Part shown: one piece after another, positions 1 through 64,000 of the stretch
How the letters are laid out: the number at the start of each line of letters is the position of its first letter
How positions within the stretch are numbered: the first letter of the stretch is position 1
Source of the DNA: a virus
IMG/VR virus record: IMGVR_UViG_3300046736_000061
Location: 6,495 to 70,494 of that record
Direction: 5' to 3' (one strand)
Length of the DNA stretch: 64,000 bases
The notes under the pieces: model-generated
Database searches by the model: none
Told to the model about the DNA's origin: nothing
What the model saw: only the letters and a program-made list of their open reading frames with translations
Position numbers and translations under genes: made by a program

Positions 1-40
1 ACCCACCCTCTTAGGCGCGAAAAGCGCCGTTCTTCTTTAC

Positions 41-69
41 TGGACATAATGTCTACTTAGTGTTATATT
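41..69 (+). promoter_or_regulatory. sigma70-type promoter whose -35 lies inside a palindrome copy
   Basis: TGGACA(41-46)-17 bp-TATATT(64-69) with TG extension at 61-62. Confidence 0.55.
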
Positions 70-76
70 GAAGACA

Positions 77-144
77 TAGGCAGGTGGGTAGCTTCCAAGC
101 GTTTGCTTCCCCGCATTGAAGTTATCACCGGAATCACCTGCCTA
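77..144 (+). ncRNA. Structured leader or small RNA upstream of the sigma gene
   Basis: TAGGCAGGTG(77-86) pairs with CACCTGCCTA(135-144); inner helices GGTAGCTT/AAGTTATC, CAA/TTG, GCG/CGC; flanked by two palindrome copies. Confidence 0.4.
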
Positions 145-200
145 AACTTAACTGGACATAATGTCTACTTAACGCTTTAGCGTACGTTGCTAGACAAAAT

Positions 201-878
201 ATGAATAACGATCTCATACTCGCCCACGAACTCGCCTCTGGAAATGAAGAAGCCTTCTCTAAGTTTTATAAAGAGACTCAAGGTAAAGTGTTCGGTATTT
301 GTTATAATATTCTGCACAGCCAGGCAGATGCCGAAGATATGGTTCAAGAAGTTTTTATGGCGATTGCGAAAGGTGTTAGCAAGTATAAAGGTGATGCGAA
401 ACTTTCTACTTGGGTACATCGAGTTGCAGTTAATCAGTGTTTGATGAAACTACGATTAGCTAAACATAAATTCTGGTCAGATAAAATTGACAACGAAGAA
501 GACCACGAAGCGATTTTCAGTAAATTATGCGCAACGCCTTCTCATGATCTTAATATAGACATAAGGTCTGCAATTAAACTTCTGCCTCCTGGCTATAAAA
601 ATGTTTTACTATTGCATGACGTTGAAGGATTAGAGCATCCAGAAATAGTAAAGGTGTTAGGAATATCAGAAGGTACTTCAAAATCTCAATTACACAAAGC
701 GCGAACGAAAATGAAGAAGGTTCTTAATCGAAAAAAAAATCCGAAGGTCGCCTCTTATTTTCCTGCGCGAGCTATTTCTAAACTGATAACTGCCAGAGAA
801 TGTTCCGCTTGTAAAATACCGCGTCAATTTGGACAACTTGTTTCTTGTGGTTATTGTGGAGCAGGAGCCAATGCATAA
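201..878 (+). CDS. ECF-type RNA polymerase sigma-70 factor with C-terminal zinc ribbon
   Basis: Region 2 DAEDMVQEVF...STWVHRVAVN; region 4 LPPGYKNVLLLHDVEGLEHPEIVKVLGISEGTSKSQLHKAR; tail CSAC...CGYC. Confidence 0.93.
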   Translation: MNNDLILAHELASGNEEAFSKFYKETQGKVFGICYNILHSQADAEDMVQEVFMAIAKGVSKYKGDAKLSTWVHRVAVNQCLMKLRLAKHKFWSDKIDNEEDHEAIFSKLCATPSHDLNIDIRSAIKLLPPGYKNVLLLHDVEGLEHPEIVKVLGISEGTSKSQLHKARTKMKKVLNRKKNPKVASYFPARAISKLITARECSACKIPRQFGQLVSCGYCGAGANA

Positions 879-1053
879 ATTTGAAGACCTTACCGGCGAA
901 CAGCGACAGAATCTTTCTCTTGAAGACTTTCTCGAATACTGTCCTCCTAATGAAATATTGCATTTTCATTTTGGCACAGCCGGGAATCAGGGTAAGTGTC
1001 AAATAACAGCAGGAGAGTTAAAGTTAATTCTTGACATTGTAAAGGATTCGTAG
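871..1053 (+). CDS. Hypothetical protein
   Basis: ATG at 871 overlaps the end of the sigma gene; part of ORF 829..1053. Confidence 0.6.
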   Translation: MHKFEDLTGEQRQNLSLEDFLEYCPPNEILHFHFGTAGNQGKCQITAGELKLILDIVKDS

Positions 1054-1059
1054 TATTCT
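1031..1059 (+). promoter_or_regulatory. sigma70-type promoter
   Basis: TTGACA(1031-1036)-17 bp-TATTCT(1054-1059). Confidence 0.65.
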
Positions 1060-1089
1060 AAAAAGGCTCGGGTGTCATCGAGCGGTGTG

Positions 1090-1141
1090 ATTGGGGTTGT
1101 TGGGCTTTCCGTTATTCACCAACAACCCCAATTTAATTTTT
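1090..1141 (+). terminator. Intrinsic terminator-like hairpin
   Basis: ATTGGGGTTGTTGG(1090-1103)/CCAACAACCCCAAT(1119-1132) followed by TTAATTTTT. Confidence 0.65.
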
Positions 1142-1148
1142 GACAAGT

Positions 1149-1266
1149 TTAGGAACGCAACGGACGAGGTTGTGGCTTCGAGGTAAAATGTAAGATTCAA
1201 CCCTGTTAGGGCCAACTCTGTTTTATTAAGTCGATGATGGGTAACGAGCGGTTGACCAGTTCCTAA
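1149..1266 (+). ncRNA. Candidate rod-like structured RNA
   Basis: Closing stem TTAGGAAC/GTTCCTAA, inner pairs CAAC/GTTG, TCGA/TCGA, TAAAA/TTTTA, apical CCCT-GTT-AGGG; no ORF. Confidence 0.3.
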
Positions 1267-1360
1267 TTGAATTTAACTAGACATAATGTCTACTTGACGA
1301 TTTATCGTTAGGCTTCAATCGTTTTCGCGGTGGTTCTCGTTAAAACCGCTAGAAATAAAA

Positions 1361-2119
1361 ATGAACAGAACAAGATTTTTTAATTCCCCTAACGTTCTTC
1401 TCAAAGAAGAATGGAAAAAAGATTCAGTCGGCGTTTACTTAGACCGAGTTTATAACGTCTCTGGAAACGCACTTACCTTTAAGCATTACATCCTCAATAC
1501 AGCAATCAATGTAAACGGCTCTACTTCCACTACTGCCGCTTCCGGTTCTACTGCTGAAACATTTCACGCAACAGGTCGGGGTTTGATTTTCAAGTCGAAT
1601 GGTACGAAATGGCTGTCGATTGATTCTGCACAGGACATTTTTGATATTGGTGATCTTCCTGCCGGTTCTACTGTTACCGCCAATGATTTGTTTCTTGGAT
1701 TGCAAAGAGTCAAGGCCACTGGCACTTGGACGCCTACAGCAAACGCCACAGCAAACCAAACAATAATTATTGGTGGTGTTACATTTGTTGCGAAGGCTTC
1801 GGCTTCTTTGGCGACCGAGTTTACAATCGGCGCAGGGGCAACAGGTAGCGACACAAATTTAGGTATTACGCTATTTAATCTTCTTGCCAAATTAAACGCA
1901 TCTGTTGACACCACGGTTGACGATGTAACTTATACCGACAATCACACCTCAACTAATAAAGACGGAACGGCAATTACGTTTACACATGACAAGCCGGGAA
2001 CCGAAGGAAATTCTTTCCCGACTGTTGTTGGAACGTGGCCGGGAGTCATGAGTGGAACTACTCTCTCGGGTGGAACTGAAACGCTCGTCTCATTCACTAA
2101 AGCACAAATTACCGCGTAG
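1361..2119 (+). CDS. Putative virion structural/decoration protein
   Basis: 252 aa, Thr/Gly/Ala-rich beta-type composition (NQTIIIGGVTFVAKASASLATEFTIGAGA). Confidence 0.5.
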   Translation: MNRTRFFNSPNVLLKEEWKKDSVGVYLDRVYNVSGNALTFKHYILNTAINVNGSTSTTAASGSTAETFHATGRGLIFKSNGTKWLSIDSAQDIFDIGDLPAGSTVTANDLFLGLQRVKATGTWTPTANATANQTIIIGGVTFVAKASASLATEFTIGAGATGSDTNLGITLFNLLAKLNASVDTTVDDVTYTDNHTSTNKDGTAITFTHDKPGTEGNSFPTVVGTWPGVMSGTTLSGGTETLVSFTKAQITA

Positions 2120-2173
2120 TTATTTGGGTTAGCTAGACAAAATGTCCAGTTAACCCTTTTCTTATAACGAAGT

Positions 2174-2569
2174 ATGCAAGCAGGGATTAATAAGAATATG
2201 AGTGAAAGACAAGACTCATACTACGCACTCGTCGCAGGATTGTTAGGGTTATGTTTAGGTATTCTAATGAATCAACCTAAACATATTTCGGAAGCAATTA
2301 AAGCATTATTGGCAGGGGTTTTTGCTTGTTTAGTAATTGCCCCTGCCATAGCAGAACTTGTTACTAATTTTTCTATATCTTTTGTGTATTTTGGATGGTT
2401 AAATGCCGCGCCCGGTACAGCTTTATATGCTTTCATTATCGGCGGCTGTGGTATTTTAGGTTTCCAAATCGTAGTAGGATTAAAAGAAGACGTAATAACC
2501 AGTTTACGCCGATGGGCGAAGGATAAAGTAAATGGAAACAACGGACGCTCCCGCTCCGATAATAAGTAA
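2174..2569 (+). CDS. Putative holin
   Basis: About 3 hydrophobic segments and basic C-terminus; start may be 2198. Confidence 0.6.
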   Translation: MQAGINKNMSERQDSYYALVAGLLGLCLGILMNQPKHISEAIKALLAGVFACLVIAPAIAELVTNFSISFVYFGWLNAAPGTALYAFIIGGCGILGFQIVVGLKEDVITSLRRWAKDKVNGNNGRSRSDNK

Positions 2570-2888
2570 CTTGGAAGTCACTCAATCAGAAGTAGGATGG
2601 GTGAGAACAGTTGTTGTTTGGATTGTTTTTGCAATTGCTGTTTTTGGAATGATGGGCTTTGCGTGGCTGTCTATTCAAGATCGAATGAATGGTATCGACG
2701 CTTGGCGTGAAGTTGAAAAAGATAAACGAAGTGAAGGATTTCGTAAACTCTGTGAAGACAATGCTTTGGTATTTGAAAGATTGAAAGAGCATTTGCGACA
2801 ACAGAAAATTAATGCCCCTGCTGAATATTTAGTTACCAAGCCTTGTGTTCAACCCGATAGATTACCAGAACCCCCAAAGGAGAAATAG
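2532..2888 (+). CDS. Single-pass membrane protein
   Basis: TM segment TVVVWIVFAIAVFGMMGFAWL; Pro-rich C-terminus. Confidence 0.6.
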   Translation: METTDAPAPIISNLEVTQSEVGWVRTVVVWIVFAIAVFGMMGFAWLSIQDRMNGIDAWREVEKDKRSEGFRKLCEDNALVFERLKEHLRQQKINAPAEYLVTKPCVQPDRLPEPPKEK

Positions 2889-2890
2889 TT

Positions 2891-3154
2891 ATGCCCCATT
2901 CGAGAATTATCATTACAGGTGTATTTGAAGAGATAATTGGAGACACGGAAGAAGGATCACTCGCAGAATTGCGAACTGCTTTTATTGCGACAGATGATAA
3001 GTATGTAGCAAATTTAATCCCACCTCTGCAACGTCCTGCATATCACGACCTTGCACATAGTTTGCAAGATTGGCTTACAGAAGGAACAACTCAAGAGGAA
3101 GGCGTGGCCGATAAAGCTACTTCGTTTAAAGATCAGTTTAATGCTTATCTATAA
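2891..3154 (+). CDS. Hypothetical protein
   Basis: 87 aa ORF preceded by AAGGAG. Confidence 0.65.
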   Translation: MPHSRIIITGVFEEIIGDTEEGSLAELRTAFIATDDKYVANLIPPLQRPAYHDLAHSLQDWLTEGTTQEEGVADKATSFKDQFNAYL

Positions 3155-3157
3155 TAT

Positions 3158-3727
3158 ATGGAAATTTCAAACGCGCAAATCGTAATCGCGCTTATTGGAT
3201 TGCTTGGCGTACTTGTTACAACGGTCGCCGCGGCTTTTGGTATCCCCGCATATACTGGACTTCGCCGTGATATGCGCGAACAACGAGCCGAATCACAAAA
3301 AGATAAAGAAAATTGTGATTCGGTTTTAACTCGACTGAAATCGGAAATTATTGCTCTACAAGGAAAAATTCGCAAAGATACACTCCCGCAATGGCATAAA
3401 AACCAAGCGGGAGTAATTCTTTGGGTGAATACGGTTTATGTGCAGAGGTTTTTAGCCCCATTCGATCAAGACGCTTCTGGTGTTCTTGGCAAGAGCGATG
3501 CTGAAGTTCTCTTCTTTGCGCCAGAATTGAAAGAGACTCTTTCCGCAATGGATAAAGAGGTTAGGGACTTTGGAAGCGCCACCCGTCATGGTGTTCGATT
3601 TAATTTAGATTCCAATCGACGATATACAATAATCAAAGAATTATCTGTTGACCCAATCTTAGGGGTAATTACCTTCTCGGGCATTGCTTGTGAAGAAAGA
3701 TCGAGCCCCGCGTTACTTGACTCGTAA
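3158..3727 (+). CDS. Membrane-anchored PAS-domain protein
   Basis: N-terminal TM, coiled coil, then PAS_4-like PQWHKNQAGVILWVN...VLGKSDAEV...MDKEV. Confidence 0.6.
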   Translation: MEISNAQIVIALIGLLGVLVTTVAAAFGIPAYTGLRRDMREQRAESQKDKENCDSVLTRLKSEIIALQGKIRKDTLPQWHKNQAGVILWVNTVYVQRFLAPFDQDASGVLGKSDAEVLFFAPELKETLSAMDKEVRDFGSATRHGVRFNLDSNRRYTIIKELSVDPILGVITFSGIACEERSSPALLDS

Positions 3728-3745
3728 CACCAAAATATGTATAGT
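3717..3745 (+). promoter_or_regulatory. sigma70-type promoter directly upstream of a palindrome copy
   Basis: TTGACT(3717-3722)-17 bp-TATAGT(3740-3745). Confidence 0.6.
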
Positions 3746-3775
3746 AGATAACTAGACATAATGTCTACTTAACTT

Positions 3776-4300
3776 ATGAAGCGAGAGGGACAACCCGAAT
3801 CAAATGCTACGTTATCTAATGGCTATGGTCATATCTACGATGATCTGGAATACTTGCAAAGTGAAATGCATAATTTTCGAGACTTCGATACGGCCGCCGC
3901 AATGATAGACCCCGAATGGACACGTCATAATTTGCATAAGTGGATACACGAAGGCAAAGTTTGTATGTCAGATATTTTAGTTCTTACCGATGAAGCGATT
4001 TATGGAAAAATTTATACCGGCAAGAAAATGTTTATTCATATTAACGAGGTACAGAGGTTAAAGGCCGAATATGAAAAAATGTCCAGACCTAATTACAGAT
4101 ATTGTGAATGGTGCGGAAGAAAACTCTTCGTCTGCGTCAAGAAAGAATGTCCTGACAGATATAACTCAAACCCTGACAACACTCTCCGCGACGCCGAAAT
4201 TTCGCAACTTGTCGCAGGAGCTGTCCAAAGGCTTGATAAAAGAAGACGGAGCGGTATCTTATTCAGAAAGTCAACTCGTAAACAAACCAGTACAGGATAG
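3776..4300 (+). CDS. Hypothetical protein, possibly DNA/zinc-binding
   Basis: HTH-like TAAAMIDPEWTRHNLHKWIHEGK; CEWC...C...C. Confidence 0.55.
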   Translation: MKREGQPESNATLSNGYGHIYDDLEYLQSEMHNFRDFDTAAAMIDPEWTRHNLHKWIHEGKVCMSDILVLTDEAIYGKIYTGKKMFIHINEVQRLKAEYEKMSRPNYRYCEWCGRKLFVCVKKECPDRYNSNPDNTLRDAEISQLVAGAVQRLDKRRRSGILFRKSTRKQTSTG

Positions 4301-4826
4301 AGACGTTATGTTAAACCAGTTGATGATTAACGATATTCAAGGAGTCGCCGCTTTTAGTGTTGATGAAGTAAATACTATCGGCATGGCGCTAATTGAATCT
4401 TATGGTAGTGTTAATAAGGCGGCTAGAATCGCTAAAATTAGTCCGGCGCGTCTTAGGTGGCTAGTTAGAAACCATCCCGAAATTGGTCGCTTTCACGAAA
4501 TTGGACAAGAATGTGTTAAAGGATTATTAGACGAGCAAATCATTGACAAGTTAGCAGATGGTGACGAGAATATGGTAATGCTTATTACTCGTTTAATGTA
4601 TCGCGGTCGTCGCAATGGTGGTTTTAACGCTTCTGAAATTGGTGTTGTGAGTTATGATGATCCGCTTGCTAAAAAATTATCTAGTGCAACGGAAGACGAC
4701 ACCCAAAGAGCGCCGGTAATTAATTTTAATTTCTTGCAAGCGGATATGCCTTCCAATCGAAAGATTGAAAAAGTTATTAACGCGACGATTGATATTGAAG
4801 CAAGAGACGTAGATGACGAGGTTTAA
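4071..4826 (+). CDS. Putative terminase small subunit (start uncertain, possibly 4308)
   Basis: HTH GSVNKAARIAKISPARLRWLVRNHPE and GDENMVMLITRLMYRGRR segment; upstream of terminase genes. Confidence 0.6.
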   Translation: MKKCPDLITDIVNGAEENSSSASRKNVLTDITQTLTTLSATPKFRNLSQELSKGLIKEDGAVSYSESQLVNKPVQDRDVMLNQLMINDIQGVAAFSVDEVNTIGMALIESYGSVNKAARIAKISPARLRWLVRNHPEIGRFHEIGQECVKGLLDEQIIDKLADGDENMVMLITRLMYRGRRNGGFNASEIGVVSYDDPLAKKLSSATEDDTQRAPVINFNFLQADMPSNRKIEKVINATIDIEARDVDDEV

Positions 4827-5000
4827 ATGATTAAAGAGAACAAAGTTCGTTGTTTAAAGTGTAATGATGTGATTGAGAGCAAGTCTAGTTATGATCGCGT
4901 AACCTGTTCCTGTGGAGCGGTTAGTGTAGATGGTGGAAAACTTTATCTCAAACGTACCGGCAAGAAAGAGGATTACGAAGAGCTGTCTGTGAGAGAATAA
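4827..5000 (+). CDS. Small zinc-finger protein (57 aa, below ORF-track cutoff)
   Basis: Translated by hand: MIKENKVRCLKCNDVIESKSSYDRVTCSCGAVSVDGGKLYLKR... Confidence 0.75.
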   Translation: MIKENKVRCLKCNDVIESKSSYDRVTCSCGAVSVDGGKLYLKRTGKKEDYEELSVRE

Positions 5001-5038
5001 GTAGACATAACGTCCAGTTAAAATAAAAAGGAGATAAA

Positions 5039-5722
5039 ATGAATACGTTTACCGTTGAATTAAAGACGCCACATATAGGACAGCAAACTGTATTGGAGCA
5101 AAGAAGACGTTTTAACATAATTTGTACAGGTAGAAGATGGGGTAAGGAAGAATTAATCAATCAGTTAATTAGCGACTCTATACAAAAAGGGCACAAACGA
5201 ATATTAATAATTGCTCCGTTAAGGTTGTCTCATATCGGGTTTCAAAGAGTTAGCGATATGTTTAAGACTGCCGTAACAAGATTAAACCGCATTAATCAAG
5301 AAATAGATATCGTCAGCGGATTGCGTGTTCAATTTGCAAAGACGGAAGACTATTTAAATGTATTGCATGGTTTTCAAGGTGATAGAATTATTATAAATGA
5401 ACCTGATTATAATAAAGATATAATTGATGAAGTTATTAAACTAAGCTGTATATGTCTTACGAATTTTATGGGTGATTTTTATATTATTGGAACACAAAAA
5501 CCCGAAGGTGTTGTGAAAGGCAATAGGTTGCTAAGTGTTTTTCCCAAGCTGGCCCAAGCTACAAAAGACAATTCGGAATGGATAACTTTTCAATGCCCAA
5601 CCTCTAATAATCCATATTTTCCTCAAGAAGAACTACCTAGACAACGCGAGGATTTACTTAGCCGGTTTGGTAAATTAGGTGAGGATGTTTATAAATCAGA
5701 ATGGGAAGGGAAACTTGTATAA
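5039..5722 (+). CDS. Degenerate terminase ATPase-domain paralog lacking the nuclease domain
   Basis: Colinear with N-half of 6399..7730: HIGQ, TGRRWGKEE, IIINEP, NPYFPQEEL, EWEGKLV-stop. Confidence 0.8.
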   Translation: MNTFTVELKTPHIGQQTVLEQRRRFNIICTGRRWGKEELINQLISDSIQKGHKRILIIAPLRLSHIGFQRVSDMFKTAVTRLNRINQEIDIVSGLRVQFAKTEDYLNVLHGFQGDRIIINEPDYNKDIIDEVIKLSCICLTNFMGDFYIIGTQKPEGVVKGNRLLSVFPKLAQATKDNSEWITFQCPTSNNPYFPQEELPRQREDLLSRFGKLGEDVYKSEWEGKLV

Positions 5723-5751
5723 GTAGACATAATGTCCAGTTAGGGGATAAT

Positions 5752-6048
5752 ATGAAACCAGTAAGCCCTGTTATTCCAACTGCCGATTTACCCGAAACGG
5801 TAATTGCAGAAAATCAACCAGAGTATGAAAACTTGCCGGCAATTCAATGCGGTAAAGGAATTATCCTTACTCGGTGGAAATTAACAGATGAAGAGATTGA
5901 AATCGTAAAAGAAACGGGCGATATTTATTTGTTTATGTGGACGTTCGGTAAACCTGTTATGCCGATCGCATTGCAAGTTGAAAAGCCGGAAATCGGTGAG
6001 CCTATAACCGATGAAACTTTAGAGAGCGCGATTATTACGGAAGGATAA
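5752..6048 (+). CDS. Conserved phage hypothetical protein
   Basis: AENQPEYENLPA...TRWKLTDEE motif; ATG 5752 after AGGGG. Confidence 0.7.
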   Translation: MKPVSPVIPTADLPETVIAENQPEYENLPAIQCGKGIILTRWKLTDEEIEIVKETGDIYLFMWTFGKPVMPIALQVEKPEIGEPITDETLESAIITEG

Positions 6049-6055
6049 TAATTAT

Positions 6056-6397
6056 ATGAAATGTCAATACCACGGTGAGATTCCAACAGAGCCGAGCGCA
6101 AAATTTGATTATAAAGTAGAAGGTTCTACTTATTCAATGAACTACCAAGACTTGAAAAGTCATTTTGAGATGTATAAAGGTTTTAATGATGGTCAGTTTA
6201 TTGACCAAGCTATTAAAATATTCCATTTTGCCTCATTCGTCTGCTATTTCAAAAACATTCCCACACAGGCCATTCTTTGTGATAAAGGAATTCTACATCA
6301 ACTCGCCCACTTGATAGACGAAGACACTAAAGAAGATGCGGTTCGTGAAATTTCTGAAATTCGAGAACGATTTAATATTGTTTGTGCATTAGCGTAA
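6056..6397 (+). CDS. Hypothetical protein
   Basis: 113 aa ORF packed in operon. Confidence 0.65.
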   Translation: MKCQYHGEIPTEPSAKFDYKVEGSTYSMNYQDLKSHFEMYKGFNDGQFIDQAIKIFHFASFVCYFKNIPTQAILCDKGILHQLAHLIDEDTKEDAVREISEIRERFNIVCALA

Positions 6398-6398
6398 T

Positions 6399-7730
6399 AT
6401 GAGTAAAGATTTAAATATTAATCTGCATGCCTTACATCCGGGGCAGTTGGAAGTCTACGAAAATCGAGCTAGATTTAACGTATGCTCATGGGGTCGCCGG
6501 GGAGGTAAGAGCGATTTGAGTTATCCGCTTTTTGCAGAGATATGTAACCATAACCTTAAAAACAATTTATCGGAAGATATGGCTTATATGGCTCCGACAT
6601 ATAAAAATTTAAAACCTATTTGGAGAAGGTTTTTAAAAGTTTTTGAGCCTATAATCAGCAGTACAAATACTACAGACTACACGGCGACGATTTTAGATCA
6701 GTTCGTTATTGAATTTTGGAGTCTTGATAAACCAGAAAACATTCGTGGACGTGAATATAGACGTGTTATTATTGATGAGGCGGCCTTAATTTTAAATTTA
6801 CAGGCTGTTTTTAAACTTATCATCCTTCCTACGCTTGGAACTTTACAAGGAGATGCGTGGTTTTTTTCTACCCCTCGCGGATTTAATGATTTTCACTACT
6901 TTTACGAACTTGGACAGAATCCGATTTTCACAGATTGGGTAAGCTGGATTCGTCCAACTGCAATGAATCCGTTTTTCCCGCCAGAAGAACTTGAAGAACA
7001 GCGAAAATTACTCACCCCCGAAGAATTTGCTCAAGAATGGGAAGGAAAATTCGTTGCTTTGGGTAATTCGCCATTTAATACCGATGATTTTCATAAACAT
7101 CAGACTTATGAAGGTTGTTTAGCAACAATTAAAGACCAAATTCCCCTTTATCATATTTGTTATTGGGATATTGCTGATAGTGAAGATGGGGATTATACTG
7201 CTTCTGTTCGTTTAACCATCACTGACACTCCAAATTTCATCTTATCGCGTCCTTTTGCTCGAAAAGGCAAATGGGGAGCGAATTACGAGTCGGTAGTTGC
7301 TCATATTTTAGCAAATCCAGATGCTATTCACGTCTTTGAAACGGAAGGAGTTGGCGGAATTGCTTGGTATATGATTAGTACAGACCCAAGATTGAAGGGT
7401 ATGAACATGATGCCAGCCGGTCGTGCTTTTACACGTCAAAATAAGGAAGAAAGAGCAAATATTTGGGCTATTGAACTTAGAAATAAGCGTATGCACCTTA
7501 TTCAAGATGCTGGCTATCAAGATTTGCTTAGACAAGTTGCCGGTTATCCACATTTTGACAATGATGATTATATAGATAGCGTTTCTGGCGGCTTTTTAAC
7601 CTTTGTTTATATTTACGGTGGCTATGAGAAGTTATTAGAGTCTAAAATTTTAGCACCGCAGACTGCTAAAGAAGATAAATACGATTATCGTACAGAGCAG
7701 TTAGTGAATCAATTAAGAGATTTGTATTAA
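6399..7730 (+). CDS. terL: Terminase large subunit
   Basis: Walker A WGRRGGKS, Walker B VIIDEAA, STPRG coupling motif, nuclease YWDIA...DYTA...DDYIDS. Confidence 0.95.
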   Translation: MSKDLNINLHALHPGQLEVYENRARFNVCSWGRRGGKSDLSYPLFAEICNHNLKNNLSEDMAYMAPTYKNLKPIWRRFLKVFEPIISSTNTTDYTATILDQFVIEFWSLDKPENIRGREYRRVIIDEAALILNLQAVFKLIILPTLGTLQGDAWFFSTPRGFNDFHYFYELGQNPIFTDWVSWIRPTAMNPFFPPEELEEQRKLLTPEEFAQEWEGKFVALGNSPFNTDDFHKHQTYEGCLATIKDQIPLYHICYWDIADSEDGDYTASVRLTITDTPNFILSRPFARKGKWGANYESVVAHILANPDAIHVFETEGVGGIAWYMISTDPRLKGMNMMPAGRAFTRQNKEERANIWAIELRNKRMHLIQDAGYQDLLRQVAGYPHFDNDDYIDSVSGGFLTFVYIYGGYEKLLESKILAPQTAKEDKYDYRTEQLVNQLRDLY

Positions 7731-7766
7731 GGAGAGATAGCTAGACATAATGTCTAGTTAAAAACA

Positions 7767-8102
7767 ATGTTAGAATATTGCTTATGGTTAGCCGCTTGTG
7801 TTATATTGATAATGTTTTCGTTATTTACTATCGCTTTTGGTATTTTTGGTATTGTTTTTTGTATCAAACAATCCTCTCTTTGGTTAAGCATAATTCTTGA
7901 TAACATCACTTCTTGGGTAAAACTTTTTAGGCATCCTATATTCGCTATTGCGTTAGATGCGAAAGACTTAGATTCGTTAAACAGCAAGTACACCGACATA
8001 AACTTATATGAACTTCTTACAACCATATACCGCAATAGACGAGAACGAATATCTAAGCGACGAAAAGACGCAGAACGTCAAAGCCTTACAATTAAACCCT
8101 AA
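7767..8102 (+). CDS. Membrane protein
   Basis: Long hydrophobic N-terminus; overlaps portal 5' end. Confidence 0.5.
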   Translation: MLEYCLWLAACVILIMFSLFTIAFGIFGIVFCIKQSSLWLSIILDNITSWVKLFRHPIFAIALDAKDLDSLNSKYTDINLYELLTTIYRNRRERISKRRKDAERQSLTIKP

Positions 8103-9483
8103 ACAATTTATCGGCACACGTAATCCTCTCGGAAATACCATTGATAAAATGACTTTGCTTCGGCAGTCAAACGTCGATTTTATTCCTCTCGGCACAAATC
8201 GCACTATTCGTACCTCTCCACTTGTTGAAGATTCCACAATCAACTACAAAGAAGCATATGCAGAAGCGGCGGCTATCTATTTGCTTAACCCACTTGCTTT
8301 TTCTGCTACAAGTTTAATTGCTGATTCAATTGCAGACGCTAGGGTGATTGTTGAAGAAAAGAATGGCACTATTTGGGAAGAACATACAGAAAATCCACTT
8401 GACTATTGGATAAATGAAACAGAGCCGAATCAGTCAATGGATATTTATGAACTACTTCGTGCTTATATGACGCATTTTCATACGTTTGGAAAAGTTCATA
8501 TAGTAATGTTCCAGAAAAACGAAGTCTTACCTAATGGAAAATTAAGCACTCGTAATAATTGTTTTGACATTATCTATCCCGGTCGAATGGCCGAAGATAC
8601 TATAAATAATCCTTATGGCTCTAATTGGTATTTTAATCCTGTGGGCACAGAAGATATTTATCCAATAAATGCTACAGGACATTTTATGGATGTTTGGTAT
8701 AATCCTATTGCACATTCCACAGGCGTATCGCTTCCAATGAATCCTTTGCGTGATACATTCATTCTGTATAAGTTATATATTAATCAGATAAAAGGGTTTT
8801 TCTATAATGATGCCACTCCCTCTCATGTTTTAACTCGCGTAGTAGACCAGAATAAAGAAGCAATGGCTAACTCTATTAACGATGTTGATATAGATAGAGC
8901 CGTTCAAAGAATACAAGCACAAGTTGGCCGACGAGGTAAAAATCCAAACGGTATTTTAGGACTTCGTGGCGATTGGCGGCTAACGCAAATGGGTAGTAAG
9001 TTGCCCGAACTTGTTATGGCTGAATTATTTCAGTTAATGCAAGCTGATGTATCGGGTGTTTATAAAATTCCTGCTTCTTTATTTTGGGCGGGTATGGTTG
9101 CGGGTGGTCAACGTGCTTCTAGGGCACAAGATTCTATTGATTTTTATTCACAGAAAATAGAGCCACTTCAAACTAGGGTTATTAAAAGACTTGGTAAATT
9201 TCTTGTGCCTTTATTCATTAAAAATACAAAATCAAAGTTTCGTCTTAATTTTGATCGTAGTGAAATGGCGCTTGCTCAATATGCTCGTAATAAAGATGCG
9301 GCAATGTACGAGCGATGGTGGAAGGAAACTATTATTCCAAGACGCACAATTTTGAATTATTTGAATGAATCTACGCAAGGATTTACCGAAGAAGAATTAA
9401 ATTCTTTATATACCGCAGGAAATAATCAAGACTTAAATGGTGCGAGTCCGAGACAATTAGAGACGATGAACGGTAACGTATAA
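8008..9483 (+). CDS. Portal protein
   Basis: 491 aa after terminase; IADSIA, EPNQSM, FFYNDATPS, YKIPASL, IEPL motifs of HK97-type portals. Confidence 0.88.
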   Translation: MNFLQPYTAIDENEYLSDEKTQNVKALQLNPKQFIGTRNPLGNTIDKMTLLRQSNVDFIPLGTNRTIRTSPLVEDSTINYKEAYAEAAAIYLLNPLAFSATSLIADSIADARVIVEEKNGTIWEEHTENPLDYWINETEPNQSMDIYELLRAYMTHFHTFGKVHIVMFQKNEVLPNGKLSTRNNCFDIIYPGRMAEDTINNPYGSNWYFNPVGTEDIYPINATGHFMDVWYNPIAHSTGVSLPMNPLRDTFILYKLYINQIKGFFYNDATPSHVLTRVVDQNKEAMANSINDVDIDRAVQRIQAQVGRRGKNPNGILGLRGDWRLTQMGSKLPELVMAELFQLMQADVSGVYKIPASLFWAGMVAGGQRASRAQDSIDFYSQKIEPLQTRVIKRLGKFLVPLFIKNTKSKFRLNFDRSEMALAQYARNKDAAMYERWWKETIIPRRTILNYLNESTQGFTEEELNSLYTAGNNQDLNGASPRQLETMNGNV

Positions 9484-9589
9484 AATAAATTTAAAAACTT
9501 GACTTTTATTTTTTTATAGTGTATTTTATAGATTGTCCTGTATTTTATTCCTTCATTCCAAATAGACATAATGTCTAGTTAAAACGCTT

Positions 9590-10354
9590 ATGTTATATAA
9601 AATAGTTGAAAGCGATGCCGGTGCAGTTAAGTCTGTGAAGACTCGCATGATTGAAGCAACAGGCATCCTCTTTGGCTCACCTGACCAGAAAGATTCTGAT
9701 GGAGATTTTTTTCACACCGACACTGAAACAGGAATGGTTAACGGAGCGCAACGCCCGTTTATGATTCAACATGGATGGTCTTCTGTTTACGGTAAGAATA
9801 AATTAGCCGATGCAATTTTTGAGCAAAACGGTGACGGTTGGATTTATTCCGCTACCTTTCTTGACACTCCGCTTGGCAATCAGGCATTTGCAGAGGTAAC
9901 CTCCAGACCTTACAGGTCATCTTCGGGTGCGGCAGGACATACAGTAACAACCACTCGCGTTAAAAATGCCAACCAGATAGAAACTTGGATGGTTGCTGAA
10001 ATCTCTGGTACGCAAACTCCAGCAGACCCGAACAATCCTTATATTCAACAAAAAACCAAAAGTGATTATATGGCTCAAGCCATTTATGAAATGTTCGATG
10101 GTAATAAAATTTTCCTTACCGACCTTGTTAATCAATCTAAAGAATTTCAAAAATCCCTTATTGAACAAATCAACTCTGTGCTGAGAGGTGAGAACGCCAG
10201 TCGCGAAGCACTTGCTCAAAAATTACTTGACCTTAAAAACGGTTTTACTTCGGGCGAGAAGTTTCAAATAACCGACGAATGGAAATCTTCATTCGACGCG
10301 GACTTTGAAGATGTCGTCAAACCTATAGAACTAATCAAATTGCAGTTAAACTAG
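9590..10354 (+). CDS. Prohead maturation protease (putative)
   Basis: Between portal and capsid; DSDGDFF, QHG, SSSG, EISGTQTPADP. Confidence 0.75.
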   Translation: MLYKIVESDAGAVKSVKTRMIEATGILFGSPDQKDSDGDFFHTDTETGMVNGAQRPFMIQHGWSSVYGKNKLADAIFEQNGDGWIYSATFLDTPLGNQAFAEVTSRPYRSSSGAAGHTVTTTRVKNANQIETWMVAEISGTQTPADPNNPYIQQKTKSDYMAQAIYEMFDGNKIFLTDLVNQSKEFQKSLIEQINSVLRGENASREALAQKLLDLKNGFTSGEKFQITDEWKSSFDADFEDVVKPIELIKLQLN

Positions 10355-10401
10355 ACATAAAATGACTAGACATTATGTCTAGCTAACGAGAGGAAAACAA
10401 T

Positions 10402-12042
10402 ATGAAAATTGGCGAAATGCTTAAAGCATTAAAAGAAAAAAGAAACGCTCTGGCAACAGAGTTGAACACAGAAGGTTTGGCGATTCAAGAAAAACGTGCC
10501 AGTCTAGAAGCCGAATATAAAGGTAAAGAAACTGAACAGGTTTTTATTGATGGAATGGTTGAATTGAACGCACGTAAGGAAGTTCAAAAAACTAAACGGG
10601 CAGAAGTTCTTGCGTTAGACGAAGAAATTGAAGCATGTATTCCTATCAAAATGCTAGAGTCCGCGGGGGTTAGCGAAGAAGACCTTGCTAAAGCGGCGGC
10701 ACTAGCAGTTACTTCGGGCAATGGTCAAGTGCCTTATAGACAAAATAACCGCACCGCACCTACAGGTGGCAATGCTTTGGGTTATCGATTTGGTGAGCAG
10801 TTCCAGAAATTTCTTGCACATACCGATTTAATTGGCGCAGAGAAAGTGAGAAACCTCGGTGGCCCGGTTTTCAAAAGTAAAAATGGTGGCAATTTTCATA
10901 GTGCGGCATCTTTTCATGGTATTTTAGGAAATGGAGTTTCTGAAATTGACGAAGTTGGTGATGACCTCGGACTTGAATTAGGAAAACATTCAGAGGTTCA
11001 AAAAACTCTAAAAGATCGCAGGGCGGCAAGTGTAGTTAACGCTACAAAGTCGATGTTTACACAGCATCCTATAGCCGGTGGTGACGGTTCGTTGTTTTCT
11101 CCAGAAAGTGTTTTTCCTGGCAACACTGGTGGCTTGTGTGAATTTATTATTGATAACGACATGCCCTTATGGCCATATCCGCCTTCATGCTTTATGGACT
11201 GTTTGCCTGTCCGTAGGATAGCAAAGTCGTATGTATTGTTTGCGCGTCAAACTCTGCGTATTAATAATGCTTCGGCAGTTGGCGAATCGTTGCAATTAGC
11301 GGCGGGAACTGAACCAGAAAGCAGAACGACGGATGATGCGATTGATTTTCGCGTTTTGAAACCGGAATCGCAATTTGGTTTCAGTCAAGCGAAAGCGTGG
11401 ACTGTTACCTATGCTGATACGCTTCCCGTGTCGGAAGAGTTTCTTGAAGACTGTCCGACCGTTGCAGACGCGGTTGAAACTCAACTGATGGAAAATGTTC
11501 GTCAAGAATTTTACCGTCAAGTTTTGCTTGGCGATGGTTCAGAAGGTGCTTATCCGGAAATTACTGGCCTACTTGCACAGGTTGGCTTGTCTACTCGTAT
11601 TCACAGAGGCGCGGCTTCGTATATGGGTAACACCACTCCTACAGGTGACGTTGCTGACAATATGCGTGAAACGATCGTTCGTGCAATTTTTGACGCAGAA
11701 GCATATGGTTATGAAGTTGATTGTATCATTATGAATCACGATGATTATACAACGATGGAATTTCTGAAAGACGAAATGGGTAAACCTCTCTATACGGAAG
11801 CAGAGAAAAATACTATTAAAGGCGCGAAGGTTTGCAAAGATGTTCGTATGCCAGCAGGTACAGCATTAGTTGGAGCGTTCCGTCAAGTTGTGCAGGTACT
11901 TATTCGTCGTGCTATTCGTCTTGATATTGGATGGATTGATAAGCAATTTGCACAGGATATGCTTACCCTTCGCGCTTCGATGCGTGGCGGCTTGCTTGTA
12001 AAAGTTCCTCACGCGCTTGTTCGCATTACTCAACTTGCTTAA
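10402..12042 (+). CDS. Major capsid protein, HK97 fold with N-terminal scaffold domain
   Basis: Coiled-coil N-terminus; VGE...KPES, VSEEFLED, LLGDG, IMNHDD...KDEMGK, FAQDMLTLRASMR. Confidence 0.92.
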   Translation: MKIGEMLKALKEKRNALATELNTEGLAIQEKRASLEAEYKGKETEQVFIDGMVELNARKEVQKTKRAEVLALDEEIEACIPIKMLESAGVSEEDLAKAAALAVTSGNGQVPYRQNNRTAPTGGNALGYRFGEQFQKFLAHTDLIGAEKVRNLGGPVFKSKNGGNFHSAASFHGILGNGVSEIDEVGDDLGLELGKHSEVQKTLKDRRAASVVNATKSMFTQHPIAGGDGSLFSPESVFPGNTGGLCEFIIDNDMPLWPYPPSCFMDCLPVRRIAKSYVLFARQTLRINNASAVGESLQLAAGTEPESRTTDDAIDFRVLKPESQFGFSQAKAWTVTYADTLPVSEEFLEDCPTVADAVETQLMENVRQEFYRQVLLGDGSEGAYPEITGLLAQVGLSTRIHRGAASYMGNTTPTGDVADNMRETIVRAIFDAEAYGYEVDCIIMNHDDYTTMEFLKDEMGKPLYTEAEKNTIKGAKVCKDVRMPAGTALVGAFRQVVQVLIRRAIRLDIGWIDKQFAQDMLTLRASMRGGLLVKVPHALVRITQLA

Positions 12043-12057
12043 TTAAATCAAAACAAA

Positions 12058-12082
12058 GGGGCGGTGAAATTCCGCTCCGTTA
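12058..12082 (+). terminator. Hairpin after capsid gene
   Basis: GGGGCGG-TGAAATT-CCGCTCC; weak U tract. Confidence 0.4.
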
Positions 12083-12106
12083 AATAACTGGACATAATGT
12101 CTAGCT

Positions 12107-12126
12107 AAAACAGACTCTAAAGAGTC
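12107..12126 (+). repeat. Second motif, copy 1: AACA-GACTCT-AA-AGAGTC
   Basis: Abuts palindrome copy 12096; stem identical to copy at 25541. Confidence 0.75.
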
Positions 12127-12145
12127 AAAAGGAGATAATTTCAAA

Positions 12146-12550
12146 ATGGCTAGGAAGAGTGGTAAATTAATTGAGAATAGCGAATCCGCTATTATATCAG
12201 AAGCACACGCGGCGAACAATCCGAATATGACTCGTATTATAGAGGCGATGTCACATAACTTTAAAGCGGGTTCGGGCAGTAACAGTTTGGAACGTACAGC
12301 GGTGATTCCTAATCCGCGTGACGTGTACGAAGTGAAAGATGGTAGAGTGGTTTTGATAGCTATGGCAGGTTGGGCTGTTTCGATTGAAGAAAAAGCAGAA
12401 ATTGATCGCATATTAGCAGACCCAATTCAGAAGGAAAACAACGAGAAGATTTGGGCTAGTCAAGACGAACTTGGAATTAAATCACGCAAGGCAACCGTAG
12501 GTTATAAGGAAGTTAAAGTTTTAAATCAGCCTAACGAAGACGACGATTAA
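12146..12550 (+). CDS. Hypothetical protein in head module
   Basis: AAGGAG RBS, 134 aa. Confidence 0.7.
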   Translation: MARKSGKLIENSESAIISEAHAANNPNMTRIIEAMSHNFKAGSGSNSLERTAVIPNPRDVYEVKDGRVVLIAMAGWAVSIEEKAEIDRILADPIQKENNEKIWASQDELGIKSRKATVGYKEVKVLNQPNEDDD

Positions 12551-12555
12551 CAACT

Positions 12556-13164
12556 ATGATTTCTTATGCTAAGACAACAGATTGTATTGATGTTATTCCA
12601 AGTTTTGCAGAAGTCGTTGAAGGCTCTCCCGAACTGGAAGCAACCTTAGCACAAAAACTACTTGACGCATCACGGTTATTTGAAACAGAAGTTTTGGTTG
12701 GTGTTGATTACTTTGCAAAAGCAAGCGACGAATTTACTACAAAACGTTTTTACGGTGACGGTACGCAGTATTTAAGATTCCTCCCGTTCACAGAAATTGA
12801 AGAAATTTTAGATGCAGAAGGTGAGGTAATCGACAATTCAGAAGATGATGTGTACCGAGTTGATTTTGATACATACACTTTAAAATGGCTTGCCACTTCT
12901 AGTTTTTGCCGAAGTATGCTATCCTTAGATTATGTAGACGTATCTGCCAAATGGGGTTTTGCTTGTATTCCAGAAGATGTGAAATTGGCCGTTAAATATA
13001 TGGGGTGTATGTTGTTTTTGGCAACCCCACAAGCGAGAAGCGGTTTACAGTTTACAGGTGATGCGGAAACACAGATTAGCAGTTTACGAACTAATTTTAA
13101 TCGCATAGCCGATCAGTGGAGAGCAAGGAATCATCATTTGCAATTGGGAATAGGAGCAGGATAG
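12556..13164 (+). CDS. Head-tail connector/adaptor protein
   Basis: YAKTTD...LLDASRLFE...FYGDG...WGFACIPEDVKLAV pattern; position after capsid. Confidence 0.75.
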   Translation: MISYAKTTDCIDVIPSFAEVVEGSPELEATLAQKLLDASRLFETEVLVGVDYFAKASDEFTTKRFYGDGTQYLRFLPFTEIEEILDAEGEVIDNSEDDVYRVDFDTYTLKWLATSSFCRSMLSLDYVDVSAKWGFACIPEDVKLAVKYMGCMLFLATPQARSGLQFTGDAETQISSLRTNFNRIADQWRARNHHLQLGIGAG

Positions 13165-13166
13165 AT

Positions 13167-13385
13167 ATGGAAGCGGAACAAGTACAATTAATCGCAAGTG
13201 ACCCAATTTTGACATATTTTGAATATGAACATTTACCACCAAAATTGCAAAAAATCAGTAAAGAATTTCACTCTATGGCTTGGGATGTGATTATTGCGAA
13301 TATTCCAAGAAGCCCCGAGCGTACCGTAGCTTTACGTAAATTATTAGAATCAAAAGACGCGGCAGTTAGAGCCTCATTAGAATAA
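13167..13385 (+). CDS. Small helical-hairpin protein, possibly Acb2/Tad1-like
   Basis: FEYEHLPPKLQKISKEF...PERTVALRKLLESKDAAVRA. Confidence 0.55.
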   Translation: MEAEQVQLIASDPILTYFEYEHLPPKLQKISKEFHSMAWDVIIANIPRSPERTVALRKLLESKDAAVRASLE

Positions 13386-13871
13386 ATGAATTTCATAATG
13401 TCCTCACCTACGTTTGACGATTATCAGGATAAAATCCGAAGTCAACAAACGCAATTGTTAAGCACTAAGTTAGCAATGGAGACGTTATTAACAGCAGAGC
13501 GAGAAGATGTTGATAAACAGTTTGATGAAAAGCAAGGAAGCTGGAAACAGTTAGCGCCTTATACTGTTGCGAAAAAAGAAGAGGCTAATGCTGATCCTCG
13601 CACTCTGCACGAAACGAGAGCAGGTTCTGGTTTACGATTAAGGGATGCATATAAACAAACAGGCCACGTTGAAGAAGACGGAACTTTAGTATTTGATTAT
13701 CCAGTTGAAAAGCCTTATGCTCAAGACCATCAAGAAGGCGTTGTAGGCGAACCTTCTAAAACTGAAAAACGTTTTGATAAACCTAAGAAGTTAAAGAAAA
13801 GACGTAAGAGTATAGTTGAACAACGTAACGATAAATTAGATAGAGAATACGAAGATAGGTTTTTTAGGTAG
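13386..13871 (+). CDS. Virion morphogenesis/tail completion protein (Mu gpG-like)
   Basis: WKQLAPYTVAKK...TLHET...LR...YAQDHQEG. Confidence 0.65.
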   Translation: MNFIMSSPTFDDYQDKIRSQQTQLLSTKLAMETLLTAEREDVDKQFDEKQGSWKQLAPYTVAKKEEANADPRTLHETRAGSGLRLRDAYKQTGHVEEDGTLVFDYPVEKPYAQDHQEGVVGEPSKTEKRFDKPKKLKKRRKSIVEQRNDKLDREYEDRFFR

Positions 13872-13876
13872 ACATT

Positions 13877-14068
13877 ATGTCCAGTCAATTACAAGCACAA
13901 TTAGAACGACTATATAAACTTGAGGTAAACGTAACACTATCTTCCGATTGGGATAATCAATGGACGGTTTCGCTTGGTAATAAGTTAAATCCCGCCACAG
14001 AAACAAGCGGCCTAACCCTTGACGAAGTAGTAGAATGGCTATCGACAAAACATTTGAATAATGCCTAA
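13877..14068 (+). CDS. Hypothetical protein starting inside the palindrome
   Basis: ATG TCC AGT CAA is the right arm of copy 13876. Confidence 0.6.
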   Translation: MSSQLQAQLERLYKLEVNVTLSSDWDNQWTVSLGNKLNPATETSGLTLDEVVEWLSTKHLNNA

Positions 14069-14249
14069 TTTACCAAAAAGACCATTAGATTTCGCAAGGG
14101 TAGCCAAGTCCGAGAAAGGTGGACAGATTATATCGAGCGTTCAATTGACGCAATGGAGTAGAATTTTTGGATGGACGTATCAGCCCCCGACATCTGTGGC
14201 CTCTCTGTTATCGAAGGATGCGGCGAACAAATCGAAATCGAAGAAATAA
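14061..14249 (+). CDS. Hypothetical protein, possible detached C-terminus of morphogenesis protein
   Basis: Begins MPNLPKRPLDF; overlaps previous stop. Confidence 0.45.
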   Translation: MPNLPKRPLDFARVAKSEKGGQIISSVQLTQWSRIFGWTYQPPTSVASLLSKDAANKSKSKK

Positions 14250-14620
14250 AAATTCTTCTTTTTCAACAGAAGTTAATACTTCAATTTGAAGAGATTCTAG
14301 GGAAAATTAAAGAGCCGAAAATTATTACAGGATTTTTAGAAACTCCAACGGTATCGAATTTGACAGTGACGTTTCGGCCAGATACGATTGATGACATTCA
14401 TTTTGATATGAGCAAGAAACGAATTTCATTAAATCTTATTTTACAAACTGCCGAGACGATGATTAAACCGGCTTTTGAACAAGTGAATGGATTGGCTAAA
14501 GTTTGTATAAATATCGTTAGAGTATTGCAATTACGATACGGATTTATTTATAAAGTACGCTATACTTTAACTAATAACAACCAGATTATTTTAAATCTGA
14601 ATATAGAAACAAGCGTTTAA
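14171..14620 (+). CDS. Putative tail terminator/completion protein
   Basis: 149 aa; position before major tail gene. Confidence 0.45.
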   Translation: MDVSAPDICGLSVIEGCGEQIEIEEIKILLFQQKLILQFEEILGKIKEPKIITGFLETPTVSNLTVTFRPDTIDDIHFDMSKKRISLNLILQTAETMIKPAFEQVNGLAKVCINIVRVLQLRYGFIYKVRYTLTNNNQIILNLNIETSV

Positions 14621-14621
14621 A

Positions 14622-15071
14622 ATGAATTTTATAGAATTAACTGCCGCAGAATTACAAAAAGTCCAAGATTTGAAAGACTCCTTTCTTATAGTAGAGTCTC
14701 AAGTTTATGGGCAAGTTTCTGATTTTAGATACCATATCGCATTTGGTGAAAATCTCGTAGAAGAATTTGAGAAGCGCGAGATTGGACGTGTCATTAAAGA
14801 TAGTGGTCGTACCATTGGCTACTGGCAAAACCTCGCCGGTAAAGGTGTTTATAAACCCAATCTTGTAAGTCTTCAAAACTATCCTGATAATGTATCGAAG
14901 ATTTTAAAGACTCGTGAAGAGGCTAGATTAACAGTTACGAGCAAGACGTGGGTAGAGATTATAGGTCTTTGTCCTTTTGATACTGAATTTAAAACAATGT
15001 TAGGTCTGAACGAAAAGACCGTTAAGGTAAGTCCGAAGCGTAAAACCGCTAAAAGCAAAACAGCAAAATAA
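14622..15071 (+). CDS. Hypothetical protein
   Basis: 149 aa, Lys-rich C-terminus. Confidence 0.65.
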   Translation: MNFIELTAAELQKVQDLKDSFLIVESQVYGQVSDFRYHIAFGENLVEEFEKREIGRVIKDSGRTIGYWQNLAGKGVYKPNLVSLQNYPDNVSKILKTREEARLTVTSKTWVEIIGLCPFDTEFKTMLGLNEKTVKVSPKRKTAKSKTAK

Positions 15072-15107
15072 CTGGACATAATGTCTACTTAGAGAGGAAA
15101 ATAAATT

Positions 15108-18089
15108 ATGGCAAACGAAGGAATCTTTTTAACTAAACCCGGTATTACGCTACCAGTCGTTACTGAAATGTCGCTGTCAGCTTGGCAGGGATATGGCTCT
15201 AACTTAACTCTTGCATTAATTAAAAACACAGATCACGAATTTAGTGTTTTTGAAGCATTTAAATTTCGTGCGGGTATTGTTGATAACGTAAATGCTAACG
15301 TTCTATTCAACAATAAAACGAATTACACACCTACTTATCTTACGGGTACAGGCTCACTCAATACCTCAACAGGCTTAATTACTCCGTCTTCTGTACCTCT
15401 TACAGTAGAAGAAAGCAATAAAGTTTTCCTGTCTGGTTCTAATCTGCAAGTTACGCAAATTGGAAACGATGATGAACTCACCTTGCGTATTGCGGCAATT
15501 AATGGCCTTTCGCACATTTTAGGTAATACCAAAACTGGCTTAGTTACTATTACTAAAGACGGAAGTTCGCCAACTACTGATGCAAATGCAGTATTACTTG
15601 CACAGGTTTATCACATCAATGTTGATGATGATGCGATTGAAGTTGTCGGCGCTACATTCGGTGTGCTTTATTCACAGGCGCGTACATATACAGCTAAAGT
15701 AACTTCAGGTGCTATTGGTGTGCTTGCATCTTCGGGTACTGCTACTGGTGATGCCACTCCTTTTGATACCACTGAAACTTTTGAATCTGCCGATTCGGTT
15801 GTCAATGGCGTGTTGACGGTTGAAAGTAATTTTGGTCAACTGACTACCTATACTGTTAAACTTGGCACTTCAATGCTTGCGGCAGAAGGTGCAGGGCCCG
15901 GTGGTGCTAATCTTATTGAATTTACGGCAGGACAGTCTGGAAGTCACGCCGTGACCGATGAACTTACAGGTGGTGTTGGTACTAAATCTTATAGTGTCAG
16001 TTCTGGCAGTCTTCCGTCTGGTATGAATCTTACTAGCGGTGGTGTTATTCAAGGCGTACCTGTAACTGATGGTGAAAGTTCGATTATTGTGTCTGTAACC
16101 GATGAATTTGGTACAACGCAATTCGTTGAATACGTGATTACTGTTAAACAATCGGCTAACGTTTCGTATAATCCTACCTCCGCAATTCGGGATGCGGCTT
16201 ATTCTTTCAATCCTAATTTTGAAGGAATAACCGCGGCAGAATTAACAGCAGGGGCGTTACCTACAGGCGTTTCTCTGAATGAAGATGACGGTTCGCTGTC
16301 GGGCACTCCCACAGCGGCGGGGACTTTTACGTTCACGTTGTTGTTAACGTTTGGCACAATTACTGAAACCGTTGAAGTTTCGATGGTAGTTTACGTTCCA
16401 ATGACTGCCGAACTCTTTACTAATGGTTCGTCTGATGGACTTTTAGAAAATAATGATAGTCCAGAGGTTCATTTATCTGATGCTATTCACGTTGAGGTTG
16501 GTAGCGGTTCGGGGCATTATCAATATAGCATTACAGGTGATAATACTATTGATAGTAATGGTAACGTGACTTTGTATCAATCAGGTACGGTACAAGTTAC
16601 TGTCACTGACTCTGTTACAGGTGAGCAGATTAGTTTCTCCTTCCTTGTCGCAGGGCAAGCAGATATTTGTGGTCTTGCAGTAGTTGAAGAAGCAACCGGG
16701 GATACTGTAAATGCGCCTTGTACGGATGTGATTACGGATTGCAATACTCCTGTTACGGTTGCGTTTAATTCCTTGCAGGTCTTGAAAGGTATTGAAGCCG
16801 GTGGTGTTCCTAGCAGGGAATACGTTAATTTTGTTAGAGAAGAAAGCGGGCTTGTTCAAAATAATGGTAAGGCGTTTACGTATTTTAAGACGACTTCTGC
16901 AAATGGTTTTGGTATTGCCGATAACTTACAAGACGGTAATCCTGCGTTAGTAGAGTTTGTGGTTAATTCTACTTTAGCAAACTCTCCGTGGAGTTTCTGG
17001 ATTGGGGTGGCTAATAGATATACCGGCGGGGGTGAGGACGCGCTTGACTACTCCTTAAAAATCAGCACAGTCGATGAGGTAAGAAGTGTTGAAATTTTAG
17101 ATAATGGACTCTATCAAGCAGGAAGTCGGTTTGCGATTCTGGAAGGACAACAGGTCGGAGTAGGCTTCTTTGGCGATAGTCTTTACCTTTATATTGACGG
17201 TATCAAGAAATTTACTTTGGCTTCTAACACTTTCCTTTGTAGCGGCTTGGAACTGGTATTTATTGGTGAGATTGCCAATATGTATATTGGTGGACGTGCT
17301 ACGAATTTGGAATGGGAAATTGAAACCGATGGAACTGCTGATGAAGTGGGGACGATCGACATTCAGACAGGTTTCTATACACCTTCTCGTAATAATGTCG
17401 GCGTAGTTACGGTTCTTGGACGAAACACTATGAACAACGAGGTTGTTTATAGAAGTCGAATCCGTGTAATTAAGGCCGCAATGAAAGAGAACCTTGAAAA
17501 AGCCTTGCTAATGGGCGTTCCGGTTAATGCTTGGATTTGTGATACAGAACGCTTTGATGATTTGGCGTTGCGTCTTGATTCAAAGGGACATCCTGATAGA
17601 AATCAAGTTTCGCATCCTGACTGGTTGGGTGATTTCTTGGGTTCAGGTAAAATTGAGCCGACCTTGACTAAAACGGCGTTTAATTCGGATGTGGGTAGTT
17701 TGGGAAGTAACTTGCGAATTGATATGTATACCTTTACGGGTTCTGCTATTGCTATTCGAAATTTCAATATTTTGAAGCGCGTCTTGCAGTTTGTAGTTGA
17801 GACTCAAGAACACAGCGCAAGAGTTTTGACGCAATATGCTACTGGATGCTTGAAACGGATTCGTTTAATTCTAGTATTTCGTTCGCCTGATTGTGGTGAC
17901 ATACCTACCTATGATGCGATTGAATTTGGAAACTGCATAAGCTATACTCCGTTTAATCCCGAAGTTGGTTCAACGGTACAAGCCGTATTGCCTTTAAGTA
18001 TTGAATGTTATCCTGATGCCGATGGTAGAATTTGGCGTTACTATCAATTTGATAAAGCGTGGAATCGAATTGCTTCGGGAACTCCGTAA
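15108..18089 (+). CDS. Major tail protein with Ig-like (He_PIG) domains (putative)
   Basis: Ig repeats SGSLPSGMNLTSGGVIQGVP and GALPTGVSLNEDDGSLSGTPTAAGTFTF; GAGAGG RBS; followed by terminator; upstream of chaperone and tape measure. Confidence 0.65.
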   Translation: MANEGIFLTKPGITLPVVTEMSLSAWQGYGSNLTLALIKNTDHEFSVFEAFKFRAGIVDNVNANVLFNNKTNYTPTYLTGTGSLNTSTGLITPSSVPLTVEESNKVFLSGSNLQVTQIGNDDELTLRIAAINGLSHILGNTKTGLVTITKDGSSPTTDANAVLLAQVYHINVDDDAIEVVGATFGVLYSQARTYTAKVTSGAIGVLASSGTATGDATPFDTTETFESADSVVNGVLTVESNFGQLTTYTVKLGTSMLAAEGAGPGGANLIEFTAGQSGSHAVTDELTGGVGTKSYSVSSGSLPSGMNLTSGGVIQGVPVTDGESSIIVSVTDEFGTTQFVEYVITVKQSANVSYNPTSAIRDAAYSFNPNFEGITAAELTAGALPTGVSLNEDDGSLSGTPTAAGTFTFTLLLTFGTITETVEVSMVVYVPMTAELFTNGSSDGLLENNDSPEVHLSDAIHVEVGSGSGHYQYSITGDNTIDSNGNVTLYQSGTVQVTVTDSVTGEQISFSFLVAGQADICGLAVVEEATGDTVNAPCTDVITDCNTPVTVAFNSLQVLKGIEAGGVPSREYVNFVREESGLVQNNGKAFTYFKTTSANGFGIADNLQDGNPALVEFVVNSTLANSPWSFWIGVANRYTGGGEDALDYSLKISTVDEVRSVEILDNGLYQAGSRFAILEGQQVGVGFFGDSLYLYIDGIKKFTLASNTFLCSGLELVFIGEIANMYIGGRATNLEWEIETDGTADEVGTIDIQTGFYTPSRNNVGVVTVLGRNTMNNEVVYRSRIRVIKAAMKENLEKALLMGVPVNAWICDTERFDDLALRLDSKGHPDRNQVSHPDWLGDFLGSGKIEPTLTKTAFNSDVGSLGSNLRIDMYTFTGSAIAIRNFNILKRVLQFVVETQEHSARVLTQYATGCLKRIRLILVFRSPDCGDIPTYDAIEFGNCISYTPFNPEVGSTVQAVLPLSIECYPDADGRIWRYYQFDKAWNRIASGTP

Positions 18090-18151
18090 TCGTAAGTAGA
18101 CATAATGTCTAGTTAAAAATCCACACGCGGGACTTCCCCGCTAAAACGGAA

Positions 18152-18183
18152 GGGAGAGTGAAACGCGTCACTCTCCCATTTTA
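18152..18183 (+). terminator. Intrinsic terminator
   Basis: GGGAGAGTGA-AACGCG-TCACTCTCCC-ATTTT. Confidence 0.75.
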
Positions 18184-18200
18184 AAATTTAGATTCTTTCA

Positions 18201-18605
18201 ATGCCAACCACCAACCTAACTCAAAGATTTGTTCCGATGACTTCCTTAGTCATTAACACCCCCGTTGAAGATGATTTAGTTTTAGAATTTGTCTTTCAAG
18301 ATGAAGATACTTCATTAGTAGATAATTGTGGGCAGTCTATTGTGTCTTTATGCGATAAATCTGGCATTTTAAAAACAGAAATCACAGAGGTTAGTTTAGA
18401 ATGGATGCGAAGTTGTTCTGTGGAAACTTTAACAGCCAACGAGTTAATTGAAAACCCTAATGATACCACAGAATATATTTCAGTTCGATGTACTATCCCT
18501 AAAGCAAAATTGGCATATAGAAACGATTTTAGATTATTTGGTGACTTAGGTATAGATGGAACAATGCTGATTGGCCGAGGCGTAATTTACTATAACGGTG
18601 ATTAA
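18201..18605 (+). CDS. Tail-associated hypothetical protein
   Basis: 134 aa ORF in tail module. Confidence 0.6.
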   Translation: MPTTNLTQRFVPMTSLVINTPVEDDLVLEFVFQDEDTSLVDNCGQSIVSLCDKSGILKTEITEVSLEWMRSCSVETLTANELIENPNDTTEYISVRCTIPKAKLAYRNDFRLFGDLGIDGTMLIGRGVIYYNGD

Positions 18606-18607
18606 TT

Positions 18608-19711
18608 ATGGCAAGTGTATTCAACGAAGACGACGAAAAAATTGGTCAGCGTTTAAAATATAACAATAAGTATTTTTACGTCTTTGATATAGAAATTGAA
18701 GCCGGTGTCACAGAGACAGACGCGCCAGATGGTTCGTTTGCTTGGAGTAAGATCGGTGATTCATTAGCCACAGTCTTTTTTGCTAATGGTGGTATATGGG
18801 ACTCTTACGACATTCCCGGCACGGCTATTGTAAAAGCCTCTGGCGTAGAAGTTAACACTGGTACGGATAACACAAAACTTATTACAGCCAAAGCGTTAGC
18901 TGACAGTGAGTATGTCAAAGAATCCGATCTATCAGGAAACTTTACAGAAGAAAATTTAACCGATTTAGTTGCAGGTTTAACCCCCGGAACCCTCGACCCG
19001 TCCGCTGAGTTTCTCGCCCTCCAAAACGACATCGTCGTATCGGGAGCGGGTACGGAGAGTGTAAATTCATTAACGGGCTATACATACTCCGGTCAACATA
19101 ATGGCGAATCGTATTGGAATCTAGAAGGAACCGATCCGCTAGTTAGCTCGATTGTGTATGGCGAGGTCGCCGGCAACAGGCTCGGCGTCTACGATGGCGA
19201 CGGTGTAAATGTTTATTTCGGTAATGCGAATATAGCCGATCCGCTGACCGCTGAATGGAGTACTTCAGGGGATGGAGCCGCCCCCGCCCCCACCGTCACC
19301 GCCGTTCCTTCTCTCAAGAGCGTGTTGCCGTGGCAGATAGTTAATCGGGGAAGCGTCTCGCATACCGATAGTGATAACGCGCTGACCGTGACGAATGAGG
19401 ATTGCGGGAAGATATTTGATAATGCGGGGGCCGGAGATCCTGTCACCTTCCTTTTGGATGACGCCAATTTTGATGATGGATGGTTTGTAACGTTCCAGAT
19501 TGTCGCGGATAACACCGTCAATATCAATCGCGGCGGGACTCATAATATCTATGGGCAGTTTGTTTTTTGGACAGGCGTTATAGCGGATTTACGCGAATTA
19601 AATACTTGTTGCATAGCTTCTGGCAGTCTCGCGGCAACCATCACTCTCCGCAAATCAGGCGGGAAGCTCAACGTTATCGCCGTAACGGGTAATTGGTTTG
19701 ATAACGACTAA
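18608..19711 (+). CDS. Tail fibre-like/accessory virion protein
   Basis: KASGVEVNTGTDNTKLITAKAL fibre motif; C-terminal LTVTNEDCGKIF...VTGNW domain; GC-richer 3' part. Confidence 0.6.
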   Translation: MASVFNEDDEKIGQRLKYNNKYFYVFDIEIEAGVTETDAPDGSFAWSKIGDSLATVFFANGGIWDSYDIPGTAIVKASGVEVNTGTDNTKLITAKALADSEYVKESDLSGNFTEENLTDLVAGLTPGTLDPSAEFLALQNDIVVSGAGTESVNSLTGYTYSGQHNGESYWNLEGTDPLVSSIVYGEVAGNRLGVYDGDGVNVYFGNANIADPLTAEWSTSGDGAAPAPTVTAVPSLKSVLPWQIVNRGSVSHTDSDNALTVTNEDCGKIFDNAGAGDPVTFLLDDANFDDGWFVTFQIVADNTVNINRGGTHNIYGQFVFWTGVIADLRELNTCCIASGSLAATITLRKSGGKLNVIAVTGNWFDND

Positions 19712-19728
19712 TAATAAAAGGAGATGAA

Positions 19729-19770
19729 TAACTAGACATAGAACACAGCCTAAAGGCTGATGTCTACTTA
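19729..19770 (+). repeat. Palindrome copy split at its centre by a 19-bp insertion carrying the second hairpin motif
   Basis: TAACTAGACATA | GAACACAGCCTAAAGGCTG | ATGTCTACTTA. Confidence 0.9.
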
Positions 19771-19775
19771 AAACA

Positions 19776-20501
19776 ATGAAACACTTAACAGCGCTTAGAC
19801 AGAAACTTGCGAAGGTAGCGCCCTTCGTCGTTTATGAGTTATTTGGAATAAATAACCAACTTGCCGTTAGACCCGCCGCGGACTTGCCCATAGTCCCACT
19901 TAGCGTTAGTTGCTCCCCACCTGACACTACCTTTATTCTTGAATCTGGTATTGTGACTGATTTAATCGGTCGCTATAGCAAAACCTATCAAGAAAATCTC
20001 AAGAAAATGCAGGAATCCAATTCTTCCGAAGCAGAAAGTAATCAATTCCTACAAGATAGCTTTGAGGAAGTGAAGGAACACGCCACAGCAAATCCTCTTG
20101 AAATGATTGCGCTTATCACGAAAGTTGGCAAACAATTTTTAATCTCTAAAGCATTAAAAGGTTGGTATGAGGCTGATGGTTATAGGGATAAGTTTGATAT
20201 ATTTTTCTTGAGTAGCAAAGAAGAATGCGACCTCGCCAACGCTAAGGCCGAATCCGAAAATAAAGACGAAATGTATATTTGGATTGGAATGTTAGATAGC
20301 GATGAATTATTTAAAATTGCCGCTAACTTTCAGTCAATGATAATGGATACATTAGACGAAGATATTTCAACTCCAGTGATTGCTAATATTCCTTTTCTTT
20401 CTGATGATAAAGATGGGGAGGTTCTGGAAGTACCGGCTGATAAGCTGGCAGGATTTCCTCGATCGACACGGCACATTATTGTGGAAGATGTACCCCGGTA
20501 G
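19776..20501 (+). CDS. Tail assembly chaperone (putative)
   Basis: Acidic protein just upstream of tape measure, overlapped by a second frame. Confidence 0.6.
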   Translation: MKHLTALRQKLAKVAPFVVYELFGINNQLAVRPAADLPIVPLSVSCSPPDTTFILESGIVTDLIGRYSKTYQENLKKMQESNSSEAESNQFLQDSFEEVKEHATANPLEMIALITKVGKQFLISKALKGWYEADGYRDKFDIFFLSSKEECDLANAKAESENKDEMYIWIGMLDSDELFKIAANFQSMIMDTLDEDISTPVIANIPFLSDDKDGEVLEVPADKLAGFPRSTRHIIVEDVPR

Positions 20502-20673
20502 AGTTGCAGAATGGATGCGAGTTATCGGTGGCACTAATGCTTTTGAAATAGACACTATCTGTTTTATGGGATTCACCAAAGAAGACACTAAAATACAGAA
20601 GATGATTCAAGAGAAGCAAGAGCAACAAACTCAAGCATTAATGGCAGGGATTGGTAAACTTGGAATCAGATAA
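20455..20673 (+). CDS. Tail assembly chaperone frameshift extension (putative)
   Basis: +1 frame open 20380..20673; GGA TTT C site at 20451-20457. Confidence 0.5.
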   Translation, partial: FLDRHGTLLWKMYPGRVAEWMRVIGGTNAFEIDTICFMGFTKEDTKIQKMIQEKQEQQTQALMAGIGKLGIR

Positions 20674-20703
20674 CTAGACATAATGTCCAGCTAAGTTAAA
20701 TAT

Positions 20704-23700
20704 ATGGCCGCACAAGATCAAGTAATTTGGACAGGAAGATTTGAGCTAGACGAAGCACTGGCTCAATTTAACATTTTTGCTGAAAAGGTTCAAGCGAAAA
20801 TGGGGAACCTGTCTAAGTCTTTATCTAGTGGTAGCTCTAATGCTAAAACTAATGATAGAGTTACACAACTTCTACACGAATACGAAATAGCCGCCGAAAA
20901 AGCAGAAGAGAAATTAGAGCAGTTTAAAGCTACTGTTAAATCCGCCTTAGATAAAGGTTTAATTGACCCGACTCGCGCTAACTCAATTATTCAATCTCTT
21001 GATAATAAATTAGCAGGTTTAGCTGACCGTGTTCATAAAGTAAATGTTAAAACCGAAGAGAATGTCAACTGGACTAAGAGCGATGTTTTGGCATTGCGGG
21101 CTATTGTTACCGCTCTTGATAATTTTGATACAAAATTGCATCAGGCAGACCGCACTCTTGCCTTGACCAATCTCCGTATTAAAGAGCAAGACAAAGCATT
21201 TAAAGAAATGTTTTACCGTATTGTTGTGGGCGGCTTTGCCTTACAGCAACTCGGTATGTTAATGACCAATACCGTTACGCGCCCAATGATTGAAATGGGC
21301 AAGGTAGTATTGAACACAGGGTTGGAATTTGAGCAGTTTGAGAAACGCCTTGAGATTGTTGCGGGTAAATCTAAAGCACAGATCGCTTCTATTTATGATA
21401 CTGTTCGTAAGGTAGCAAAAGAACCTAACATCACACTTACCGAGACGATGCAGTTATTCAATAACTTGCTTACAATTGGTAAAGATAGAAATTTAACAGA
21501 CGCACAACTTGAAACTTTCGGCAAAGGTTATACTCGCGCCTTAGAAGCTGTTACTTCGACTGAAAAGAAATCCATACTTGATTTTATTACTGACGTTTTT
21601 TCCACTGGTGAATTTGGTCAAAATGTAGAAAAATCATTGCAACTTGCTCCGCGTCTTAATAAGGCAATGCGTGATGTTTTAGGTGGTCAAGTTAATCAGG
21701 AGTCTCTAAAGGCGTCTGGTTTAGATGCGTTTGAAGTCTTAATGAAGACGATGGAAAAATTATCGAAAGAGCCAGCGGCAGATTCCATTCAAAATAAAAT
21801 TGATAACATCACAGATGCTTTTGCTGTAATGGGTAAAAGATTTTTTGATGTATATAAAAACCAATTTCTTGTTATTTTAAATTGGGTAGAAACTAAAGTT
21901 TTGCCGCTTCTTGACAGGTTTATGAAGTGGATGGAGCAAGCTACTCCCGCTACAAAAACTTTCGTTGCCGTAATCATCGCTTTAACCGCGGCGGCAGGGC
22001 CATTAATTTATATCTTCGGTACACTTGGAGTCGTAGGTGGCGGTTTAGCTTTTATCTTGAAAGCGATTGCGTCTGGCTTTGCTTTATTAACAGGTAATGC
22101 AATTGCGGCAAGTGTGGCTACATCTGGTTTAGGCTCTCTTTTAGCGGCAGAAGGCGCGGCTACAGGTGGAATGTTAGCTACTGCAATCATTTGGATAACT
22201 AGACTTATTGTCCAGTTACCGCGTCTTTTAGTTTTAATTACACCCTTTGGACTTATTATTAGCGGTGTACTTCTTTTAATAACTGCGGCCATTGCTAAAA
22301 GTGAAAACCTTCGGACTTCTCTAGCAAGGGCTTTTAGTAATTCGGCTTCCATTTTAATTAAAGCATTACAAACTATTGGGGCATTGCTTGAAACTATCTA
22401 CACTCTGGTCAATGGCATAGGCGATGGTCTTGCTTATATAGGCGTTACGGATATAGTAACGGGCTTTTTAAGAGGATTACTGGAGATTGGGAGCATCCTC
22501 AATAGCGCTATTTCTGTGCCCTTAGCGGGAGTCCGCGACTTATTATATTTTATCACCGATTTAATAAATCAAGGATGGGCTGGCGCTTGGGCTAATTTAC
22601 AAGTAAGAATACTCGAAACTTATAAGTCTTTACTTGGAATGAGTGATATAGTTCACGGCATTGTTAATATTTTTTCTACATTAATTTCTGGAAAAGGCAT
22701 TGATGCAAACCTTGACGAAGGCATAGATAAAGCCAAAAAGAAAAATAAAGAATTAGGCGATACTGTAGGAGAGACAGCAAAGGCCGCACTCGAAAGCGCA
22801 GGAGCGTTTAAAGATTATGGTAAACAGGTAAAGGAAACTTCTAAACAGGCAGAGGATGCTAAAAAATTCTTAGATCAATTATATGAGGCGTTAAAAAAAG
22901 AAGAAGATCAAGTACGGAAAAACATTTTAGCTCAAAGTGGTTTAAACGCAGAAAGAGCAGGGAAAACTGCGGGGCGTATTGCTGATTCTGCAATGTCAGA
23001 CCGTTCTGATGCCATTAGTGATGCCGATTTAAGTAACCCTCAACAACGAGAAGAAGCACGTATCGCTCTAGCGGCTAATGAAGTAACTGCTAAGATTGAA
23101 GCAAGACGTAAGGCTAATTTGCGTATAGCTAAAGCACTAAAAGACTTAGCTATATCAGAAGCAGAAGTCTATCGTGCCGATCAAGCCAAAGGCGTTTACG
23201 GCGAACAGGTAATGGTGGATTTAGAAAAATATGCCAAAGAAGGTGGCGATATTTTAAAATGGCTAGATAGCACCATAGATGATGTTGCGCTCGACGCGGC
23301 TAATAAGCCAACAGGAAGCCAGCCACAGCAAGTTGCTATACTTACATTGAGACGCATACAAGCTACTAAGCAATTATTAATTGATAAATTTGAAGTAGAA
23401 AAGAAAGTTACCGATGAAATTGACGAGGCTATTGAACGAAATAGACAAGCCCGTAAAGATTTTTTAAAGAAAGTTAAAGAAGCAAAGGAAGAAGAATTAA
23501 AGATTGAAGGTCAGTCTAAAATTCAAACTGACATAGATAGTTTAAGTGCGGGTATCGTCTCTCAAACAGAATTAGCAGACATTATTTTAAAAGGCGCAGA
23601 TACGGTTAGCGATATTCGTACTCAATTAACTACCATTAAAGGTATTCACGCAGAGATTCGCAAGCTAACGGAAGAACAGGCAAAGCTTCTTTTAGAACAG

Positions 23701-25536
23701 TCAATGGTTGGTGTTACTCCTGATACTAATGAAGCTAGAAAAATTCAAGCCGATCACGATAAGTTAGTTCGTGACAATAAGACTACGTTAGATAAACAAT
23801 TTAAATCGGATGAAGAAAATTTCTTTGACACTTTAATCAAACGTGGTAAGCGTAATGAAGAAGGTATTAAAAAGGCAGTAGAAGAATATCAAAAAGGCTC
23901 TATGAGTCTGTTAGACCAATACATTGAATTAGCTAAAATAGGCGTCAATGTCGATGCGGCCTTTAATGAAGTTGCGGCTAAAATTGCTAAATCTCAAATA
24001 ACGCAAAATCTTACTTTAAGAGATTCCATTACTAGATTAAATGATAATTTAGTGGCGTCTCCAAGTATGGGGTTAAGTGCGGGTACGATTTCACAAATGG
24101 ACGTACTAATGAAGTCTACTCGCAAATCTTTAGAGATTGTGCAGAGTAGTAATTTTAGTGACACAGGAAAACTTGGTAACTTCATAGATCAAGCGGTTCA
24201 GCTCTTAGGTTTTCTAGGTGGTATTAATGATAGTGCTTTTCCCGATAGGTTAAGCAAGGCTGAATTTGACGTAATGGTTGCGGATATTGTTAAAGCGCTA
24301 GAAAACGCTAAAAAACTTCAATCCGATCAACTAAAAACGGACGTTGAATTAAAAACAAAACTCTATGAATATAATAAAGCTATCTATGATAAACAGCAAG
24401 AGACTTTAGAATCTAAGTCAAATGAACTGGAATTAGAAAAAGAACTGCTTGATTTGAAAAAATCACGCGGGAATATTCTACCTGATATAAAAAGTGTTAA
24501 GGATTTTGGTAAGGCTATAATCGCGGCCATTACTGGTGGCTCAAGTGCAACTTATGAATTAGAAAAACGTATCCTTGAAAATCAAAAACTTCGTGCAGAG
24601 AATGAATATAGACTTGCGTTATTCAGATTGGAATATGAAAAGGATATTATGATTCTGCAAGCACAAGGTAACGAGGCTAGAATTAAACAGATTAATGAGC
24701 AGTATCAAATTATTGAAGGTAATTTACGCAGAGAGTCCGACTTACAAAAACAAATTCTTGATGAAAAGATTAGCGGACTTAGCAAGTACGGCACAACTAT
24801 CACTGAAATTTTTACAAACGTTTTAGGTGAGGCGGTTGGCAGTATATTTGGCAAGAAAAAGAAACAAGAACAACCTGATTTTAATATCGACGCAGGAGGC
24901 ATTGACGCCGAAGGCAATGTAAATGAAGGGGTTATTAGTGATGAGTCCGCAGATAAAACAGGTAAAAATGTTCAATCTACATTAGGTTGGCTAGATAAAT
25001 TAAAAGGTGGTTTAGGTAAAACAAAAGATGTTATTTTTGCTTTAGGTGGCGCACTTGAAAACTTAAATGACCTATCTCTCAAGGGAATTGCTAGAGCATT
25101 AAAAGAAGAATTAAAAGCATTAGGTAAAAAGGCCACTATCAAAGCGTTAGAATATGCGGCAGTTGCTTTATCAGCATTAGTATTTGGAGACTTTTCTACG
25201 GCAGGAAAAGCCGGTTTAGCGGCGGCGGCGTGGGGTGGGGTTGCGGTAGCGGCCTATGCAGGTGCAGGTGTACTTGGAACGCTTGATGGTGATAGCGCAA
25301 AAAATTCCGCCTCTGCTCAATCAACTGCGGCAGGTTTTGATAAAGATGCCTATGATGCGAGTAGGGATAATCAAATCCTCAAGCAAAAATTATTATCTGT
25401 ATTGATTCAGCTAGATATTCGTACAGACAATGGGCAAATTATCAAAATCAATCAAACCGAAATCAATCGCAATACTGCTTTAACTACATTAGTAGCAAAT
25501 AGTGCAGGGGATTGGTTAACACAACCGGGAGTATAG
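20704..25536 (+). CDS. Tape measure protein
   Basis: 1610 aa helical; GMLMTNTVTRPMIEMGK...FEQ; AGPLIYIFG hydrophobic block. Confidence 0.93.
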   Translation: MAAQDQVIWTGRFELDEALAQFNIFAEKVQAKMGNLSKSLSSGSSNAKTNDRVTQLLHEYEIAAEKAEEKLEQFKATVKSALDKGLIDPTRANSIIQSLDNKLAGLADRVHKVNVKTEENVNWTKSDVLALRAIVTALDNFDTKLHQADRTLALTNLRIKEQDKAFKEMFYRIVVGGFALQQLGMLMTNTVTRPMIEMGKVVLNTGLEFEQFEKRLEIVAGKSKAQIASIYDTVRKVAKEPNITLTETMQLFNNLLTIGKDRNLTDAQLETFGKGYTRALEAVTSTEKKSILDFITDVFSTGEFGQNVEKSLQLAPRLNKAMRDVLGGQVNQESLKASGLDAFEVLMKTMEKLSKEPAADSIQNKIDNITDAFAVMGKRFFDVYKNQFLVILNWVETKVLPLLDRFMKWMEQATPATKTFVAVIIALTAAAGPLIYIFGTLGVVGGGLAFILKAIASGFALLTGNAIAASVATSGLGSLLAAEGAATGGMLATAIIWITRLIVQLPRLLVLITPFGLIISGVLLLITAAIAKSENLRTSLARAFSNSASILIKALQTIGALLETIYTLVNGIGDGLAYIGVTDIVTGFLRGLLEIGSILNSAISVPLAGVRDLLYFITDLINQGWAGAWANLQVRILETYKSLLGMSDIVHGIVNIFSTLISGKGIDANLDEGIDKAKKKNKELGDTVGETAKAALESAGAFKDYGKQVKETSKQAEDAKKFLDQLYEALKKEEDQVRKNILAQSGLNAERAGKTAGRIADSAMSDRSDAISDADLSNPQQREEARIALAANEVTAKIEARRKANLRIAKALKDLAISEAEVYRADQAKGVYGEQVMVDLEKYAKEGGDILKWLDSTIDDVALDAANKPTGSQPQQVAILTLRRIQATKQLLIDKFEVEKKVTDEIDEAIERNRQARKDFLKKVKEAKEEELKIEGQSKIQTDIDSLSAGIVSQTELADIILKGADTVSDIRTQLTTIKGIHAEIRKLTEEQAKLLLEQSMVGVTPDTNEARKIQADHDKLVRDNKTTLDKQFKSDEENFFDTLIKRGKRNEEGIKKAVEEYQKGSMSLLDQYIELAKIGVNVDAAFNEVAAKIAKSQITQNLTLRDSITRLNDNLVASPSMGLSAGTISQMDVLMKSTRKSLEIVQSSNFSDTGKLGNFIDQAVQLLGFLGGINDSAFPDRLSKAEFDVMVADIVKALENAKKLQSDQLKTDVELKTKLYEYNKAIYDKQQETLESKSNELELEKELLDLKKSRGNILPDIKSVKDFGKAIIAAITGGSSATYELEKRILENQKLRAENEYRLALFRLEYEKDIMILQAQGNEARIKQINEQYQIIEGNLRRESDLQKQILDEKISGLSKYGTTITEIFTNVLGEAVGSIFGKKKKQEQPDFNIDAGGIDAEGNVNEGVISDESADKTGKNVQSTLGWLDKLKGGLGKTKDVIFALGGALENLNDLSLKGIARALKEELKALGKKATIKALEYAAVALSALVFGDFSTAGKAGLAAAAWGGVAVAAYAGAGVLGTLDGDSAKNSASAQSTAAGFDKDAYDASRDNQILKQKLLSVLIQLDIRTDNGQIIKINQTEINRNTALTTLVANSAGDWLTQPGV

Positions 25537-25554
25537 AACAGACTCTAAAGAGTC
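25534..25554 (+). repeat. Second motif copy: TAGAACA-GACTCT-AA-AGAGTC
   Basis: Overlaps tape-measure stop; abuts palindrome copy 25565. Confidence 0.75.
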
Positions 25555-25641
25555 AACTAGACATAATGTCCACTTAAAGAAACATTTGTTTTATTAATAC
25601 AACAATCGTAGCTAGACATAATGTCCAGTTAAATAATTAAA

Positions 25642-27333
25642 ATGCCAAACGAAATTTTAGCCAGTCCAGAAATTCTTCGATTAGCCACAGGTGTTGAAGG
25701 TTCACTTGAGGTTGGTGGTCAGGTAACTATTCTTGGCCTACCCACCGCTTTCATTCCTGGTGAATATGAGGTAAGCGATAATATAGTGATGGACAATAAT
25801 CCATCCTATACTCGTATTCTCAAAACTTCCGGCTCTAGTCTAAATGACTCCTTTGTGCGAGGCATTGCACGGTATAGAAAAGAACAGCCGTTCTGGTTGA
25901 ATGGTAATATAGTTGAACCTATCGCGACTCGTCAAGCGGTAATAATTGGTGTGATTGATAATAGAGGAATATGGTCCACCATCTACGCCTACTCGAATAA
26001 TGGAAGCGACCATTGGCATTATGATTTAACGATGTTTGGCAATGTCATTTTTACCGCCCGAGAAATTCATGACGGCGATAATATGGCGTTCTACAATGAC
26101 GGTAATGGTAATTTGATTTGCCAAAGAGAAAATAATCACATTTGGAGAAATGAATCTAGTTATCCAATTCCTGCTGATGTTACTGATTTTAAATTTTACT
26201 ACAATCTGGAACTCGCAGGAAATTGGTTGCGGCATACTTTAAGAAGAATAGACACAGCAACAATTCCCCTCGGAACAGGAAACCTTACCTACACCTTAAT
26301 TCCGTCAGAGACAGTGGCGGCAGTAAGGGCAATAGACGGAACGCATTTTGGAGTTACTGCTGATTTTTTGGGTAATTTCAATATCGCTCTATCGCATCCT
26401 GACGTTGAAGTTGATAAAGTCGTTCCGGTTGAAGTTGCCGCATTATATATTAAACCTATCAATGGTAATTGCGGTGGGACGGTGATACAAGGTGAAGCTA
26501 TTCAATTTGAAAGCAATGGTGGCAATGGCGGTTTGTTTGAAGCGACGAACGGAACGATTTTATCAGATCTAAAATGGCAAGCACCATTTACCGAGGGCGT
26601 GACTACTTTTACTTATACGATTGGCAATGTTCATGCAAATTGCACGTTAACCGTAGTTCCTAAATTAACCGTAGATGGAGTAAATGAAGATGGTCATTAT
26701 CCAGACTTAGCGCAAGGTGAGGATGTTTATTTTCATTCCACTTGTTTACGTGCTGTTTATACATCGCTTAATTATCCTTCACTTATTACATTACAGGGCC
26801 ATTTAATTGCGCCTACAGATGCTCAAAATGAAGTTTTTGGACAGAAAGATGTTAAGGTTCGAGTTACAGGATGCGGCCAGGTTTATGATTTTACCGTAAG
26901 AATTGAAGCGATGTACCCAACTCCTAAATTTTGTGGTGCGAATCCTGAAAAATGGAAACAAAACAGACCAGATTTTAAAGCTAATACGGTGGAAATGACT
27001 GGTGGCACACAGCAAGTTAAGAATCAAAATCGTGTAGGGATTTCAGTTTGGGATGTTACCTATCAACCTCTCGCGCAGGGAAATACTCCTTGTCAATGCG
27101 TGATTGGCTCGGATTCTAGTCGATGTGAGTCTGCTTTACAAAGCGCAAAGCGTTTAGATTCTTTTTATACGCAAGTTAAATACACAGAATATTTCACAGT
27201 AGTTGACAGACATACTGCAATAGTGTATAAATATGTTAGGCTAGTTAGTTATACTAACGATCATGGTCTTTATGCAACGGAACAAGCAAGGAGTTTGTCT
27301 ATGCGTTGGGCAGATAATCCACTTGAATCATAA
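25642..27333 (+). CDS. Distal tail/baseplate protein (putative)
   Basis: Follows tape measure; beta-rich, 563 aa. Confidence 0.6.
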   Translation: MPNEILASPEILRLATGVEGSLEVGGQVTILGLPTAFIPGEYEVSDNIVMDNNPSYTRILKTSGSSLNDSFVRGIARYRKEQPFWLNGNIVEPIATRQAVIIGVIDNRGIWSTIYAYSNNGSDHWHYDLTMFGNVIFTAREIHDGDNMAFYNDGNGNLICQRENNHIWRNESSYPIPADVTDFKFYYNLELAGNWLRHTLRRIDTATIPLGTGNLTYTLIPSETVAAVRAIDGTHFGVTADFLGNFNIALSHPDVEVDKVVPVEVAALYIKPINGNCGGTVIQGEAIQFESNGGNGGLFEATNGTILSDLKWQAPFTEGVTTFTYTIGNVHANCTLTVVPKLTVDGVNEDGHYPDLAQGEDVYFHSTCLRAVYTSLNYPSLITLQGHLIAPTDAQNEVFGQKDVKVRVTGCGQVYDFTVRIEAMYPTPKFCGANPEKWKQNRPDFKANTVEMTGGTQQVKNQNRVGISVWDVTYQPLAQGNTPCQCVIGSDSSRCESALQSAKRLDSFYTQVKYTEYFTVVDRHTAIVYKYVRLVSYTNDHGLYATEQARSLSMRWADNPLES

Positions 27334-27378
27334 AAGGCGTTAGAACGGATAAGGTGCTGTTCTACCGCCTTTCCGTTT
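27334..27378 (+). terminator. Hairpin after distal tail gene
   Basis: AAGGCG-T-TAGAAC ... GTTCTA-C-CGCCTT. Confidence 0.4.
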
Positions 27379-27414
27379 ATAGGATAGCTAGACATTATGT
27401 CTACTTAAAATAAT

Positions 27415-29871
27415 ATGTTAGTTAATTATCAAAAAAATTGGGAAGGTTCTTCCTTAACTACCCCGGCTAACGGCGTTATAGTTTTCTACCCTTTAAAAGA
27501 CGGCGTAGTGAAACAGGTGTGGCTTCGTGTTCAAGAACCTGTTACGCATGACTTAAGATGGGCTGTTTATTATAGCGATGGTGGTTATGTTACGGATTTT
27601 TTGATTACTACAGGTCAAGTATTAGGTGGTTCTACTTTGCCTGATGGTTTTTCTGTGTCAATGTTAAGCCATTTGCGAGTGGATTTAATTGAAACCAACG
27701 GTGCGACAGCTCACATTCCTATTGTATTTGAAGTTGCAATCGAAGAAACAATAGAACTTAGCTATAGTGAATTACAAGATATACCGACCACATTTCCTCC
27801 TGCGGCTCACGATCACGATAGCCGATATTATACTAAAACGGAAATTGAAGCACAGGCCGGTAATTATGAATTATCAGCGAACAAAAATATAAGTGATGGA
27901 TATGCAGGGTTAGACGCTGACGCCAGAGTGCTACCCGAAAATTTACCTCCTTATGTTTTTGATTTAACAACCTACGGCGCTGTAGCTGATGGGATTACCG
28001 ATTGTACAGACGCTCTTTCAGATGCACTTGATGCAGTAATCGCTAAAGGTGGCGGTGTGATTATTTTTCCAGAAGGAACTACATTAATTTCTGCCGGTGG
28101 AGTATCTAAGAACTTTACAGGTAGTGAAGGTTTAATAGTTTTTCGTGGTACGGGTAATTCCAAAATACAAATTGCTAATGACGCAACTGATAAAGTATTG
28201 CTTTCAAACGCAAAATTAGTAGTATATGAAAACTTAACAATTATCGGCCATCCAACAGCCGGTACAGCTTGCTTTAATAATTATGTGTTTGGGTTTAATT
28301 TTGTCGATCGAGTCTTAGTCCGAAATTGCGTCTTAGGTGGAGTTAGGTGCGTTGCTGACGTAAGTGCTTCTGGTTTATTTTATGCAGATAGTTGTAATAT
28401 ACGAGTAGAAAATTGTGTTTTTGGTGGATGCGGAACGGCTAATACCGCTAATATATCAGCAATGAACTGGAAATCTGTTGAGATACATAATACACAATTT
28501 GTTGATTACGTTGATATTGATAGTATATATTACGAAGGGGGTTCTACCGCTAACTCTTGGATAGCCACTGATACCCCTGCCGCAAATGAAACTCAATCAG
28601 TTATCATTAGGAACTCTTTCTTCGACGAAGGAGTTGGTGCTTCTGCTATTAGTATAGCCAATGGCGGCAGACTTGATATCGACCATGCCTTTATCAATAA
28701 GGGGGGTTCGTTTGGAATACACGTATTTTCAGCGGTGGGTACAGATTACGGAACTATATCTATTAAGAATACATTTATTGGCAAAACCGGTGGCTCTACT
28801 GCGGATGGGTGCGGGATACGCATACAAAGATATGCTACTGAAACGGTAATCCTAGAAGACGTTAAATTTGGAAATGATATTAACTACGTTCAATTAGATA
28901 CAAATATTAGTAGGCTTATAGCTCGTCGTTGTGATTTTCATGTTGGCGTAACATATCCGACAGGGGTTAATAATAATGCAGGGGCACTCCTTGATATGGA
29001 CTCATTAATGCCTACAACTCCAAGCGCAACAGCGCTCGTGCCGCTGGCTTTGACTACGCACGTTACGGGCACTACGAGTATCACGTCAATCGTTGCCACA
29101 AATTTTAAGGCAGGGGATGTGTTGCGATTAATTTTTGATGGAATTCTTACATTAACGGCAGGAAATAATATTAAGATTGAAACGAATTTTATTACAAAAG
29201 CTGGCAGTCAAATCGTTTTAACTTTTGATGGTACGAATTTTTATGAAAGCACAGTAGGAACAAGGGTTTTAGCGGCATTGTTGACAGGATATTCAGTTGG
29301 TTCTAATGCAATTTTGGCCGCTACGGATACTATACTCGGGGCGTTCCAGAAAATACAAGGTCAGTTAAATGCTGTTCTGTCAAGATTACTAACAGGCATA
29401 TCGTTCGCTGATTCTACTGATGTCACGGCTACGGACTCAATACTTGTTGCCATTGGAAAACTGCAAGCACAAGCAACTAGCTACGATGAGGTTCCGTGGA
29501 TTGTAGTACATCGATCAAATAGTGTAGCGTTAAATCTAACTTCCTATAGGGTGATAAATGACAATGCTACCGCCATTTCTGCAATTACTTTAACGATTCC
29601 CGATGGGGCATCTGTAGCTTTAACTCCCGGTGTTTTTGAGTTTGCTATAGCACACTCCGGTATAGGTAGTGATTTATCGTTTGAATTACCCGATCACACA
29701 AAAGTATTCTTTGGGGATGGATTTACGTCGCCCAATGCTATCCCTCGCTTTAGTGTGGTAACATTTAACGATCAAACAGTAGGTCAATACGTTCATTTTA
29801 AATATCTTGGACAATATAGTGGTGATTATATATGGATTTTAGAAACCGTAATAGGAAAATTAAATTATTAA
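27415..29871 (+). CDS. Tail spike with pectin-lyase-like beta-helix (depolymerase)
   Basis: FDLTTYGAVADGITDCTDALSDALDAVIAKGGGVIIFPEGT; FPPAAHDHD; duplicated LLTG...ATD.IL.A..K.Q repeats. Confidence 0.85.
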   Translation: MLVNYQKNWEGSSLTTPANGVIVFYPLKDGVVKQVWLRVQEPVTHDLRWAVYYSDGGYVTDFLITTGQVLGGSTLPDGFSVSMLSHLRVDLIETNGATAHIPIVFEVAIEETIELSYSELQDIPTTFPPAAHDHDSRYYTKTEIEAQAGNYELSANKNISDGYAGLDADARVLPENLPPYVFDLTTYGAVADGITDCTDALSDALDAVIAKGGGVIIFPEGTTLISAGGVSKNFTGSEGLIVFRGTGNSKIQIANDATDKVLLSNAKLVVYENLTIIGHPTAGTACFNNYVFGFNFVDRVLVRNCVLGGVRCVADVSASGLFYADSCNIRVENCVFGGCGTANTANISAMNWKSVEIHNTQFVDYVDIDSIYYEGGSTANSWIATDTPAANETQSVIIRNSFFDEGVGASAISIANGGRLDIDHAFINKGGSFGIHVFSAVGTDYGTISIKNTFIGKTGGSTADGCGIRIQRYATETVILEDVKFGNDINYVQLDTNISRLIARRCDFHVGVTYPTGVNNNAGALLDMDSLMPTTPSATALVPLALTTHVTGTTSITSIVATNFKAGDVLRLIFDGILTLTAGNNIKIETNFITKAGSQIVLTFDGTNFYESTVGTRVLAALLTGYSVGSNAILAATDTILGAFQKIQGQLNAVLSRLLTGISFADSTDVTATDSILVAIGKLQAQATSYDEVPWIVVHRSNSVALNLTSYRVINDNATAISAITLTIPDGASVALTPGVFEFAIAHSGIGSDLSFELPDHTKVFFGDGFTSPNAIPRFSVVTFNDQTVGQYVHFKYLGQYSGDYIWILETVIGKLNY

Positions 29872-30137
29872 TGCAAAGCCTTTATCTATCAATCTGCTTA
29901 TTAAGCGGAACAATTCTAGGTTACTTCCGACAAAAAGATGGTCCACCTCCGGCTGTGGTACGTATTTGTGGAGAGGATGGTAACGGTTTAACAGTATTAA
30001 AAATTAACATAGATAGTACAATGAATACTTTATATAAGCAGGGCTGTTTTTATGAAGATCAACACGTAATACCTTTAGATGAAAATTATAGCTTTGTTTA
30101 TGGAACTAAGGTATTAATTGGAGAAAGCAAACGCTAA
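29871..30137 (+). CDS. Hypothetical protein
   Basis: ATG overlaps tail-spike stop; hydrophobic N-terminus. Confidence 0.55.
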   Translation: MQSLYLSICLLSGTILGYFRQKDGPPPAVVRICGEDGNGLTVLKINIDSTMNTLYKQGCFYEDQHVIPLDENYSFVYGTKVLIGESKR

Positions 30138-30174
30138 AACATCAAAATAACTAGACATTATGTCTACTTAAAAT

Positions 30175-33100
30175 ATGTCTACCTTTAGTCAAAGTCAACT
30201 AATTCAATCCCAATATGAACTTTTCGGGCGCTCGGAAGATTTATTTCCTACGCCCGATATAGTTAATCTTGAGGGCGGTTATGAAAACCTTCCTAAACAA
30301 ATGATTCACGAAATCAATCGTGGAGATTTTTATTTAGGTGTGGAATTTTATTTGCCTGATTTTGATGATATTTTTGGCCGTCCCGATCTGGCTTTATTTC
30401 GTCTATCTGCCTCTCGTTTCAAATGGCATAATTTAAACTATCGTGATGCTATTAGGTCTATACCCGAAATGAAAAAATTCATTGGTAGGTCTTTTAATAG
30501 TATGACGTTGGAATTAGTGAATATAGAACGTGGATTTCAGAGCGGTTCTGCTTTTGTTTTTAAACAGTTAATTAAAGGTATGCGTGTTGCGGTTCGCATT
30601 ATGTTCCCTGCGCTAGAAGACGTGAATATGACTCGTCTTATTTGGTGGGGAAGAGTTGTAGAGTCGGAAGACCTTGATGCAAATGGCGTTAAAATTAATT
30701 GCTCTCAAGAGATTGGCAATTTTTCCTATGAAGTCGCTACTGATAAATACGGCTCAAGTTGTGGGCTATTTTTTGGTAAAGGTGAATGTTTAGGGAATCA
30801 GACTTTTGAGCAAAAATCTCCATTATATAAAGCGGCTTTTAATGCCTTTGGTCAAGGGGGTTGTAATCGTACTTTTGCTAGATGTCAGCAATTACAAAAC
30901 GATAGGTTTTATCAAGGGCAAAATCAAGTCGCTATCACTGGACAGTTTGATCGTGTGACTGTTGTTAATGGCAATATGAGCGGTCTATTTGGATTGCTAG
31001 GGCTATTTTTCAAAACTAAAAAAATCACTCATACGCCTGTTCCTTATAGCAGTAAAAATCAATCTCCGAATACAGATACTACAATTGCAAAAGTTTATGG
31101 GCGTAGCCGTATTGAATTAAACCCCTTCACTTGGGTAGACATAGGTACGGAATTAAATGGATTATTGGGAGGATGCAAAGGCCCAATTCAAGGATTTTAT
31201 AATATTATTTGCCATAACCCTAAGTTAACTTTAGCAAGCATTACGCAACACTTAGGCGAATTAGGCGGCGAGGGTACGCAACAGCCAGACCCCCGTTTTC
31301 CGCAAAGTGGATATAATAGTAGGTTAGCCTATATAGGCGCAAGTTACACAGGCTCTCCTGCCGCTGACGAACCAGAAGAATTACCTATTACATCTGCTAT
31401 TGTAAAAGGCTCTTTACTCACTGTACCAGATGGTTTTGGAGGATTTAAGATAACTTGGAGTCATAATCCGGTTGATATAGTTAGAGACTTAATTACCAAC
31501 TTTCCATATACAGTAGTTAAAAATACTTGGTTTAACGAGCATATTAATGCGCGTACATTTGAAAGATGTTTCACTGTAATTGAAGATGATACCGATGCAG
31601 AAATTCCTGTAATAACCGCGGCTGAATTTACCTCATATCAGAATGGAGAGTTTCAACGTTTTCGTTCTACGGCTAGATATGACGCGAATGTTTTAAGACT
31701 TAATCGTGGCGTTGCGGCTCCTTCTACGGGTTTAGCTAGACATAATGTGGCACAGTTAGAATCCGTGGAAAATATTCCTATATTCGATGATATTTATAGT
31801 TATCCTCCTGATATTAATTGGGGTAGCGCACTTAACTCGCCCGTTGTAGTACAGTCTCGTACATATTTAATGTATCGCTATACAACCAATTTAGTTATAC
31901 GTGAGAAGTCTAAGCTATCAGATATTTTGTTTAGTTTAGTGTTACCTACGTTTAGAGGCTTTCTAAATTTTGATCTATTTGGTAAGGTGGGGATTGATTG
32001 CAGACGACCCGCAGACAACTGTTTCATACGCTCTAATACCACTGTTACAGACGCAGAAGTGGCTGTTACAAACGTCGTAAATTTCTTCTCTACGTATGGG
32101 TACTTGCTAATTGGAAACGGGCTTAAAACGTGCGAAGTAGCTAAGATAAAAGGTATTAGATATGTAAACGGTAATGCCGAAACGGTTGTTTCTTGTACCT
32201 CTACAGGTGTAGGCGTGACTTGTCCTACTGCATTTGTGGAGCGTGAATTTGCCCCCGCAGAAATTACCATTGAATTTGACGGGACTGCTAGTGCGGGAGA
32301 TTTAATTACTTTAACGTTTACAGAACCCAATGGCGATGTTTTGAAATGGGACTATGCCTGTGATGAATTAGATACTACAGAGGTCGTGGCTGAAATGTTT
32401 AGAACGCGGCTTATGGCTTCTCCTGCTTTTCGTGAAACGTGGACAGCAGAAATTTTTTCTTTGAACAAATCTAAAATTTATGTTCGTTGTCAAACTGGCT
32501 ATATTAAACTCGATAAGGAATTAGAACACGCTCATAACATAGGTGAAGAAATTTTACGGGTAGTCGAAATTTACGAAGACGGAAAAGACGGATTTCATAG
32601 TAACGGAATCCGAGACAATATGAGAGATTTTGTTTTGAACTCTAAGCGGCAAGAAACTTTTCACGGCGTAAAAGCCACTTATATTTCAGCAGTACGGGAT
32701 TTTGTGCAAGTAGAAATTCAACCTCGCGTTGCGTGGGATGCGGCAGAAAACGAAAGGAATATGAACTTTTTGGAACTCGATTTACGTGGAGTTGATAATT
32801 ACAAGCAAGCGGCAATTTTGCAAAAAGCGGCGGCTATTCATTACATAGATGGAAATTTGCCGGCAAAATTCACTACTGGTTTACGTGGAATGTTTCACGA
32901 ACATTCAGAGGTTATAGCAATTCGTCATCAAACAATGGAGGGCGTTTCTTATACTCCATTTTCTATTGAGGATATAAGTTTTAATCCTAAAGGTGAAGTG
33001 ACTTTAGATACACAATTATATTTATCGGCAGAATTTGACGAACGGACTGCTAAAGAAGAAAAATTTTTAGAAACTACTCTTAGCGTTAATGAAAACTATA

Positions 33101-33261
33101 ATACTGTTCCCCCGCCCATTTCCACGAACGGAGGATATTCCACTACTCGTACAGGTGATGGTGCGGGAGATAAAGGTAATGATATTAAGTTTGAGGCTCC
33201 GGTTTATGAGACTCTTCCGGGACAGCAGAAGTATTCGCCTCACGGTCGAGACTTGCTTTAA
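30175..33261 (+). CDS. Baseplate hub/central tail tip protein
   Basis: 1028 aa; Cys cluster C...GEC...GCNRTFARC, KVYG, WSHNPVDIVRDL, LDLRGVDNYKQA. Confidence 0.8.
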   Translation: MSTFSQSQLIQSQYELFGRSEDLFPTPDIVNLEGGYENLPKQMIHEINRGDFYLGVEFYLPDFDDIFGRPDLALFRLSASRFKWHNLNYRDAIRSIPEMKKFIGRSFNSMTLELVNIERGFQSGSAFVFKQLIKGMRVAVRIMFPALEDVNMTRLIWWGRVVESEDLDANGVKINCSQEIGNFSYEVATDKYGSSCGLFFGKGECLGNQTFEQKSPLYKAAFNAFGQGGCNRTFARCQQLQNDRFYQGQNQVAITGQFDRVTVVNGNMSGLFGLLGLFFKTKKITHTPVPYSSKNQSPNTDTTIAKVYGRSRIELNPFTWVDIGTELNGLLGGCKGPIQGFYNIICHNPKLTLASITQHLGELGGEGTQQPDPRFPQSGYNSRLAYIGASYTGSPAADEPEELPITSAIVKGSLLTVPDGFGGFKITWSHNPVDIVRDLITNFPYTVVKNTWFNEHINARTFERCFTVIEDDTDAEIPVITAAEFTSYQNGEFQRFRSTARYDANVLRLNRGVAAPSTGLARHNVAQLESVENIPIFDDIYSYPPDINWGSALNSPVVVQSRTYLMYRYTTNLVIREKSKLSDILFSLVLPTFRGFLNFDLFGKVGIDCRRPADNCFIRSNTTVTDAEVAVTNVVNFFSTYGYLLIGNGLKTCEVAKIKGIRYVNGNAETVVSCTSTGVGVTCPTAFVEREFAPAEITIEFDGTASAGDLITLTFTEPNGDVLKWDYACDELDTTEVVAEMFRTRLMASPAFRETWTAEIFSLNKSKIYVRCQTGYIKLDKELEHAHNIGEEILRVVEIYEDGKDGFHSNGIRDNMRDFVLNSKRQETFHGVKATYISAVRDFVQVEIQPRVAWDAAENERNMNFLELDLRGVDNYKQAAILQKAAAIHYIDGNLPAKFTTGLRGMFHEHSEVIAIRHQTMEGVSYTPFSIEDISFNPKGEVTLDTQLYLSAEFDERTAKEEKFLETTLSVNENYNTVPPPISTNGGYSTTRTGDGAGDKGNDIKFEAPVYETLPGQQKYSPHGRDLL

Positions 33262-33372
33262 AACGATCTAAACATAAATTACATATAATTGTAGATTCGT
33301 ATTGAAACGGCTTAACTATACTCTGTTGCTCTGTTTGACAATTATCACAAATAAAATAATACATATATTTAA

Positions 33373-33525
33373 CTAGACATTGTGTCCACTTGGCTTTTTA
33401 AAGCGTTTGTTGTATTCTTTTTCAAACGCTTTTTTAAAATGGTCTGTGGCAAATACTTGTGTATTAACTTGCTCTGGAGTCATTCCTTTTGCTAATAAAT
33501 CTTGTATGGCGAAGTAGGTTTTCAT
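33373..33525 (-). CDS. Small hypothetical protein (50 aa) ending inside palindrome
   Basis: Hand-translated MKTYFAIQDLL...KKPSGHNV-stop; ATGA overlap with upstream gene. Confidence 0.5.
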   Translation of the reverse strand: MKTYFAIQDLLAKGMTPEQVNTQVFATDHFKKAFEKEYNKRFKKPSGHNV

Positions 33526-33818
33526 GATTTTTGATGATGTAAATATTGAACAATATTCTTTCTTTTCTGTTTTGCAAAATGCTCAATCTGTGTTCTGTTG
33601 ACATCTCTGACACATAGACGATCAATATTTTCCGTTAAATCGCCAAGTTCTTTTTCTAGCAACTCTCGATTACTTTTCGTGTCGTCGTCGGGATGATAAG
33701 ATTCGTAACCGTGTCGAAGAATTTTGCAAATAATTTGAATCACTTCTGCACATTCTTCCTGTACGATTACAAGACGCTCTTGTTCTGCCGGTGTTAAATT
33801 ATTAAAGTGTTGTTCCAT
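33522..33818 (-). CDS. MazG-like nucleotide pyrophosphohydrolase
   Basis: QEECAEVIQIICKILRHG...LEKELGDL. Confidence 0.8.
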   Translation of the reverse strand: MEQHFNNLTPAEQERLVIVQEECAEVIQIICKILRHGYESYHPDDDTKSNRELLEKELGDLTENIDRLCVRDVNRTQIEHFAKQKRKNIVQYLHHQKS

Positions 33819-33843
33819 AGTTTTAAGTGGACATTATGTCTAG

Positions 33844-34353
33844 TTATCTTCTCAATTCTTTTATTATAATTTGCTTTGGTAAGAAGCTCCAACAAAAATA
33901 AGCCGAACTAAACGTAGGACTTCCGTTATTGGTATTTCTATTTTCATAGTGAATACGCTTATCAAACATTAGCAATTGTAGGTCTTTACCTTTAAATAAT
34001 TGAGCTGGCCCCGAATCGTTTAGCCAAGTAACGGTCATAAGTAAAGCAAATGGTTTATCAAATGATAATGCCCTTTCAAAAATTTCACGCTTACCAGAAA
34101 AAGGCGGGTTGGATATTAATATATCCCACTTATCAGGTTCGTAATGATAGAAATTTTGCCCTTTGACTGAACAATGCGAATAAATTACTTCGTTATATAG
34201 TGAAATTTCCTGCACAAATTTACTTTTCTTTGTATCAAATGGACACCATACTATTGCACCTTCTGGTATAAAATCTAACAAGGGCCATATAGCATATCTA
34301 GGTGTATAACACTCATCGTTTAAACCTTTGGAATATAAATGTTCTGTTCCCAT
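33844..34353 (-). CDS. Amino (N6-adenine) DNA methyltransferase
   Basis: NDECYTP, WCPFD, ISNPPFS. Confidence 0.8.
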   Translation of the reverse strand: MGTEHLYSKGLNDECYTPRYAIWPLLDFIPEGAIVWCPFDTKKSKFVQEISLYNEVIYSHCSVKGQNFYHYEPDKWDILISNPPFSGKREIFERALSFDKPFALLMTVTWLNDSGPAQLFKGKDLQLLMFDKRIHYENRNTNNGSPTFSSAYFCWSFLPKQIIIKELRR

Positions 34354-34382
34354 AATTAAAGTTAGATAGACATTATGTCTAG

Positions 34383-34607
34383 CTATATTTTAAAACGTAA
34401 ATTTCTATCAAACAACGGGCCAGATACGTTGGGATTTTTACATCGCTCTCTGTGTCGCTCATCGCATCCTTCGGAATGTCCAAGCACTCCGCTTTCGTGA
34501 ATTTCATAATGATTTTGATGGGCTTGATTACAAGAGCCACAACAATACATCGCTGTAGTTCGGCGGTTACATTCTGGATTATCGCATTTCTTTAATGGCT
34601 GATTCAT
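34383..34607 (-). CDS. Cys/His-rich hypothetical protein
   Basis: CDNPEC...YCCGSC...HSEGC. Confidence 0.6.
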   Translation of the reverse strand: MNQPLKKCDNPECNRRTTAMYCCGSCNQAHQNHYEIHESGVLGHSEGCDERHRERCKNPNVSGPLFDRNLRFKI

Positions 34608-36505
34608 ATAAATAACCTCCTTACATCCTCTATATCATTACTTACCCTTGCATCCGGTAAACTGTTTAAAAAATACTGCCCATACCCCTTCGTCTTTAAT
34701 CGCGGGTCAAGTATCATAACTACACCCGTATCTTTCTTACTTCTTATCAACCTTCCGAATCCTTGTTTTAATGCTATAACCGCCTCTGGTAATGAGTATT
34801 GATAGAAGGCATTACCCCCGCTTTGTGCAATGAAATCATTTCGCGCCTCTGTCACGGGATCGTCCGGTACAGAGAAAGGCAACTTGTCGATAATCACGCA
34901 CGATAATTTTTCACCTTGAATATCTATCCCTTCCCAAAATGACGTTGTGGCAAATAAAACAGAATTAGGAACGCGATGAAATTCTTCCAGTATTCCAGTT
35001 TTGGACATCTGCCCTTGTAATAAACACGGATGATTGATTCGATTACAAACCCCATTATACAAATCGTTCATTGACTTGTTGCTAGTTGTCAAAATAAACG
35101 CCCTGCCGTCTGTAATATTTAATACCTCAATGCATTTTTCTATCGCTTGCCGTGTAAAATTTGGTGAACTAGGCTCACTCATTTCCGGTGGCAAGTAAAG
35201 GATTGCTTGCTTTTGATAATCAAACACTGACGGCGCTATAAATTTTTTAGGTTTATCAATTCCTAATCTTTCTGAAATAAAGTCTAACTTGCCATTAATT
35301 GATAAGGTAGCCGATGTTAATATACAGGATTTTACCTTATCGAATATCTTACTTCGCAATAATTCCGCTACCTCAATCGGTGCCGATTCTATTTTAATGC
35401 TTTTCTTATTGCGTTGAAAATAAGAAACATATCCGCTTTCCTTTTGCGTTAAAATAAAATCTATGCCGAATCTTTTTTCTGCTAATTGACTTTCTAATAA
35501 CTTGCTTTCCTTGTCAGGTTCTTCTATCAGTTTAAATGTTTTTTGAATCTGTGTTAACAACGATGACAGTACGAAATAATTATCTAATAAATGTTCTGGT
35601 AGTTTACTTTTAAGCGTGTAAATATTATTCGTTCCTGCAAGCGAAGAGATTTCGTGCCATAGAGCCTCTATCTGTTCAATGCTTCGGTCTACTAACTTAT
35701 CGAAAGTGGCCGGTAGTTTTTTAATCTTCTTTAACAGCCTTTTCAAATAACTGTCCGATACCTCAAAACCAAAATACTTAGTAGCGATTTCTTCGATTAA
35801 ATGCGCTTCATCAAATATTACATAGTCGTAATCTGGTATTGCCTTTGTATGCAATGCTTCCCGTAAAGCTAAATCAGCAAAAAATAAATGATGATTAACT
35901 ATAATAATATCCGAACCATCTGCTCTCGCTCTCATTCGAGTTATAAAACAATCATCAAAATATTCACATTTCCTTCCTACGCAATTTTCAGTAGTGGCGT
36001 TTAGATGCGACCACATTTGTAAATCTTCTGGTAAGGTTTTTAATTCTGCTTTATCTCCGGTTTGTGTGTTGTTCAACCATTTCTGAATAACATCAAAATA
36101 TTTAGCTTCATCTAATCCCTCTAAAATCGGCTCTGTCGTTCCTTTTAATATTCTTGAAATGCAAGCGTAATTGTAACGCCCCTTCATGCAAGTATATGTA
36201 AAATTCGGAATGAGACTTTTAAGAAATGGAATATCTTTATTTACTAATTGCTCTTGTAAGTTTTTAGTGCCTGTTGATATTACAATTCGCTTTCCTTCCG
36301 TCAAGGCCATTTCGATTGCCGGTGCGAGATAGGCCATAGTTTTCCCTGTGCCGGTTCCCGCTTCTGCGATATAATGATGTTCGTTTTTAAATGCATCTAA
36401 AATTCCTCTAGCCATTTCTACTTGGCCGGGTCTATATTCGTAGTTAGGATGATTTTGTGAGATTAATCCATCAGGTGCGAAAAGTTTATGAATTAAGTTT
36501 TTCAA
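34604..36505 (-). CDS. dinG: DinG/YoaA-family Fe-S helicase
   Basis: RPGQ, EAGTGTGKT, KGRYNYAC, four Fe-S Cys, FDEAH, SATL, FWEGID, KQGFGRLIRS. Confidence 0.95.
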   Translation of the reverse strand: MKNLIHKLFAPDGLISQNHPNYEYRPGQVEMARGILDAFKNEHHYIAEAGTGTGKTMAYLAPAIEMALTEGKRIVISTGTKNLQEQLVNKDIPFLKSLIPNFTYTCMKGRYNYACISRILKGTTEPILEGLDEAKYFDVIQKWLNNTQTGDKAELKTLPEDLQMWSHLNATTENCVGRKCEYFDDCFITRMRARADGSDIIIVNHHLFFADLALREALHTKAIPDYDYVIFDEAHLIEEIATKYFGFEVSDSYLKRLLKKIKKLPATFDKLVDRSIEQIEALWHEISSLAGTNNIYTLKSKLPEHLLDNYFVLSSLLTQIQKTFKLIEEPDKESKLLESQLAEKRFGIDFILTQKESGYVSYFQRNKKSIKIESAPIEVAELLRSKIFDKVKSCILTSATLSINGKLDFISERLGIDKPKKFIAPSVFDYQKQAILYLPPEMSEPSSPNFTRQAIEKCIEVLNITDGRAFILTTSNKSMNDLYNGVCNRINHPCLLQGQMSKTGILEEFHRVPNSVLFATTSFWEGIDIQGEKLSCVIIDKLPFSVPDDPVTEARNDFIAQSGGNAFYQYSLPEAVIALKQGFGRLIRSKKDTGVVMILDPRLKTKGYGQYFLNSLPDARVSNDIEDVRRLFI

Positions 36506-36653
36506 GTTCTTTTTGTTTTTCTTTTATCTTTACTTTAGTTTTTACATCTGTACCGTTATTTTGAAAATTAGAATAGTCTGCGTACCAAGCAAGAATGTTT
36601 TCTAAGTCTTCTTTTGTTAATCGAACAATAATTGAATTTACTTTTACTGCCAT
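36486..36653 (-). CDS. Small hypothetical protein (55 aa)
   Basis: Hand-translated MAVKVNSIIVRLTKEDLENILAWY...; starts just after palindrome copy 36670. Confidence 0.55.
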   Translation of the reverse strand: MAVKVNSIIVRLTKEDLENILAWYADYSNFQNNGTDVKTKVKIKEKQKELEKLNS

Positions 36654-36828
36654 AATTTTAAGTGGACAAAATGTCTAGTTATTTTGTGCGTATTTATCGT
36701 GAATATTTTGTACTTTCATTACCCAACGCCAGTGAAATTTATCAACTTTAAGAACCACAAAGTCGCGCACTAATTTAATTATGGAATAGATTCTAATAAC
36801 AACCCGCTCCCTAAATGTAACGTTAATT

Positions 36829-37035
36829 TTACGCATCACTTCCCTCCACCCATCTTAAAATATCAATCTGTGCCCGAGCCTCTATGATTTCTTTCTCTAA
36901 GTCCGCAATGGCTATATCGTTATCTTCGCAAACTTTTTCTCGTTCTTTTTTAAGTTCGTCTCTCGCTTCCACATAACGATCAACTAACTTTTTCTTTCGT
37001 TGTGTAATAGCAGTTCTACTGCGCCAAATGCTCAT
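36829..37035 (-). CDS. Hypothetical coiled-coil protein
   Basis: 68 aa, overlapping start/stop. Confidence 0.6.
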   Translation of the reverse strand: MSIWRSRTAITQRKKKLVDRYVEARDELKKEREKVCEDNDIAIADLEKEIIEARAQIDILRWVEGSDA

Positions 37036-37535
37036 TTCTTTTTCTTTAAAGACTTTCGAGTCGTTTCTCTAGCTTTCATAAAACGATTCATCATTGTATT
37101 TGTCATTTCAATACAGGTAGATTCTGAATATTGTGGTAATAACGCTAAATATGGTGTATCTCGATAATGACATATTTCACTATACATATGCACATAGAAA
37201 GCATGAGATTCACCGAATAGAAATATCTCTACTACAGGTGTGTGAGTATGATGAATACATTCTTTTTCATAAAAATCCCACCCACGATAAATCGTCTTAC
37301 CTATCCTGTCATAAAACCATTGCAAAGATTTTTGGTCTTCTGGTTTTATTTCCGCTGTATGATATTCAATTTTTGTATTTGCTTCTTTCCATCTATCAAT
37401 AGCACATTGCTTGATATGTAGTTTGTCGGATAAGTCTTTAATCGTACTTTGCGCTTCTTGTAGTTGAATAGCAATGCTCCTGCAATCCCTATTAAGAATA
37501 CGAAACCTATCTTCCCATTTAGATTCTGTGGTCAT
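37032..37535 (-). CDS. Hypothetical protein
   Basis: 167 aa in operon. Confidence 0.65.
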   Translation of the reverse strand: MTTESKWEDRFRILNRDCRSIAIQLQEAQSTIKDLSDKLHIKQCAIDRWKEANTKIEYHTAEIKPEDQKSLQWFYDRIGKTIYRGWDFYEKECIHHTHTPVVEIFLFGESHAFYVHMYSEICHYRDTPYLALLPQYSESTCIEMTNTMMNRFMKARETTRKSLKKKK

Positions 37536-37891
37536 TAATGCTCCTTGTTAACTAAGTCTGCAATATAATCTTCTTCTCGCTTTTGTTCTATACGTTCAAT
37601 TATCATCCCCTTCGCTAAGATTAAATAGTTAATTGAATCCTCAATAGCATCGTCTACAGACTCTCCTTTAACTAATAGCGTTCCTACTTGAACAAAAGTA
37701 CGAATACGCATAAACTTATCCATTATACGCATTAAAATTCCAATGATAGGGTCAATTCCTAGAAAAGACGAGCCATTGAAGTTCGCAAAGGGGCTACTTC
37801 CTGCCGTGTAATCGTGATTTTTGCGTTTCATTGTTTCCAATGCTTGACCGCAAGTTGATTGATGTAATTGAAATAATTGTTCTGGTGTCAT
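37535..37891 (-). CDS. Nucleotide-modification-associated (DUF1599/Nmad1-like) protein
   Basis: KRKNHDY...FANF...RIMDKFMRI...ESVDDAIEDSINY. Confidence 0.75.
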   Translation of the reverse strand: MTPEQLFQLHQSTCGQALETMKRKNHDYTAGSSPFANFNGSSFLGIDPIIGILMRIMDKFMRIRTFVQVGTLLVKGESVDDAIEDSINYLILAKGMIIERIEQKREEDYIADLVNKEH

Positions 37892-38274
37892 AATTGTTCT
37901 AGTTCCTTTAATTTTTCATTAAGATATACAAGAAGTCTTGGGCATTTTTCTTGCATTTTAGAATAACCCGTGCCGAGCCCGTCTTCCGGCACTACGATAA
38001 ATTCAAATTGACGAGACAAGTACTCAATTCTCTTAAAGAGAGCATTGTAATATAGGGAAATCGTGTTCCAATCCCTGTTATCATCGAAGTAATCTACGTC
38101 TCTATTTAGTGGATAGATTTTAGTGGCAATACCAATTGCATTAACTTCCCCGCGCATTGCCTGTGCTTGTCCGGCTAACCCAAATCCTGCCAGATTATCG
38201 CCAAATACAAACAAAGCGTTGCGATGTTGTTGTACATATCCGCGAGTAATAAATTTTATTTTTATAACTTTCAT
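37888..38274 (-). CDS. Conserved phage protein with FVFGDN motif
   Basis: LFVFGDNLAGFGLAGQAQAMRGEVNAIGIATK...PEDGLGTG. Confidence 0.7.
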   Translation of the reverse strand: MKVIKIKFITRGYVQQHRNALFVFGDNLAGFGLAGQAQAMRGEVNAIGIATKIYPLNRDVDYFDDNRDWNTISLYYNALFKRIEYLSRQFEFIVVPEDGLGTGYSKMQEKCPRLLVYLNEKLKELEQL

Positions 38275-38299
38275 ATATTTAACTAAACATTATGTCTAT

Positions 38300-38551
38300 T
38301 TATAAATCTCCCATTCCGTATTGACCCCGGCTACCCATGTCTGTGCTTGCAATATACTGTTTTGTTTTTTCTTTGAGTTCGGGATTACAAAATTCTTTAA
38401 TCTCACCGCCGTTAAGTTCTTGATATGCTTTGGCCACTCCGGTGCAAGTAGTAACAAATATCTTTCCGTCGCCATCTTGCATCCATCCTGTTTCAAAACG
38501 TATTCCGTAATGTTTTTCTTTACACATTTGGCATCTCCACTTTAATTTCAA
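38300..38551 (-). CDS. Hypothetical protein
   Basis: 83 aa, CQMC. Confidence 0.5.
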   Translation of the reverse strand: MKLKWRCQMCKEKHYGIRFETGWMQDGDGKIFVTTCTGVAKAYQELNGGEIKEFCNPELKEKTKQYIASTDMGSRGQYGMGDL

Positions 38552-38828
38552 AACCGCCTTCCACTACCTCGATCCTGGTTTCAATATCTATCCATTTATA
38601 TTTCCAAATATTTAGACCGAGAGTTAGAAACGTTTTTCTTTTAATTGAAATTTCTATTCTCTCTTTAGCAACAAAACTACTACGCTCTAAAATCTTTTTG
38701 GTAATTGCTTCTACAGTTTCTTCAAGCGTATCTAGGGATTCAGTCTTTATATCACCGCCTTGATAAAAAGGGGCGCTAATTATTTCAGCGGTAATATTTA
38801 CGCGATAAGGAATTTTAGTTTCTGTCAT
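38520..38828 (-). CDS. Hypothetical protein
   Basis: 102 aa, overlapping start. Confidence 0.6.
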   Translation of the reverse strand: MTETKIPYRVNITAEIISAPFYQGGDIKTESLDTLEETVEAITKKILERSSFVAKERIEISIKRKTFLTLGLNIWKYKWIDIETRIEVVEGGFEIKVEMPNV

Positions 38829-39241
38829 TCTATAACTCCAAACATATCTTGCGATAATGGTTTTTCTAAAATCTCACGCTCCTTAACTAAATCCCTATTC
38901 TCTGCTTGTGTCTCTCCAAACTTATCGCCATAACGCGCTTTGAGTTTAGCGATATTAGTTTCCATTATTCCTTCAAAAGAAGCTTCGCCTAGTTCGTGTG
39001 CGGCAATCGCCACATACCAAAGCAAGTCTCCAAGTTCTTCTTTAAGATTAACAAAGTCTAAAAGCTTGCCATAAAAGATATGCTTCTTTAACATATCTAT
39101 AAACTCACCGGCCTCTGTAACTAAACCTATGCCGGCGTGGAGAAGTCTTTCTGTTTTGATGTTATCTAGTCGCTCTCCGATTTTATCAAAGTCGTTAGAC
39201 TCTGTTTTAAGTACGTTTTCAATGTATTCTTTTGTGTTCAT
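38825..39241 (-). CDS. MazG-like nucleotide pyrophosphohydrolase
   Basis: GLVTEAGEFIDMLKKHIFYG...EELGDLLWY...NIAKLKARY. Confidence 0.88.
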   Translation of the reverse strand: MNTKEYIENVLKTESNDFDKIGERLDNIKTERLLHAGIGLVTEAGEFIDMLKKHIFYGKLLDFVNLKEELGDLLWYVAIAAHELGEASFEGIMETNIAKLKARYGDKFGETQAENRDLVKEREILEKPLSQDMFGVIE

Positions 39242-39269
39242 AATATTTTTAACTGGACATTATGTCTAG

Positions 39270-39944
39270 TTAAGTTTCCTCTGTATAGGCTCCTGTTTGT
39301 TTCACTTCCTCAATAAAATTTTGTATATCTTGCGGCAGGCTCGTTCCGTCTATGGAATTCTCTACTACACAATCTGCAACGAAACCGGCTTCCTCTGCTT
39401 TTTGCACAGCGTCCGTTAATTTTGCTAGAAAAGAATCGCCGTTAAACGCATCCATTTTCTCTTCCCAAACCAAATTAATAATCTCTACGTCTTCATCAGA
39501 ACACGGCTTATACCCTTGCAATACATTACTTTTAATTTCATATTGCAAATCACCTTTCCCTGTACCAAATAGCATTGCTTGAGAAAGAATTTTTACGTGC
39601 TGTAAATCTCTACGAGTCCAGCGAGATTGCATAACCAATTTATTTGTGTGTTTGTTCAAGATAAAACCAGTGACAAACCATCCAAATAAACGATTCTCGG
39701 GATTTTTAGTTACCTCTCTCACCCCTATTCGCAAATGAATATGGTTTATATCTTTTGGATAGATTAACTTCGTTCCTTCTACTTTTGATAGAAAATCATC
39801 TGGCAATCCTATCCAATGGATATTTTGTAAAGCAATCTCAATGGCCGCATCAATTTGTTTTTGATGGTTTGAATAGGTCATTAAGACCGCTTGTTTTTGC
39901 CTTTCTTTTTCAGAAAGTATCGGTTTAGCTTTTGATTGTTTCAT
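39270..39944 (-). CDS. Hypothetical protein
   Basis: 224 aa bounded by two palindrome copies. Confidence 0.7.
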   Translation of the reverse strand: MKQSKAKPILSEKERQKQAVLMTYSNHQKQIDAAIEIALQNIHWIGLPDDFLSKVEGTKLIYPKDINHIHLRIGVREVTKNPENRLFGWFVTGFILNKHTNKLVMQSRWTRRDLQHVKILSQAMLFGTGKGDLQYEIKSNVLQGYKPCSDEDVEIINLVWEEKMDAFNGDSFLAKLTDAVQKAEEAGFVADCVVENSIDGTSLPQDIQNFIEEVKQTGAYTEET

Positions 39945-39986
39945 TTTATTTGTTTTAAGTGGACATTATGTCCAGTCTAAAAGAGG

Positions 39987-40844
39987 TCAAAATTTCTTCG
40001 GATTCATTAACCGATACAAAGTAACGCAAGCCTCAAAACCTTCCTGATAATCAAGAGTATTTTCTTTACGGGATACTTGAGGCTCTGGTAGACCATAAGG
40101 TAGTACTGCATAATGACTGAAACGTTGCTCCATTTCCATTATCAGTTCGCCCTCTTTAGTGAATATACCATTCTCGCTTATAGCAATATCGTAACCGGCG
40201 TTCTGCATAAAATGAGAATCGTATGCTTCTTGTGCTGATTTGAAATCTAGCAATCCATATTTGCCATGTCGATCTTCATAGACAACATCAACAATCCCAC
40301 CTGTCCACAAGCGTTTTGAATAACAATACGCCTCTGATGCGATAAAGCGATTCACGTTTGCCATTGCCCACTCAGAAAATAATACTACTGCAGGATGTGG
40401 GTTTTCAGTGTCAAAGAAAGGCTCTGAATGGTTATCGTCAATGGCGCGCTTAATATACATCTCTAACTCGTAATGCATATTTTTACCTACGTCTGCGCTG
40501 TCATCTAGCTTAACTGCGTGTGCTTTGTATCCCGCATCTAATAAGGCGAGATACTCGTCGTCAAGCATTTCTTTAATTTCTGCAAGTTTTGTTCCTGCGG
40601 CTTCAATGCGCGGCTCGATTGGTCGTTTACGAGTTTTATACTTTCCATCTTCCCAATATTTTTCATTAACTGGCGTCCAACCTAATTGACCTACCGCCAA
40701 CCCTGCGGCCCACCAAACCAAAGGCTTCGCTAAAACACTTAACACCGTTGAAGTTCCCATTAAAGGCTTATCGTTCAAATAATGAACGTGATTTTGCTTA
40801 CCTTTCGCATTAATACTGTCATCGAATCTATATTTATCTGCCAT
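39987..40844 (-). CDS. PD-(D/E)XK exonuclease
   Basis: STVLSVLAKP, GKNMH, GGIVDVV...LLDFKS...QNAGY. Confidence 0.8.
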   Translation of the reverse strand: MADKYRFDDSINAKGKQNHVHYLNDKPLMGTSTVLSVLAKPLVWWAAGLAVGQLGWTPVNEKYWEDGKYKTRKRPIEPRIEAAGTKLAEIKEMLDDEYLALLDAGYKAHAVKLDDSADVGKNMHYELEMYIKRAIDDNHSEPFFDTENPHPAVVLFSEWAMANVNRFIASEAYCYSKRLWTGGIVDVVYEDRHGKYGLLDFKSAQEAYDSHFMQNAGYDIAISENGIFTKEGELIMEMEQRFSHYAVLPYGLPEPQVSRKENTLDYQEGFEACVTLYRLMNPKKF

Positions 40845-40866
40845 TCCGTTATTCTCCTTTTTCTGT

Positions 40867-41136
40867 TTAATCTAAAAATTCCTCGAATACATGCCAAACC
40901 AACGAACCGCCTAACTGTTGCACTGTTCCGATATATCGCAATTTAGATGATGGGATGTGCGAATTGCCAGTTCCGATAAAGTGGATAACGTGCCTTTGTC
41001 TTTCGATTGCGTTGCTATCGACTAATGCCCATAAGCAAACTACCTCTTGTTGTGTTTGGACAGTCAAGATTCTCGCGCCTTTCGGCAATTCAAGTTCTTG
41101 GCTATCGGTCACTTTTAACTGGTATTTATAAATCAT
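40867..41136 (-). CDS. Conserved phage hypothetical protein
   Basis: IYKY...LPKGARILTVQ...LWALVD...GTG...YIGT...VWHVFE. Confidence 0.75.
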   Translation of the reverse strand: MIYKYQLKVTDSQELELPKGARILTVQTQQEVVCLWALVDSNAIERQRHVIHFIGTGNSHIPSSKLRYIGTVQQLGGSLVWHVFEEFLD

Positions 41137-41481
41137 TTAATCTCCTTCTTCTGAATTATTTACTAAAACTACCTGCCCACCACCCCTGCAAACTTCGCAA
41201 GGTTTAAATGAATTTTCTAAATCCCTACCGCTTCCCCCACATAAAGAACAAATCACAATTTGATTTGCCTGTAATGGTCTTTGTAATAAGTTAGCAATCT
41301 TTATTTGAACCGAACCTAATTGCATAATTATTATATTATCTCGGTTCCCTTTAAAAACTTCAAACTCTCCGTCTTCTGTACGAACAGTTAAAATTGCTGT
41401 CTTAACTTTCGTATGCAATTTCTTTTCGAGTAGCTCTATGGCTTTATCGAAAGTTTCTTGAGTTGTTTTTTGACTGGACAT
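41137..41481 (-). CDS. Protein with DnaJ-type zinc finger; starts inside palindrome
   Basis: CSLCGGSG...CEVCRGGG. Confidence 0.7.
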   Translation of the reverse strand: MSSQKTTQETFDKAIELLEKKLHTKVKTAILTVRTEDGEFEVFKGNRDNIIIMQLGSVQIKIANLLQRPLQANQIVICSLCGGSGRDLENSFKPCEVCRGGGQVVLVNNSEEGD

Positions 41482-41490
41482 AATGTCTAC

Positions 41491-41859
41491 TTAATCGTGA
41501 ATCGTTCCAACTACTTTAACGGACTTAGCGCCACAGTAAGTATGATTAACAGAGTGTGCATAATCTTCTTTGGTGTATAGCAAGTATCCACCTTCAAGCG
41601 ATTCTTTACATACAGTTTCTATGGAACTACCTATTGCTGTAGCAATCGTACACCTATCGTCCCGAAAGATTCTCTGTCCTGTGTTATCCGTAACACCAAC
41701 ATACGGAGCAACCGTTTCTGATATTACTTTATAAGACTTAATCACACCGTCTTTAAATTCTTTAATGACATTTATTGTGCCTTCAAAATCTCCATAATCA
41801 GGCAATCCATAAACCCATTTTCCGTCTTCTGTTTTTCCTCTAAATAAAATTTCGTTCAT
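41491..41859 (-). CDS. YopX-family protein
   Basis: ILFRGK...WVYG...ETV..YVGVTDNTGQRIF..D...VVGTIHD. Confidence 0.8.
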   Translation of the reverse strand: MNEILFRGKTEDGKWVYGLPDYGDFEGTINVIKEFKDGVIKSYKVISETVAPYVGVTDNTGQRIFRDDRCTIATAIGSSIETVCKESLEGGYLLYTKEDYAHSVNHTYCGAKSVKVVGTIHD

Positions 41860-41861
41860 AT

Positions 41862-42056
41862 TTATACTCTTTCTTTAGGCCGAATAACCACTTCCACTTT
41901 GTTATGTCTGTTGCATTTGCAATATAAATCGCAATGATATTTACAAGTACCGCTAGTACAATGGAGCCACGCAAGTTTTTCGCAATACGTGCTAGTACAT
42001 CGAGATAATAATTTAACAAGTTCGTAGCCAAATATCTTTAAAATCTTATTTATCAT
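41862..42056 (-). CDS. Cys-rich hypothetical protein
   Basis: 64 aa. Confidence 0.55.
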   Translation of the reverse strand: MINKILKIFGYELVKLLSRCTSTYCEKLAWLHCTSGTCKYHCDLYCKCNRHNKVEVVIRPKERV

Positions 42057-42057
42057 A

Positions 42058-42666
42058 TTAAAATTGACAAATCTGCCTCGGCCCTGGAAGCCTCAATAAA
42101 CAATCGCGCACAGGATCGTGCAACATATTATCTAAAACCATTCTGTAAACATCTGCTGTCATTCTTACATCTTGACGACAGTATTCATTCAATCTTTCAA
42201 ATTCGCCCCTTTGATAAAGTATTGGGGCTAATGCACCACCTTCTTTTTCTGACTTGCTTGCGATATTATTCGCTTTACAGATAGCGTCTAAGTTGTGTCC
42301 TTTCGGATACTGACCACGCTGTTTTTTAATTTCCTCAAACATATCATAGCTTTGTGGGATAAGAAAACCGTGTGCGTTTAATAGTTTGTTATCAAAATGA
42401 TGATTATTAAAACCAATAGCGCAGAGCGTATCAAGAAATAATTCGTTTAATTTTTTTGCGTGGAATGGGTTTTTAAAATCGAAAGTGTGCATCGTGTCGT
42501 TAGAAAATTCATATACACAAACTACGCTAATTCCCATTCCAATATAGTCTGTCCATCCTTGACAGTATTCAAAATCGGGATTATTTGGTTTTCCTTTTTG
42601 TGGAATACATCGTTTAATTTCGCAATCGTAAATAATCGTATCTTTTAATAATTCGTCTAATGACAT
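42058..42666 (-). CDS. RNase H-like/DnaQ-type 3'-5' exonuclease
   Basis: IIYDCE, GFNNHHFD, YDM, YCRQDV. Confidence 0.85.
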   Translation of the reverse strand: MSLDELLKDTIIYDCEIKRCIPQKGKPNNPDFEYCQGWTDYIGMGISVVCVYEFSNDTMHTFDFKNPFHAKKLNELFLDTLCAIGFNNHHFDNKLLNAHGFLIPQSYDMFEEIKKQRGQYPKGHNLDAICKANNIASKSEKEGGALAPILYQRGEFERLNEYCRQDVRMTADVYRMVLDNMLHDPVRDCLLRLPGPRQICQF

Positions 42667-42667
42667 T

Positions 42668-42880
42668 TTAATAACCTCTCTCTATAAATATAGCTTCATA
42701 ATAGGCTCTAACAGCCCTTGTAGAATCTGGTACTTTAGGTTTTTCCATAAAATTTACGATAGGCATAATACCTTGACCACACAATTCTTCAAAGCAGTCG
42801 TTACAGATATAATAACCTTCACCCGACCTATCGCACATAACATTCTCGCATCCTTTTCTATCGCAAGCCAAAACTCCCAT
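42668..42880 (-). CDS. Zinc-binding hypothetical protein
   Basis: MGVLACDRKGCENVMCDR...YICNDCFEEL. Confidence 0.7.
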   Translation of the reverse strand: MGVLACDRKGCENVMCDRSGEGYYICNDCFEELCGQGIMPIVNFMEKPKVPDSTRAVRAYYEAIFIERGY

Positions 42881-42982
42881 TTCGCTCCTTCAGCTAGACA
42901 TTATGTCTACTTAAACAATAAATAATAACCCGCTACACAAACAGCAACTAGAATAATGAAATAAATAGCCTCTCTATCCATA

Positions 42983-43183
42983 TTACGTTTCATCTTCGAT
43001 TATTTCTTCGTCAATAGTTATACCATCTGCTAGCATTAAAGGCTGTGGTTTCGGCACTTCAATCGCAATAAAACCCTTACCTTCATCGGTACGAATTAAT
43101 TGCTCAATTATAAACGCGTGTTCTTCACACAAATAAATTCGATTCGCCAATACATCGCACCCACATTTTAATCGTCGCCTCAT
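42983..43183 (-). CDS. Hypothetical protein
   Basis: ATG 43183 after GGGAG; within ORF 42983..43258. Confidence 0.55.
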   Translation of the reverse strand: MRRRLKCGCDVLANRIYLCEEHAFIIEQLIRTDEGKGFIAIEVPKPQPLMLADGITIDEEIIEDET

Positions 43184-43265
43184 TTTACTCCCTTTAGCAA
43201 TCTTTATACCCCTCCCACAAGCGCAGAACAGGCCCCCACAGGCCGCGTAACAGCGCATAGGTAGG

Positions 43266-43856
43266 TTAGGTCGAACTCGAAATCAAACGGGCTGTAATCG
43301 CAATTTGATTTTCAATGTAGGCAATACGGGCATTCGCAAACGCCCTAATCCAGCCTATTAATTCTGTTGGTTTTTCACTATGCCATTGACAAAAATCAAT
43401 ATATGCTTCACGCTTACCGTCTGCATTTTCTAAGTGGACATAATGTCTACCTATTTTTGCAATACGGCACAAATTATCATCAACACGTTCTAGAATTTCA
43501 AACGGCACACAAAGAAAATGTTCTGCTTGAAATGTAATGCGAAATAAAGTATCACCATCCCACGGAAAATATTTAACGTTAACTAGCATTTCAACAACTC
43601 TATCGCAAGAATCTCTAATGCTAAATATATTAGCCCTTGCTTGCTCTAAAAGAAATGCCATTGCATCATCGCTTTTCTCAAACCATTTTGAATTACTGGT
43701 TTCTCGTTTTTGATGATAACTGTCGCGTCCATCAACTTCAATCACATAACACTTCTCTGTTTCACGCTTAACATCAAAAGAAGTGATTTGATAAGTTCGT
43801 GCTATATGTGATTTGGTGTTTACCGAATATCCTGATGCTCGAAATAATATCATCAT
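43266..43856 (-). CDS. Hypothetical protein containing an internal palindrome copy
   Basis: 196 aa; GRHYVHL encoded by copy 43442. Confidence 0.65.
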   Translation of the reverse strand: MMILFRASGYSVNTKSHIARTYQITSFDVKRETEKCYVIEVDGRDSYHQKRETSNSKWFEKSDDAMAFLLEQARANIFSIRDSCDRVVEMLVNVKYFPWDGDTLFRITFQAEHFLCVPFEILERVDDNLCRIAKIGRHYVHLENADGKREAYIDFCQWHSEKPTELIGWIRAFANARIAYIENQIAITARLISSST

Positions 43857-44110
43857 AAGTTTTGTTTGATTGTCTCCAAGTGCTTTATTAAAACTTCGGC
43901 AGTTGTCTTACTTTTAATCTCCAATACAATTAAGTTAAAGTATTGCAATGTCGCTAAGTCTGATTGACTTACAATTTCACCTTTGGTTTCTACTATAAGC
44001 AATAGATTTTTGTCTTCAAAAACTAAAGACGTGATACTTAAATCATATTGATCTACAGCTTTAACGGTGCGAGTGCCGCGCTTTTTACCACTAAGAAATT
44101 GAATCGGCAT
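43853..44110 (-). CDS. Hypothetical protein
   Basis: 85 aa. Confidence 0.6.
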   Translation of the reverse strand: MPIQFLSGKKRGTRTVKAVDQYDLSITSLVFEDKNLLLIVETKGEIVSQSDLATLQYFNLIVLEIKSKTTAEVLIKHLETIKQNL

Positions 44111-44335
44111 TTATTGCCGCCTTTTCCACAGACCTAAAAATAAACATCCTACGAGATACATGCCACCAAATACTATGAAAAATGACAGCGGTAGTGCTAT
44201 GGATAGCCATACAGGACTTAACACCCACCACCAAGACCAATCAATATAGTTAGTTAATCTCAATGTTATAAAGACTATGGTTAGCAACCCTATAAACCCT
44301 ATTCCGCCGCTACTTGCGTTTGAATTATCACTCAT
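44111..44335 (-). CDS. Small phage membrane protein
   Basis: GGIGFIGLLTIVFITLRLTNYIDWSWWWVLSPVW. Confidence 0.8.
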   Translation of the reverse strand: MSDNSNASSGGIGFIGLLTIVFITLRLTNYIDWSWWWVLSPVWLSIALPLSFFIVFGGMYLVGCLFLGLWKRRQ

Positions 44336-44347
44336 TCTATCTCCTTT

Positions 44348-44701
44348 TTAACTAGACATTAGTTTAAACGGACTTTTAATTTTCGGTTCTTCTGTTTTCA
44401 CTTCTATTTTAATTTGAGATTCATCCCATGCTTTTTGATCTGTGTCAAACCAATATAAACTTTCGGGTATGGTGCCGATATTTATATAAGATGCCCAATC
44501 CATTCTGAAAAAATCTGTTCGCAAAAACTTTAAAAACTTCGCCCTATCCAACCCTTCAATAGAAACTTCTCTATGTGTAATGCTTCCATCATCTAACATG
44601 AAGGGTATAGAAGTAGTGATAACGATAGACTTTCCGTTGTCGGTTATCAACTCGATTTTGTTCTGCGGTAGCCACAAGTCTTTCCGTAATTGCACTAACA
44701 T
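44348..44701 (-). CDS. Hypothetical protein
   Basis: 117 aa; ends in a palindrome half-site. Confidence 0.6.
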   Translation of the reverse strand: MLVQLRKDLWLPQNKIELITDNGKSIVITTSIPFMLDDGSITHREVSIEGLDRAKFLKFLRTDFFRMDWASYINIGTIPESLYWFDTDQKAWDESQIKIEVKTEEPKIKSPFKLMSS

Positions 44702-45245
44702 CTTCTTTTGTGTTTCTCCTTTTCCTTTTAGAAGGCGGCGGTAACGTAACTAAAGAGTTGTTTGGCCTAACAAATAACCAATTGTCTTTAGCAGACCCTA
44801 AACCCCATTGTTGATAACGAGTAAATAAATACTCCAACTCGCTAGGCAGTATATTTACTTCGTCTAAGACTTTGTATTTATCTCGAATCCATAAACTATC
44901 TTCTTGATAAACCCGTAAACTTTCGGTATAAACAACTGCCGAATAAATATATAATGCACTACTAGCAATTTCAATCCCTTGCTTTAGGTTTTTCGTTTCT
45001 AATGCCTGTTTAAACGCTTTTTGTACATCTTTAAGTGCTTCTATTGTTGTAACTGTCCATAATTCCCAATCATAAAAACCATTGCACCACGAATATCTGC
45101 TTATTTCATATGCAATTAAAAAATTTAATTCGTCAATCTCAAACTTAAACGGGTTAGAAAAATGTTTTATACTAATCGGTTCTGGAGGATATATTCTTTT
45201 CCCTTCTACTAAAACAAAATCTTTTCGATTTAACTTGGCAGACAT
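44589..45245 (-). CDS. Hypothetical protein
   Basis: 218 aa. Confidence 0.6.
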   Translation of the reverse strand: MSAKLNRKDFVLVEGKRIYPPEPISIKHFSNPFKFEIDELNFLIAYEISRYSWCNGFYDWELWTVTTIEALKDVQKAFKQALETKNLKQGIEIASSALYIYSAVVYTESLRVYQEDSLWIRDKYKVLDEVNILPSELEYLFTRYQQWGLGSAKDNWLFVRPNNSLVTLPPPSKRKRRNTKEDVSAITERLVATAEQNRVDNRQRKVYRYHYFYTLHVR

Positions 45246-45589
45246 AAGTTTTTGTCGTCGTTAGTGTCGATAAACACACCGTCTTTAGCGTCTTTTAGAA
45301 CCTCAAATAAATTAAAGTATATATCTCCAATCTTATATTTTTCGTGTACTGTCATTTTGTACAGACAAATTTTCCACGCTTTATCTTTATATTTATTCGG
45401 AACACGCCGAAACATTCTCTCTAAAATACTATTAACTTCCCCTAACCGCTGTCCTCTTTCATCTTTTTCGTAAGTCTCTGGCATAACACGCTGTCTTGGA
45501 CTTACTAAACTCTGTGCTTGGGTTATTAATTCTTGCTTACTATCCCACTTAAGAATTTTATCTACCTTCGCTTGTCTTCTACTGTTCAT
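45230..45589 (-). CDS. Hypothetical protein
   Basis: 119 aa. Confidence 0.6.
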   Translation of the reverse strand: MNSRRQAKVDKILKWDSKQELITQAQSLVSPRQRVMPETYEKDERGQRLGEVNSILERMFRRVPNKYKDKAWKICLYKMTVHEKYKIGDIYFNLFEVLKDAKDGVFIDTNDDKNLCLPS

Positions 45590-46052
45590 ACTTTGACTCT
45601 ACAAAAATACTTTCTTCTAGTGATTCGCCTATTTCTTCTAACCGTTTCCAATCTTCGTCTTCTTCGTTAGCTTCTAACTGGACATTATGTCCACTTGAAG
45701 CGGCATCCCAACTAGAAACTTTTGTCTTATTAAAAGGACTTTCTATAGTGATTTTATCAAATAAAGGCAATTCTGGCTCTGGCGGTTCAACAAAAAACTT
45801 CGCTAATTTAGTTCGATTATCCTCTTGATCTATTAACCATTCCTTTAAAGCAAATTCATAACATTCACCATGCTCGTTAGATGTCAATTCCAATAAATCG
45901 GTATTATTATTATCTAACGATACAAACCCTTCCATCATACTGAACGGAGCATTAAATGGACGCCTACCCCAAATCTTAAAACAAGCAGATTTTTCTGTAA
46001 ACTTCACAAAAAATTCAGATGGTATTTGTAATGTTATATATTTATCCGGCAT
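45579..46052 (-). CDS. Hypothetical protein containing an internal palindrome copy
   Basis: 157 aa; SGHNVQL encoded by copy 45686. Confidence 0.6.
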   Translation of the reverse strand: MPDKYITLQIPSEFFVKFTEKSACFKIWGRRPFNAPFSMMEGFVSLDNNNTDLLELTSNEHGECYEFALKEWLIDQEDNRTKLAKFFVEPPEPELPLFDKITIESPFNKTKVSSWDAASSGHNVQLEANEEDEDWKRLEEIGESLEESIFVESKYEQ

Positions 46053-46296
46053 TTTTAACCCCTATCCCATAATAAAACTGCTTACTCTCCAATTGTATTA
46101 CTCTTTCTGCGCCTAAATCAATAAAACTCCTATCTGTAAAAGTGATTACTATGTGCAATAAGCCTACTCGATCTGTTGTTTCTTCTGTGTAAGCATAAGT
46201 TTCATTTACTTGTAATCCTTCAATCTCTTCTAGTTCCGATAATGGAGTCAGACCTGTAGTAACCATCCTATGTTGCGTTTCGGTTATTATTAACAT
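46042..46296 (-). CDS. Hypothetical protein
   Basis: 84 aa. Confidence 0.6.
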   Translation of the reverse strand: MLIITETQHRMVTTGLTPLSELEEIEGLQVNETYAYTEETTDRVGLLHIVITFTDRSFIDLGAERVIQLESKQFYYGIGVKNAG

Positions 46297-46320
46297 ATTT
46301 TAACTGGACGTTATGTCTAC

Positions 46321-47271
46321 TTATGGCTCTCTGTCTGTGTATTTAGACTTAATTGTTTCATCGACGCCGATTTTACTTGTTAGCAACGGATGATTAGGAA
46401 CAAAATTACCGCGATTTTCATTTTCAAACTGTTTACGAAACTGTTTCCAACCTCGAAAATTACCAGAAAAACTTTCTGTTGGATGCCTTTGCTCGTCAGA
46501 GCCTCTGTATATAGGTGTCGCCACGTGTTCAAAGGGCGACCAGTGTTGACCTTGTGTTAACTTCTCATATAAGTTGAGGTCTTTTGCGCTCTCTCTCGTA
46601 CCATCGTGGTTCAGATAAGACACCCGCGCGCAACGCGCAACTGAAATTTTCTTTAACACTTCCGATTTAGTAGGTTCATCGTCTCCTAACCTACTATCCC
46701 ATTCATTAATATCCATTTCATTAATAAAAGGTGTGTGCCATTGTCCATAAGGAATTTCTTCTGGTTTATTCGTATAATACTCTAACTGCATTGCATCAGC
46801 CGCCGCTTTCATTTCTGGTTGTGCGTCTGGATGACATCTTTGCCAAAAGAAGTTATCCCATTCGGTTGCTGTGACAATAACAGTATGCCACATAAACGGT
46901 TCAAGAAGGCGGTTAACAAGGGATTTGTGTAAACCTCGTTCGTGTAATACTTCTGCCAAATCCTCGGCATTATGCTTCGCTTTCTCCCAAAAATCAAAAC
47001 AAATACTCTCATCTTGTGAGGACATTAGTTCACCTCCCTGCATACCAGCTTTTTCTTTAGGCCAAATAACAGGATATGCCCCATTTGTAACAACTCTCGA
47101 CTTAATTTTGTGAAATGGAATCGCCCTACTGCTTGCGGACGATCGTGAAAATACACGATGCGTATTAAATTCGGCCAATACAAACCGATGCATTACAACT
47201 TCCATTGTGGTTAGTCTAGCCCCGTCTGGTGAAATCGAATCTGCGATAATTTTTGCTGATGGTTGTGTCAT
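46321..47271 (-). CDS. thyX: FAD-dependent thymidylate synthase (phage ThyX-like)
   Basis: RFVLAEFNTHRVFSRSSASSRAIP, NRLLEPF, AQPEM, ARCARVSY, HWSPFEH. Confidence 0.88.
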   Translation of the reverse strand: MTQPSAKIIADSISPDGARLTTMEVVMHRFVLAEFNTHRVFSRSSASSRAIPFHKIKSRVVTNGAYPVIWPKEKAGMQGGELMSSQDESICFDFWEKAKHNAEDLAEVLHERGLHKSLVNRLLEPFMWHTVIVTATEWDNFFWQRCHPDAQPEMKAAADAMQLEYYTNKPEEIPYGQWHTPFINEMDINEWDSRLGDDEPTKSEVLKKISVARCARVSYLNHDGTRESAKDLNLYEKLTQGQHWSPFEHVATPIYRGSDEQRHPTESFSGNFRGWKQFRKQFENENRGNFVPNHPLLTSKIGVDETIKSKYTDREP

Positions 47272-47279
47272 ATATTTAT

Positions 47280-47301
47280 AATAGCGGGGTATTTCTACCC
47301 C
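47280..47301 (-). terminator. Hairpin after ssb
   Basis: GGGGTA-TTTC-TACCCC. Confidence 0.4.
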
Positions 47302-47322
47302 TTAACTAGACATTATGTCTGC

Positions 47323-47781
47323 TTACATCAACTCCGTTCCGTCTGCGGCATACAACGTACCGCCTATGTAATACGTTCCGTCAGGATTAACTTCTCGTCC
47401 GTCGTTATCCGGTTCTGCTTGTCGTTGTGGTCTGTGTTCACCCGAAGAATTTTGACCGCCACCGATAAACTGCATTTCAGTAGCATTAACCTCAAGTGAA
47501 AATCGCTTATTTCCATCACGGTCTTCCCATTCTTCGGTTCGTAGGCGCCCTTCAATATAAACCGGAGAACCTTTCGCAAGATATTTTGCCGCCGCTTCTG
47601 CTGTTTTGCGCCAAACTGTAACTTTAAACCATAATGTTACATCCTGCAATACTCCTTGTTTATCTTTACGTTTCTCGCTTGTTGCTACGGAGAAGGTACC
47701 TACAGCGTCCCCTTGTGGTGTATAACGTAATTCTACGTCCTTACCTAAATTCCCCACTAAAATTATTTTATTGAAACTCAT
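47323..47781 (-). CDS. ssb: Single-stranded DNA-binding protein
   Basis: NKIILVGNLGKDVELRYTPQG...YLAKGSPVYIEGRL. Confidence 0.97.
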   Translation of the reverse strand: MSFNKIILVGNLGKDVELRYTPQGDAVGTFSVATSEKRKDKQGVLQDVTLWFKVTVWRKTAEAAAKYLAKGSPVYIEGRLRTEEWEDRDGNKRFSLEVNATEMQFIGGGQNSSGEHRPQRQAEPDNDGREVNPDGTYYIGGTLYAADGTELM

Positions 47782-47831
47782 ATTTTCTTCCTTTTTGTTT
47801 AAATGTTAATTTAAATGGACATAATGTCCAG

Positions 47832-48740
47832 TTATTTTGCCGGTGCTTTTGGTTTCGGTATTTGATATCCGTCCGGTACAACAAACTCCAAAACCGATTC
47901 CGCTCCGCAATAAACAGCAACTTGTAAAAGCGTTCTACCCATCGCTCTTGTTAGTTTCGACAAGTCTTTTACCGGCGTTAATCCATTGGCTTTCAACGTA
48001 GCGCGTACCCAATCTTCAAAATCTAACGACTTCTCATCTGCCCAATTATCAGGAAACTGCGCTTTGATATAACTCCACGTAGTTTCATCTATCGGGTCTG
48101 CGTCATTATGTGCCGCAACTGCCGGTTTAGCCGCTTCTGGTTTTTTAAACGGACTAACTTTTCCCGGTTCTCCCGGATTAACGGTTGGCGGGTCGGGGTC
48201 TTCTTCTAACTCACCTGTAATTAATTTTTCCGTAATGGATTTTTCCTCTACTGGCTTAGGAGCCTCTGCCGGTTTACTTCTTTGAGCAGATGGTATATTA
48301 GCCAACCGCGCAGAAGTTTGTTGCGTTTTTTCTCCCGGTTTTGGCATTGCCGCATTAGCATCATCGTCTTCATCCGTCACTAATCCAAGTATCGCTCCAA
48401 GTGCATAGCGTCTGCCATAAGTAATAAGTGAACCGAGACTTTGCGGGTCTTGTTTTAACTTATTCATTCCTAGTAAACTACTCAACCACTCACCCGATGA
48501 GTGAAGCAAAAGCGTTTCAATCCACAAAATTCCACTATTTGTTTCATCTGGTGCAAACGTTTGAACTACTGAAAGTTCATTCTTAGCCAAAGATTCCCGG
48601 CAAGATTCCCATAGAGAAGTAAGGTCTGCATACTTACTTTTAAAATATGGATTCTCACTATCTTTTGCGGCAGGTTTTAACGAGCCTTGAAAAGCGGCTA
48701 ATGCTTTGGCTAGCTTCCCTAATGTTTCCGAACTCTTCAT
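47832..48740 (-). CDS. ERF-family single-strand annealing protein
   Basis: NPYFKSKYADL, LLHSSGEW, QSLGSLITYGRRYAL, DDDAN. Confidence 0.92.
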   Translation of the reverse strand: MKSSETLGKLAKALAAFQGSLKPAAKDSENPYFKSKYADLTSLWESCRESLAKNELSVVQTFAPDETNSGILWIETLLLHSSGEWLSSLLGMNKLKQDPQSLGSLITYGRRYALGAILGLVTDEDDDANAAMPKPGEKTQQTSARLANIPSAQRSKPAEAPKPVEEKSITEKLITGELEEDPDPPTVNPGEPGKVSPFKKPEAAKPAVAAHNDADPIDETTWSYIKAQFPDNWADEKSLDFEDWVRATLKANGLTPVKDLSKLTRAMGRTLLQVAVYCGAESVLEFVVPDGYQIPKPKAPAK

Positions 48741-48796
48741 TTTATCTCCTTTTATTTTGGAATTAAACTTGCTAACTAGACATAATGTCTACTTAA

Positions 48797-50191
48797 CTAA
48801 TCTGTGGCTTCAATAGCAAACGGCATATTTTCACGTAACGAAACGTCATTGAAAGTTGTGGTTAATATTTCCGTTGGATTGAATCCAAACTTTTGAATTG
48901 CAATAAGCGCATAGATAATTGTATCGGCAAGTTCTACAGTTATGTCTTTAAGCATTTCTTGACCTTCTGGTGTTTTACAAAATCTTTCATACATACCTAC
49001 AGTTGCAAAATCTTCTACCGCCTTACTGAATTTCTTTGCTTTATTAGCCGCTTCTCCCGCCTCTCCACAGACCGCATTTGTCCAACTATCGGGCATCCAA
49101 TTTTTATGCCCACCGAACCCTTGAGGCTTAGGTGCATCGCATCGGTCAAGATTGATTTTAGCAAATTCTTCAATATTTAACTTGCCAAATTCAAGTTGCG
49201 CTTGTTTCTCATAATCTTTAAGCGTTTGGATAACAAACTCGCTTACTAAGTCGCCGCAGCTACCTAGAGACGTTTGTGCAACATAGTCGGCTATTTTCTT
49301 AAATTCTGCGGCTTGCCCCAATATTCCGGGAGAAGTAGACTGATCGTGTATAAATTCAGCCAACAAAACTTTTAATTTTGTCCAACTATTAGGGAATCTC
49401 TTGTTATCTATTGAATCTAAAAATGATTGTGCGGCATTATAATATTCAAGAGGTACGTCTACTTGTGCGGTAAAAACACCAACTTTTTGTGGCCCCGAAT
49501 ATTCATAAAAAGGTTGATATAAACGTTTCGCATCGTTACGAAATTCTGTGCTAAAAACCTCATTGTCAGCAATCGCTATCAAAAAATCCGCCATTGCCTT
49601 TCCTATTTTATATAAGTCTAGTGCTTCCTGCTTATTATTTTGACTAGACATATTGTCTACTTTAAAATCAAATGGCGGTTGATCTTCTGATATTCTAGCC
49701 GGTAACATTTCCGGTTCAACTGTGCTACTTCTATCTTTTTGATGGATTTCACGCACTTCACTAGAAGCAAACACAGTGGCTTGTAAACCACAATTCACGC
49801 AAGCATCTGTATCTTGAGTGTGATGTTGTCCCTGTTGACAGAGTTCATCAAGATTCGGAGCGGCCTTACAAATCTCTTCCTTTAAACCAGATACATCAAT
49901 AGCAACCCAATTATGTTTTGCAATAACGGCGATAAAAGGTTGTGAGTGTCTTTCAATAAGCGCTTCTGGTCTTAACGTGAAGGTAAAAGGCTTAACTAGA
50001 CTATTCGGTAAAATAATTCTTGTTAATTCTATTGTTCCGTCTAGCTTGCCTTCTATCGAAGATAAGATTTTTACTGCCCATTCAAAAGCATCTGGTAAGT
50101 ATGCATCTACTCCCATCGTACAATAATTAATAGGAATAGGATTTACCTTCGTTCCTAAATCGTGTATTTTAAAATTCGCAATGTCCGTCAT
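48797..50191 (-). CDS. Multi-domain protein with C-terminal MazG-like domain
   Basis: GEAGEAANKAKK...ELADTIIY; likely start MTDIANF after AAGGAG/AAGGA; internal palindrome copy 49652. Confidence 0.7.
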   Translation of the reverse strand: MTDIANFKIHDLGTKVNPIPINYCTMGVDAYLPDAFEWAVKILSSIEGKLDGTIELTRIILPNSLVKPFTFTLRPEALIERHSQPFIAVIAKHNWVAIDVSGLKEEICKAAPNLDELCQQGQHHTQDTDACVNCGLQATVFASSEVREIHQKDRSSTVEPEMLPARISEDQPPFDFKVDNMSSQNNKQEALDLYKIGKAMADFLIAIADNEVFSTEFRNDAKRLYQPFYEYSGPQKVGVFTAQVDVPLEYYNAAQSFLDSIDNKRFPNSWTKLKVLLAEFIHDQSTSPGILGQAAEFKKIADYVAQTSLGSCGDLVSEFVIQTLKDYEKQAQLEFGKLNIEEFAKINLDRCDAPKPQGFGGHKNWMPDSWTNAVCGEAGEAANKAKKFSKAVEDFATVGMYERFCKTPEGQEMLKDITVELADTIIYALIAIQKFGFNPTEILTTTFNDVSLRENMPFAIEATD

Positions 50192-50281
50192 TTCCTTTCT
50201 CCTTTTTATTTTATTGAAAGCGGTGAAGCCTCTCCCCAAACTTCACCGCTTATGTTGCACCCACCCTCGATCGTTCTTTAA

Positions 50282-50563
50282 CTAGACATTTTGTCCAGTT
50301 AAAATCTTCCCTTGACCAATAAATTCCGATAATTGCTTTCCGTGTAAATGCTCATTAATAAACATTCGTTCACTTTGAATATGATTAATATCATAAGGAA
50401 TGTTTCGCCTTGTCTGACAAATCATACACATCATAAATCGACCTGTAACAAAATCAAACAATGGAATATGATTAGGTTTGATGGTTTTCTCGTCTTCGGC
50501 TTTCTCTGCGTCCATAACCGCATCTATGAAATCTGATTCTTCTAATGTATCTGTATAGCTCAT
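50282..50563 (-). CDS. Hypothetical protein
   Basis: 93 aa, CMIC; ends reading through palindrome copy 50290. Confidence 0.6.
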   Translation of the reverse strand: MSYTDTLEESDFIDAVMDAEKAEDEKTIKPNHIPLFDFVTGRFMMCMICQTRRNIPYDINHIQSERMFINEHLHGKQLSEFIGQGKILTGQNV

Positions 50564-50757
50564 TTATTATCCCTATATAAAACGAAGGAAAGGAAAGCAG
50601 TTCACAAACCTTCCCTTCGTAGTTTATTCGCCATGCACACAGCGAATCTTAAATTAGCGGACGTTTTTACGGCTCCCGTAGGGATATTCTATTAGTACGT
50701 TTATAGAGCCTATAGCGAATACATCCAAAATACCCATCAGATGTAAGCCGTCCGGTC

Positions 50758-50916
50758 TTAATTTGTATACCAACTAACAATTTCTTCTAATGCTTCTGTG
50801 CCATTATGTTCGGCCATTGCTCTATCAAATTCGGTTTTCTTTTGTTCCCAACTTCCCGGCAAGTCTAAAATTTCATTTAATAATTCTGCAAGTTTCGCCC
50901 AATCCTCTTCATTCAT
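50758..50916 (-). CDS. Small acidic hypothetical protein (52 aa)
   Basis: Hand-translated MNEEDWAKLAELLNEILDLPGSWEQKK...VSWYTN. Confidence 0.55.
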   Translation of the reverse strand: MNEEDWAKLAELLNEILDLPGSWEQKKTEFDRAMAEHNGTEALEEIVSWYTN

Positions 50917-51242
50917 AATTTTATTAGGGTCACTCCAGAAAGCCGATTAACTAAGTTTCCGTTGGCGCGGTTTAATTTAATTAACTGCCCCGACTTCCTA
51001 GAGTGTTAAGAAAAGATACACGGCAACAACTTGGCGCTAAAAGCTATATCTTTTCATTTTGCGGTCAACTTACTCCGCTCAGCCTAACGACTTCTATTAC
51101 CTTATTACCGTAAAGTATTTTCGGATAGAAACAACAAAGAAAACTACCAGTAGAAGTCATTCACTCGTTTACTAGACATTATGTCCAGTTAAATTCCTCT
51201 CCAACGTGGCTTAGCCATCCATATTACCTCACTATTAAATTC

Positions 51243-51263
51243 GACGCTTTAGCGTCTGTTCTA
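51243..51263 (-). repeat. Second motif copy: TAGAACA-GACGCT-AA-AGCGTC
   Basis: Reverse complement of GACGCTTTAGCGTCTGTTCTA; compensatory change relative to 25541 copy. Confidence 0.7.
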
Positions 51264-51458
51264 AGGTTCCAACCCAACCTCTAGGCTTTAATTACAAGGC
51301 GAGGAAGGCGGTTTGTTTCTGATGAATCAGTGTCTATTATTTCCACCGCTTAACAACAAGATAGACAGGTATTATTTCTTCCTCGCTCTTGCTTTAACTA
51401 GACTTAATGTCCAGTTAAACTTATTAAATTGTCAAACTCTTTCTCAACTACTAATACA

Positions 51459-51487
51459 ATTATACCACATCTAAATTCTAATGTCAA
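51459..51487 (-). promoter_or_regulatory. Consensus sigma70 promoter (leftward)
   Basis: TTGACA-17 bp-TATAAT with TG extension on - strand. Confidence 0.88.
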
Positions 51488-51503
51488 GTTTTTGGCTAAA
51501 AAA

Positions 51504-51532
51504 GTGACATTATGTGAAAAATATGCTATAAT
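51504..51532 (+). promoter_or_regulatory. sigma70 promoter (rightward, divergent)
   Basis: GTGACA-17 bp-TATAAT with TG extension; -35 inside degenerate palindrome GTGACATTATGTGA. Confidence 0.75.
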
Positions 51533-51565
51533 TATATTAATAAGTAAGGAGAATAACTAGACATA

Positions 51566-51769
51566 ATGTCCATTCAAATGAAATTTTACCATTGCGAACT
51601 TTGTACGGCGTCTTGTACGTTTGAGGCTATGCAATACTGTGCTAGTCGGGACGATAAAGAAACGCCTTGTCCTACATTACAATTACTTGAAGAAGGAAAG
51701 ATAACGGATATGCGTCCCACTGATTTTGACCCAACTTTTCCATCTGAATTTACTTATACATCATTATAA
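51566..51769 (+). CDS. Cys-rich hypothetical protein
   Basis: AAGGAG RBS; ATG in palindrome copy 51565. Confidence 0.6.
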   Translation: MSIQMKFYHCELCTASCTFEAMQYCASRDDKETPCPTLQLLEEGKITDMRPTDFDPTFPSEFTYTSL

Positions 51770-52555
51770 ATGCCAAAACTCTTCACATTTGACGGATATA
51801 AAAATATACCTTCCAAACCAGACCCGATATTTCGATTGAAGGAACTTAGTCTTAACTGGACAATACGTCTACTTGACTATCGCACGTATGCACCTGATTC
51901 AATTAACTCCTTTAAAGGCTTTGACCCAATACTACCGCTGATAAATTCATTAGATAAGTCATATAAAAATTTAATGAACTTGATTTCGTTAGATGATTTT
52001 ATTTGGGAAAAGTTAATGAAGTCCTGTAAAGATAAACAAGGCGATTATTACTGTGTTCAATTCAATCCTTTTATATTATCGGATATAAATAAATCACATT
52101 TAACATCAATCCCTTTGTCTTATAAGGAAAGAACCTATCACGTATCGCCACCTTTGTATTACGATCAATATAAAATTAAAACTTTAATTTCTAAGCCGTT
52201 TTGGGCTAAAATAGAAAAAGATATATTTGGTCATTCTACTATAATTGTAAATGAAGATGATACAGATAGTTACTTCGGATATTTGAAACCAAAGAACGAA
52301 GAACCTCAAACAATGTATCCTGTATTTGCTCAACCGTTTTTAGGGTTTCAAAAAGAATATAAAGTGCCGCCTCTTTTACATAGATGGGCGATTGATGTAA
52401 GGGAAGAAGAATTAATACGCAAATACGGATTCTCTGATAAGTATTTCGAGTCTTTATCTATCGAAGACTTCTTTGCTTTGTATGAAACGAATTTTACTAC
52501 TCAATGGAATACATTGAAGGGATTATTACATTATTGGGGGAAGATGGATATTTAA
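51770..52555 (+). CDS. Hypothetical protein
   Basis: 261 aa; degenerate internal palindrome copy 51864. Confidence 0.65.
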   Translation: MPKLFTFDGYKNIPSKPDPIFRLKELSLNWTIRLLDYRTYAPDSINSFKGFDPILPLINSLDKSYKNLMNLISLDDFIWEKLMKSCKDKQGDYYCVQFNPFILSDINKSHLTSIPLSYKERTYHVSPPLYYDQYKIKTLISKPFWAKIEKDIFGHSTIIVNEDDTDSYFGYLKPKNEEPQTMYPVFAQPFLGFQKEYKVPPLLHRWAIDVREEELIRKYGFSDKYFESLSIEDFFALYETNFTTQWNTLKGLLHYWGKMDI

Positions 52556-52595
52556 TTAATTTACCCTTTTAACTAGACATTATGTCCACTCACAT

Positions 52596-53312
52596 ATGAA
52601 GTACATGGGAAGCAAGGCAAGATTTGCAAAAGAAATACTTGCTATTACATTAAAAGATAGGACAGAAGGCCAATACTATGTTGAGCCTTTTGTTGGTGGT
52701 TGTAATATTATCGACAAGGTAGATGGTTTAAGAATAGGCGCTGATGTAAATAAATACTTAATCGCTATGTGGCAAAAGCTACAGTCTGGTTGGATTCCAG
52801 AATTAGAAATTAGCCAAGAAGATTATAACGAAGTTTTTCAAGACTATAAAAACAAGACCGATATTTTCCCTGATTATTATAAAGGCTATATTGGATTTAG
52901 CGGAAGTTATAATGGAAGATTTTTTGCAGGATATAGTGGGGAAGTTTTAACTAAGACTGGCATAATACGAAACTATACAGCAGAGTCTTGCCGTAGTATT
53001 ATACAGCAAGTCCCTTTGATTCAAGGCATAGATTTTCAGTGTTGTGATTTTCGGTCTTTAGTAATACCGCGTAACTCAATTATTTACTGCGACATCCCTT
53101 ATCAAGATAGCACTAAATACGAAAAAGATTTCCCACATAAATATTTTTGGAAGTGGTGTATTAAACAAAAAAGATTGGGGCATCAAATATTCGTTTCCGA
53201 ATACTCTGCCCCTTCAGATTTTACTTGTGTATGGGAAACAAAAACGGTAAGTCAAATAACTCGAACGGTGAAAATGAACTATAATACAGAGAGATTGTTT
53301 ACGTTAATTTAA
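52596..53312 (+). CDS. D12-class (Dam-like) DNA adenine methyltransferase
   Basis: YMGSK, YYVEPFVGG, IYCDIPY, FVSEY. Confidence 0.88.
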   Translation: MKYMGSKARFAKEILAITLKDRTEGQYYVEPFVGGCNIIDKVDGLRIGADVNKYLIAMWQKLQSGWIPELEISQEDYNEVFQDYKNKTDIFPDYYKGYIGFSGSYNGRFFAGYSGEVLTKTGIIRNYTAESCRSIIQQVPLIQGIDFQCCDFRSLVIPRNSIIYCDIPYQDSTKYEKDFPHKYFWKWCIKQKRLGHQIFVSEYSAPSDFTCVWETKTVSQITRTVKMNYNTERLFTLI

Positions 53313-53329
53313 GTAGACATTATGTCTAG

Positions 53330-53950
53330 CTATAATCCGATCGCCGCCGCAATTCCTACTCCTATCAATACATCACCAATCTTAGATAGAATACCTTTCT
53401 TTTTCGCTTTCTTAAGTTCTACAATTTCCTTATCCTTCAAAGCAATAATATTCTCGTAGGTTTTAAAAATCTCTTGATCTTTTTCGGTTACTGCTTTTAG
53501 CAAATTAACGGAGTTTTGATTCTCTGCATTAATATCCTTATGGACTTGAATGACCGATTTAAAATCTTCGGCTTGCGCTCGTAAGGCTTTAATCACATCA
53601 TCTTGAGCCTTGATAAGTAATCTACTAGCCTCTACTTCCCTTGCCGCCTTAGCACACAAATCGTCTGTAACGTCTCGGGATAGTGGAAAGGTACTAGGGG
53701 TAGAGTAATAATTTACGGCGTCTGTAACAGGCGTTTCTGCGTCTGTAACAGGCACTCTAGGGGCTATGGCTACTCTGTTTTTAGCGGCATTGGGCCGGTG
53801 GGACGTTGTAGAGTTCGCAGAGTTTGTTTCGGAGTTCGTCTTTTGACATTGGACTGGTATCGCCCATAATGCGATTATAAGCGTCAGTAGCGGTAGATAA
53901 AGATTTGTCGGTTGCGAGAACCTTTTCACTTGAAATTGTAAGTAACGCAT
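53330..53950 (-). CDS. Putative o-spanin-like/exported coiled-coil protein
   Basis: Signal-like LPLLTLIIALWAIPVQC; overlaps upstream gene; hydrophobic C-terminus. Confidence 0.5.
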   Translation of the reverse strand: MRYLQFQVKRFSQPTNLYLPLLTLIIALWAIPVQCQKTNSETNSANSTTSHRPNAAKNRVAIAPRVPVTDAETPVTDAVNYYSTPSTFPLSRDVTDDLCAKAAREVEASRLLIKAQDDVIKALRAQAEDFKSVIQVHKDINAENQNSVNLLKAVTEKDQEIFKTYENIIALKDKEIVELKKAKKKGILSKIGDVLIGVGIAAAIGL

Positions 53951-54212
53951 TTTTTTGATCTAACTCCCTATTTAATTGTTCAACTTTTCCTTGAGATTGA
54001 TTAACGGCATCGACGAGTTTTTGTCTCTGAACTAAAGACTCTTCTTTTTCTTTTTGCTCGTTTGCAATTTGCCGTTCCAGATTCCAAATTTTAGCGGCAC
54101 TCCAAGTATTACTAAATAAGCCGTAAAGATTGATTCCTATGATAAGAGTGATTACTCCTGCCCAAATTGGATACTTTTTAATCCATACTACGATATCTGC
54201 AAGTATGTTCAT
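53781..54212 (-). CDS. Putative i-spanin-like protein
   Basis: N-terminal TM then coiled coil; directly after endolysin. Confidence 0.6.
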   Translation of the reverse strand: MNILADIVVWIKKYPIWAGVITLIIGINLYGLFSNTWSAAKIWNLERQIANEQKEKEESLVQRQKLVDAVNQSQGKVEQLNRELDQKNALLTISSEKVLATDKSLSTATDAYNRIMGDTSPMSKDELRNKLCELYNVPPAQCR

Positions 54213-54245
54213 TTGTTCCTCCTTTTAAGTGGACATAATGTCTAG

Positions 54246-55355
54246 TTAAGCTCTCCGAACTACACTAAATCCCGCGGCTTCCCATTGAGCAATTTTCTCG
54301 GGAGTAAACTCTTCCACAGAAATACTATTAGTAGGTGTGGCATTTGCCACTACCATTGTATTGGTTCTAATGCGCCCAAGTATCCACTTTACCCACGGTA
54401 CAACTTTAATTGCTACAAAGTGATAGACAACCCATGTAGCAATACCGCCTAAGACAATCCAAAAAAGAATACTCCAAGTTTTATTGGATATTCCTAATGT
54501 TTGTGCTTGCTGTGCTTTTTCAATAACCACTTCTGTACCACCAACGGCTGTAAAAGCGGCAACTACTTTTTGCCACAAAGGAGCAAAAAACCCCTTAGGC
54601 TTTTCTTCTGTTAAAGGCGCTTCCTTCTCGATGATAACCTTATCAACTGTAGGTGTTACAGCCGGTGGCGGAATTAACGAATTCTCAACATCGTCCAACG
54701 GAATGTCAACAGGTTGCCCCGATACAAAATTCGCTATTGCGTCTTCGTGAAACGCCTCTGCTTCTGCTAAAATTTTCTTGCAATCCACAGCGGCAAAGTC
54801 TTTTTTACCATTAAAGATTTTTGTATCGTATGAATTAGATTTGTAATCAGCACCATTATAGCCTTTAGCAAAAGCGGCGCAATCTTTCAAAGTTCCGCGT
54901 TTCAATTCGTCGTCTAAGCCACGATGTTTCACAAGACGGCAGAAAGCTATCAGTTGATTATTCTCTCCCTCTTTAAGAAAGTTTACAAAATCGTGAACGT
55001 TATCAAAACCCGCCTCTTCGTGAGTGAAGCCCATCGGTTGAAACTTACCCCAAGAAGTTGCTAAGAGCGCCGCTGTAGGGTCTACACGAAAGGCAATACT
55101 AAATTCGGGATAGCCGTGTTTTTTGCTTCTTTGAATTGAATAAGGGTAAGAAATTTGAGGATGGCTAGTATCGTATTTACCACCGGTAAACGATCGAAAT
55201 TTATGGCCTTCAAACCGTATTTTAATCCGTCCGTCTGATAAAAATCCGTCCCCTGCACTTTCAGTACGAGCGACCGATTTCATAATAGGAACGCCGCAAC
55301 CCAATTCATTCGCCGCCCAACAATAACCTGCATCGGTCAATTTTTTATTCGTCAT
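54246..55355 (-). CDS. Endolysin, DUF3380-type N-acetylmuramidase with C-terminal TM
   Basis: ESAGDGF, RFEGHKF, SWGKFQPMGF, FAKGYNG..Y..NSYD. Confidence 0.9.
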   Translation of the reverse strand: MTNKKLTDAGYCWAANELGCGVPIMKSVARTESAGDGFLSDGRIKIRFEGHKFRSFTGGKYDTSHPQISYPYSIQRSKKHGYPEFSIAFRVDPTAALLATSWGKFQPMGFTHEEAGFDNVHDFVNFLKEGENNQLIAFCRLVKHRGLDDELKRGTLKDCAAFAKGYNGADYKSNSYDTKIFNGKKDFAAVDCKKILAEAEAFHEDAIANFVSGQPVDIPLDDVENSLIPPPAVTPTVDKVIIEKEAPLTEEKPKGFFAPLWQKVVAAFTAVGGTEVVIEKAQQAQTLGISNKTWSILFWIVLGGIATWVVYHFVAIKVVPWVKWILGRIRTNTMVVANATPTNSISVEEFTPEKIAQWEAAGFSVVRRA

Positions 55356-55403
55356 ATATTAATTCTCTCTTAATTTTAAGTTTTAAGTAGACATTATGTC
55401 TAG

Positions 55404-55778
55404 CTATCCGTCTCGTAGATTTTTCACGATTTGATTAAAATTCTGATGCGTACAAGGATTGACTATAAAGTAATCCTCAATCTTTGTCAAGAATTTAGGC
55501 GTTTTGGCATTTACTTGACTAGGGGTAAATCTTAATAATCGCCAACCTTCAATAGCTAAACGATTGTATTTTTCCATATCACGGATAAATCTATTAGATT
55601 TTTGATGTCCGAATCCTTCAATTTCGATTGCTAACTTACAGCAGATGACCGCTATGTCAAATTCCCATCTACGTTGTCCACATAAAAACATATGATCGGG
55701 AATAAATAAAATTCCTTGACGTGCGAATCGTTTATTTATTATTTCGAGAACTTCGGGGTATTGTGTTTGAGTGGGCAT
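55404..55778 (-). CDS. DUF559/Vsr-like endonuclease
   Basis: RRWEFDIA...AIEIEG..H...DMEKYN...GWRLLRFT. Confidence 0.85.
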   Translation of the reverse strand: MPTQTQYPEVLEIINKRFARQGILFIPDHMFLCGQRRWEFDIAVICCKLAIEIEGFGHQKSNRFIRDMEKYNRLAIEGWRLLRFTPSQVNAKTPKFLTKIEDYFIVNPCTHQNFNQIVKNLRDG

Positions 55779-55783
55779 AATGT

Positions 55784-56098
55784 CTAGCTATTCTCTACTT
55801 CTTTCCAAAAACTACCTAAATACTTTCTCAACTTCTCATCATTGGTAGTGGTGGCAAGATAAGGAAAATCAGCTCTAGGCTCTCGAATAATATAATTCCC
55901 TGTTTCCAATACTTGCCATTGGCCTTGTGATAATTGCAGTTCTATTTCTTTCCTTTCCTTGTTAGCATAAACGTTTCGTCGAGCATTGGAATAACAGAAA
56001 TCTAAAATTTCTTGAATGTTATCTCCGTCAAATTGAATGATCTTTACCTGTTGGGGCTTCTCTTCAAAAGTTGTAATTTTATTGTATTTGATTTCCAT
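55784..56098 (-). CDS. Conserved phage hypothetical protein
   Basis: IQFDGDNIQEI...GNYIIRE. Confidence 0.65.
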   Translation of the reverse strand: MEIKYNKITTFEEKPQQVKIIQFDGDNIQEILDFCYSNARRNVYANKERKEIELQLSQGQWQVLETGNYIIREPRADFPYLATTTNDEKLRKYLGSFWKEVENS

Positions 56099-56119
56099 AA
56101 TTTTAAGTGGACATAATGT

Positions 56120-56320
56120 CTAGTTATTTTCAATTGTTAAAATAGAATATACGTTATCACGCATTTCTTGTACCACTTCTCGACGAACCATATCTAATAA
56201 CTCATCGTCAGTAGTGCTTGGCTCAATGTCATCAAATACAATGGATAAGCACTTATGTACCCATTCCGGGCCCACACCTTTCCTTATAGAGACTTCTACT
56301 TCAAACGTAAACATTGCCAT
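56120..56320 (-). CDS. Hypothetical protein
   Basis: 66 aa. Confidence 0.55.
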   Translation of the reverse strand: MAMFTFEVEVSIRKGVGPEWVHKCLSIVFDDIEPSTTDDELLDMVRREVVQEMRDNVYSILTIENN

Positions 56321-56331
56321 ATTATTAGAAA

Positions 56332-56366
56332 GAAAAATCCCGAAGAAAGATTGTACTCTCTTCGGG
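56332..56366 (-). terminator. Intrinsic terminator after HTH gene
   Basis: CCCGAAGA...TCTTCGGG with U tract on - strand. Confidence 0.5.
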
Positions 56367-56400
56367 TGGAGAAGGGGAAATGACGCCCCTGCATGAAAAT

Positions 56401-56649
56401 TTAACTTAATAACATTATATTCTTATTTCGCTTTTTACGCAATTCATTGATGTAGATAAGGCCGTTAGCTAAATCGAAGTTCAAAACTTTCTCGTAAAAC
56501 TGTCTGATTTTAGGCGTAACTTCGTCGCTTGTTTCGTAGCGGTGAATAGTTGTCGGGCTAATGTTGCCGATCTTGGCTAAATCTTCTTGAGTGTTATAGC
56601 CGTAAACCATTCGCAAAATTGCTAGATGTTCTCCCTTAATCTCTTCCAT
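56401..56649 (-). CDS. XRE-family HTH protein
   Basis: LAILRMVYGYNTQEDLAKIGNISPTTIHRYE. Confidence 0.82.
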   Translation of the reverse strand: MEEIKGEHLAILRMVYGYNTQEDLAKIGNISPTTIHRYETSDEVTPKIRQFYEKVLNFDLANGLIYINELRKKRNKNIMLLS

Positions 56650-56656
56650 AAAAATA

Positions 56657-56986
56657 TTAAATGTTATATCCCGCCCTTAAATTAATCCGCTCGTTAATTG
56701 CTTTCTTAATCATTGTTTTATTATCTGTACGAATAGCCAGCATCAAATTGTGCAAGGTATATGTACTTTTATAGTATATATGATGGGTATGCTTAATGTC
56801 AAATTTTTTAGCGTTTGAAATGATTTTATCCCCTTTGGCAGAGTTTTTGCGGTTAAGGAATGAAATGATCCGTTTAATTTTGAACGCTTTTATCTCCGGT
56901 AAAGACTTCTTTTTCACAATAGGATTTCTTTTCAGAAAGAAATTAAACGCCTTCCAGTTAGTTGTGCGAATTATTTGAGTGGACAT
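56657..56986 (-). CDS. Basic hypothetical protein starting inside palindrome
   Basis: ATG TCC ACT CAA. Confidence 0.6.
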   Translation of the reverse strand: MSTQIIRTTNWKAFNFFLKRNPIVKKKSLPEIKAFKIKRIISFLNRKNSAKGDKIISNAKKFDIKHTHHIYYKSTYTLHNLMLAIRTDNKTMIKKAINERINLRAGYNI

Positions 56987-56991
56987 AATGT

Positions 56992-57450
56992 CTAGTTAAA
57001 TTGCTCGGTCTTTCCATCAGGAAATACTATATGAATTTTCTTGTTTTGCTTTTTAGCGTAACGAACTGTTGACCATGTGCCGCTTCTTATTTTTTCTTCA
57101 AAACCATCAGGGCAAGCAATTAAAACATTTGATAAAAGCACGATGTTTTTATTTCTTTCAAGTGGAGGCTTTATGGGCATTAAATGTTCTATGTCAGATA
57201 TATCCATCGTATATTTTATTATATCAGATGGATGCCCAACTCGAATAATAGACACATTTCCTATATAAGACTTACAAAGTTTATCAAACTGTTCGTCTGC
57301 ACCTATACAACAACCGTGATGTATCGTTGAAGGATGCAGTTTGATAATTAACAATGCAACTGAAACCCTTTGTTCATTAGTCATTCCTTTACGAGTGCCG
57401 GTAAAGCCTACGGTTTCTACTTGAGCGCGTTTTAATTCTTCAATGGACAT
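56992..57450 (-). CDS. SLOG/DprA-like Rossmann-fold protein
   Basis: VGFTGTR, HHGCCIGAD, PLERN..IV, RSGTWSTVRYA. Confidence 0.8.
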   Translation of the reverse strand: MSIEELKRAQVETVGFTGTRKGMTNEQRVSVALLIIKLHPSTIHHGCCIGADEQFDKLCKSYIGNVSIIRVGHPSDIIKYTMDISDIEHLMPIKPPLERNKNIVLLSNVLIACPDGFEEKIRSGTWSTVRYAKKQNKKIHIVFPDGKTEQFN

Positions 57451-57522
57451 AATATCTAGCTATCCTCTTTCGATAAAATCTCCCACGGCAGTTTCCATGC
57501 CAATATAACTTGATTCATTTTT

Positions 57523-58002
57523 TTATAATTTTATTAAAATTTTAAGATTAATATAAAAATAATTTAAAATAAAGATAAATAATAATTCTTCGCTACAATG
57601 AAAATTTCGCGCCGTGATTTGAATTTCTCGTCTTAAATCTTTAACAGACAACTTTCTCCATCGTTTCACTTCTTCTTTTCTGCGAATAACGGGAAATGCC
57701 GTATCAAATAAGCGATTACCAATCTGAACAAATCTTTTAGGTTTAACCATCCTCTCTTCACTTTTTCCAATTATTGCATAAAAAGGCTTAACTGCTATTA
57801 AAGGCTCTTTGTTAAACTCAAGAGAGATAATCATGTTGCGATTAATTATATAAAGAATCTCTCCCGCCGAATACTTTTCTGTGCAAGTTAAGCATAAATT
57901 CAATCGCCATAATTCGGGATTGCCGTCAGGTGGATTATTGAACAGTAAATATAACTTACTTTCGTTATTGTTTAAACTTGAACATACATTACAACTCTTC
58001 AT
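57523..58002 (-). CDS. Hypothetical protein with zinc-finger-like N-terminus
   Basis: CNVC...CLTC. Confidence 0.55.
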   Translation of the reverse strand: MKSCNVCSSLNNNESKLYLLFNNPPDGNPELWRLNLCLTCTEKYSAGEILYIINRNMIISLEFNKEPLIAVKPFYAIIGKSEERMVKPKRFVQIGNRLFDTAFPVIRRKEEVKRWRKLSVKDLRREIQITARNFHCSEELLFIFILNYFYINLKILIKL

Positions 58003-58026
58003 ACTTTAAGTAGACATAATGTCTAG

Positions 58027-58245
58027 TCATTTATTTGAAAGATAATCTTTGACTGCCCTATTCATTCCAGCTTTTACATCTTCTATGTTACTTGGATTGC
58101 TTTGCAGTATTTCATTCACTGTTTTATCTTGAGCAATACCTCTTTTCGCTAAAGATAAGATATCTCCTGTATAGTCTTTTGGTAGTGTTTTTAACAATGC
58201 GCGAGTTGTCATTGCGCCTAATGCTTGTAATTCGTTTTTAGTCAT
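58027..58245 (-). CDS. Hypothetical protein
   Basis: 72 aa. Confidence 0.6.
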   Translation of the reverse strand: MTKNELQALGAMTTRALLKTLPKDYTGDILSLAKRGIAQDKTVNEILQSNPSNIEDVKAGMNRAVKDYLSNK

Positions 58246-58250
58246 ATATT

Positions 58251-58607
58251 TTAAGGAGTTTCCACCACAAAATTCACTTCTGTAAAATCAGACGCAACAG
58301 GAATATCTGACGCTAGCCATCCATAAGCAACTGGATTGAAAAGGAATGTGCGATGTGATGCAGTTGCAAATGTAATTTCACATTGATAAGGCTGGACATT
58401 TTCTACTATATAATAACCTAATCCATTAGTGATCCCAAATGTTGACCAATTACCAAATTCACATTCGCCACTTCCAAAAGCGTGAACTGTTACGTTATTG
58501 ATACCGTTGCCAAACGCGCCGGTTACTCGCCCTGTCATTGTGTATATTTGACCAAACGTACATAATGAACTAAAAAGAATTATTAAAATTAATGTAAGTT
58601 TTTTCAT
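58251..58607 (-). CDS. Secreted protein with carboxypeptidase-regulatory-like (transthyretin-like) domain
   Basis: Signal peptide MKKLTLILIILFSSLCTFGQ; TGRVTGAFGNGINNVTV...TNGLGYYIVENV. Confidence 0.7.
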   Translation of the reverse strand: MKKLTLILIILFSSLCTFGQIYTMTGRVTGAFGNGINNVTVHAFGSGECEFGNWSTFGITNGLGYYIVENVQPYQCEITFATASHRTFLFNPVAYGWLASDIPVASDFTEVNFVVETP

Positions 58608-58614
58608 TTTGTTT

Positions 58615-58872
58615 TTATTCCATGTGTTTTTCTGCAAATTCTAAATCTTCTTCTAAGTTTCGCTTACGCTTTGCAACGACTGGTCGAAATTGTAAAAACC
58701 GAGTCCTTTGTTTCCAAAAACCAGCACCGAATAAAAATGCAATCCACGACAACAACGAATTACACAAAGCAAATTTAATGTCTTTAAACTCTGCATACGC
58801 ACGTCCGTAGGCTAAAATTGCGCCTATAATATAGACAAAAAGAACAAGAAAGAAGGTGGTTAGGTTAGTCAT
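58615..58872 (-). CDS. Two-TM membrane protein
   Basis: Hydrophobic segments; GGAG RBS. Confidence 0.65.
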   Translation of the reverse strand: MTNLTTFFLVLFVYIIGAILAYGRAYAEFKDIKFALCNSLLSWIAFLFGAGFWKQRTRFLQFRPVVAKRKRNLEEDLEFAEKHME

Positions 58873-58915
58873 TATTTATGCTCCGTAGTGAAATTTAAGT
58901 AGACATTATGTCCAG

Positions 58916-59176
58916 TTAAAGATTATTATTTCTATTGGCCTTTAAGAATTTTTCTTTAGAAGGATAATAATATGTATTGTCTTCATTATCTGCGTGTTGA
59001 GGCTCTTCGCACAAAGGCCATACCATCCAGTATAAAATATGTTCGTGTTGGAATTGCTCACCATTAAAATAACTAATAGCTTTATTCATACTACCAACTT
59101 TATTTATATCTCGAATCACAAGATAATAAGTTTTATGTATAGGTAGTTTTTCTTTAATTGATAACCACATTGTCAT
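58916..59176 (-). CDS. DUF551-like protein
   Basis: WLSIKEKLP...ILYWMVWP. Confidence 0.7.
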   Translation of the reverse strand: MTMWLSIKEKLPIHKTYYLVIRDINKVGSMNKAISYFNGEQFQHEHILYWMVWPLCEEPQHADNEDNTYYYPSKEKFLKANRNNNL

Positions 59177-59209
59177 TCTTCTCCTAAGTAGACATTATGT
59201 CTAGTTATT

Positions 59210-59389
59210 TTACGAATCCTCTGAATATATCGTTACGCTCTTTTCTTTTTCGTCGTTGCGTTTATATATTCCACCAACTTTCTTTTTAGCATTAGGTGAA
59301 TACCTATCTTCTGTCTGTAAAACTACTTCTGCGTCATCCATTTCTGGCGGTAATTCGTTAACTATTTTTCTTAAATCCCAAATTGTCAT
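59210..59389 (-). CDS. Small hypothetical protein (59 aa)
   Basis: Hand-translated MTIWDLRKIVNELPPEMDDAEVV...; AGGAG RBS; between two palindrome copies. Confidence 0.7.
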   Translation of the reverse strand: MTIWDLRKIVNELPPEMDDAEVVLQTEDRYSPNAKKKVGGIYKRNDEKEKSVTIYSEDS

Positions 59390-59421
59390 TTAATTCTCCT
59401 TTAAACAGACATTATGTCTAG

Positions 59422-59613
59422 TTATTTTTTGTTATAAGTGAACTTACTTCTATCTTTATCAAACTGTTTCAAAATTAATTTCTTTTCACCTGTTTCAAAA
59501 TAATGCAAAATTGCATCATTCAAATCTTTTTCAAGTCCCATAAAAGACCATCCATGATACTCTCTTCTACGCTCTAATTTTGGATTTATTGTTTTTCCCA
59601 TATTATTCTGCAA
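59422..59613 (-). CDS. Hypothetical protein
   Basis: 63 aa after GGGGAG, downstream of promoter. Confidence 0.6.
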   Translation of the reverse strand: MQNNMGKTINPKLERRREYHGWSFMGLEKDLNDAILHYFETGEKKLILKQFDKDRSKFTYNKK

Positions 59614-59635
59614 GGCTCCCCTTTAATGTAATTAA

Positions 59636-59664
59636 ATTATAGCACATTTTTAGCCAAAATGCAA
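59636..59664 (-). promoter_or_regulatory. sigma70 promoter (leftward)
   Basis: TTGCAT-17 bp-TATAAT with TG extension. Confidence 0.75.
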
Positions 59665-59839
59665 GTATTTATCAGCTAAAAATCAATTTATTTTCTCTGT
59701 TTATCTTTATTTCTAGTGTTTCTTCTACGCCAATAACCTTTTTTCACGCGAATTATTGGTGGTGGATAAAAGGCATTTATATCCGCATTAGAATCTAAAG
59801 CCGGCACATAATACCTAGCTAAACCGATTAAAAACCAAA

Positions 59840-60283
59840 CTAAAAAGACTGCCATATTATCTCCTTATTGTAAAATTCACTTAAAATCTCTGCAACTTGA
59901 CCTTGATTACTCACTCCATGCATATCTAACTCTCCTAAAAACCCCGGTGGCTCGTTATGATAAACCTGATTGGTTATAACCTTATAGTCAAGCGCCGTAG
60001 CCACAATAATTTTACCATAAGAAAGGTAGATAGATAAGTGATTTCCTATTTCGTTCTGTACTTTTCTTTCAAGTTCTGGAATATTCATCTTAAAAATATT
60101 AGAACCACAGGCCACAATTGGTATTCCTTCCTTATTTAGTATGTAACTAAACTGATAAATTGATTTACCGCTATCTACATAGAAGGGTTCTCGATAAAAA
60201 TCATCCCAATCTAATGATAAAAGAGTGTTTTTTGTAGCCCAAATTTGTTTTCCTAAGACTTGTTCTTGTATTGTTTGGCTCAT
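59840..60283 (-). CDS. Hypothetical protein
   Basis: 147 aa. Confidence 0.65.
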   Translation of the reverse strand: MSQTIQEQVLGKQIWATKNTLLSLDWDDFYREPFYVDSGKSIYQFSYILNKEGIPIVACGSNIFKMNIPELERKVQNEIGNHLSIYLSYGKIIVATALDYKVITNQVYHNEPPGFLGELDMHGVSNQGQVAEILSEFYNKEIIWQSF

Positions 60284-60639
60284 TTTTCAAAATACTCCCG
60301 ATCATCAAATTCGTTTTGATTGTTTCCATTTGATATTCTTTGACCAAACTCACCAAAACTAACCTCTACCCACTTCCACGGCGAGCTTCCATCTTCATAG
60401 CAATCTTGTTGCAATCGCTCTATAGTTTTTTGACGTAGCACATCGCCTGTATTACTATCTTCAAAACCTTCTTTACTGCCGTCTGGTGGTAAAACGAATG
60501 ACTGAAAATTATTTATCATTATTTCCGTTCTAATAAATCTATGTGCAGGTAAATTACTTGCAAGCCATTTAGCAAATTCATCAGCTATATTGCTAGACCA
60601 AGTTGTTGCGATGATCGCGTTATGGTTTATTGTGCCCAT
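60280..60639 (-). CDS. Conserved phage hypothetical protein
   Basis: HNAIIAT...PPDGSKEG...WVEVSFGE; AGGAG RBS. Confidence 0.75.
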   Translation of the reverse strand: MGTINHNAIIATTWSSNIADEFAKWLASNLPAHRFIRTEIMINNFQSFVLPPDGSKEGFEDSNTGDVLRQKTIERLQQDCYEDGSSPWKWVEVSFGEFGQRISNGNNQNEFDDREYFEK

Positions 60640-60660
60640 TTTATTTTCTCCTTTTTATTT

Positions 60661-61341
60661 TTAACTAGACATTATGTCTACTTGTGTTTTTAATTTAGCG
60701 GCATATAAATCAATCGTCTTTTGTGCCGCTTTAAGATTCGGCGCTTTACCGCTCTCAATCTGTCTTTCTGCTTTGGCTAATGCTACAGCAAGTTTGTTAA
60801 GACCTGTTTGATAATCTGGCGGCATTACTACTTCTTGCGCTTGCTCGATCATTTTACTAACGGCAGTTCGCATTATACCAATTGGCGACATATCTAAAGT
60901 TAATGATATAGGCTTCGTTTTCTTTTTATAATTATAATCACGTTTCGGCGCAATCTCTATCGCTCTTTCTGCGTCTTCCAGACAGATTTCTATTCTGTTT
61001 TTAATTAACCGAATAAATTTACTGTCAAACTTATAATAAGTACAGCGATATGGTCTGTCTTTACCCATCCTTCTAGCCATAGAAATAACATCAGGATTAA
61101 TCATTATAAATTCTCTTAAACACGCCCTGCCGCGGGACACTGTTTTATATGAATGGTTTTGAAATAAGACAAGTTCCCTATCAGATACGGTAAATTCTTT
61201 GGCGCTAAGTTTAGATAGTCTAAGCAGGATAACTAATAACTCTGGCGCAGAATCTAATAGTTTCCACTTATCATTCAACTCGCGTACCGTATATGCGATT
61301 GCTCTTTCAATTGCTAAGTATTTGTCAAAATCGAATTTCAT
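60661..61341 (-). CDS. Putative winged-HTH DNA-binding protein
   Basis: FTVSDRELVLFQNHSYKTVSRGRACL resembles initiator-type wHTH; last codons VDIMSS-stop are palindrome copy 60673. Confidence 0.5.
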   Translation of the reverse strand: MKFDFDKYLAIERAIAYTVRELNDKWKLLDSAPELLVILLRLSKLSAKEFTVSDRELVLFQNHSYKTVSRGRACLREFIMINPDVISMARRMGKDRPYRCTYYKFDSKFIRLIKNRIEICLEDAERAIEIAPKRDYNYKKKTKPISLTLDMSPIGIMRTAVSKMIEQAQEVVMPPDYQTGLNKLAVALAKAERQIESGKAPNLKAAQKTIDLYAAKLKTQVDIMSS

Positions 61342-61363
61342 ATATTTTAACTAGACATTATGT

Positions 61364-62047
61364 CTACTTATTCGATATTTTGTGTCGAATTTTGATAAAT
61401 TCGTCTACTGGCTTCTTAACTTCTTCTGGTATGATAAATTGAACTCCTTCCATTTTATCATATAATTCCAGAAAAATTTCAAACATAGGCAATAAATGAA
61501 GTTGCCAATGAGATAAAAAAGTATACACCGTGTCCGTTTCGTCTGTGCTGATAGGTAATTCTATTACATCCAATAGATTTTTATAGCGGTGAATTTTAGC
61601 AATATTTCTCGCACCCGCCCAATCGTTATCAGATAAGAAGCGTTTAATGGAAAACTTTTGTTGATTGTTGAGGTTAATAATAAACTTCCAATCCGCACTT
61701 ACAGTTAAATGAAGTTCCAGTACTGAAAATTTACTTAAATTTATACTGACATTCTCGTATTGTGGCAATTCTTTTTTAATTACCTTGATAATAGCCTTAG
61801 TAATAGGCTTATCTTCATATTTATCTTCGAGTAATACGGCTATCGTTTCGTAAAAGTATCTTAATCGTCTTGCGTGTGCTAAGGCGTCCGATAAAGATTT
61901 AGTGGCTTGCACTCTATAATCTTTGATTTTTCTATCAACTGGCGATGTATTTAAGTCAATACATTCTTTACAATTCATATCGCCGCCAATAAAATTATGG
62001 GCATTACAACTTTTTTCCATTTGACCTCTGAACGTTTCGGTTATCAT
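61364..62047 (-). CDS. Hypothetical protein
   Basis: 227 aa, AGGAG RBS, bounded by palindrome copies. Confidence 0.7.
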   Translation of the reverse strand: MITETFRGQMEKSCNAHNFIGGDMNCKECIDLNTSPVDRKIKDYRVQATKSLSDALAHARRLRYFYETIAVLLEDKYEDKPITKAIIKVIKKELPQYENVSINLSKFSVLELHLTVSADWKFIINLNNQQKFSIKRFLSDNDWAGARNIAKIHRYKNLLDVIELPISTDETDTVYTFLSHWQLHLLPMFEIFLELYDKMEGVQFIIPEEVKKPVDEFIKIRHKISNK

Positions 62048-62085
62048 TTTATTTTCTCCTTAATTTAAGTAGACATAATGTCTAG

Positions 62086-62280
62086 TTATTTGAATCCCGC
62101 CTCTCGTAGTAATCTATTTAATTCGCCTACGAACTCATTAAAAGCGTGTCCGTTATTTGAGATAAAGTGATCGCGTTTATCGTCAGGTACAAGGTTTAAT
62201 AACCAGCCGAGTTCTGTATCTAATCGCAACGCTTCTTCTGGTGTCATTTCAACCGCAATTTTTGTAGACGTTCCTTTCAT
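62086..62280 (-). CDS. Hypothetical protein
   Basis: 64 aa, AGGAG RBS, bounded by palindrome copies. Confidence 0.7.
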   Translation of the reverse strand: MKGTSTKIAVEMTPEEALRLDTELGWLLNLVPDDKRDHFISNNGHAFNEFVGELNRLLREAGFK

Positions 62281-62311
62281 TTTATTCTCCTGTTTTAAGT
62301 GGACATAATGT

Positions 62312-62923
62312 CTAGTTATTTCTTTCTATCCAATAACCTTCTTTTACGTTACGGTTCGGATAAATCGCTTCTGCCCAATAATGAACACGTCCGATATTAG
62401 AAACGAATTGATTATCGAATTGATCGACCTTATAAAGCTGTATAACTTCCCCTGCGTGTTCGCACATTGCTTTCATTGTTAAACTATTAATCGCGATAGT
62501 GTCAAAAAGTTTATATCCTTTATTGCGTAGCTTGGCACATAGCAAGGCATAGTTTCGAGCGTCTTCTGGTTTGTCAATCGAATAACGATAAGCAAACATT
62601 TTCGCTTCCTCAAATGGTTCGTTTTCAAAACTAGCGAACGCGCAATATAAAAGTGAATTACCGCAATTTTTACAATTGCAATAAATTTCTCTAATGTGAT
62701 TTGTGCCGTGATCTTCGTTATTACCACAAGCGGGACAGTAATACGGGCGCATTTTGTATTGTCGATTATTTGTGCAACTATCTTCGTGTCTTACTCCACC
62801 GTCTGAAATAACCGTACATTTTGAACAGTCTATACATAAAACCGTTCCTTCTGCCAGTAAATGAGATTTATCATAACCTCGTAACAGTGCCGTTTTCAAT
62901 TCGTCTTGTTTGTTGTATGTCAT
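62312..62923 (-). CDS. Zinc-binding hypothetical protein
   Basis: CIDCSKC, CPACG, CKNCG; bounded by palindrome copies. Confidence 0.7.
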   Translation of the reverse strand: MTYNKQDELKTALLRGYDKSHLLAEGTVLCIDCSKCTVISDGGVRHEDSCTNNRQYKMRPYYCPACGNNEDHGTNHIREIYCNCKNCGNSLLYCAFASFENEPFEEAKMFAYRYSIDKPEDARNYALLCAKLRNKGYKLFDTIAINSLTMKAMCEHAGEVIQLYKVDQFDNQFVSNIGRVHYWAEAIYPNRNVKEGYWIERNN

Positions 62924-62961
62924 TTTGTTTCTCCTTAAAAATAGGTGGACATTATGTCTAG

Positions 62962-63963
62962 TTAAACAGACCTTACATCAAATGCTTTTAACCCATTAAT
63001 AGGCCATTCATTACAACGAACGGTCTTTTTATGCGGTTCTCCAAACGGTATTTCGTCGCGATTTGTATATAGCTTTTTACTATACAGACCGGAAAACTCC
63101 ATTCTACCAAACGCTTTGCTACTTTCTATACGAACATAGTAATAACAAGCGCCGCCAAGTTTTGAATGTGAAGAGATTTTCACTCCTACTAATTGGGGAT
63201 GATAAGAAAATGGTTCAGAAGATATAGTCTTTTCTAATTCTAATTGTTTATTTTTCAATTCTATCTCTTTCTTTTCTCTTTCAGTTTGAGATTCTTTTGC
63301 TTTTTCGTCGCGTTCTAAGTCTTCATATTTTTGCGCTAACCTTAATTCCATTAATTGATCTTCGTCTATAAATAACATAGCACAAGCCAACGCCTCAAAA
63401 TCGCATCCGAATATAGCGCGAACGTTTAAATCAAGATAAATACATAGGCCAAAATACGGATGATTTACTTTATACAAACCGGCATTGCCCCAAAAATCAC
63501 ATAATTTTATTGCTTCGGCCTTCTTTTGCAAGTCTGTAAGCACATCCTGATAATTTTCTTTAGTGATAGGTTTCATAATTTGAAACGAATCACCGCGAGA
63601 ATCTCGATAAAATCGCCAATCTGTATTCTTGATAAGCCTTGCGAGTGCGTATTTTTTCTTTACGTCGATAGCAGAATAGAGAATTTCAATTGATCCATTC
63701 TGATTTTGGATGACGTTTTTATAACCGGCTATGCGCGGGGCGTCGATTTTTCCAAATTCACCGTGAATAGTTAAACAAGTTTTGTAGTGATAGATGGGAA
63801 TTGTGCAAGCAATTTGACTAATTAACTCGCTTGTCACATCGCCGTTTTCGATTGAATGAATAACAGATTGCGGTATGATTTTGCTACTGCGATTAATTTT
63901 CTTAGGTGTATCATACCGGCCTATCGGTGTATTTATTAATGTTTCTAATTTTTCGATTGCCAT
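62962..63963 (-). CDS. Hypothetical protein
   Basis: 333 aa, GGAG RBS, bounded by palindrome copies. Confidence 0.75.
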   Translation of the reverse strand: MAIEKLETLINTPIGRYDTPKKINRSSKIIPQSVIHSIENGDVTSELISQIACTIPIYHYKTCLTIHGEFGKIDAPRIAGYKNVIQNQNGSIEILYSAIDVKKKYALARLIKNTDWRFYRDSRGDSFQIMKPITKENYQDVLTDLQKKAEAIKLCDFWGNAGLYKVNHPYFGLCIYLDLNVRAIFGCDFEALACAMLFIDEDQLMELRLAQKYEDLERDEKAKESQTEREKKEIELKNKQLELEKTISSEPFSYHPQLVGVKISSHSKLGGACYYYVRIESSKAFGRMEFSGLYSKKLYTNRDEIPFGEPHKKTVRCNEWPINGLKAFDVRSV

Positions 63964-64000
63964 TTTATTTTCTCCAAAAATATTTAAGTGGACATTATGT

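Follow-up and report, generated by a model that had tools for sequence, protein, structure and literature searches.

The 70,494-bp record of an uncultured phage (G000) carries 66 copies of a 23-bp near-palindrome with the consensus TAASTRGACATWATGTCYASTTA, and these repeats are probably sites at which a protein binds duplex DNA. Our preferred explanation, that they form an operator array for a phage protein acting on transcription genome-wide, has as a whole just under an even chance of being correct; a main effect on transcription, judged as a separate claim, is likewise tentative and falls somewhat short of even.

Copies were located with a 23-bp PWM trained on exact-core sites. Scores ranged from 16.6 to 37.4, against a maximum of 5.8 in five mononucleotide shuffles, and no position in the whole record scored between 8 and 16.6. 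The exact 11-bp core GACATNATGTC matched 45 times in the window, the 64,000-nt stretch (positions 6,495 to 70,494 of the record) analyzed here, versus 0.06 expected from 100 dinucleotide-preserving shuffles. The window holds 58 of the 66 sites (Table 1), 20 of them up to position 33,300, in the structural arm, and 38 beyond. These counts bear out the initial annotation, which had put the total at about 60 with roughly 20 copies in the structural arm and 40 in the early arm, and the PWM-derived consensus is the same as the one it gave. The cassette-like bracketing of genes it described at 53-64 kb is also real: 16 copies at 53.3-63 kb enclose single genes or gene pairs. As it further stated, copies occur with both transcription directions and in early and late modules, and they are found in middle modules as well. 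One additional TerL-like gene (window 5039-5722) has a copy on either side, at 4998 and 5720. Across the phage genome, 46 of the 56 intergenic gaps of at least 22 nt hold a copy; such junction statistics rest on longest-ORF gene calls and carry over the error of those calls. The 21-mer pattern of the motif was present in 24 contigs, and five whole bacterial genomes each gave one to four loose matches, near control level. Bacterial genomes essentially lack the motif or have it once.

Table 1. Motif copies, promoters, and genes discussed in the text, in window coordinates.
Feature	Coordinates	Strand	PWM score	Remarks
Motif copy	37..59	.	31.6	TGGACA also -35 of predicted promoter upstream of sigma gene
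Motif copy	149..171	.	36.8	
ECF-like sigma factor gene	201..878	+		two motif copies precede; PHROGs/Pfam annotation
Motif copy	1274..1296	.	34.2	
Motif copy	2130..2152	.	28.0	
Motif copy	3749..3771	.	37.2	
Motif copy	4998..5020	.	29.8	
Motif copy	5720..5742	.	36.8	
Motif copy	7738..7760	.	36.1	
Motif copy	9559..9581	.	31.0	
Motif copy	10363..10385	.	33.5	
Motif copy	12085..12107	.	35.7	
Motif copy	13865..13887	.	32.5	motif ATG is next ORF's start
Motif copy	15069..15091	.	36.8	
Motif copy	18093..18115	.	37.2	
Motif copy	20671..20693	.	35.7	
Motif copy, weak	22196..22218	.	22.0	in tape-measure gene
Motif copy	25554..25576	.	33.8	
Motif copy	25609..25631	.	35.7	
Motif copy	27385..27407	.	35.5	
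Motif copy	30148..30170	.	37.2	
Motif copy	33370..33392	.	26.8	adjoins convergent-arm terminator
Motif copy	33824..33846	.	36.8	
Motif copy	34363..34385	.	30.5	
Motif copy	36659..36681	.	29.1	
Motif copy	38280..38302	.	25.6	
Motif copy	39250..39272	.	37.4	
Motif copy	39956..39978	.	27.8	
Motif copy	41471..41493	.	34.2	motif ATG is next ORF's start
Motif copy	42891..42913	.	32.5	
Motif copy, strong	43431..43453	.	34.5	in 196-aa ORF
Motif copy, strong	45675..45697	.	33.4	in 157-aa ORF
Motif copy	46301..46323	.	29.8	
Motif copy	47303..47325	.	33.4	
Motif copy	47812..47834	.	33.1	
Motif copy	48773..48795	.	37.2	
Motif copy, weak	49641..49663	.	21.0	in 480-aa ORF
Motif copy	50279..50301	.	29.7	
Motif copy	51169..51191	.	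32.2	in leftward operon's long leader
Motif copy	51395..51417	.	29.7	centre ~+46 from leftward promoter start
Sigma-70-type promoter, leftward operon	51459..51487	-		TTGACA-17-TATAAT with TG, 12/12
Sigma-70-type promoter	51504..51532	+		GTGACA-17-TATAAT with TG, 11/12
Motif copy	51554..51576	.	30.9	centre ~+26 from rightward promoter start
261-aa protein, unknown fold	51770..52555	+		in oppositely oriented island
Motif copy, weak	51853..51875	.	19.1	in 261-aa ORF
Motif copy	52570..52592	.	34.2	
Motif copy	53310..53332	.	35.5	two ends are the ends of both convergent genes
Motif copy	54226..54248	.	36.8	
Motif copy	55384..55406	.	35.5	
DUF559/Vsr-like nuclease-fold protein, 124 aa	55404..55778	-		second conserved candidate binder; G001 orthologue 44% identical
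Motif copy	55768..55790	.	25.5	
Motif copy	56104..56126	.	36.8	
Xre-type HTH protein, 82 aa	56401..56649	-		candidate motif binder; Pfam HTH_3 E 3.2e-5
Motif copy	56976..56998	.	34.2	
Motif copy, weakest	57440..57462	.	16.6	
Motif copy	58007..58029	.	34.6	
Motif copy	58896..58918	.	36.8	
Motif copy	59185..59207	.	37.2	
Motif copy	59402..59424	.	30.2	
Motif copy	60662..60684	.	34.2	
Motif copy	61348..61370	.	37.2	
Motif copy	62066..62088	.	37.2	
Motif copy	62296..62318	.	36.8	
Motif copy	62942..62964	.	35.1	

Read in the transcript, the repeats might be intercistronic mRNA stem-loops serving RNase processing, transcript stabilization, insulation of the ribosome-binding site, or termination-reinitiation coupling of a stop codon at the 5′ end of a copy to a start codon just past its 3′ end, and their placement suits such a role. 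Of the 46 copies whose upstream frame stays open for 50 codons or more, 30 contain the stop codon of the upstream ORF (motif position 0 in 20, position 4 in 6, and positions 10-21 in 4). At the head of operons the motif lies in the 5′ leader of the first gene, and its 3′ half with the following A reads as a mini-ORF, ATG TCY AST TAA. Twenty genes start 0-12 nt past a copy; because 17 of these lack a Shine-Dalgarno-like 4-mer, an effect on translation is hinted at. The stem itself, however, does not behave as a conserved RNA structure. With all 66 copies oriented by transcription, the paired fraction of cells is 83.2% versus 86.4 ± 0.7% in shuffles (500 of 500 at least as high), and compensatory cells are depleted (6 versus 18.0 ± 2.9). 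Position ±8 is anti-palindromic, with 15 of 66 copies paired against 30.8 ± 3.6 expected and none of 5,000 shuffles as low, while at position ±6 the sense strand has 26 A·C mismatches to 11 G·U. Mean RNA folding energies are -4.45 kcal/mol for the sense and -5.37 for the antisense strand, compared with -10.2 for a perfect palindrome; the sense hairpin is the weaker in 41 copies and the stronger in 21 (p = 0.011). Copies also lie inside ORFs, no Rfam family matches the motif, and copies of the corresponding motif in a relative (G001) show no excess covariation. A palindrome would moreover go unexplained in a single-stranded RNA signal whose stem is not kept. We consider the mRNA explanation quite unlikely. 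Because compensatory changes are depleted, ±8 is anti-palindromic, and sense hairpins are weak, a dyad-symmetric duplex site is favored over a hairpin. Transcript processing or translation coupling, one of three options in the initial annotation, is thus disfavored in its hairpin form, whereas the genes without a Shine-Dalgarno-like 4-mer leave room for a translational effect. One feature of the symmetry counts against our own best explanation: sites that pair a C-type with a G-type half are in excess (43 versus 27.5 expected, p = 2e-5), which is unexpected from a simple symmetric dimer.

The relative G001, with 54% capsid identity to G000, has a palindrome unlike that of G000, AGGGCTCA-NNN-TGAGCCCT, in about 50 copies (47 at no more than two mismatches, 53 at no more than three) that occupy syntenic junctions and also the interior of long genes. 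Syntenic intervals between orthologues hold a site in 10 of 14 cases in G001 and 13 of 14 in G000; neither phage's motif was found in the other. Comparison of the two genomes indicates that the motif has been replaced lineage-specifically, and the presence of an unrelated palindrome at syntenic junctions implies a trans-acting factor. In the only close pair compared, G001 and L017 are 82% identical over 2.8 kb and collinear across four copies, with spacer indels near sites of only 1-4 nt. Their motif arms match at 61 of 64 positions versus 81.8% overall (p = 0.0015), and G001-type arms are under purifying selection.

Under the operator explanation, the repeats would be double-stranded DNA operators for a sequence-specific, dyad-symmetric phage-encoded protein. 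Copies would sit wherever 23 fixed bp can be afforded, that is, in nearly every intergenic gap, directly past the upstream stop codon and ahead of the ribosome-binding site that follows, and now and then within a gene. The bound protein may serve as a stoperator-like roadblock or silencer along operons and, at a few sites, could occlude promoters, including those ahead of the phage sigma-factor gene. Because strong sigma-70-type promoters are few and operons long in this genome, the bound protein would act mainly on transcription. Relative to their starts, the three best TG-extended promoters have motif centers at about +26, +46, and +52, and two copies double as the -35 of promoters predicted ahead of the sigma gene. 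The -35 of promoter 51504..51532 falls in a degenerate motif-like core, GACATTATGTG, with one mismatch to the 11-bp core. The nearby 261-aa protein has a G001 homologue that is likewise inverted and 25% (BLASTP) to 28% (MAFFT) identical.

The most likely binder would be the 82-aa Xre/controller-like HTH protein, although this specific assignment is rather doubtful. Its G001 orthologue is 43% identical (BLASTP), and its AF2 model (pLDDT 89.6) has XRE regulators and R-M controller proteins as top Foldseek hits, at E values of 0.013-0.1 with none at or below 0.001. It shares about 30% identity with C.Esp1396I. Operators of R-M controller and XRE proteins have GAC/GTC symmetric about an AT-rich center (PMC2691842, PMC2175313). 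Motif and HTH protein have diverged together between G000 and G001; however, the recognition helices are alike at all but a few positions, and orthologues this similar would need to read unrelated motifs, which counts against the HTH as the binder. A dimeric DNA-binding protein acting genome-wide, another option in the initial annotation, is nonetheless favored by the symmetry, the intragenic copies, the lineage-specific replacement, and the conserved HTH, with binding as the presumed step.

The same duplex sites could instead have an architectural or protective function, through an array that marks, condenses, or organizes DNA, titration of a regulator with genome copy number, or regularly spaced replication or recombination sites. 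Spacing in G000 is more even than random (CV 0.73, P = 0.005), and in G001 the CV is 0.50 with a maximum gap of 1942 bp, none of 5,000 random sets being as even. G001 retains copies inside long structural genes, three of them in the tape-measure gene plus more in tail genes, and the two strong intragenic copies of G000 (43431 and 45675) sit where gene-expression punctuation makes no sense. A structural or replication-linked role accounts for the intragenic copies and the even spacing no less well than a transcriptional role does. The 23-bp consensus carries far more information than uniqueness in a 70-kb genome would require, and near-absence from bacterial genomes suits a self-marker. On the other hand, gaps of 3.0-3.4 kb are tolerated in the late genes of G000, the phage ORFs included no recognizable gene for ParB, a condensin-like protein, or primase (Pfam and PHROGs), and the placement of copies shortly before ribosome-binding sites and shortly after promoters is strikingly regular. 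Even spacing may also be in part a by-product of gene sizes, though it persists when the null is a draw of 58 junctions out of 105 (P = 0.001). We consider an architectural function unlikely.

Still less probable, indeed very unlikely, is that the repeats are recombination substrates, with cassette crossovers between co-infecting relatives, or a selfish REP/MITE-like mobile palindrome saturating tolerable sites. Most copies are asymmetric, in either orientation, and neighbors tend to share orientation (CC or GG runs at ±8), as expected of copy-and-paste spread; stop codons at both motif ends would make insertion at gene ends tolerable, the phage encodes Erf, SSB, and exonuclease (Pfam, PHROGs), and the extra TerL-like gene lies between copies. 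But neither Pfam (94 ORFs) nor PHROGs (89 ORFs) revealed an integrase or recombinase, in agreement with the initial annotation for integrases; Pfam also showed no transposase or HUH/RAYT in the 94 ORFs, and 23 bp is far shorter than known MITEs. The other gene insertions that set G000 apart from G001 have no bracketing copies, the G001-L017 pair is collinear with conserved arms, and few if any Cluster O mycobacteriophage repeats are reported to be involved in indels (PMC4351075). The cassette-crossover option raised initially thus finds no support. The phage looks lytic. Its ORFs yielded no gene for an integrase, a recombinase, or partition (Pfam and PHROGs).

Stoperator systems act in lysogenic silencing, a role with no obvious place in a lytic-looking phage. 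The initial annotation held that established analogues differ, but it overlooked the closest one: in Cluster O mycobacteriophages, a 17-bp palindrome of unknown function recurs more than 30 times throughout genomes of ~70 kb (PMC4351075), the nearest precedent for the G000 repeats.

An 11-bp core of the palindrome occurs 45 times in the window, against an expectation of 0.06. A 23-bp position weight matrix (PWM) retrieved 66 sites from the record, 58 of them in the window, with scores of 16.6-37.4; no score fell between 8 and 16.6, and the maximum in shuffled sequences was 5.8. The consensus is TAASTRGACATWATGTCYASTTA. The initial annotation had counted about 20 copies in the structural arm and about 40 in the early arm, figures borne out by the 20 and 38 PWM sites. 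Placement was assessed with longest-ORF gene calls, which are crude: on these calls, a copy is present in 46 of the 56 intergenic gaps of at least 22 nt, including 28 of 31 gaps of 22-80 nt, and in none of 21 overlapping junctions. Where the upstream frame is open for at least 50 codons (46 copies), the stop codon of that ORF lies inside the motif in 30, at motif position 0 in 20 (TAA 16, TAG 3, TGA 1), at position 4 (TAG) in six, and at positions 10-21 in four. The motif ATG is the start codon of the next gene in six cases, and in those copies the 3' arm TTA is changed to TCA or TGA, which removes an in-frame stop. Twenty genes start 0-12 nt 3' of a copy, and 17 of these lack a Shine-Dalgarno-like 4-mer. 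Tape-measure, tail, and scaffold-like genes begin 4-10 nt after a copy without a recognisable Shine-Dalgarno sequence; either the start calls for these large structural genes are wrong or translation proceeds via coupling or reinitiation.

The phage record is 70,494 bp long, has a G+C content of 38%, and carries a direct terminal repeat of 127 bp; the window covers positions 6495-70494 of it. Structural genes annotated with PHROGs and Pfam are those for terminase, portal, major capsid, tape measure, and tail. Helicase, Erf, SSB, exonucleases, ThyX, and MazG make up a module for replication and nucleotide metabolism, and further genes encode an ECF-like sigma factor, two DNA methyltransferases, and an endolysin. 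Megablast against cultured phages returned no match, and the best tblastn identities to cultured phages were at most ~34% for TerL and at most 25% for the capsid. No prophage relative was found in 185,579 species genomes. The encoded NTP pyrophosphohydrolase, short methyltransferase-like ORF, MazG, and ThyX-like protein form a gene set that hints at modified nucleotides in the phage DNA. Upstream of the full-length TerL gene lies a 227-aa ORF whose product matches the N-terminal half of TerL from a relative (G001) at 29% identity; motif copies at 4998 and 5720 flank this ORF.

Two relatives were available for comparison: the divergent phage G001 and L017, a 2.9-kb fragment that is 82% identical to G001 and forms a close pair with it. 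G001, found by capsid search, is a complete record of 49,268 bp and 48% G+C; for capsid, portal, and TerL, identity to the phage under study (G000) is 54-57%. Beyond G001 and its fragment L007, profile searches with capsid and portal retrieved L017 alone. In place of the G000 palindrome, G001 carries AGGGCTCA-NNN-TGAGCCCT, with 47 copies at up to two mismatches and 53 at up to three; neither motif occurs in the other genome. Among 14 structural intervals between orthologues, 13 contain a copy in G000 and 10 in G001, and three further G001 copies sit just within the ORF calls. Intragenic copies in G001 include three in the tape-measure gene and others in tail genes. Spacing in G001 is regular (CV 0.50, maximum gap 1942 bp), and none of 5000 random sets was equally even. 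The four copies in L017 are common to G001, with 61 of 64 positions in the motif arms identical (p=0.0015) and indels concentrated in the adjoining spacers. Together, the syntenic copies, even spacing, conserved arms, and exchanged motif indicate that the array is a selected trait of the lineage. Given that the motif differs between G000 and G001, the sequence of the array appears to be set by something that also differs between the two phages. Pfam annotation of 43 ORFs in G001 gave no recognisable sigma factor, helicase, or polymerase; G001 does encode a 149-aa HTH_Tnp_1-like protein absent from G000.

The array has no visible counterpart in the bacterial sequences searched. Of 32.2 million bacterial contigs, 24 matched the 21-mer pattern, all at a single place except for one contig with two matches, and whole-genome searches of five such bacteria gave 1-4 loose matches each, compared with 0-2 for reversed-pattern controls. 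The initial annotation had held that the feature would lose its novelty if the motif were a host regulator site or a known repeat family; with bacterial matches near control level, no such origin is visible in the collection searched, which may not include the true host. In contig L024 of a Tissierellaceae MAG, an identity of 26 bp does not represent a CRISPR spacer and lies within chance, given 24 matches and ~130 oriented phage copies. A pattern scan of IMG/VR located the motif once, in one other contig. The perfect palindrome AAGTGGACATWATGTCCACTT is present in ten contigs from Arcicella and other Cytophagales (L019, L022, L023, L026, L027, L028, L032, L033, L035, and L041), where the flanks extend the complementarity (ttctcc...ggagaa) and a partial extra arm often follows. 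The element is conserved among these bacteria, and its copy number bears no relation to that of the phage array.

Palindromes at gene boundaries could act in RNA or in DNA. An RNA-level role would fit the intimate association of copies with stop and start codons, and the initial annotation had listed transcript processing and translation signals among its readings. We oriented all 66 copies by transcription and counted the pairs of the obvious stem. Paired stem cells amounted to 83.2%, compared with 86.4±0.7 in shuffles, and compensatory cells numbered 6, compared with 18.0±2.9; for both measures, 500 of 500 shuffles were at least as high. At ±8, counted outward from the motif centre, only 15 of 66 copies are paired where 30.8±3.6 are expected (0/5000 shuffles as low). 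The base types there are CC in 28 copies, GG in 15, CG in 14, GC in 1, and others in 8, such that one C-type and one G-type half are combined at 43 sites versus 27.5 expected (p=2e-5). A·C mismatches (26) outnumber G·U pairs (11) on the sense strand at ±6. The sense 23-mers fold with a mean of -4.45 kcal/mol, where a perfect palindrome would give -10.2, and the sense fold is weaker than the antisense fold in 41 copies, with the opposite in 21 (p=0.011). The copies thus show neither compensatory pair-keeping nor a preference for G·U over A·C, and the window has no Rfam match at gathering score and no tRNAs. The G001 motif likewise shows no excess of covariation. The anti-covariation and the weak sense folds imply that the stem is not selected and, if anything, is avoided in mRNA; a palindrome without a hairpin instead suggests that a dyad-symmetric protein recognises the motif in duplex DNA. 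In our view, a phage protein probably binds the copies as duplex DNA. The heterotypic ±8 positions give most copies a direction, and adjacent copies tend toward the same one. Relative to transcription, the orientation shows no more than a bias, with C at position 3 in 47 of 66 copies and CC types more frequent than GG types (28 against 15). No correspondence was seen between the ±8 types and GC skew.

Recombination or selfish spread could also populate gene boundaries with repeats, and cassette crossover was among the readings of the initial annotation. No integrase, recombinase, transposase, or partition gene (ParAB) was found among 94 ORFs searched with Pfam or 89 searched with PHROGs, nor did any of the 94 ORFs match a Y1 (HUH) transposase in Pfam. 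G001 and L017, the sole close pair, are collinear over 2.8 kb and offer no gene gain or loss whose breakpoints could be compared with the sites. Binding of the same protein in an architectural, protective, or titration role is a further rival; it could accommodate the eight copies centred deep within ORFs, including two strong ones at window 43431 and 45675, and a copy spacing in G000 that is more even than in random sets (CV 0.73, P=0.005). On the other side, the three best predicted sigma-70-type promoters have motif centres at about +46 (leftward), +26 (rightward), and +52 (genome 1212) from their starts, placing the copies in leaders, just 5' of the first ribosome-binding site. We tentatively favor a main action of the copies on transcription, a reading that falls somewhat short of even odds.

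The copies are not promoters as a class. The half-site TRGACA resembles a -35 element, yet a -10-like sequence matching at least four of six positions lies 16-18 bp away in only 13 of 66 copies (background 9%), one matching at least five of six lies at promoter spacing in only four (background 2%), and many genes start 3-12 nt past a copy. An ECF-sigma promoter was also discounted, as the AAC-to-GTC spacing within the motif is too short for the usual consensus. A promoter role is retained for two copies, both 5' of the sigma-factor gene, that would form the -35 of predicted TG-extended promoters. The leftward and rightward near-consensus promoters stand back to back, and a core with one mismatch overlaps the -35 of the rightward one. 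The leftward transcript has a relatively G+C-rich, non-coding leader of ~540 nt with two motif copies inside; this layout resembles a genetic switch, and the leader may encode an RNA. Directly upstream of the sigma-factor gene, a stretch of ~2 kb with only small doubtful ORFs holds six motif copies and eight terminator-like hairpins (1.6 expected), GGCCGCGAAAAGCGGCC and GGCGCGAAAAGCGCC among them, and might serve in regulation or as an origin. An island transcribed against its surroundings encodes a Cys-rich 67-aa protein, the 261-aa protein, and a D12-class N6-adenine methyltransferase, a possible orphan or cryptic R-M-like module.

Predicted features and proteins shared with G001 (window coordinates unless marked genome)
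Feature	Position	Strand	Score, identity, or remark
Sigma-70-type promoter	51459-51487	-	12 of 12
Sigma-70-type promoter	51504-51532	+	11 of 12
Further sigma-70-type promoter	genome position 1212	-	among the three best
Leader of leftward transcript	50916-51452	-	
Stretch upstream of sigma-factor gene	sequence L011 4635-6600 and window 1-200 (genome 4.6-6.7 kb)		
Inverted island	51566-53312		
227-aa TerL-like ORF	5039-5722		
Full-length TerL	6399-7730		
Tape-measure, tail, and scaffold-like genes	starts 20704, 25642, 27415, 30175, 9590		
NTP pyrophosphohydrolase, short methyltransferase-like ORF, MazG, ThyX-like protein	33522-34353, 38825-39241, 46321-47271		
82-aa HTH_3 protein	56401-56649	-	43% identical in G001
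124-aa DUF559/Vsr-like protein			44% identical in G001
261-aa protein, inverted island			25% (BLASTP), 28% (MAFFT) vs G001; homologue likewise inverted
545-aa protein			25% identical in G001
251-aa protein			39% identical in G001

Five non-structural proteins are common to G000 and G001. Among these, the 82-aa protein (hereafter HTH) is the only Xre-type helix-turn-helix protein of the phage (Pfam HTH_3) and is encoded within the early operon, ~3 kb from the D12 methyltransferase gene. Its AlphaFold2 model is confident (pLDDT 89.6), and the nearest solved folds retrieved by Foldseek are XRE regulators and R-M controller proteins, albeit with E values of only 0.013-0.1 and TM scores of ~0.55-0.6; identity to C.Esp1396I is ~30%. 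An HTH profile search retrieved G001 only, and tblastn with HTH against cultured phages retrieved nothing. The 261-aa protein has three members, itself included, in a set of 5.8 billion proteins, and its AlphaFold2 model is poor (pLDDT 52.6). An Atlas search with the 545-aa protein yielded low-score leads only, and PDB sequence searches with four proteins gave 0 matches. HTH is a candidate motif binder, a rather doubtful assignment that draws on its fold and its conservation in G001.

A more elaborate scenario, which we regard as improbable, would have HTH and the high-information palindrome co-diversify between related phages as a lineage-specific "self-address" system, so that the protein acts on phage DNA alone, using an array of about one site per kb as a polar roadblock directed by the ±8 asymmetry. 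Given that site number rises with replication, such an array could also serve as a titration timer, which would release the sigma-factor promoters and switch late genes on. Different motif-protein pairs would then constitute regulatory "immunity types" in lytic phages. Regardless of mechanism, this phage offers an unusually clean case: a near-saturating array, a short conserved HTH protein that should be simple to express, an entire motif set exchanged in a relative, and a possible polarity position. Were the binder found, the experiments involved would probably also account for the Cluster O repeats and comparable arrays, and would reveal how few promoters suffice to govern the long operons of a lytic phage. 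A 23-bp site absent as a repeat from bacteria, together with a small cognate protein, would also make a useful orthogonal operator-repressor pair.

Several known systems share parts of this design. Integron attC sites and the sites at which RNase III processes early T7 and SP82 transcripts both recur as imperfect palindromes at gene boundaries. The attC sites fold single-stranded with conserved extrahelical bases and require the integron integrase, and the RNase III sites are long RNA stems; here, neither an integrase nor stem conservation was found. REP elements associated with RAYT transposases are short, high-copy, extragenic imperfect palindromes in either orientation, but they are chromosomal and function as single-strand hairpins accompanied by a Y1 transposase (PMC8266576). 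The phage motif shares the imperfect symmetry, the many extragenic copies, and the variable orientation, but differs in having no transposase gene found, no hairpin covariation, and no repeat status in bacterial genomes. The C-boxes of R-M controller proteins are given as GACT-N3-AGTC, with the C.Esp1396I operator having GAC/GTC symmetric about a TATA centre and outer TG/CA (PMC2175313, PMC2691842). The motif core, GAC-ATWAT-GTC, likewise places GAC/GTC at ±3-5 about an AT-rich centre with conserved outer bases, an architectural resemblance by analogy. In contrast, each half has A instead of T as its fourth base, the phage shows no evident C-R-M operon layout, and a C-box is found only once or twice, at the promoters of the operon to which it belongs, whereas the 66 sites here are mostly off promoters.

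Among phage repeats, the stoperators of Cluster A mycobacteriophage L5 (gp71) and Streptomyces phage R4 are many intergenic sites served by few promoters, at which a bound phage protein blocks elongating RNA polymerase; they are asymmetric, monomer-read, transcription-oriented 13-mers of temperate phages (PMC9283540, PMC10276819, PMC4351075). The array resembles them in repeating one site many times in short intergenic spaces downstream of few promoters, but consists of a 23-bp dyad with only biased orientation in a phage with no lysogeny genes seen. Direct repeats of T1-like phages have also been likened to stoperators (PMC11447400). In the 65-68-kb genomes of Nostoc cyanophages A-1 and N-1, different intergenic motifs, with 43 and 21 copies respectively, have been described as asymmetric and not consistently gene-oriented, and a choice between promoter and stoperator roles was left open (PMC4916379). 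As in that pair, tens of copies without consistent gene orientation lie between ORFs and the motif differs between two related phages; here, however, the motif is a palindrome and occupancy is denser. For the "conserved inverted repeat" of phiC31, the literature searched held nothing usable.

The array is real and striking, and its kind is already described: dispersed phage-specific palindromes were reported in 2015 for Cluster O mycobacteriophages. In that paper, Corndog and its relatives are siphophages with ~70-kb genomes and no integrase, in which the 17-bp TGTTCGG-NNN-CCGAACA recurs over 30 times (34 in Corndog) between and within genes, mostly away from promoters; its authors expected a dimeric protein to bind the repeats and did not settle their function (PMC4351075). 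No later paper explaining these repeats was found in the literature searched. The present phage is alike in the absence of an integrase and in tens of genome-wide copies of one dyad motif, most not at promoters and some intragenic, and the G001 motif shares the Cluster O design of 7-8-bp arms with a 3-bp spacer. No relationship in sequence to the Cluster O phages could be detected, the motif is a different one, and capsid matches among cultured phages reach at most 25% identity; this likeness is an analogy rather than cluster membership. The array differs from Cluster O in its roughly twofold density (66 per 70 kb), longer 23-bp motif with a fixed centre, filling of 46 of 56 gaps of at least 22 nt, tight linkage to stops and starts, one anti-palindromic position, and a wholly different motif in its relative.
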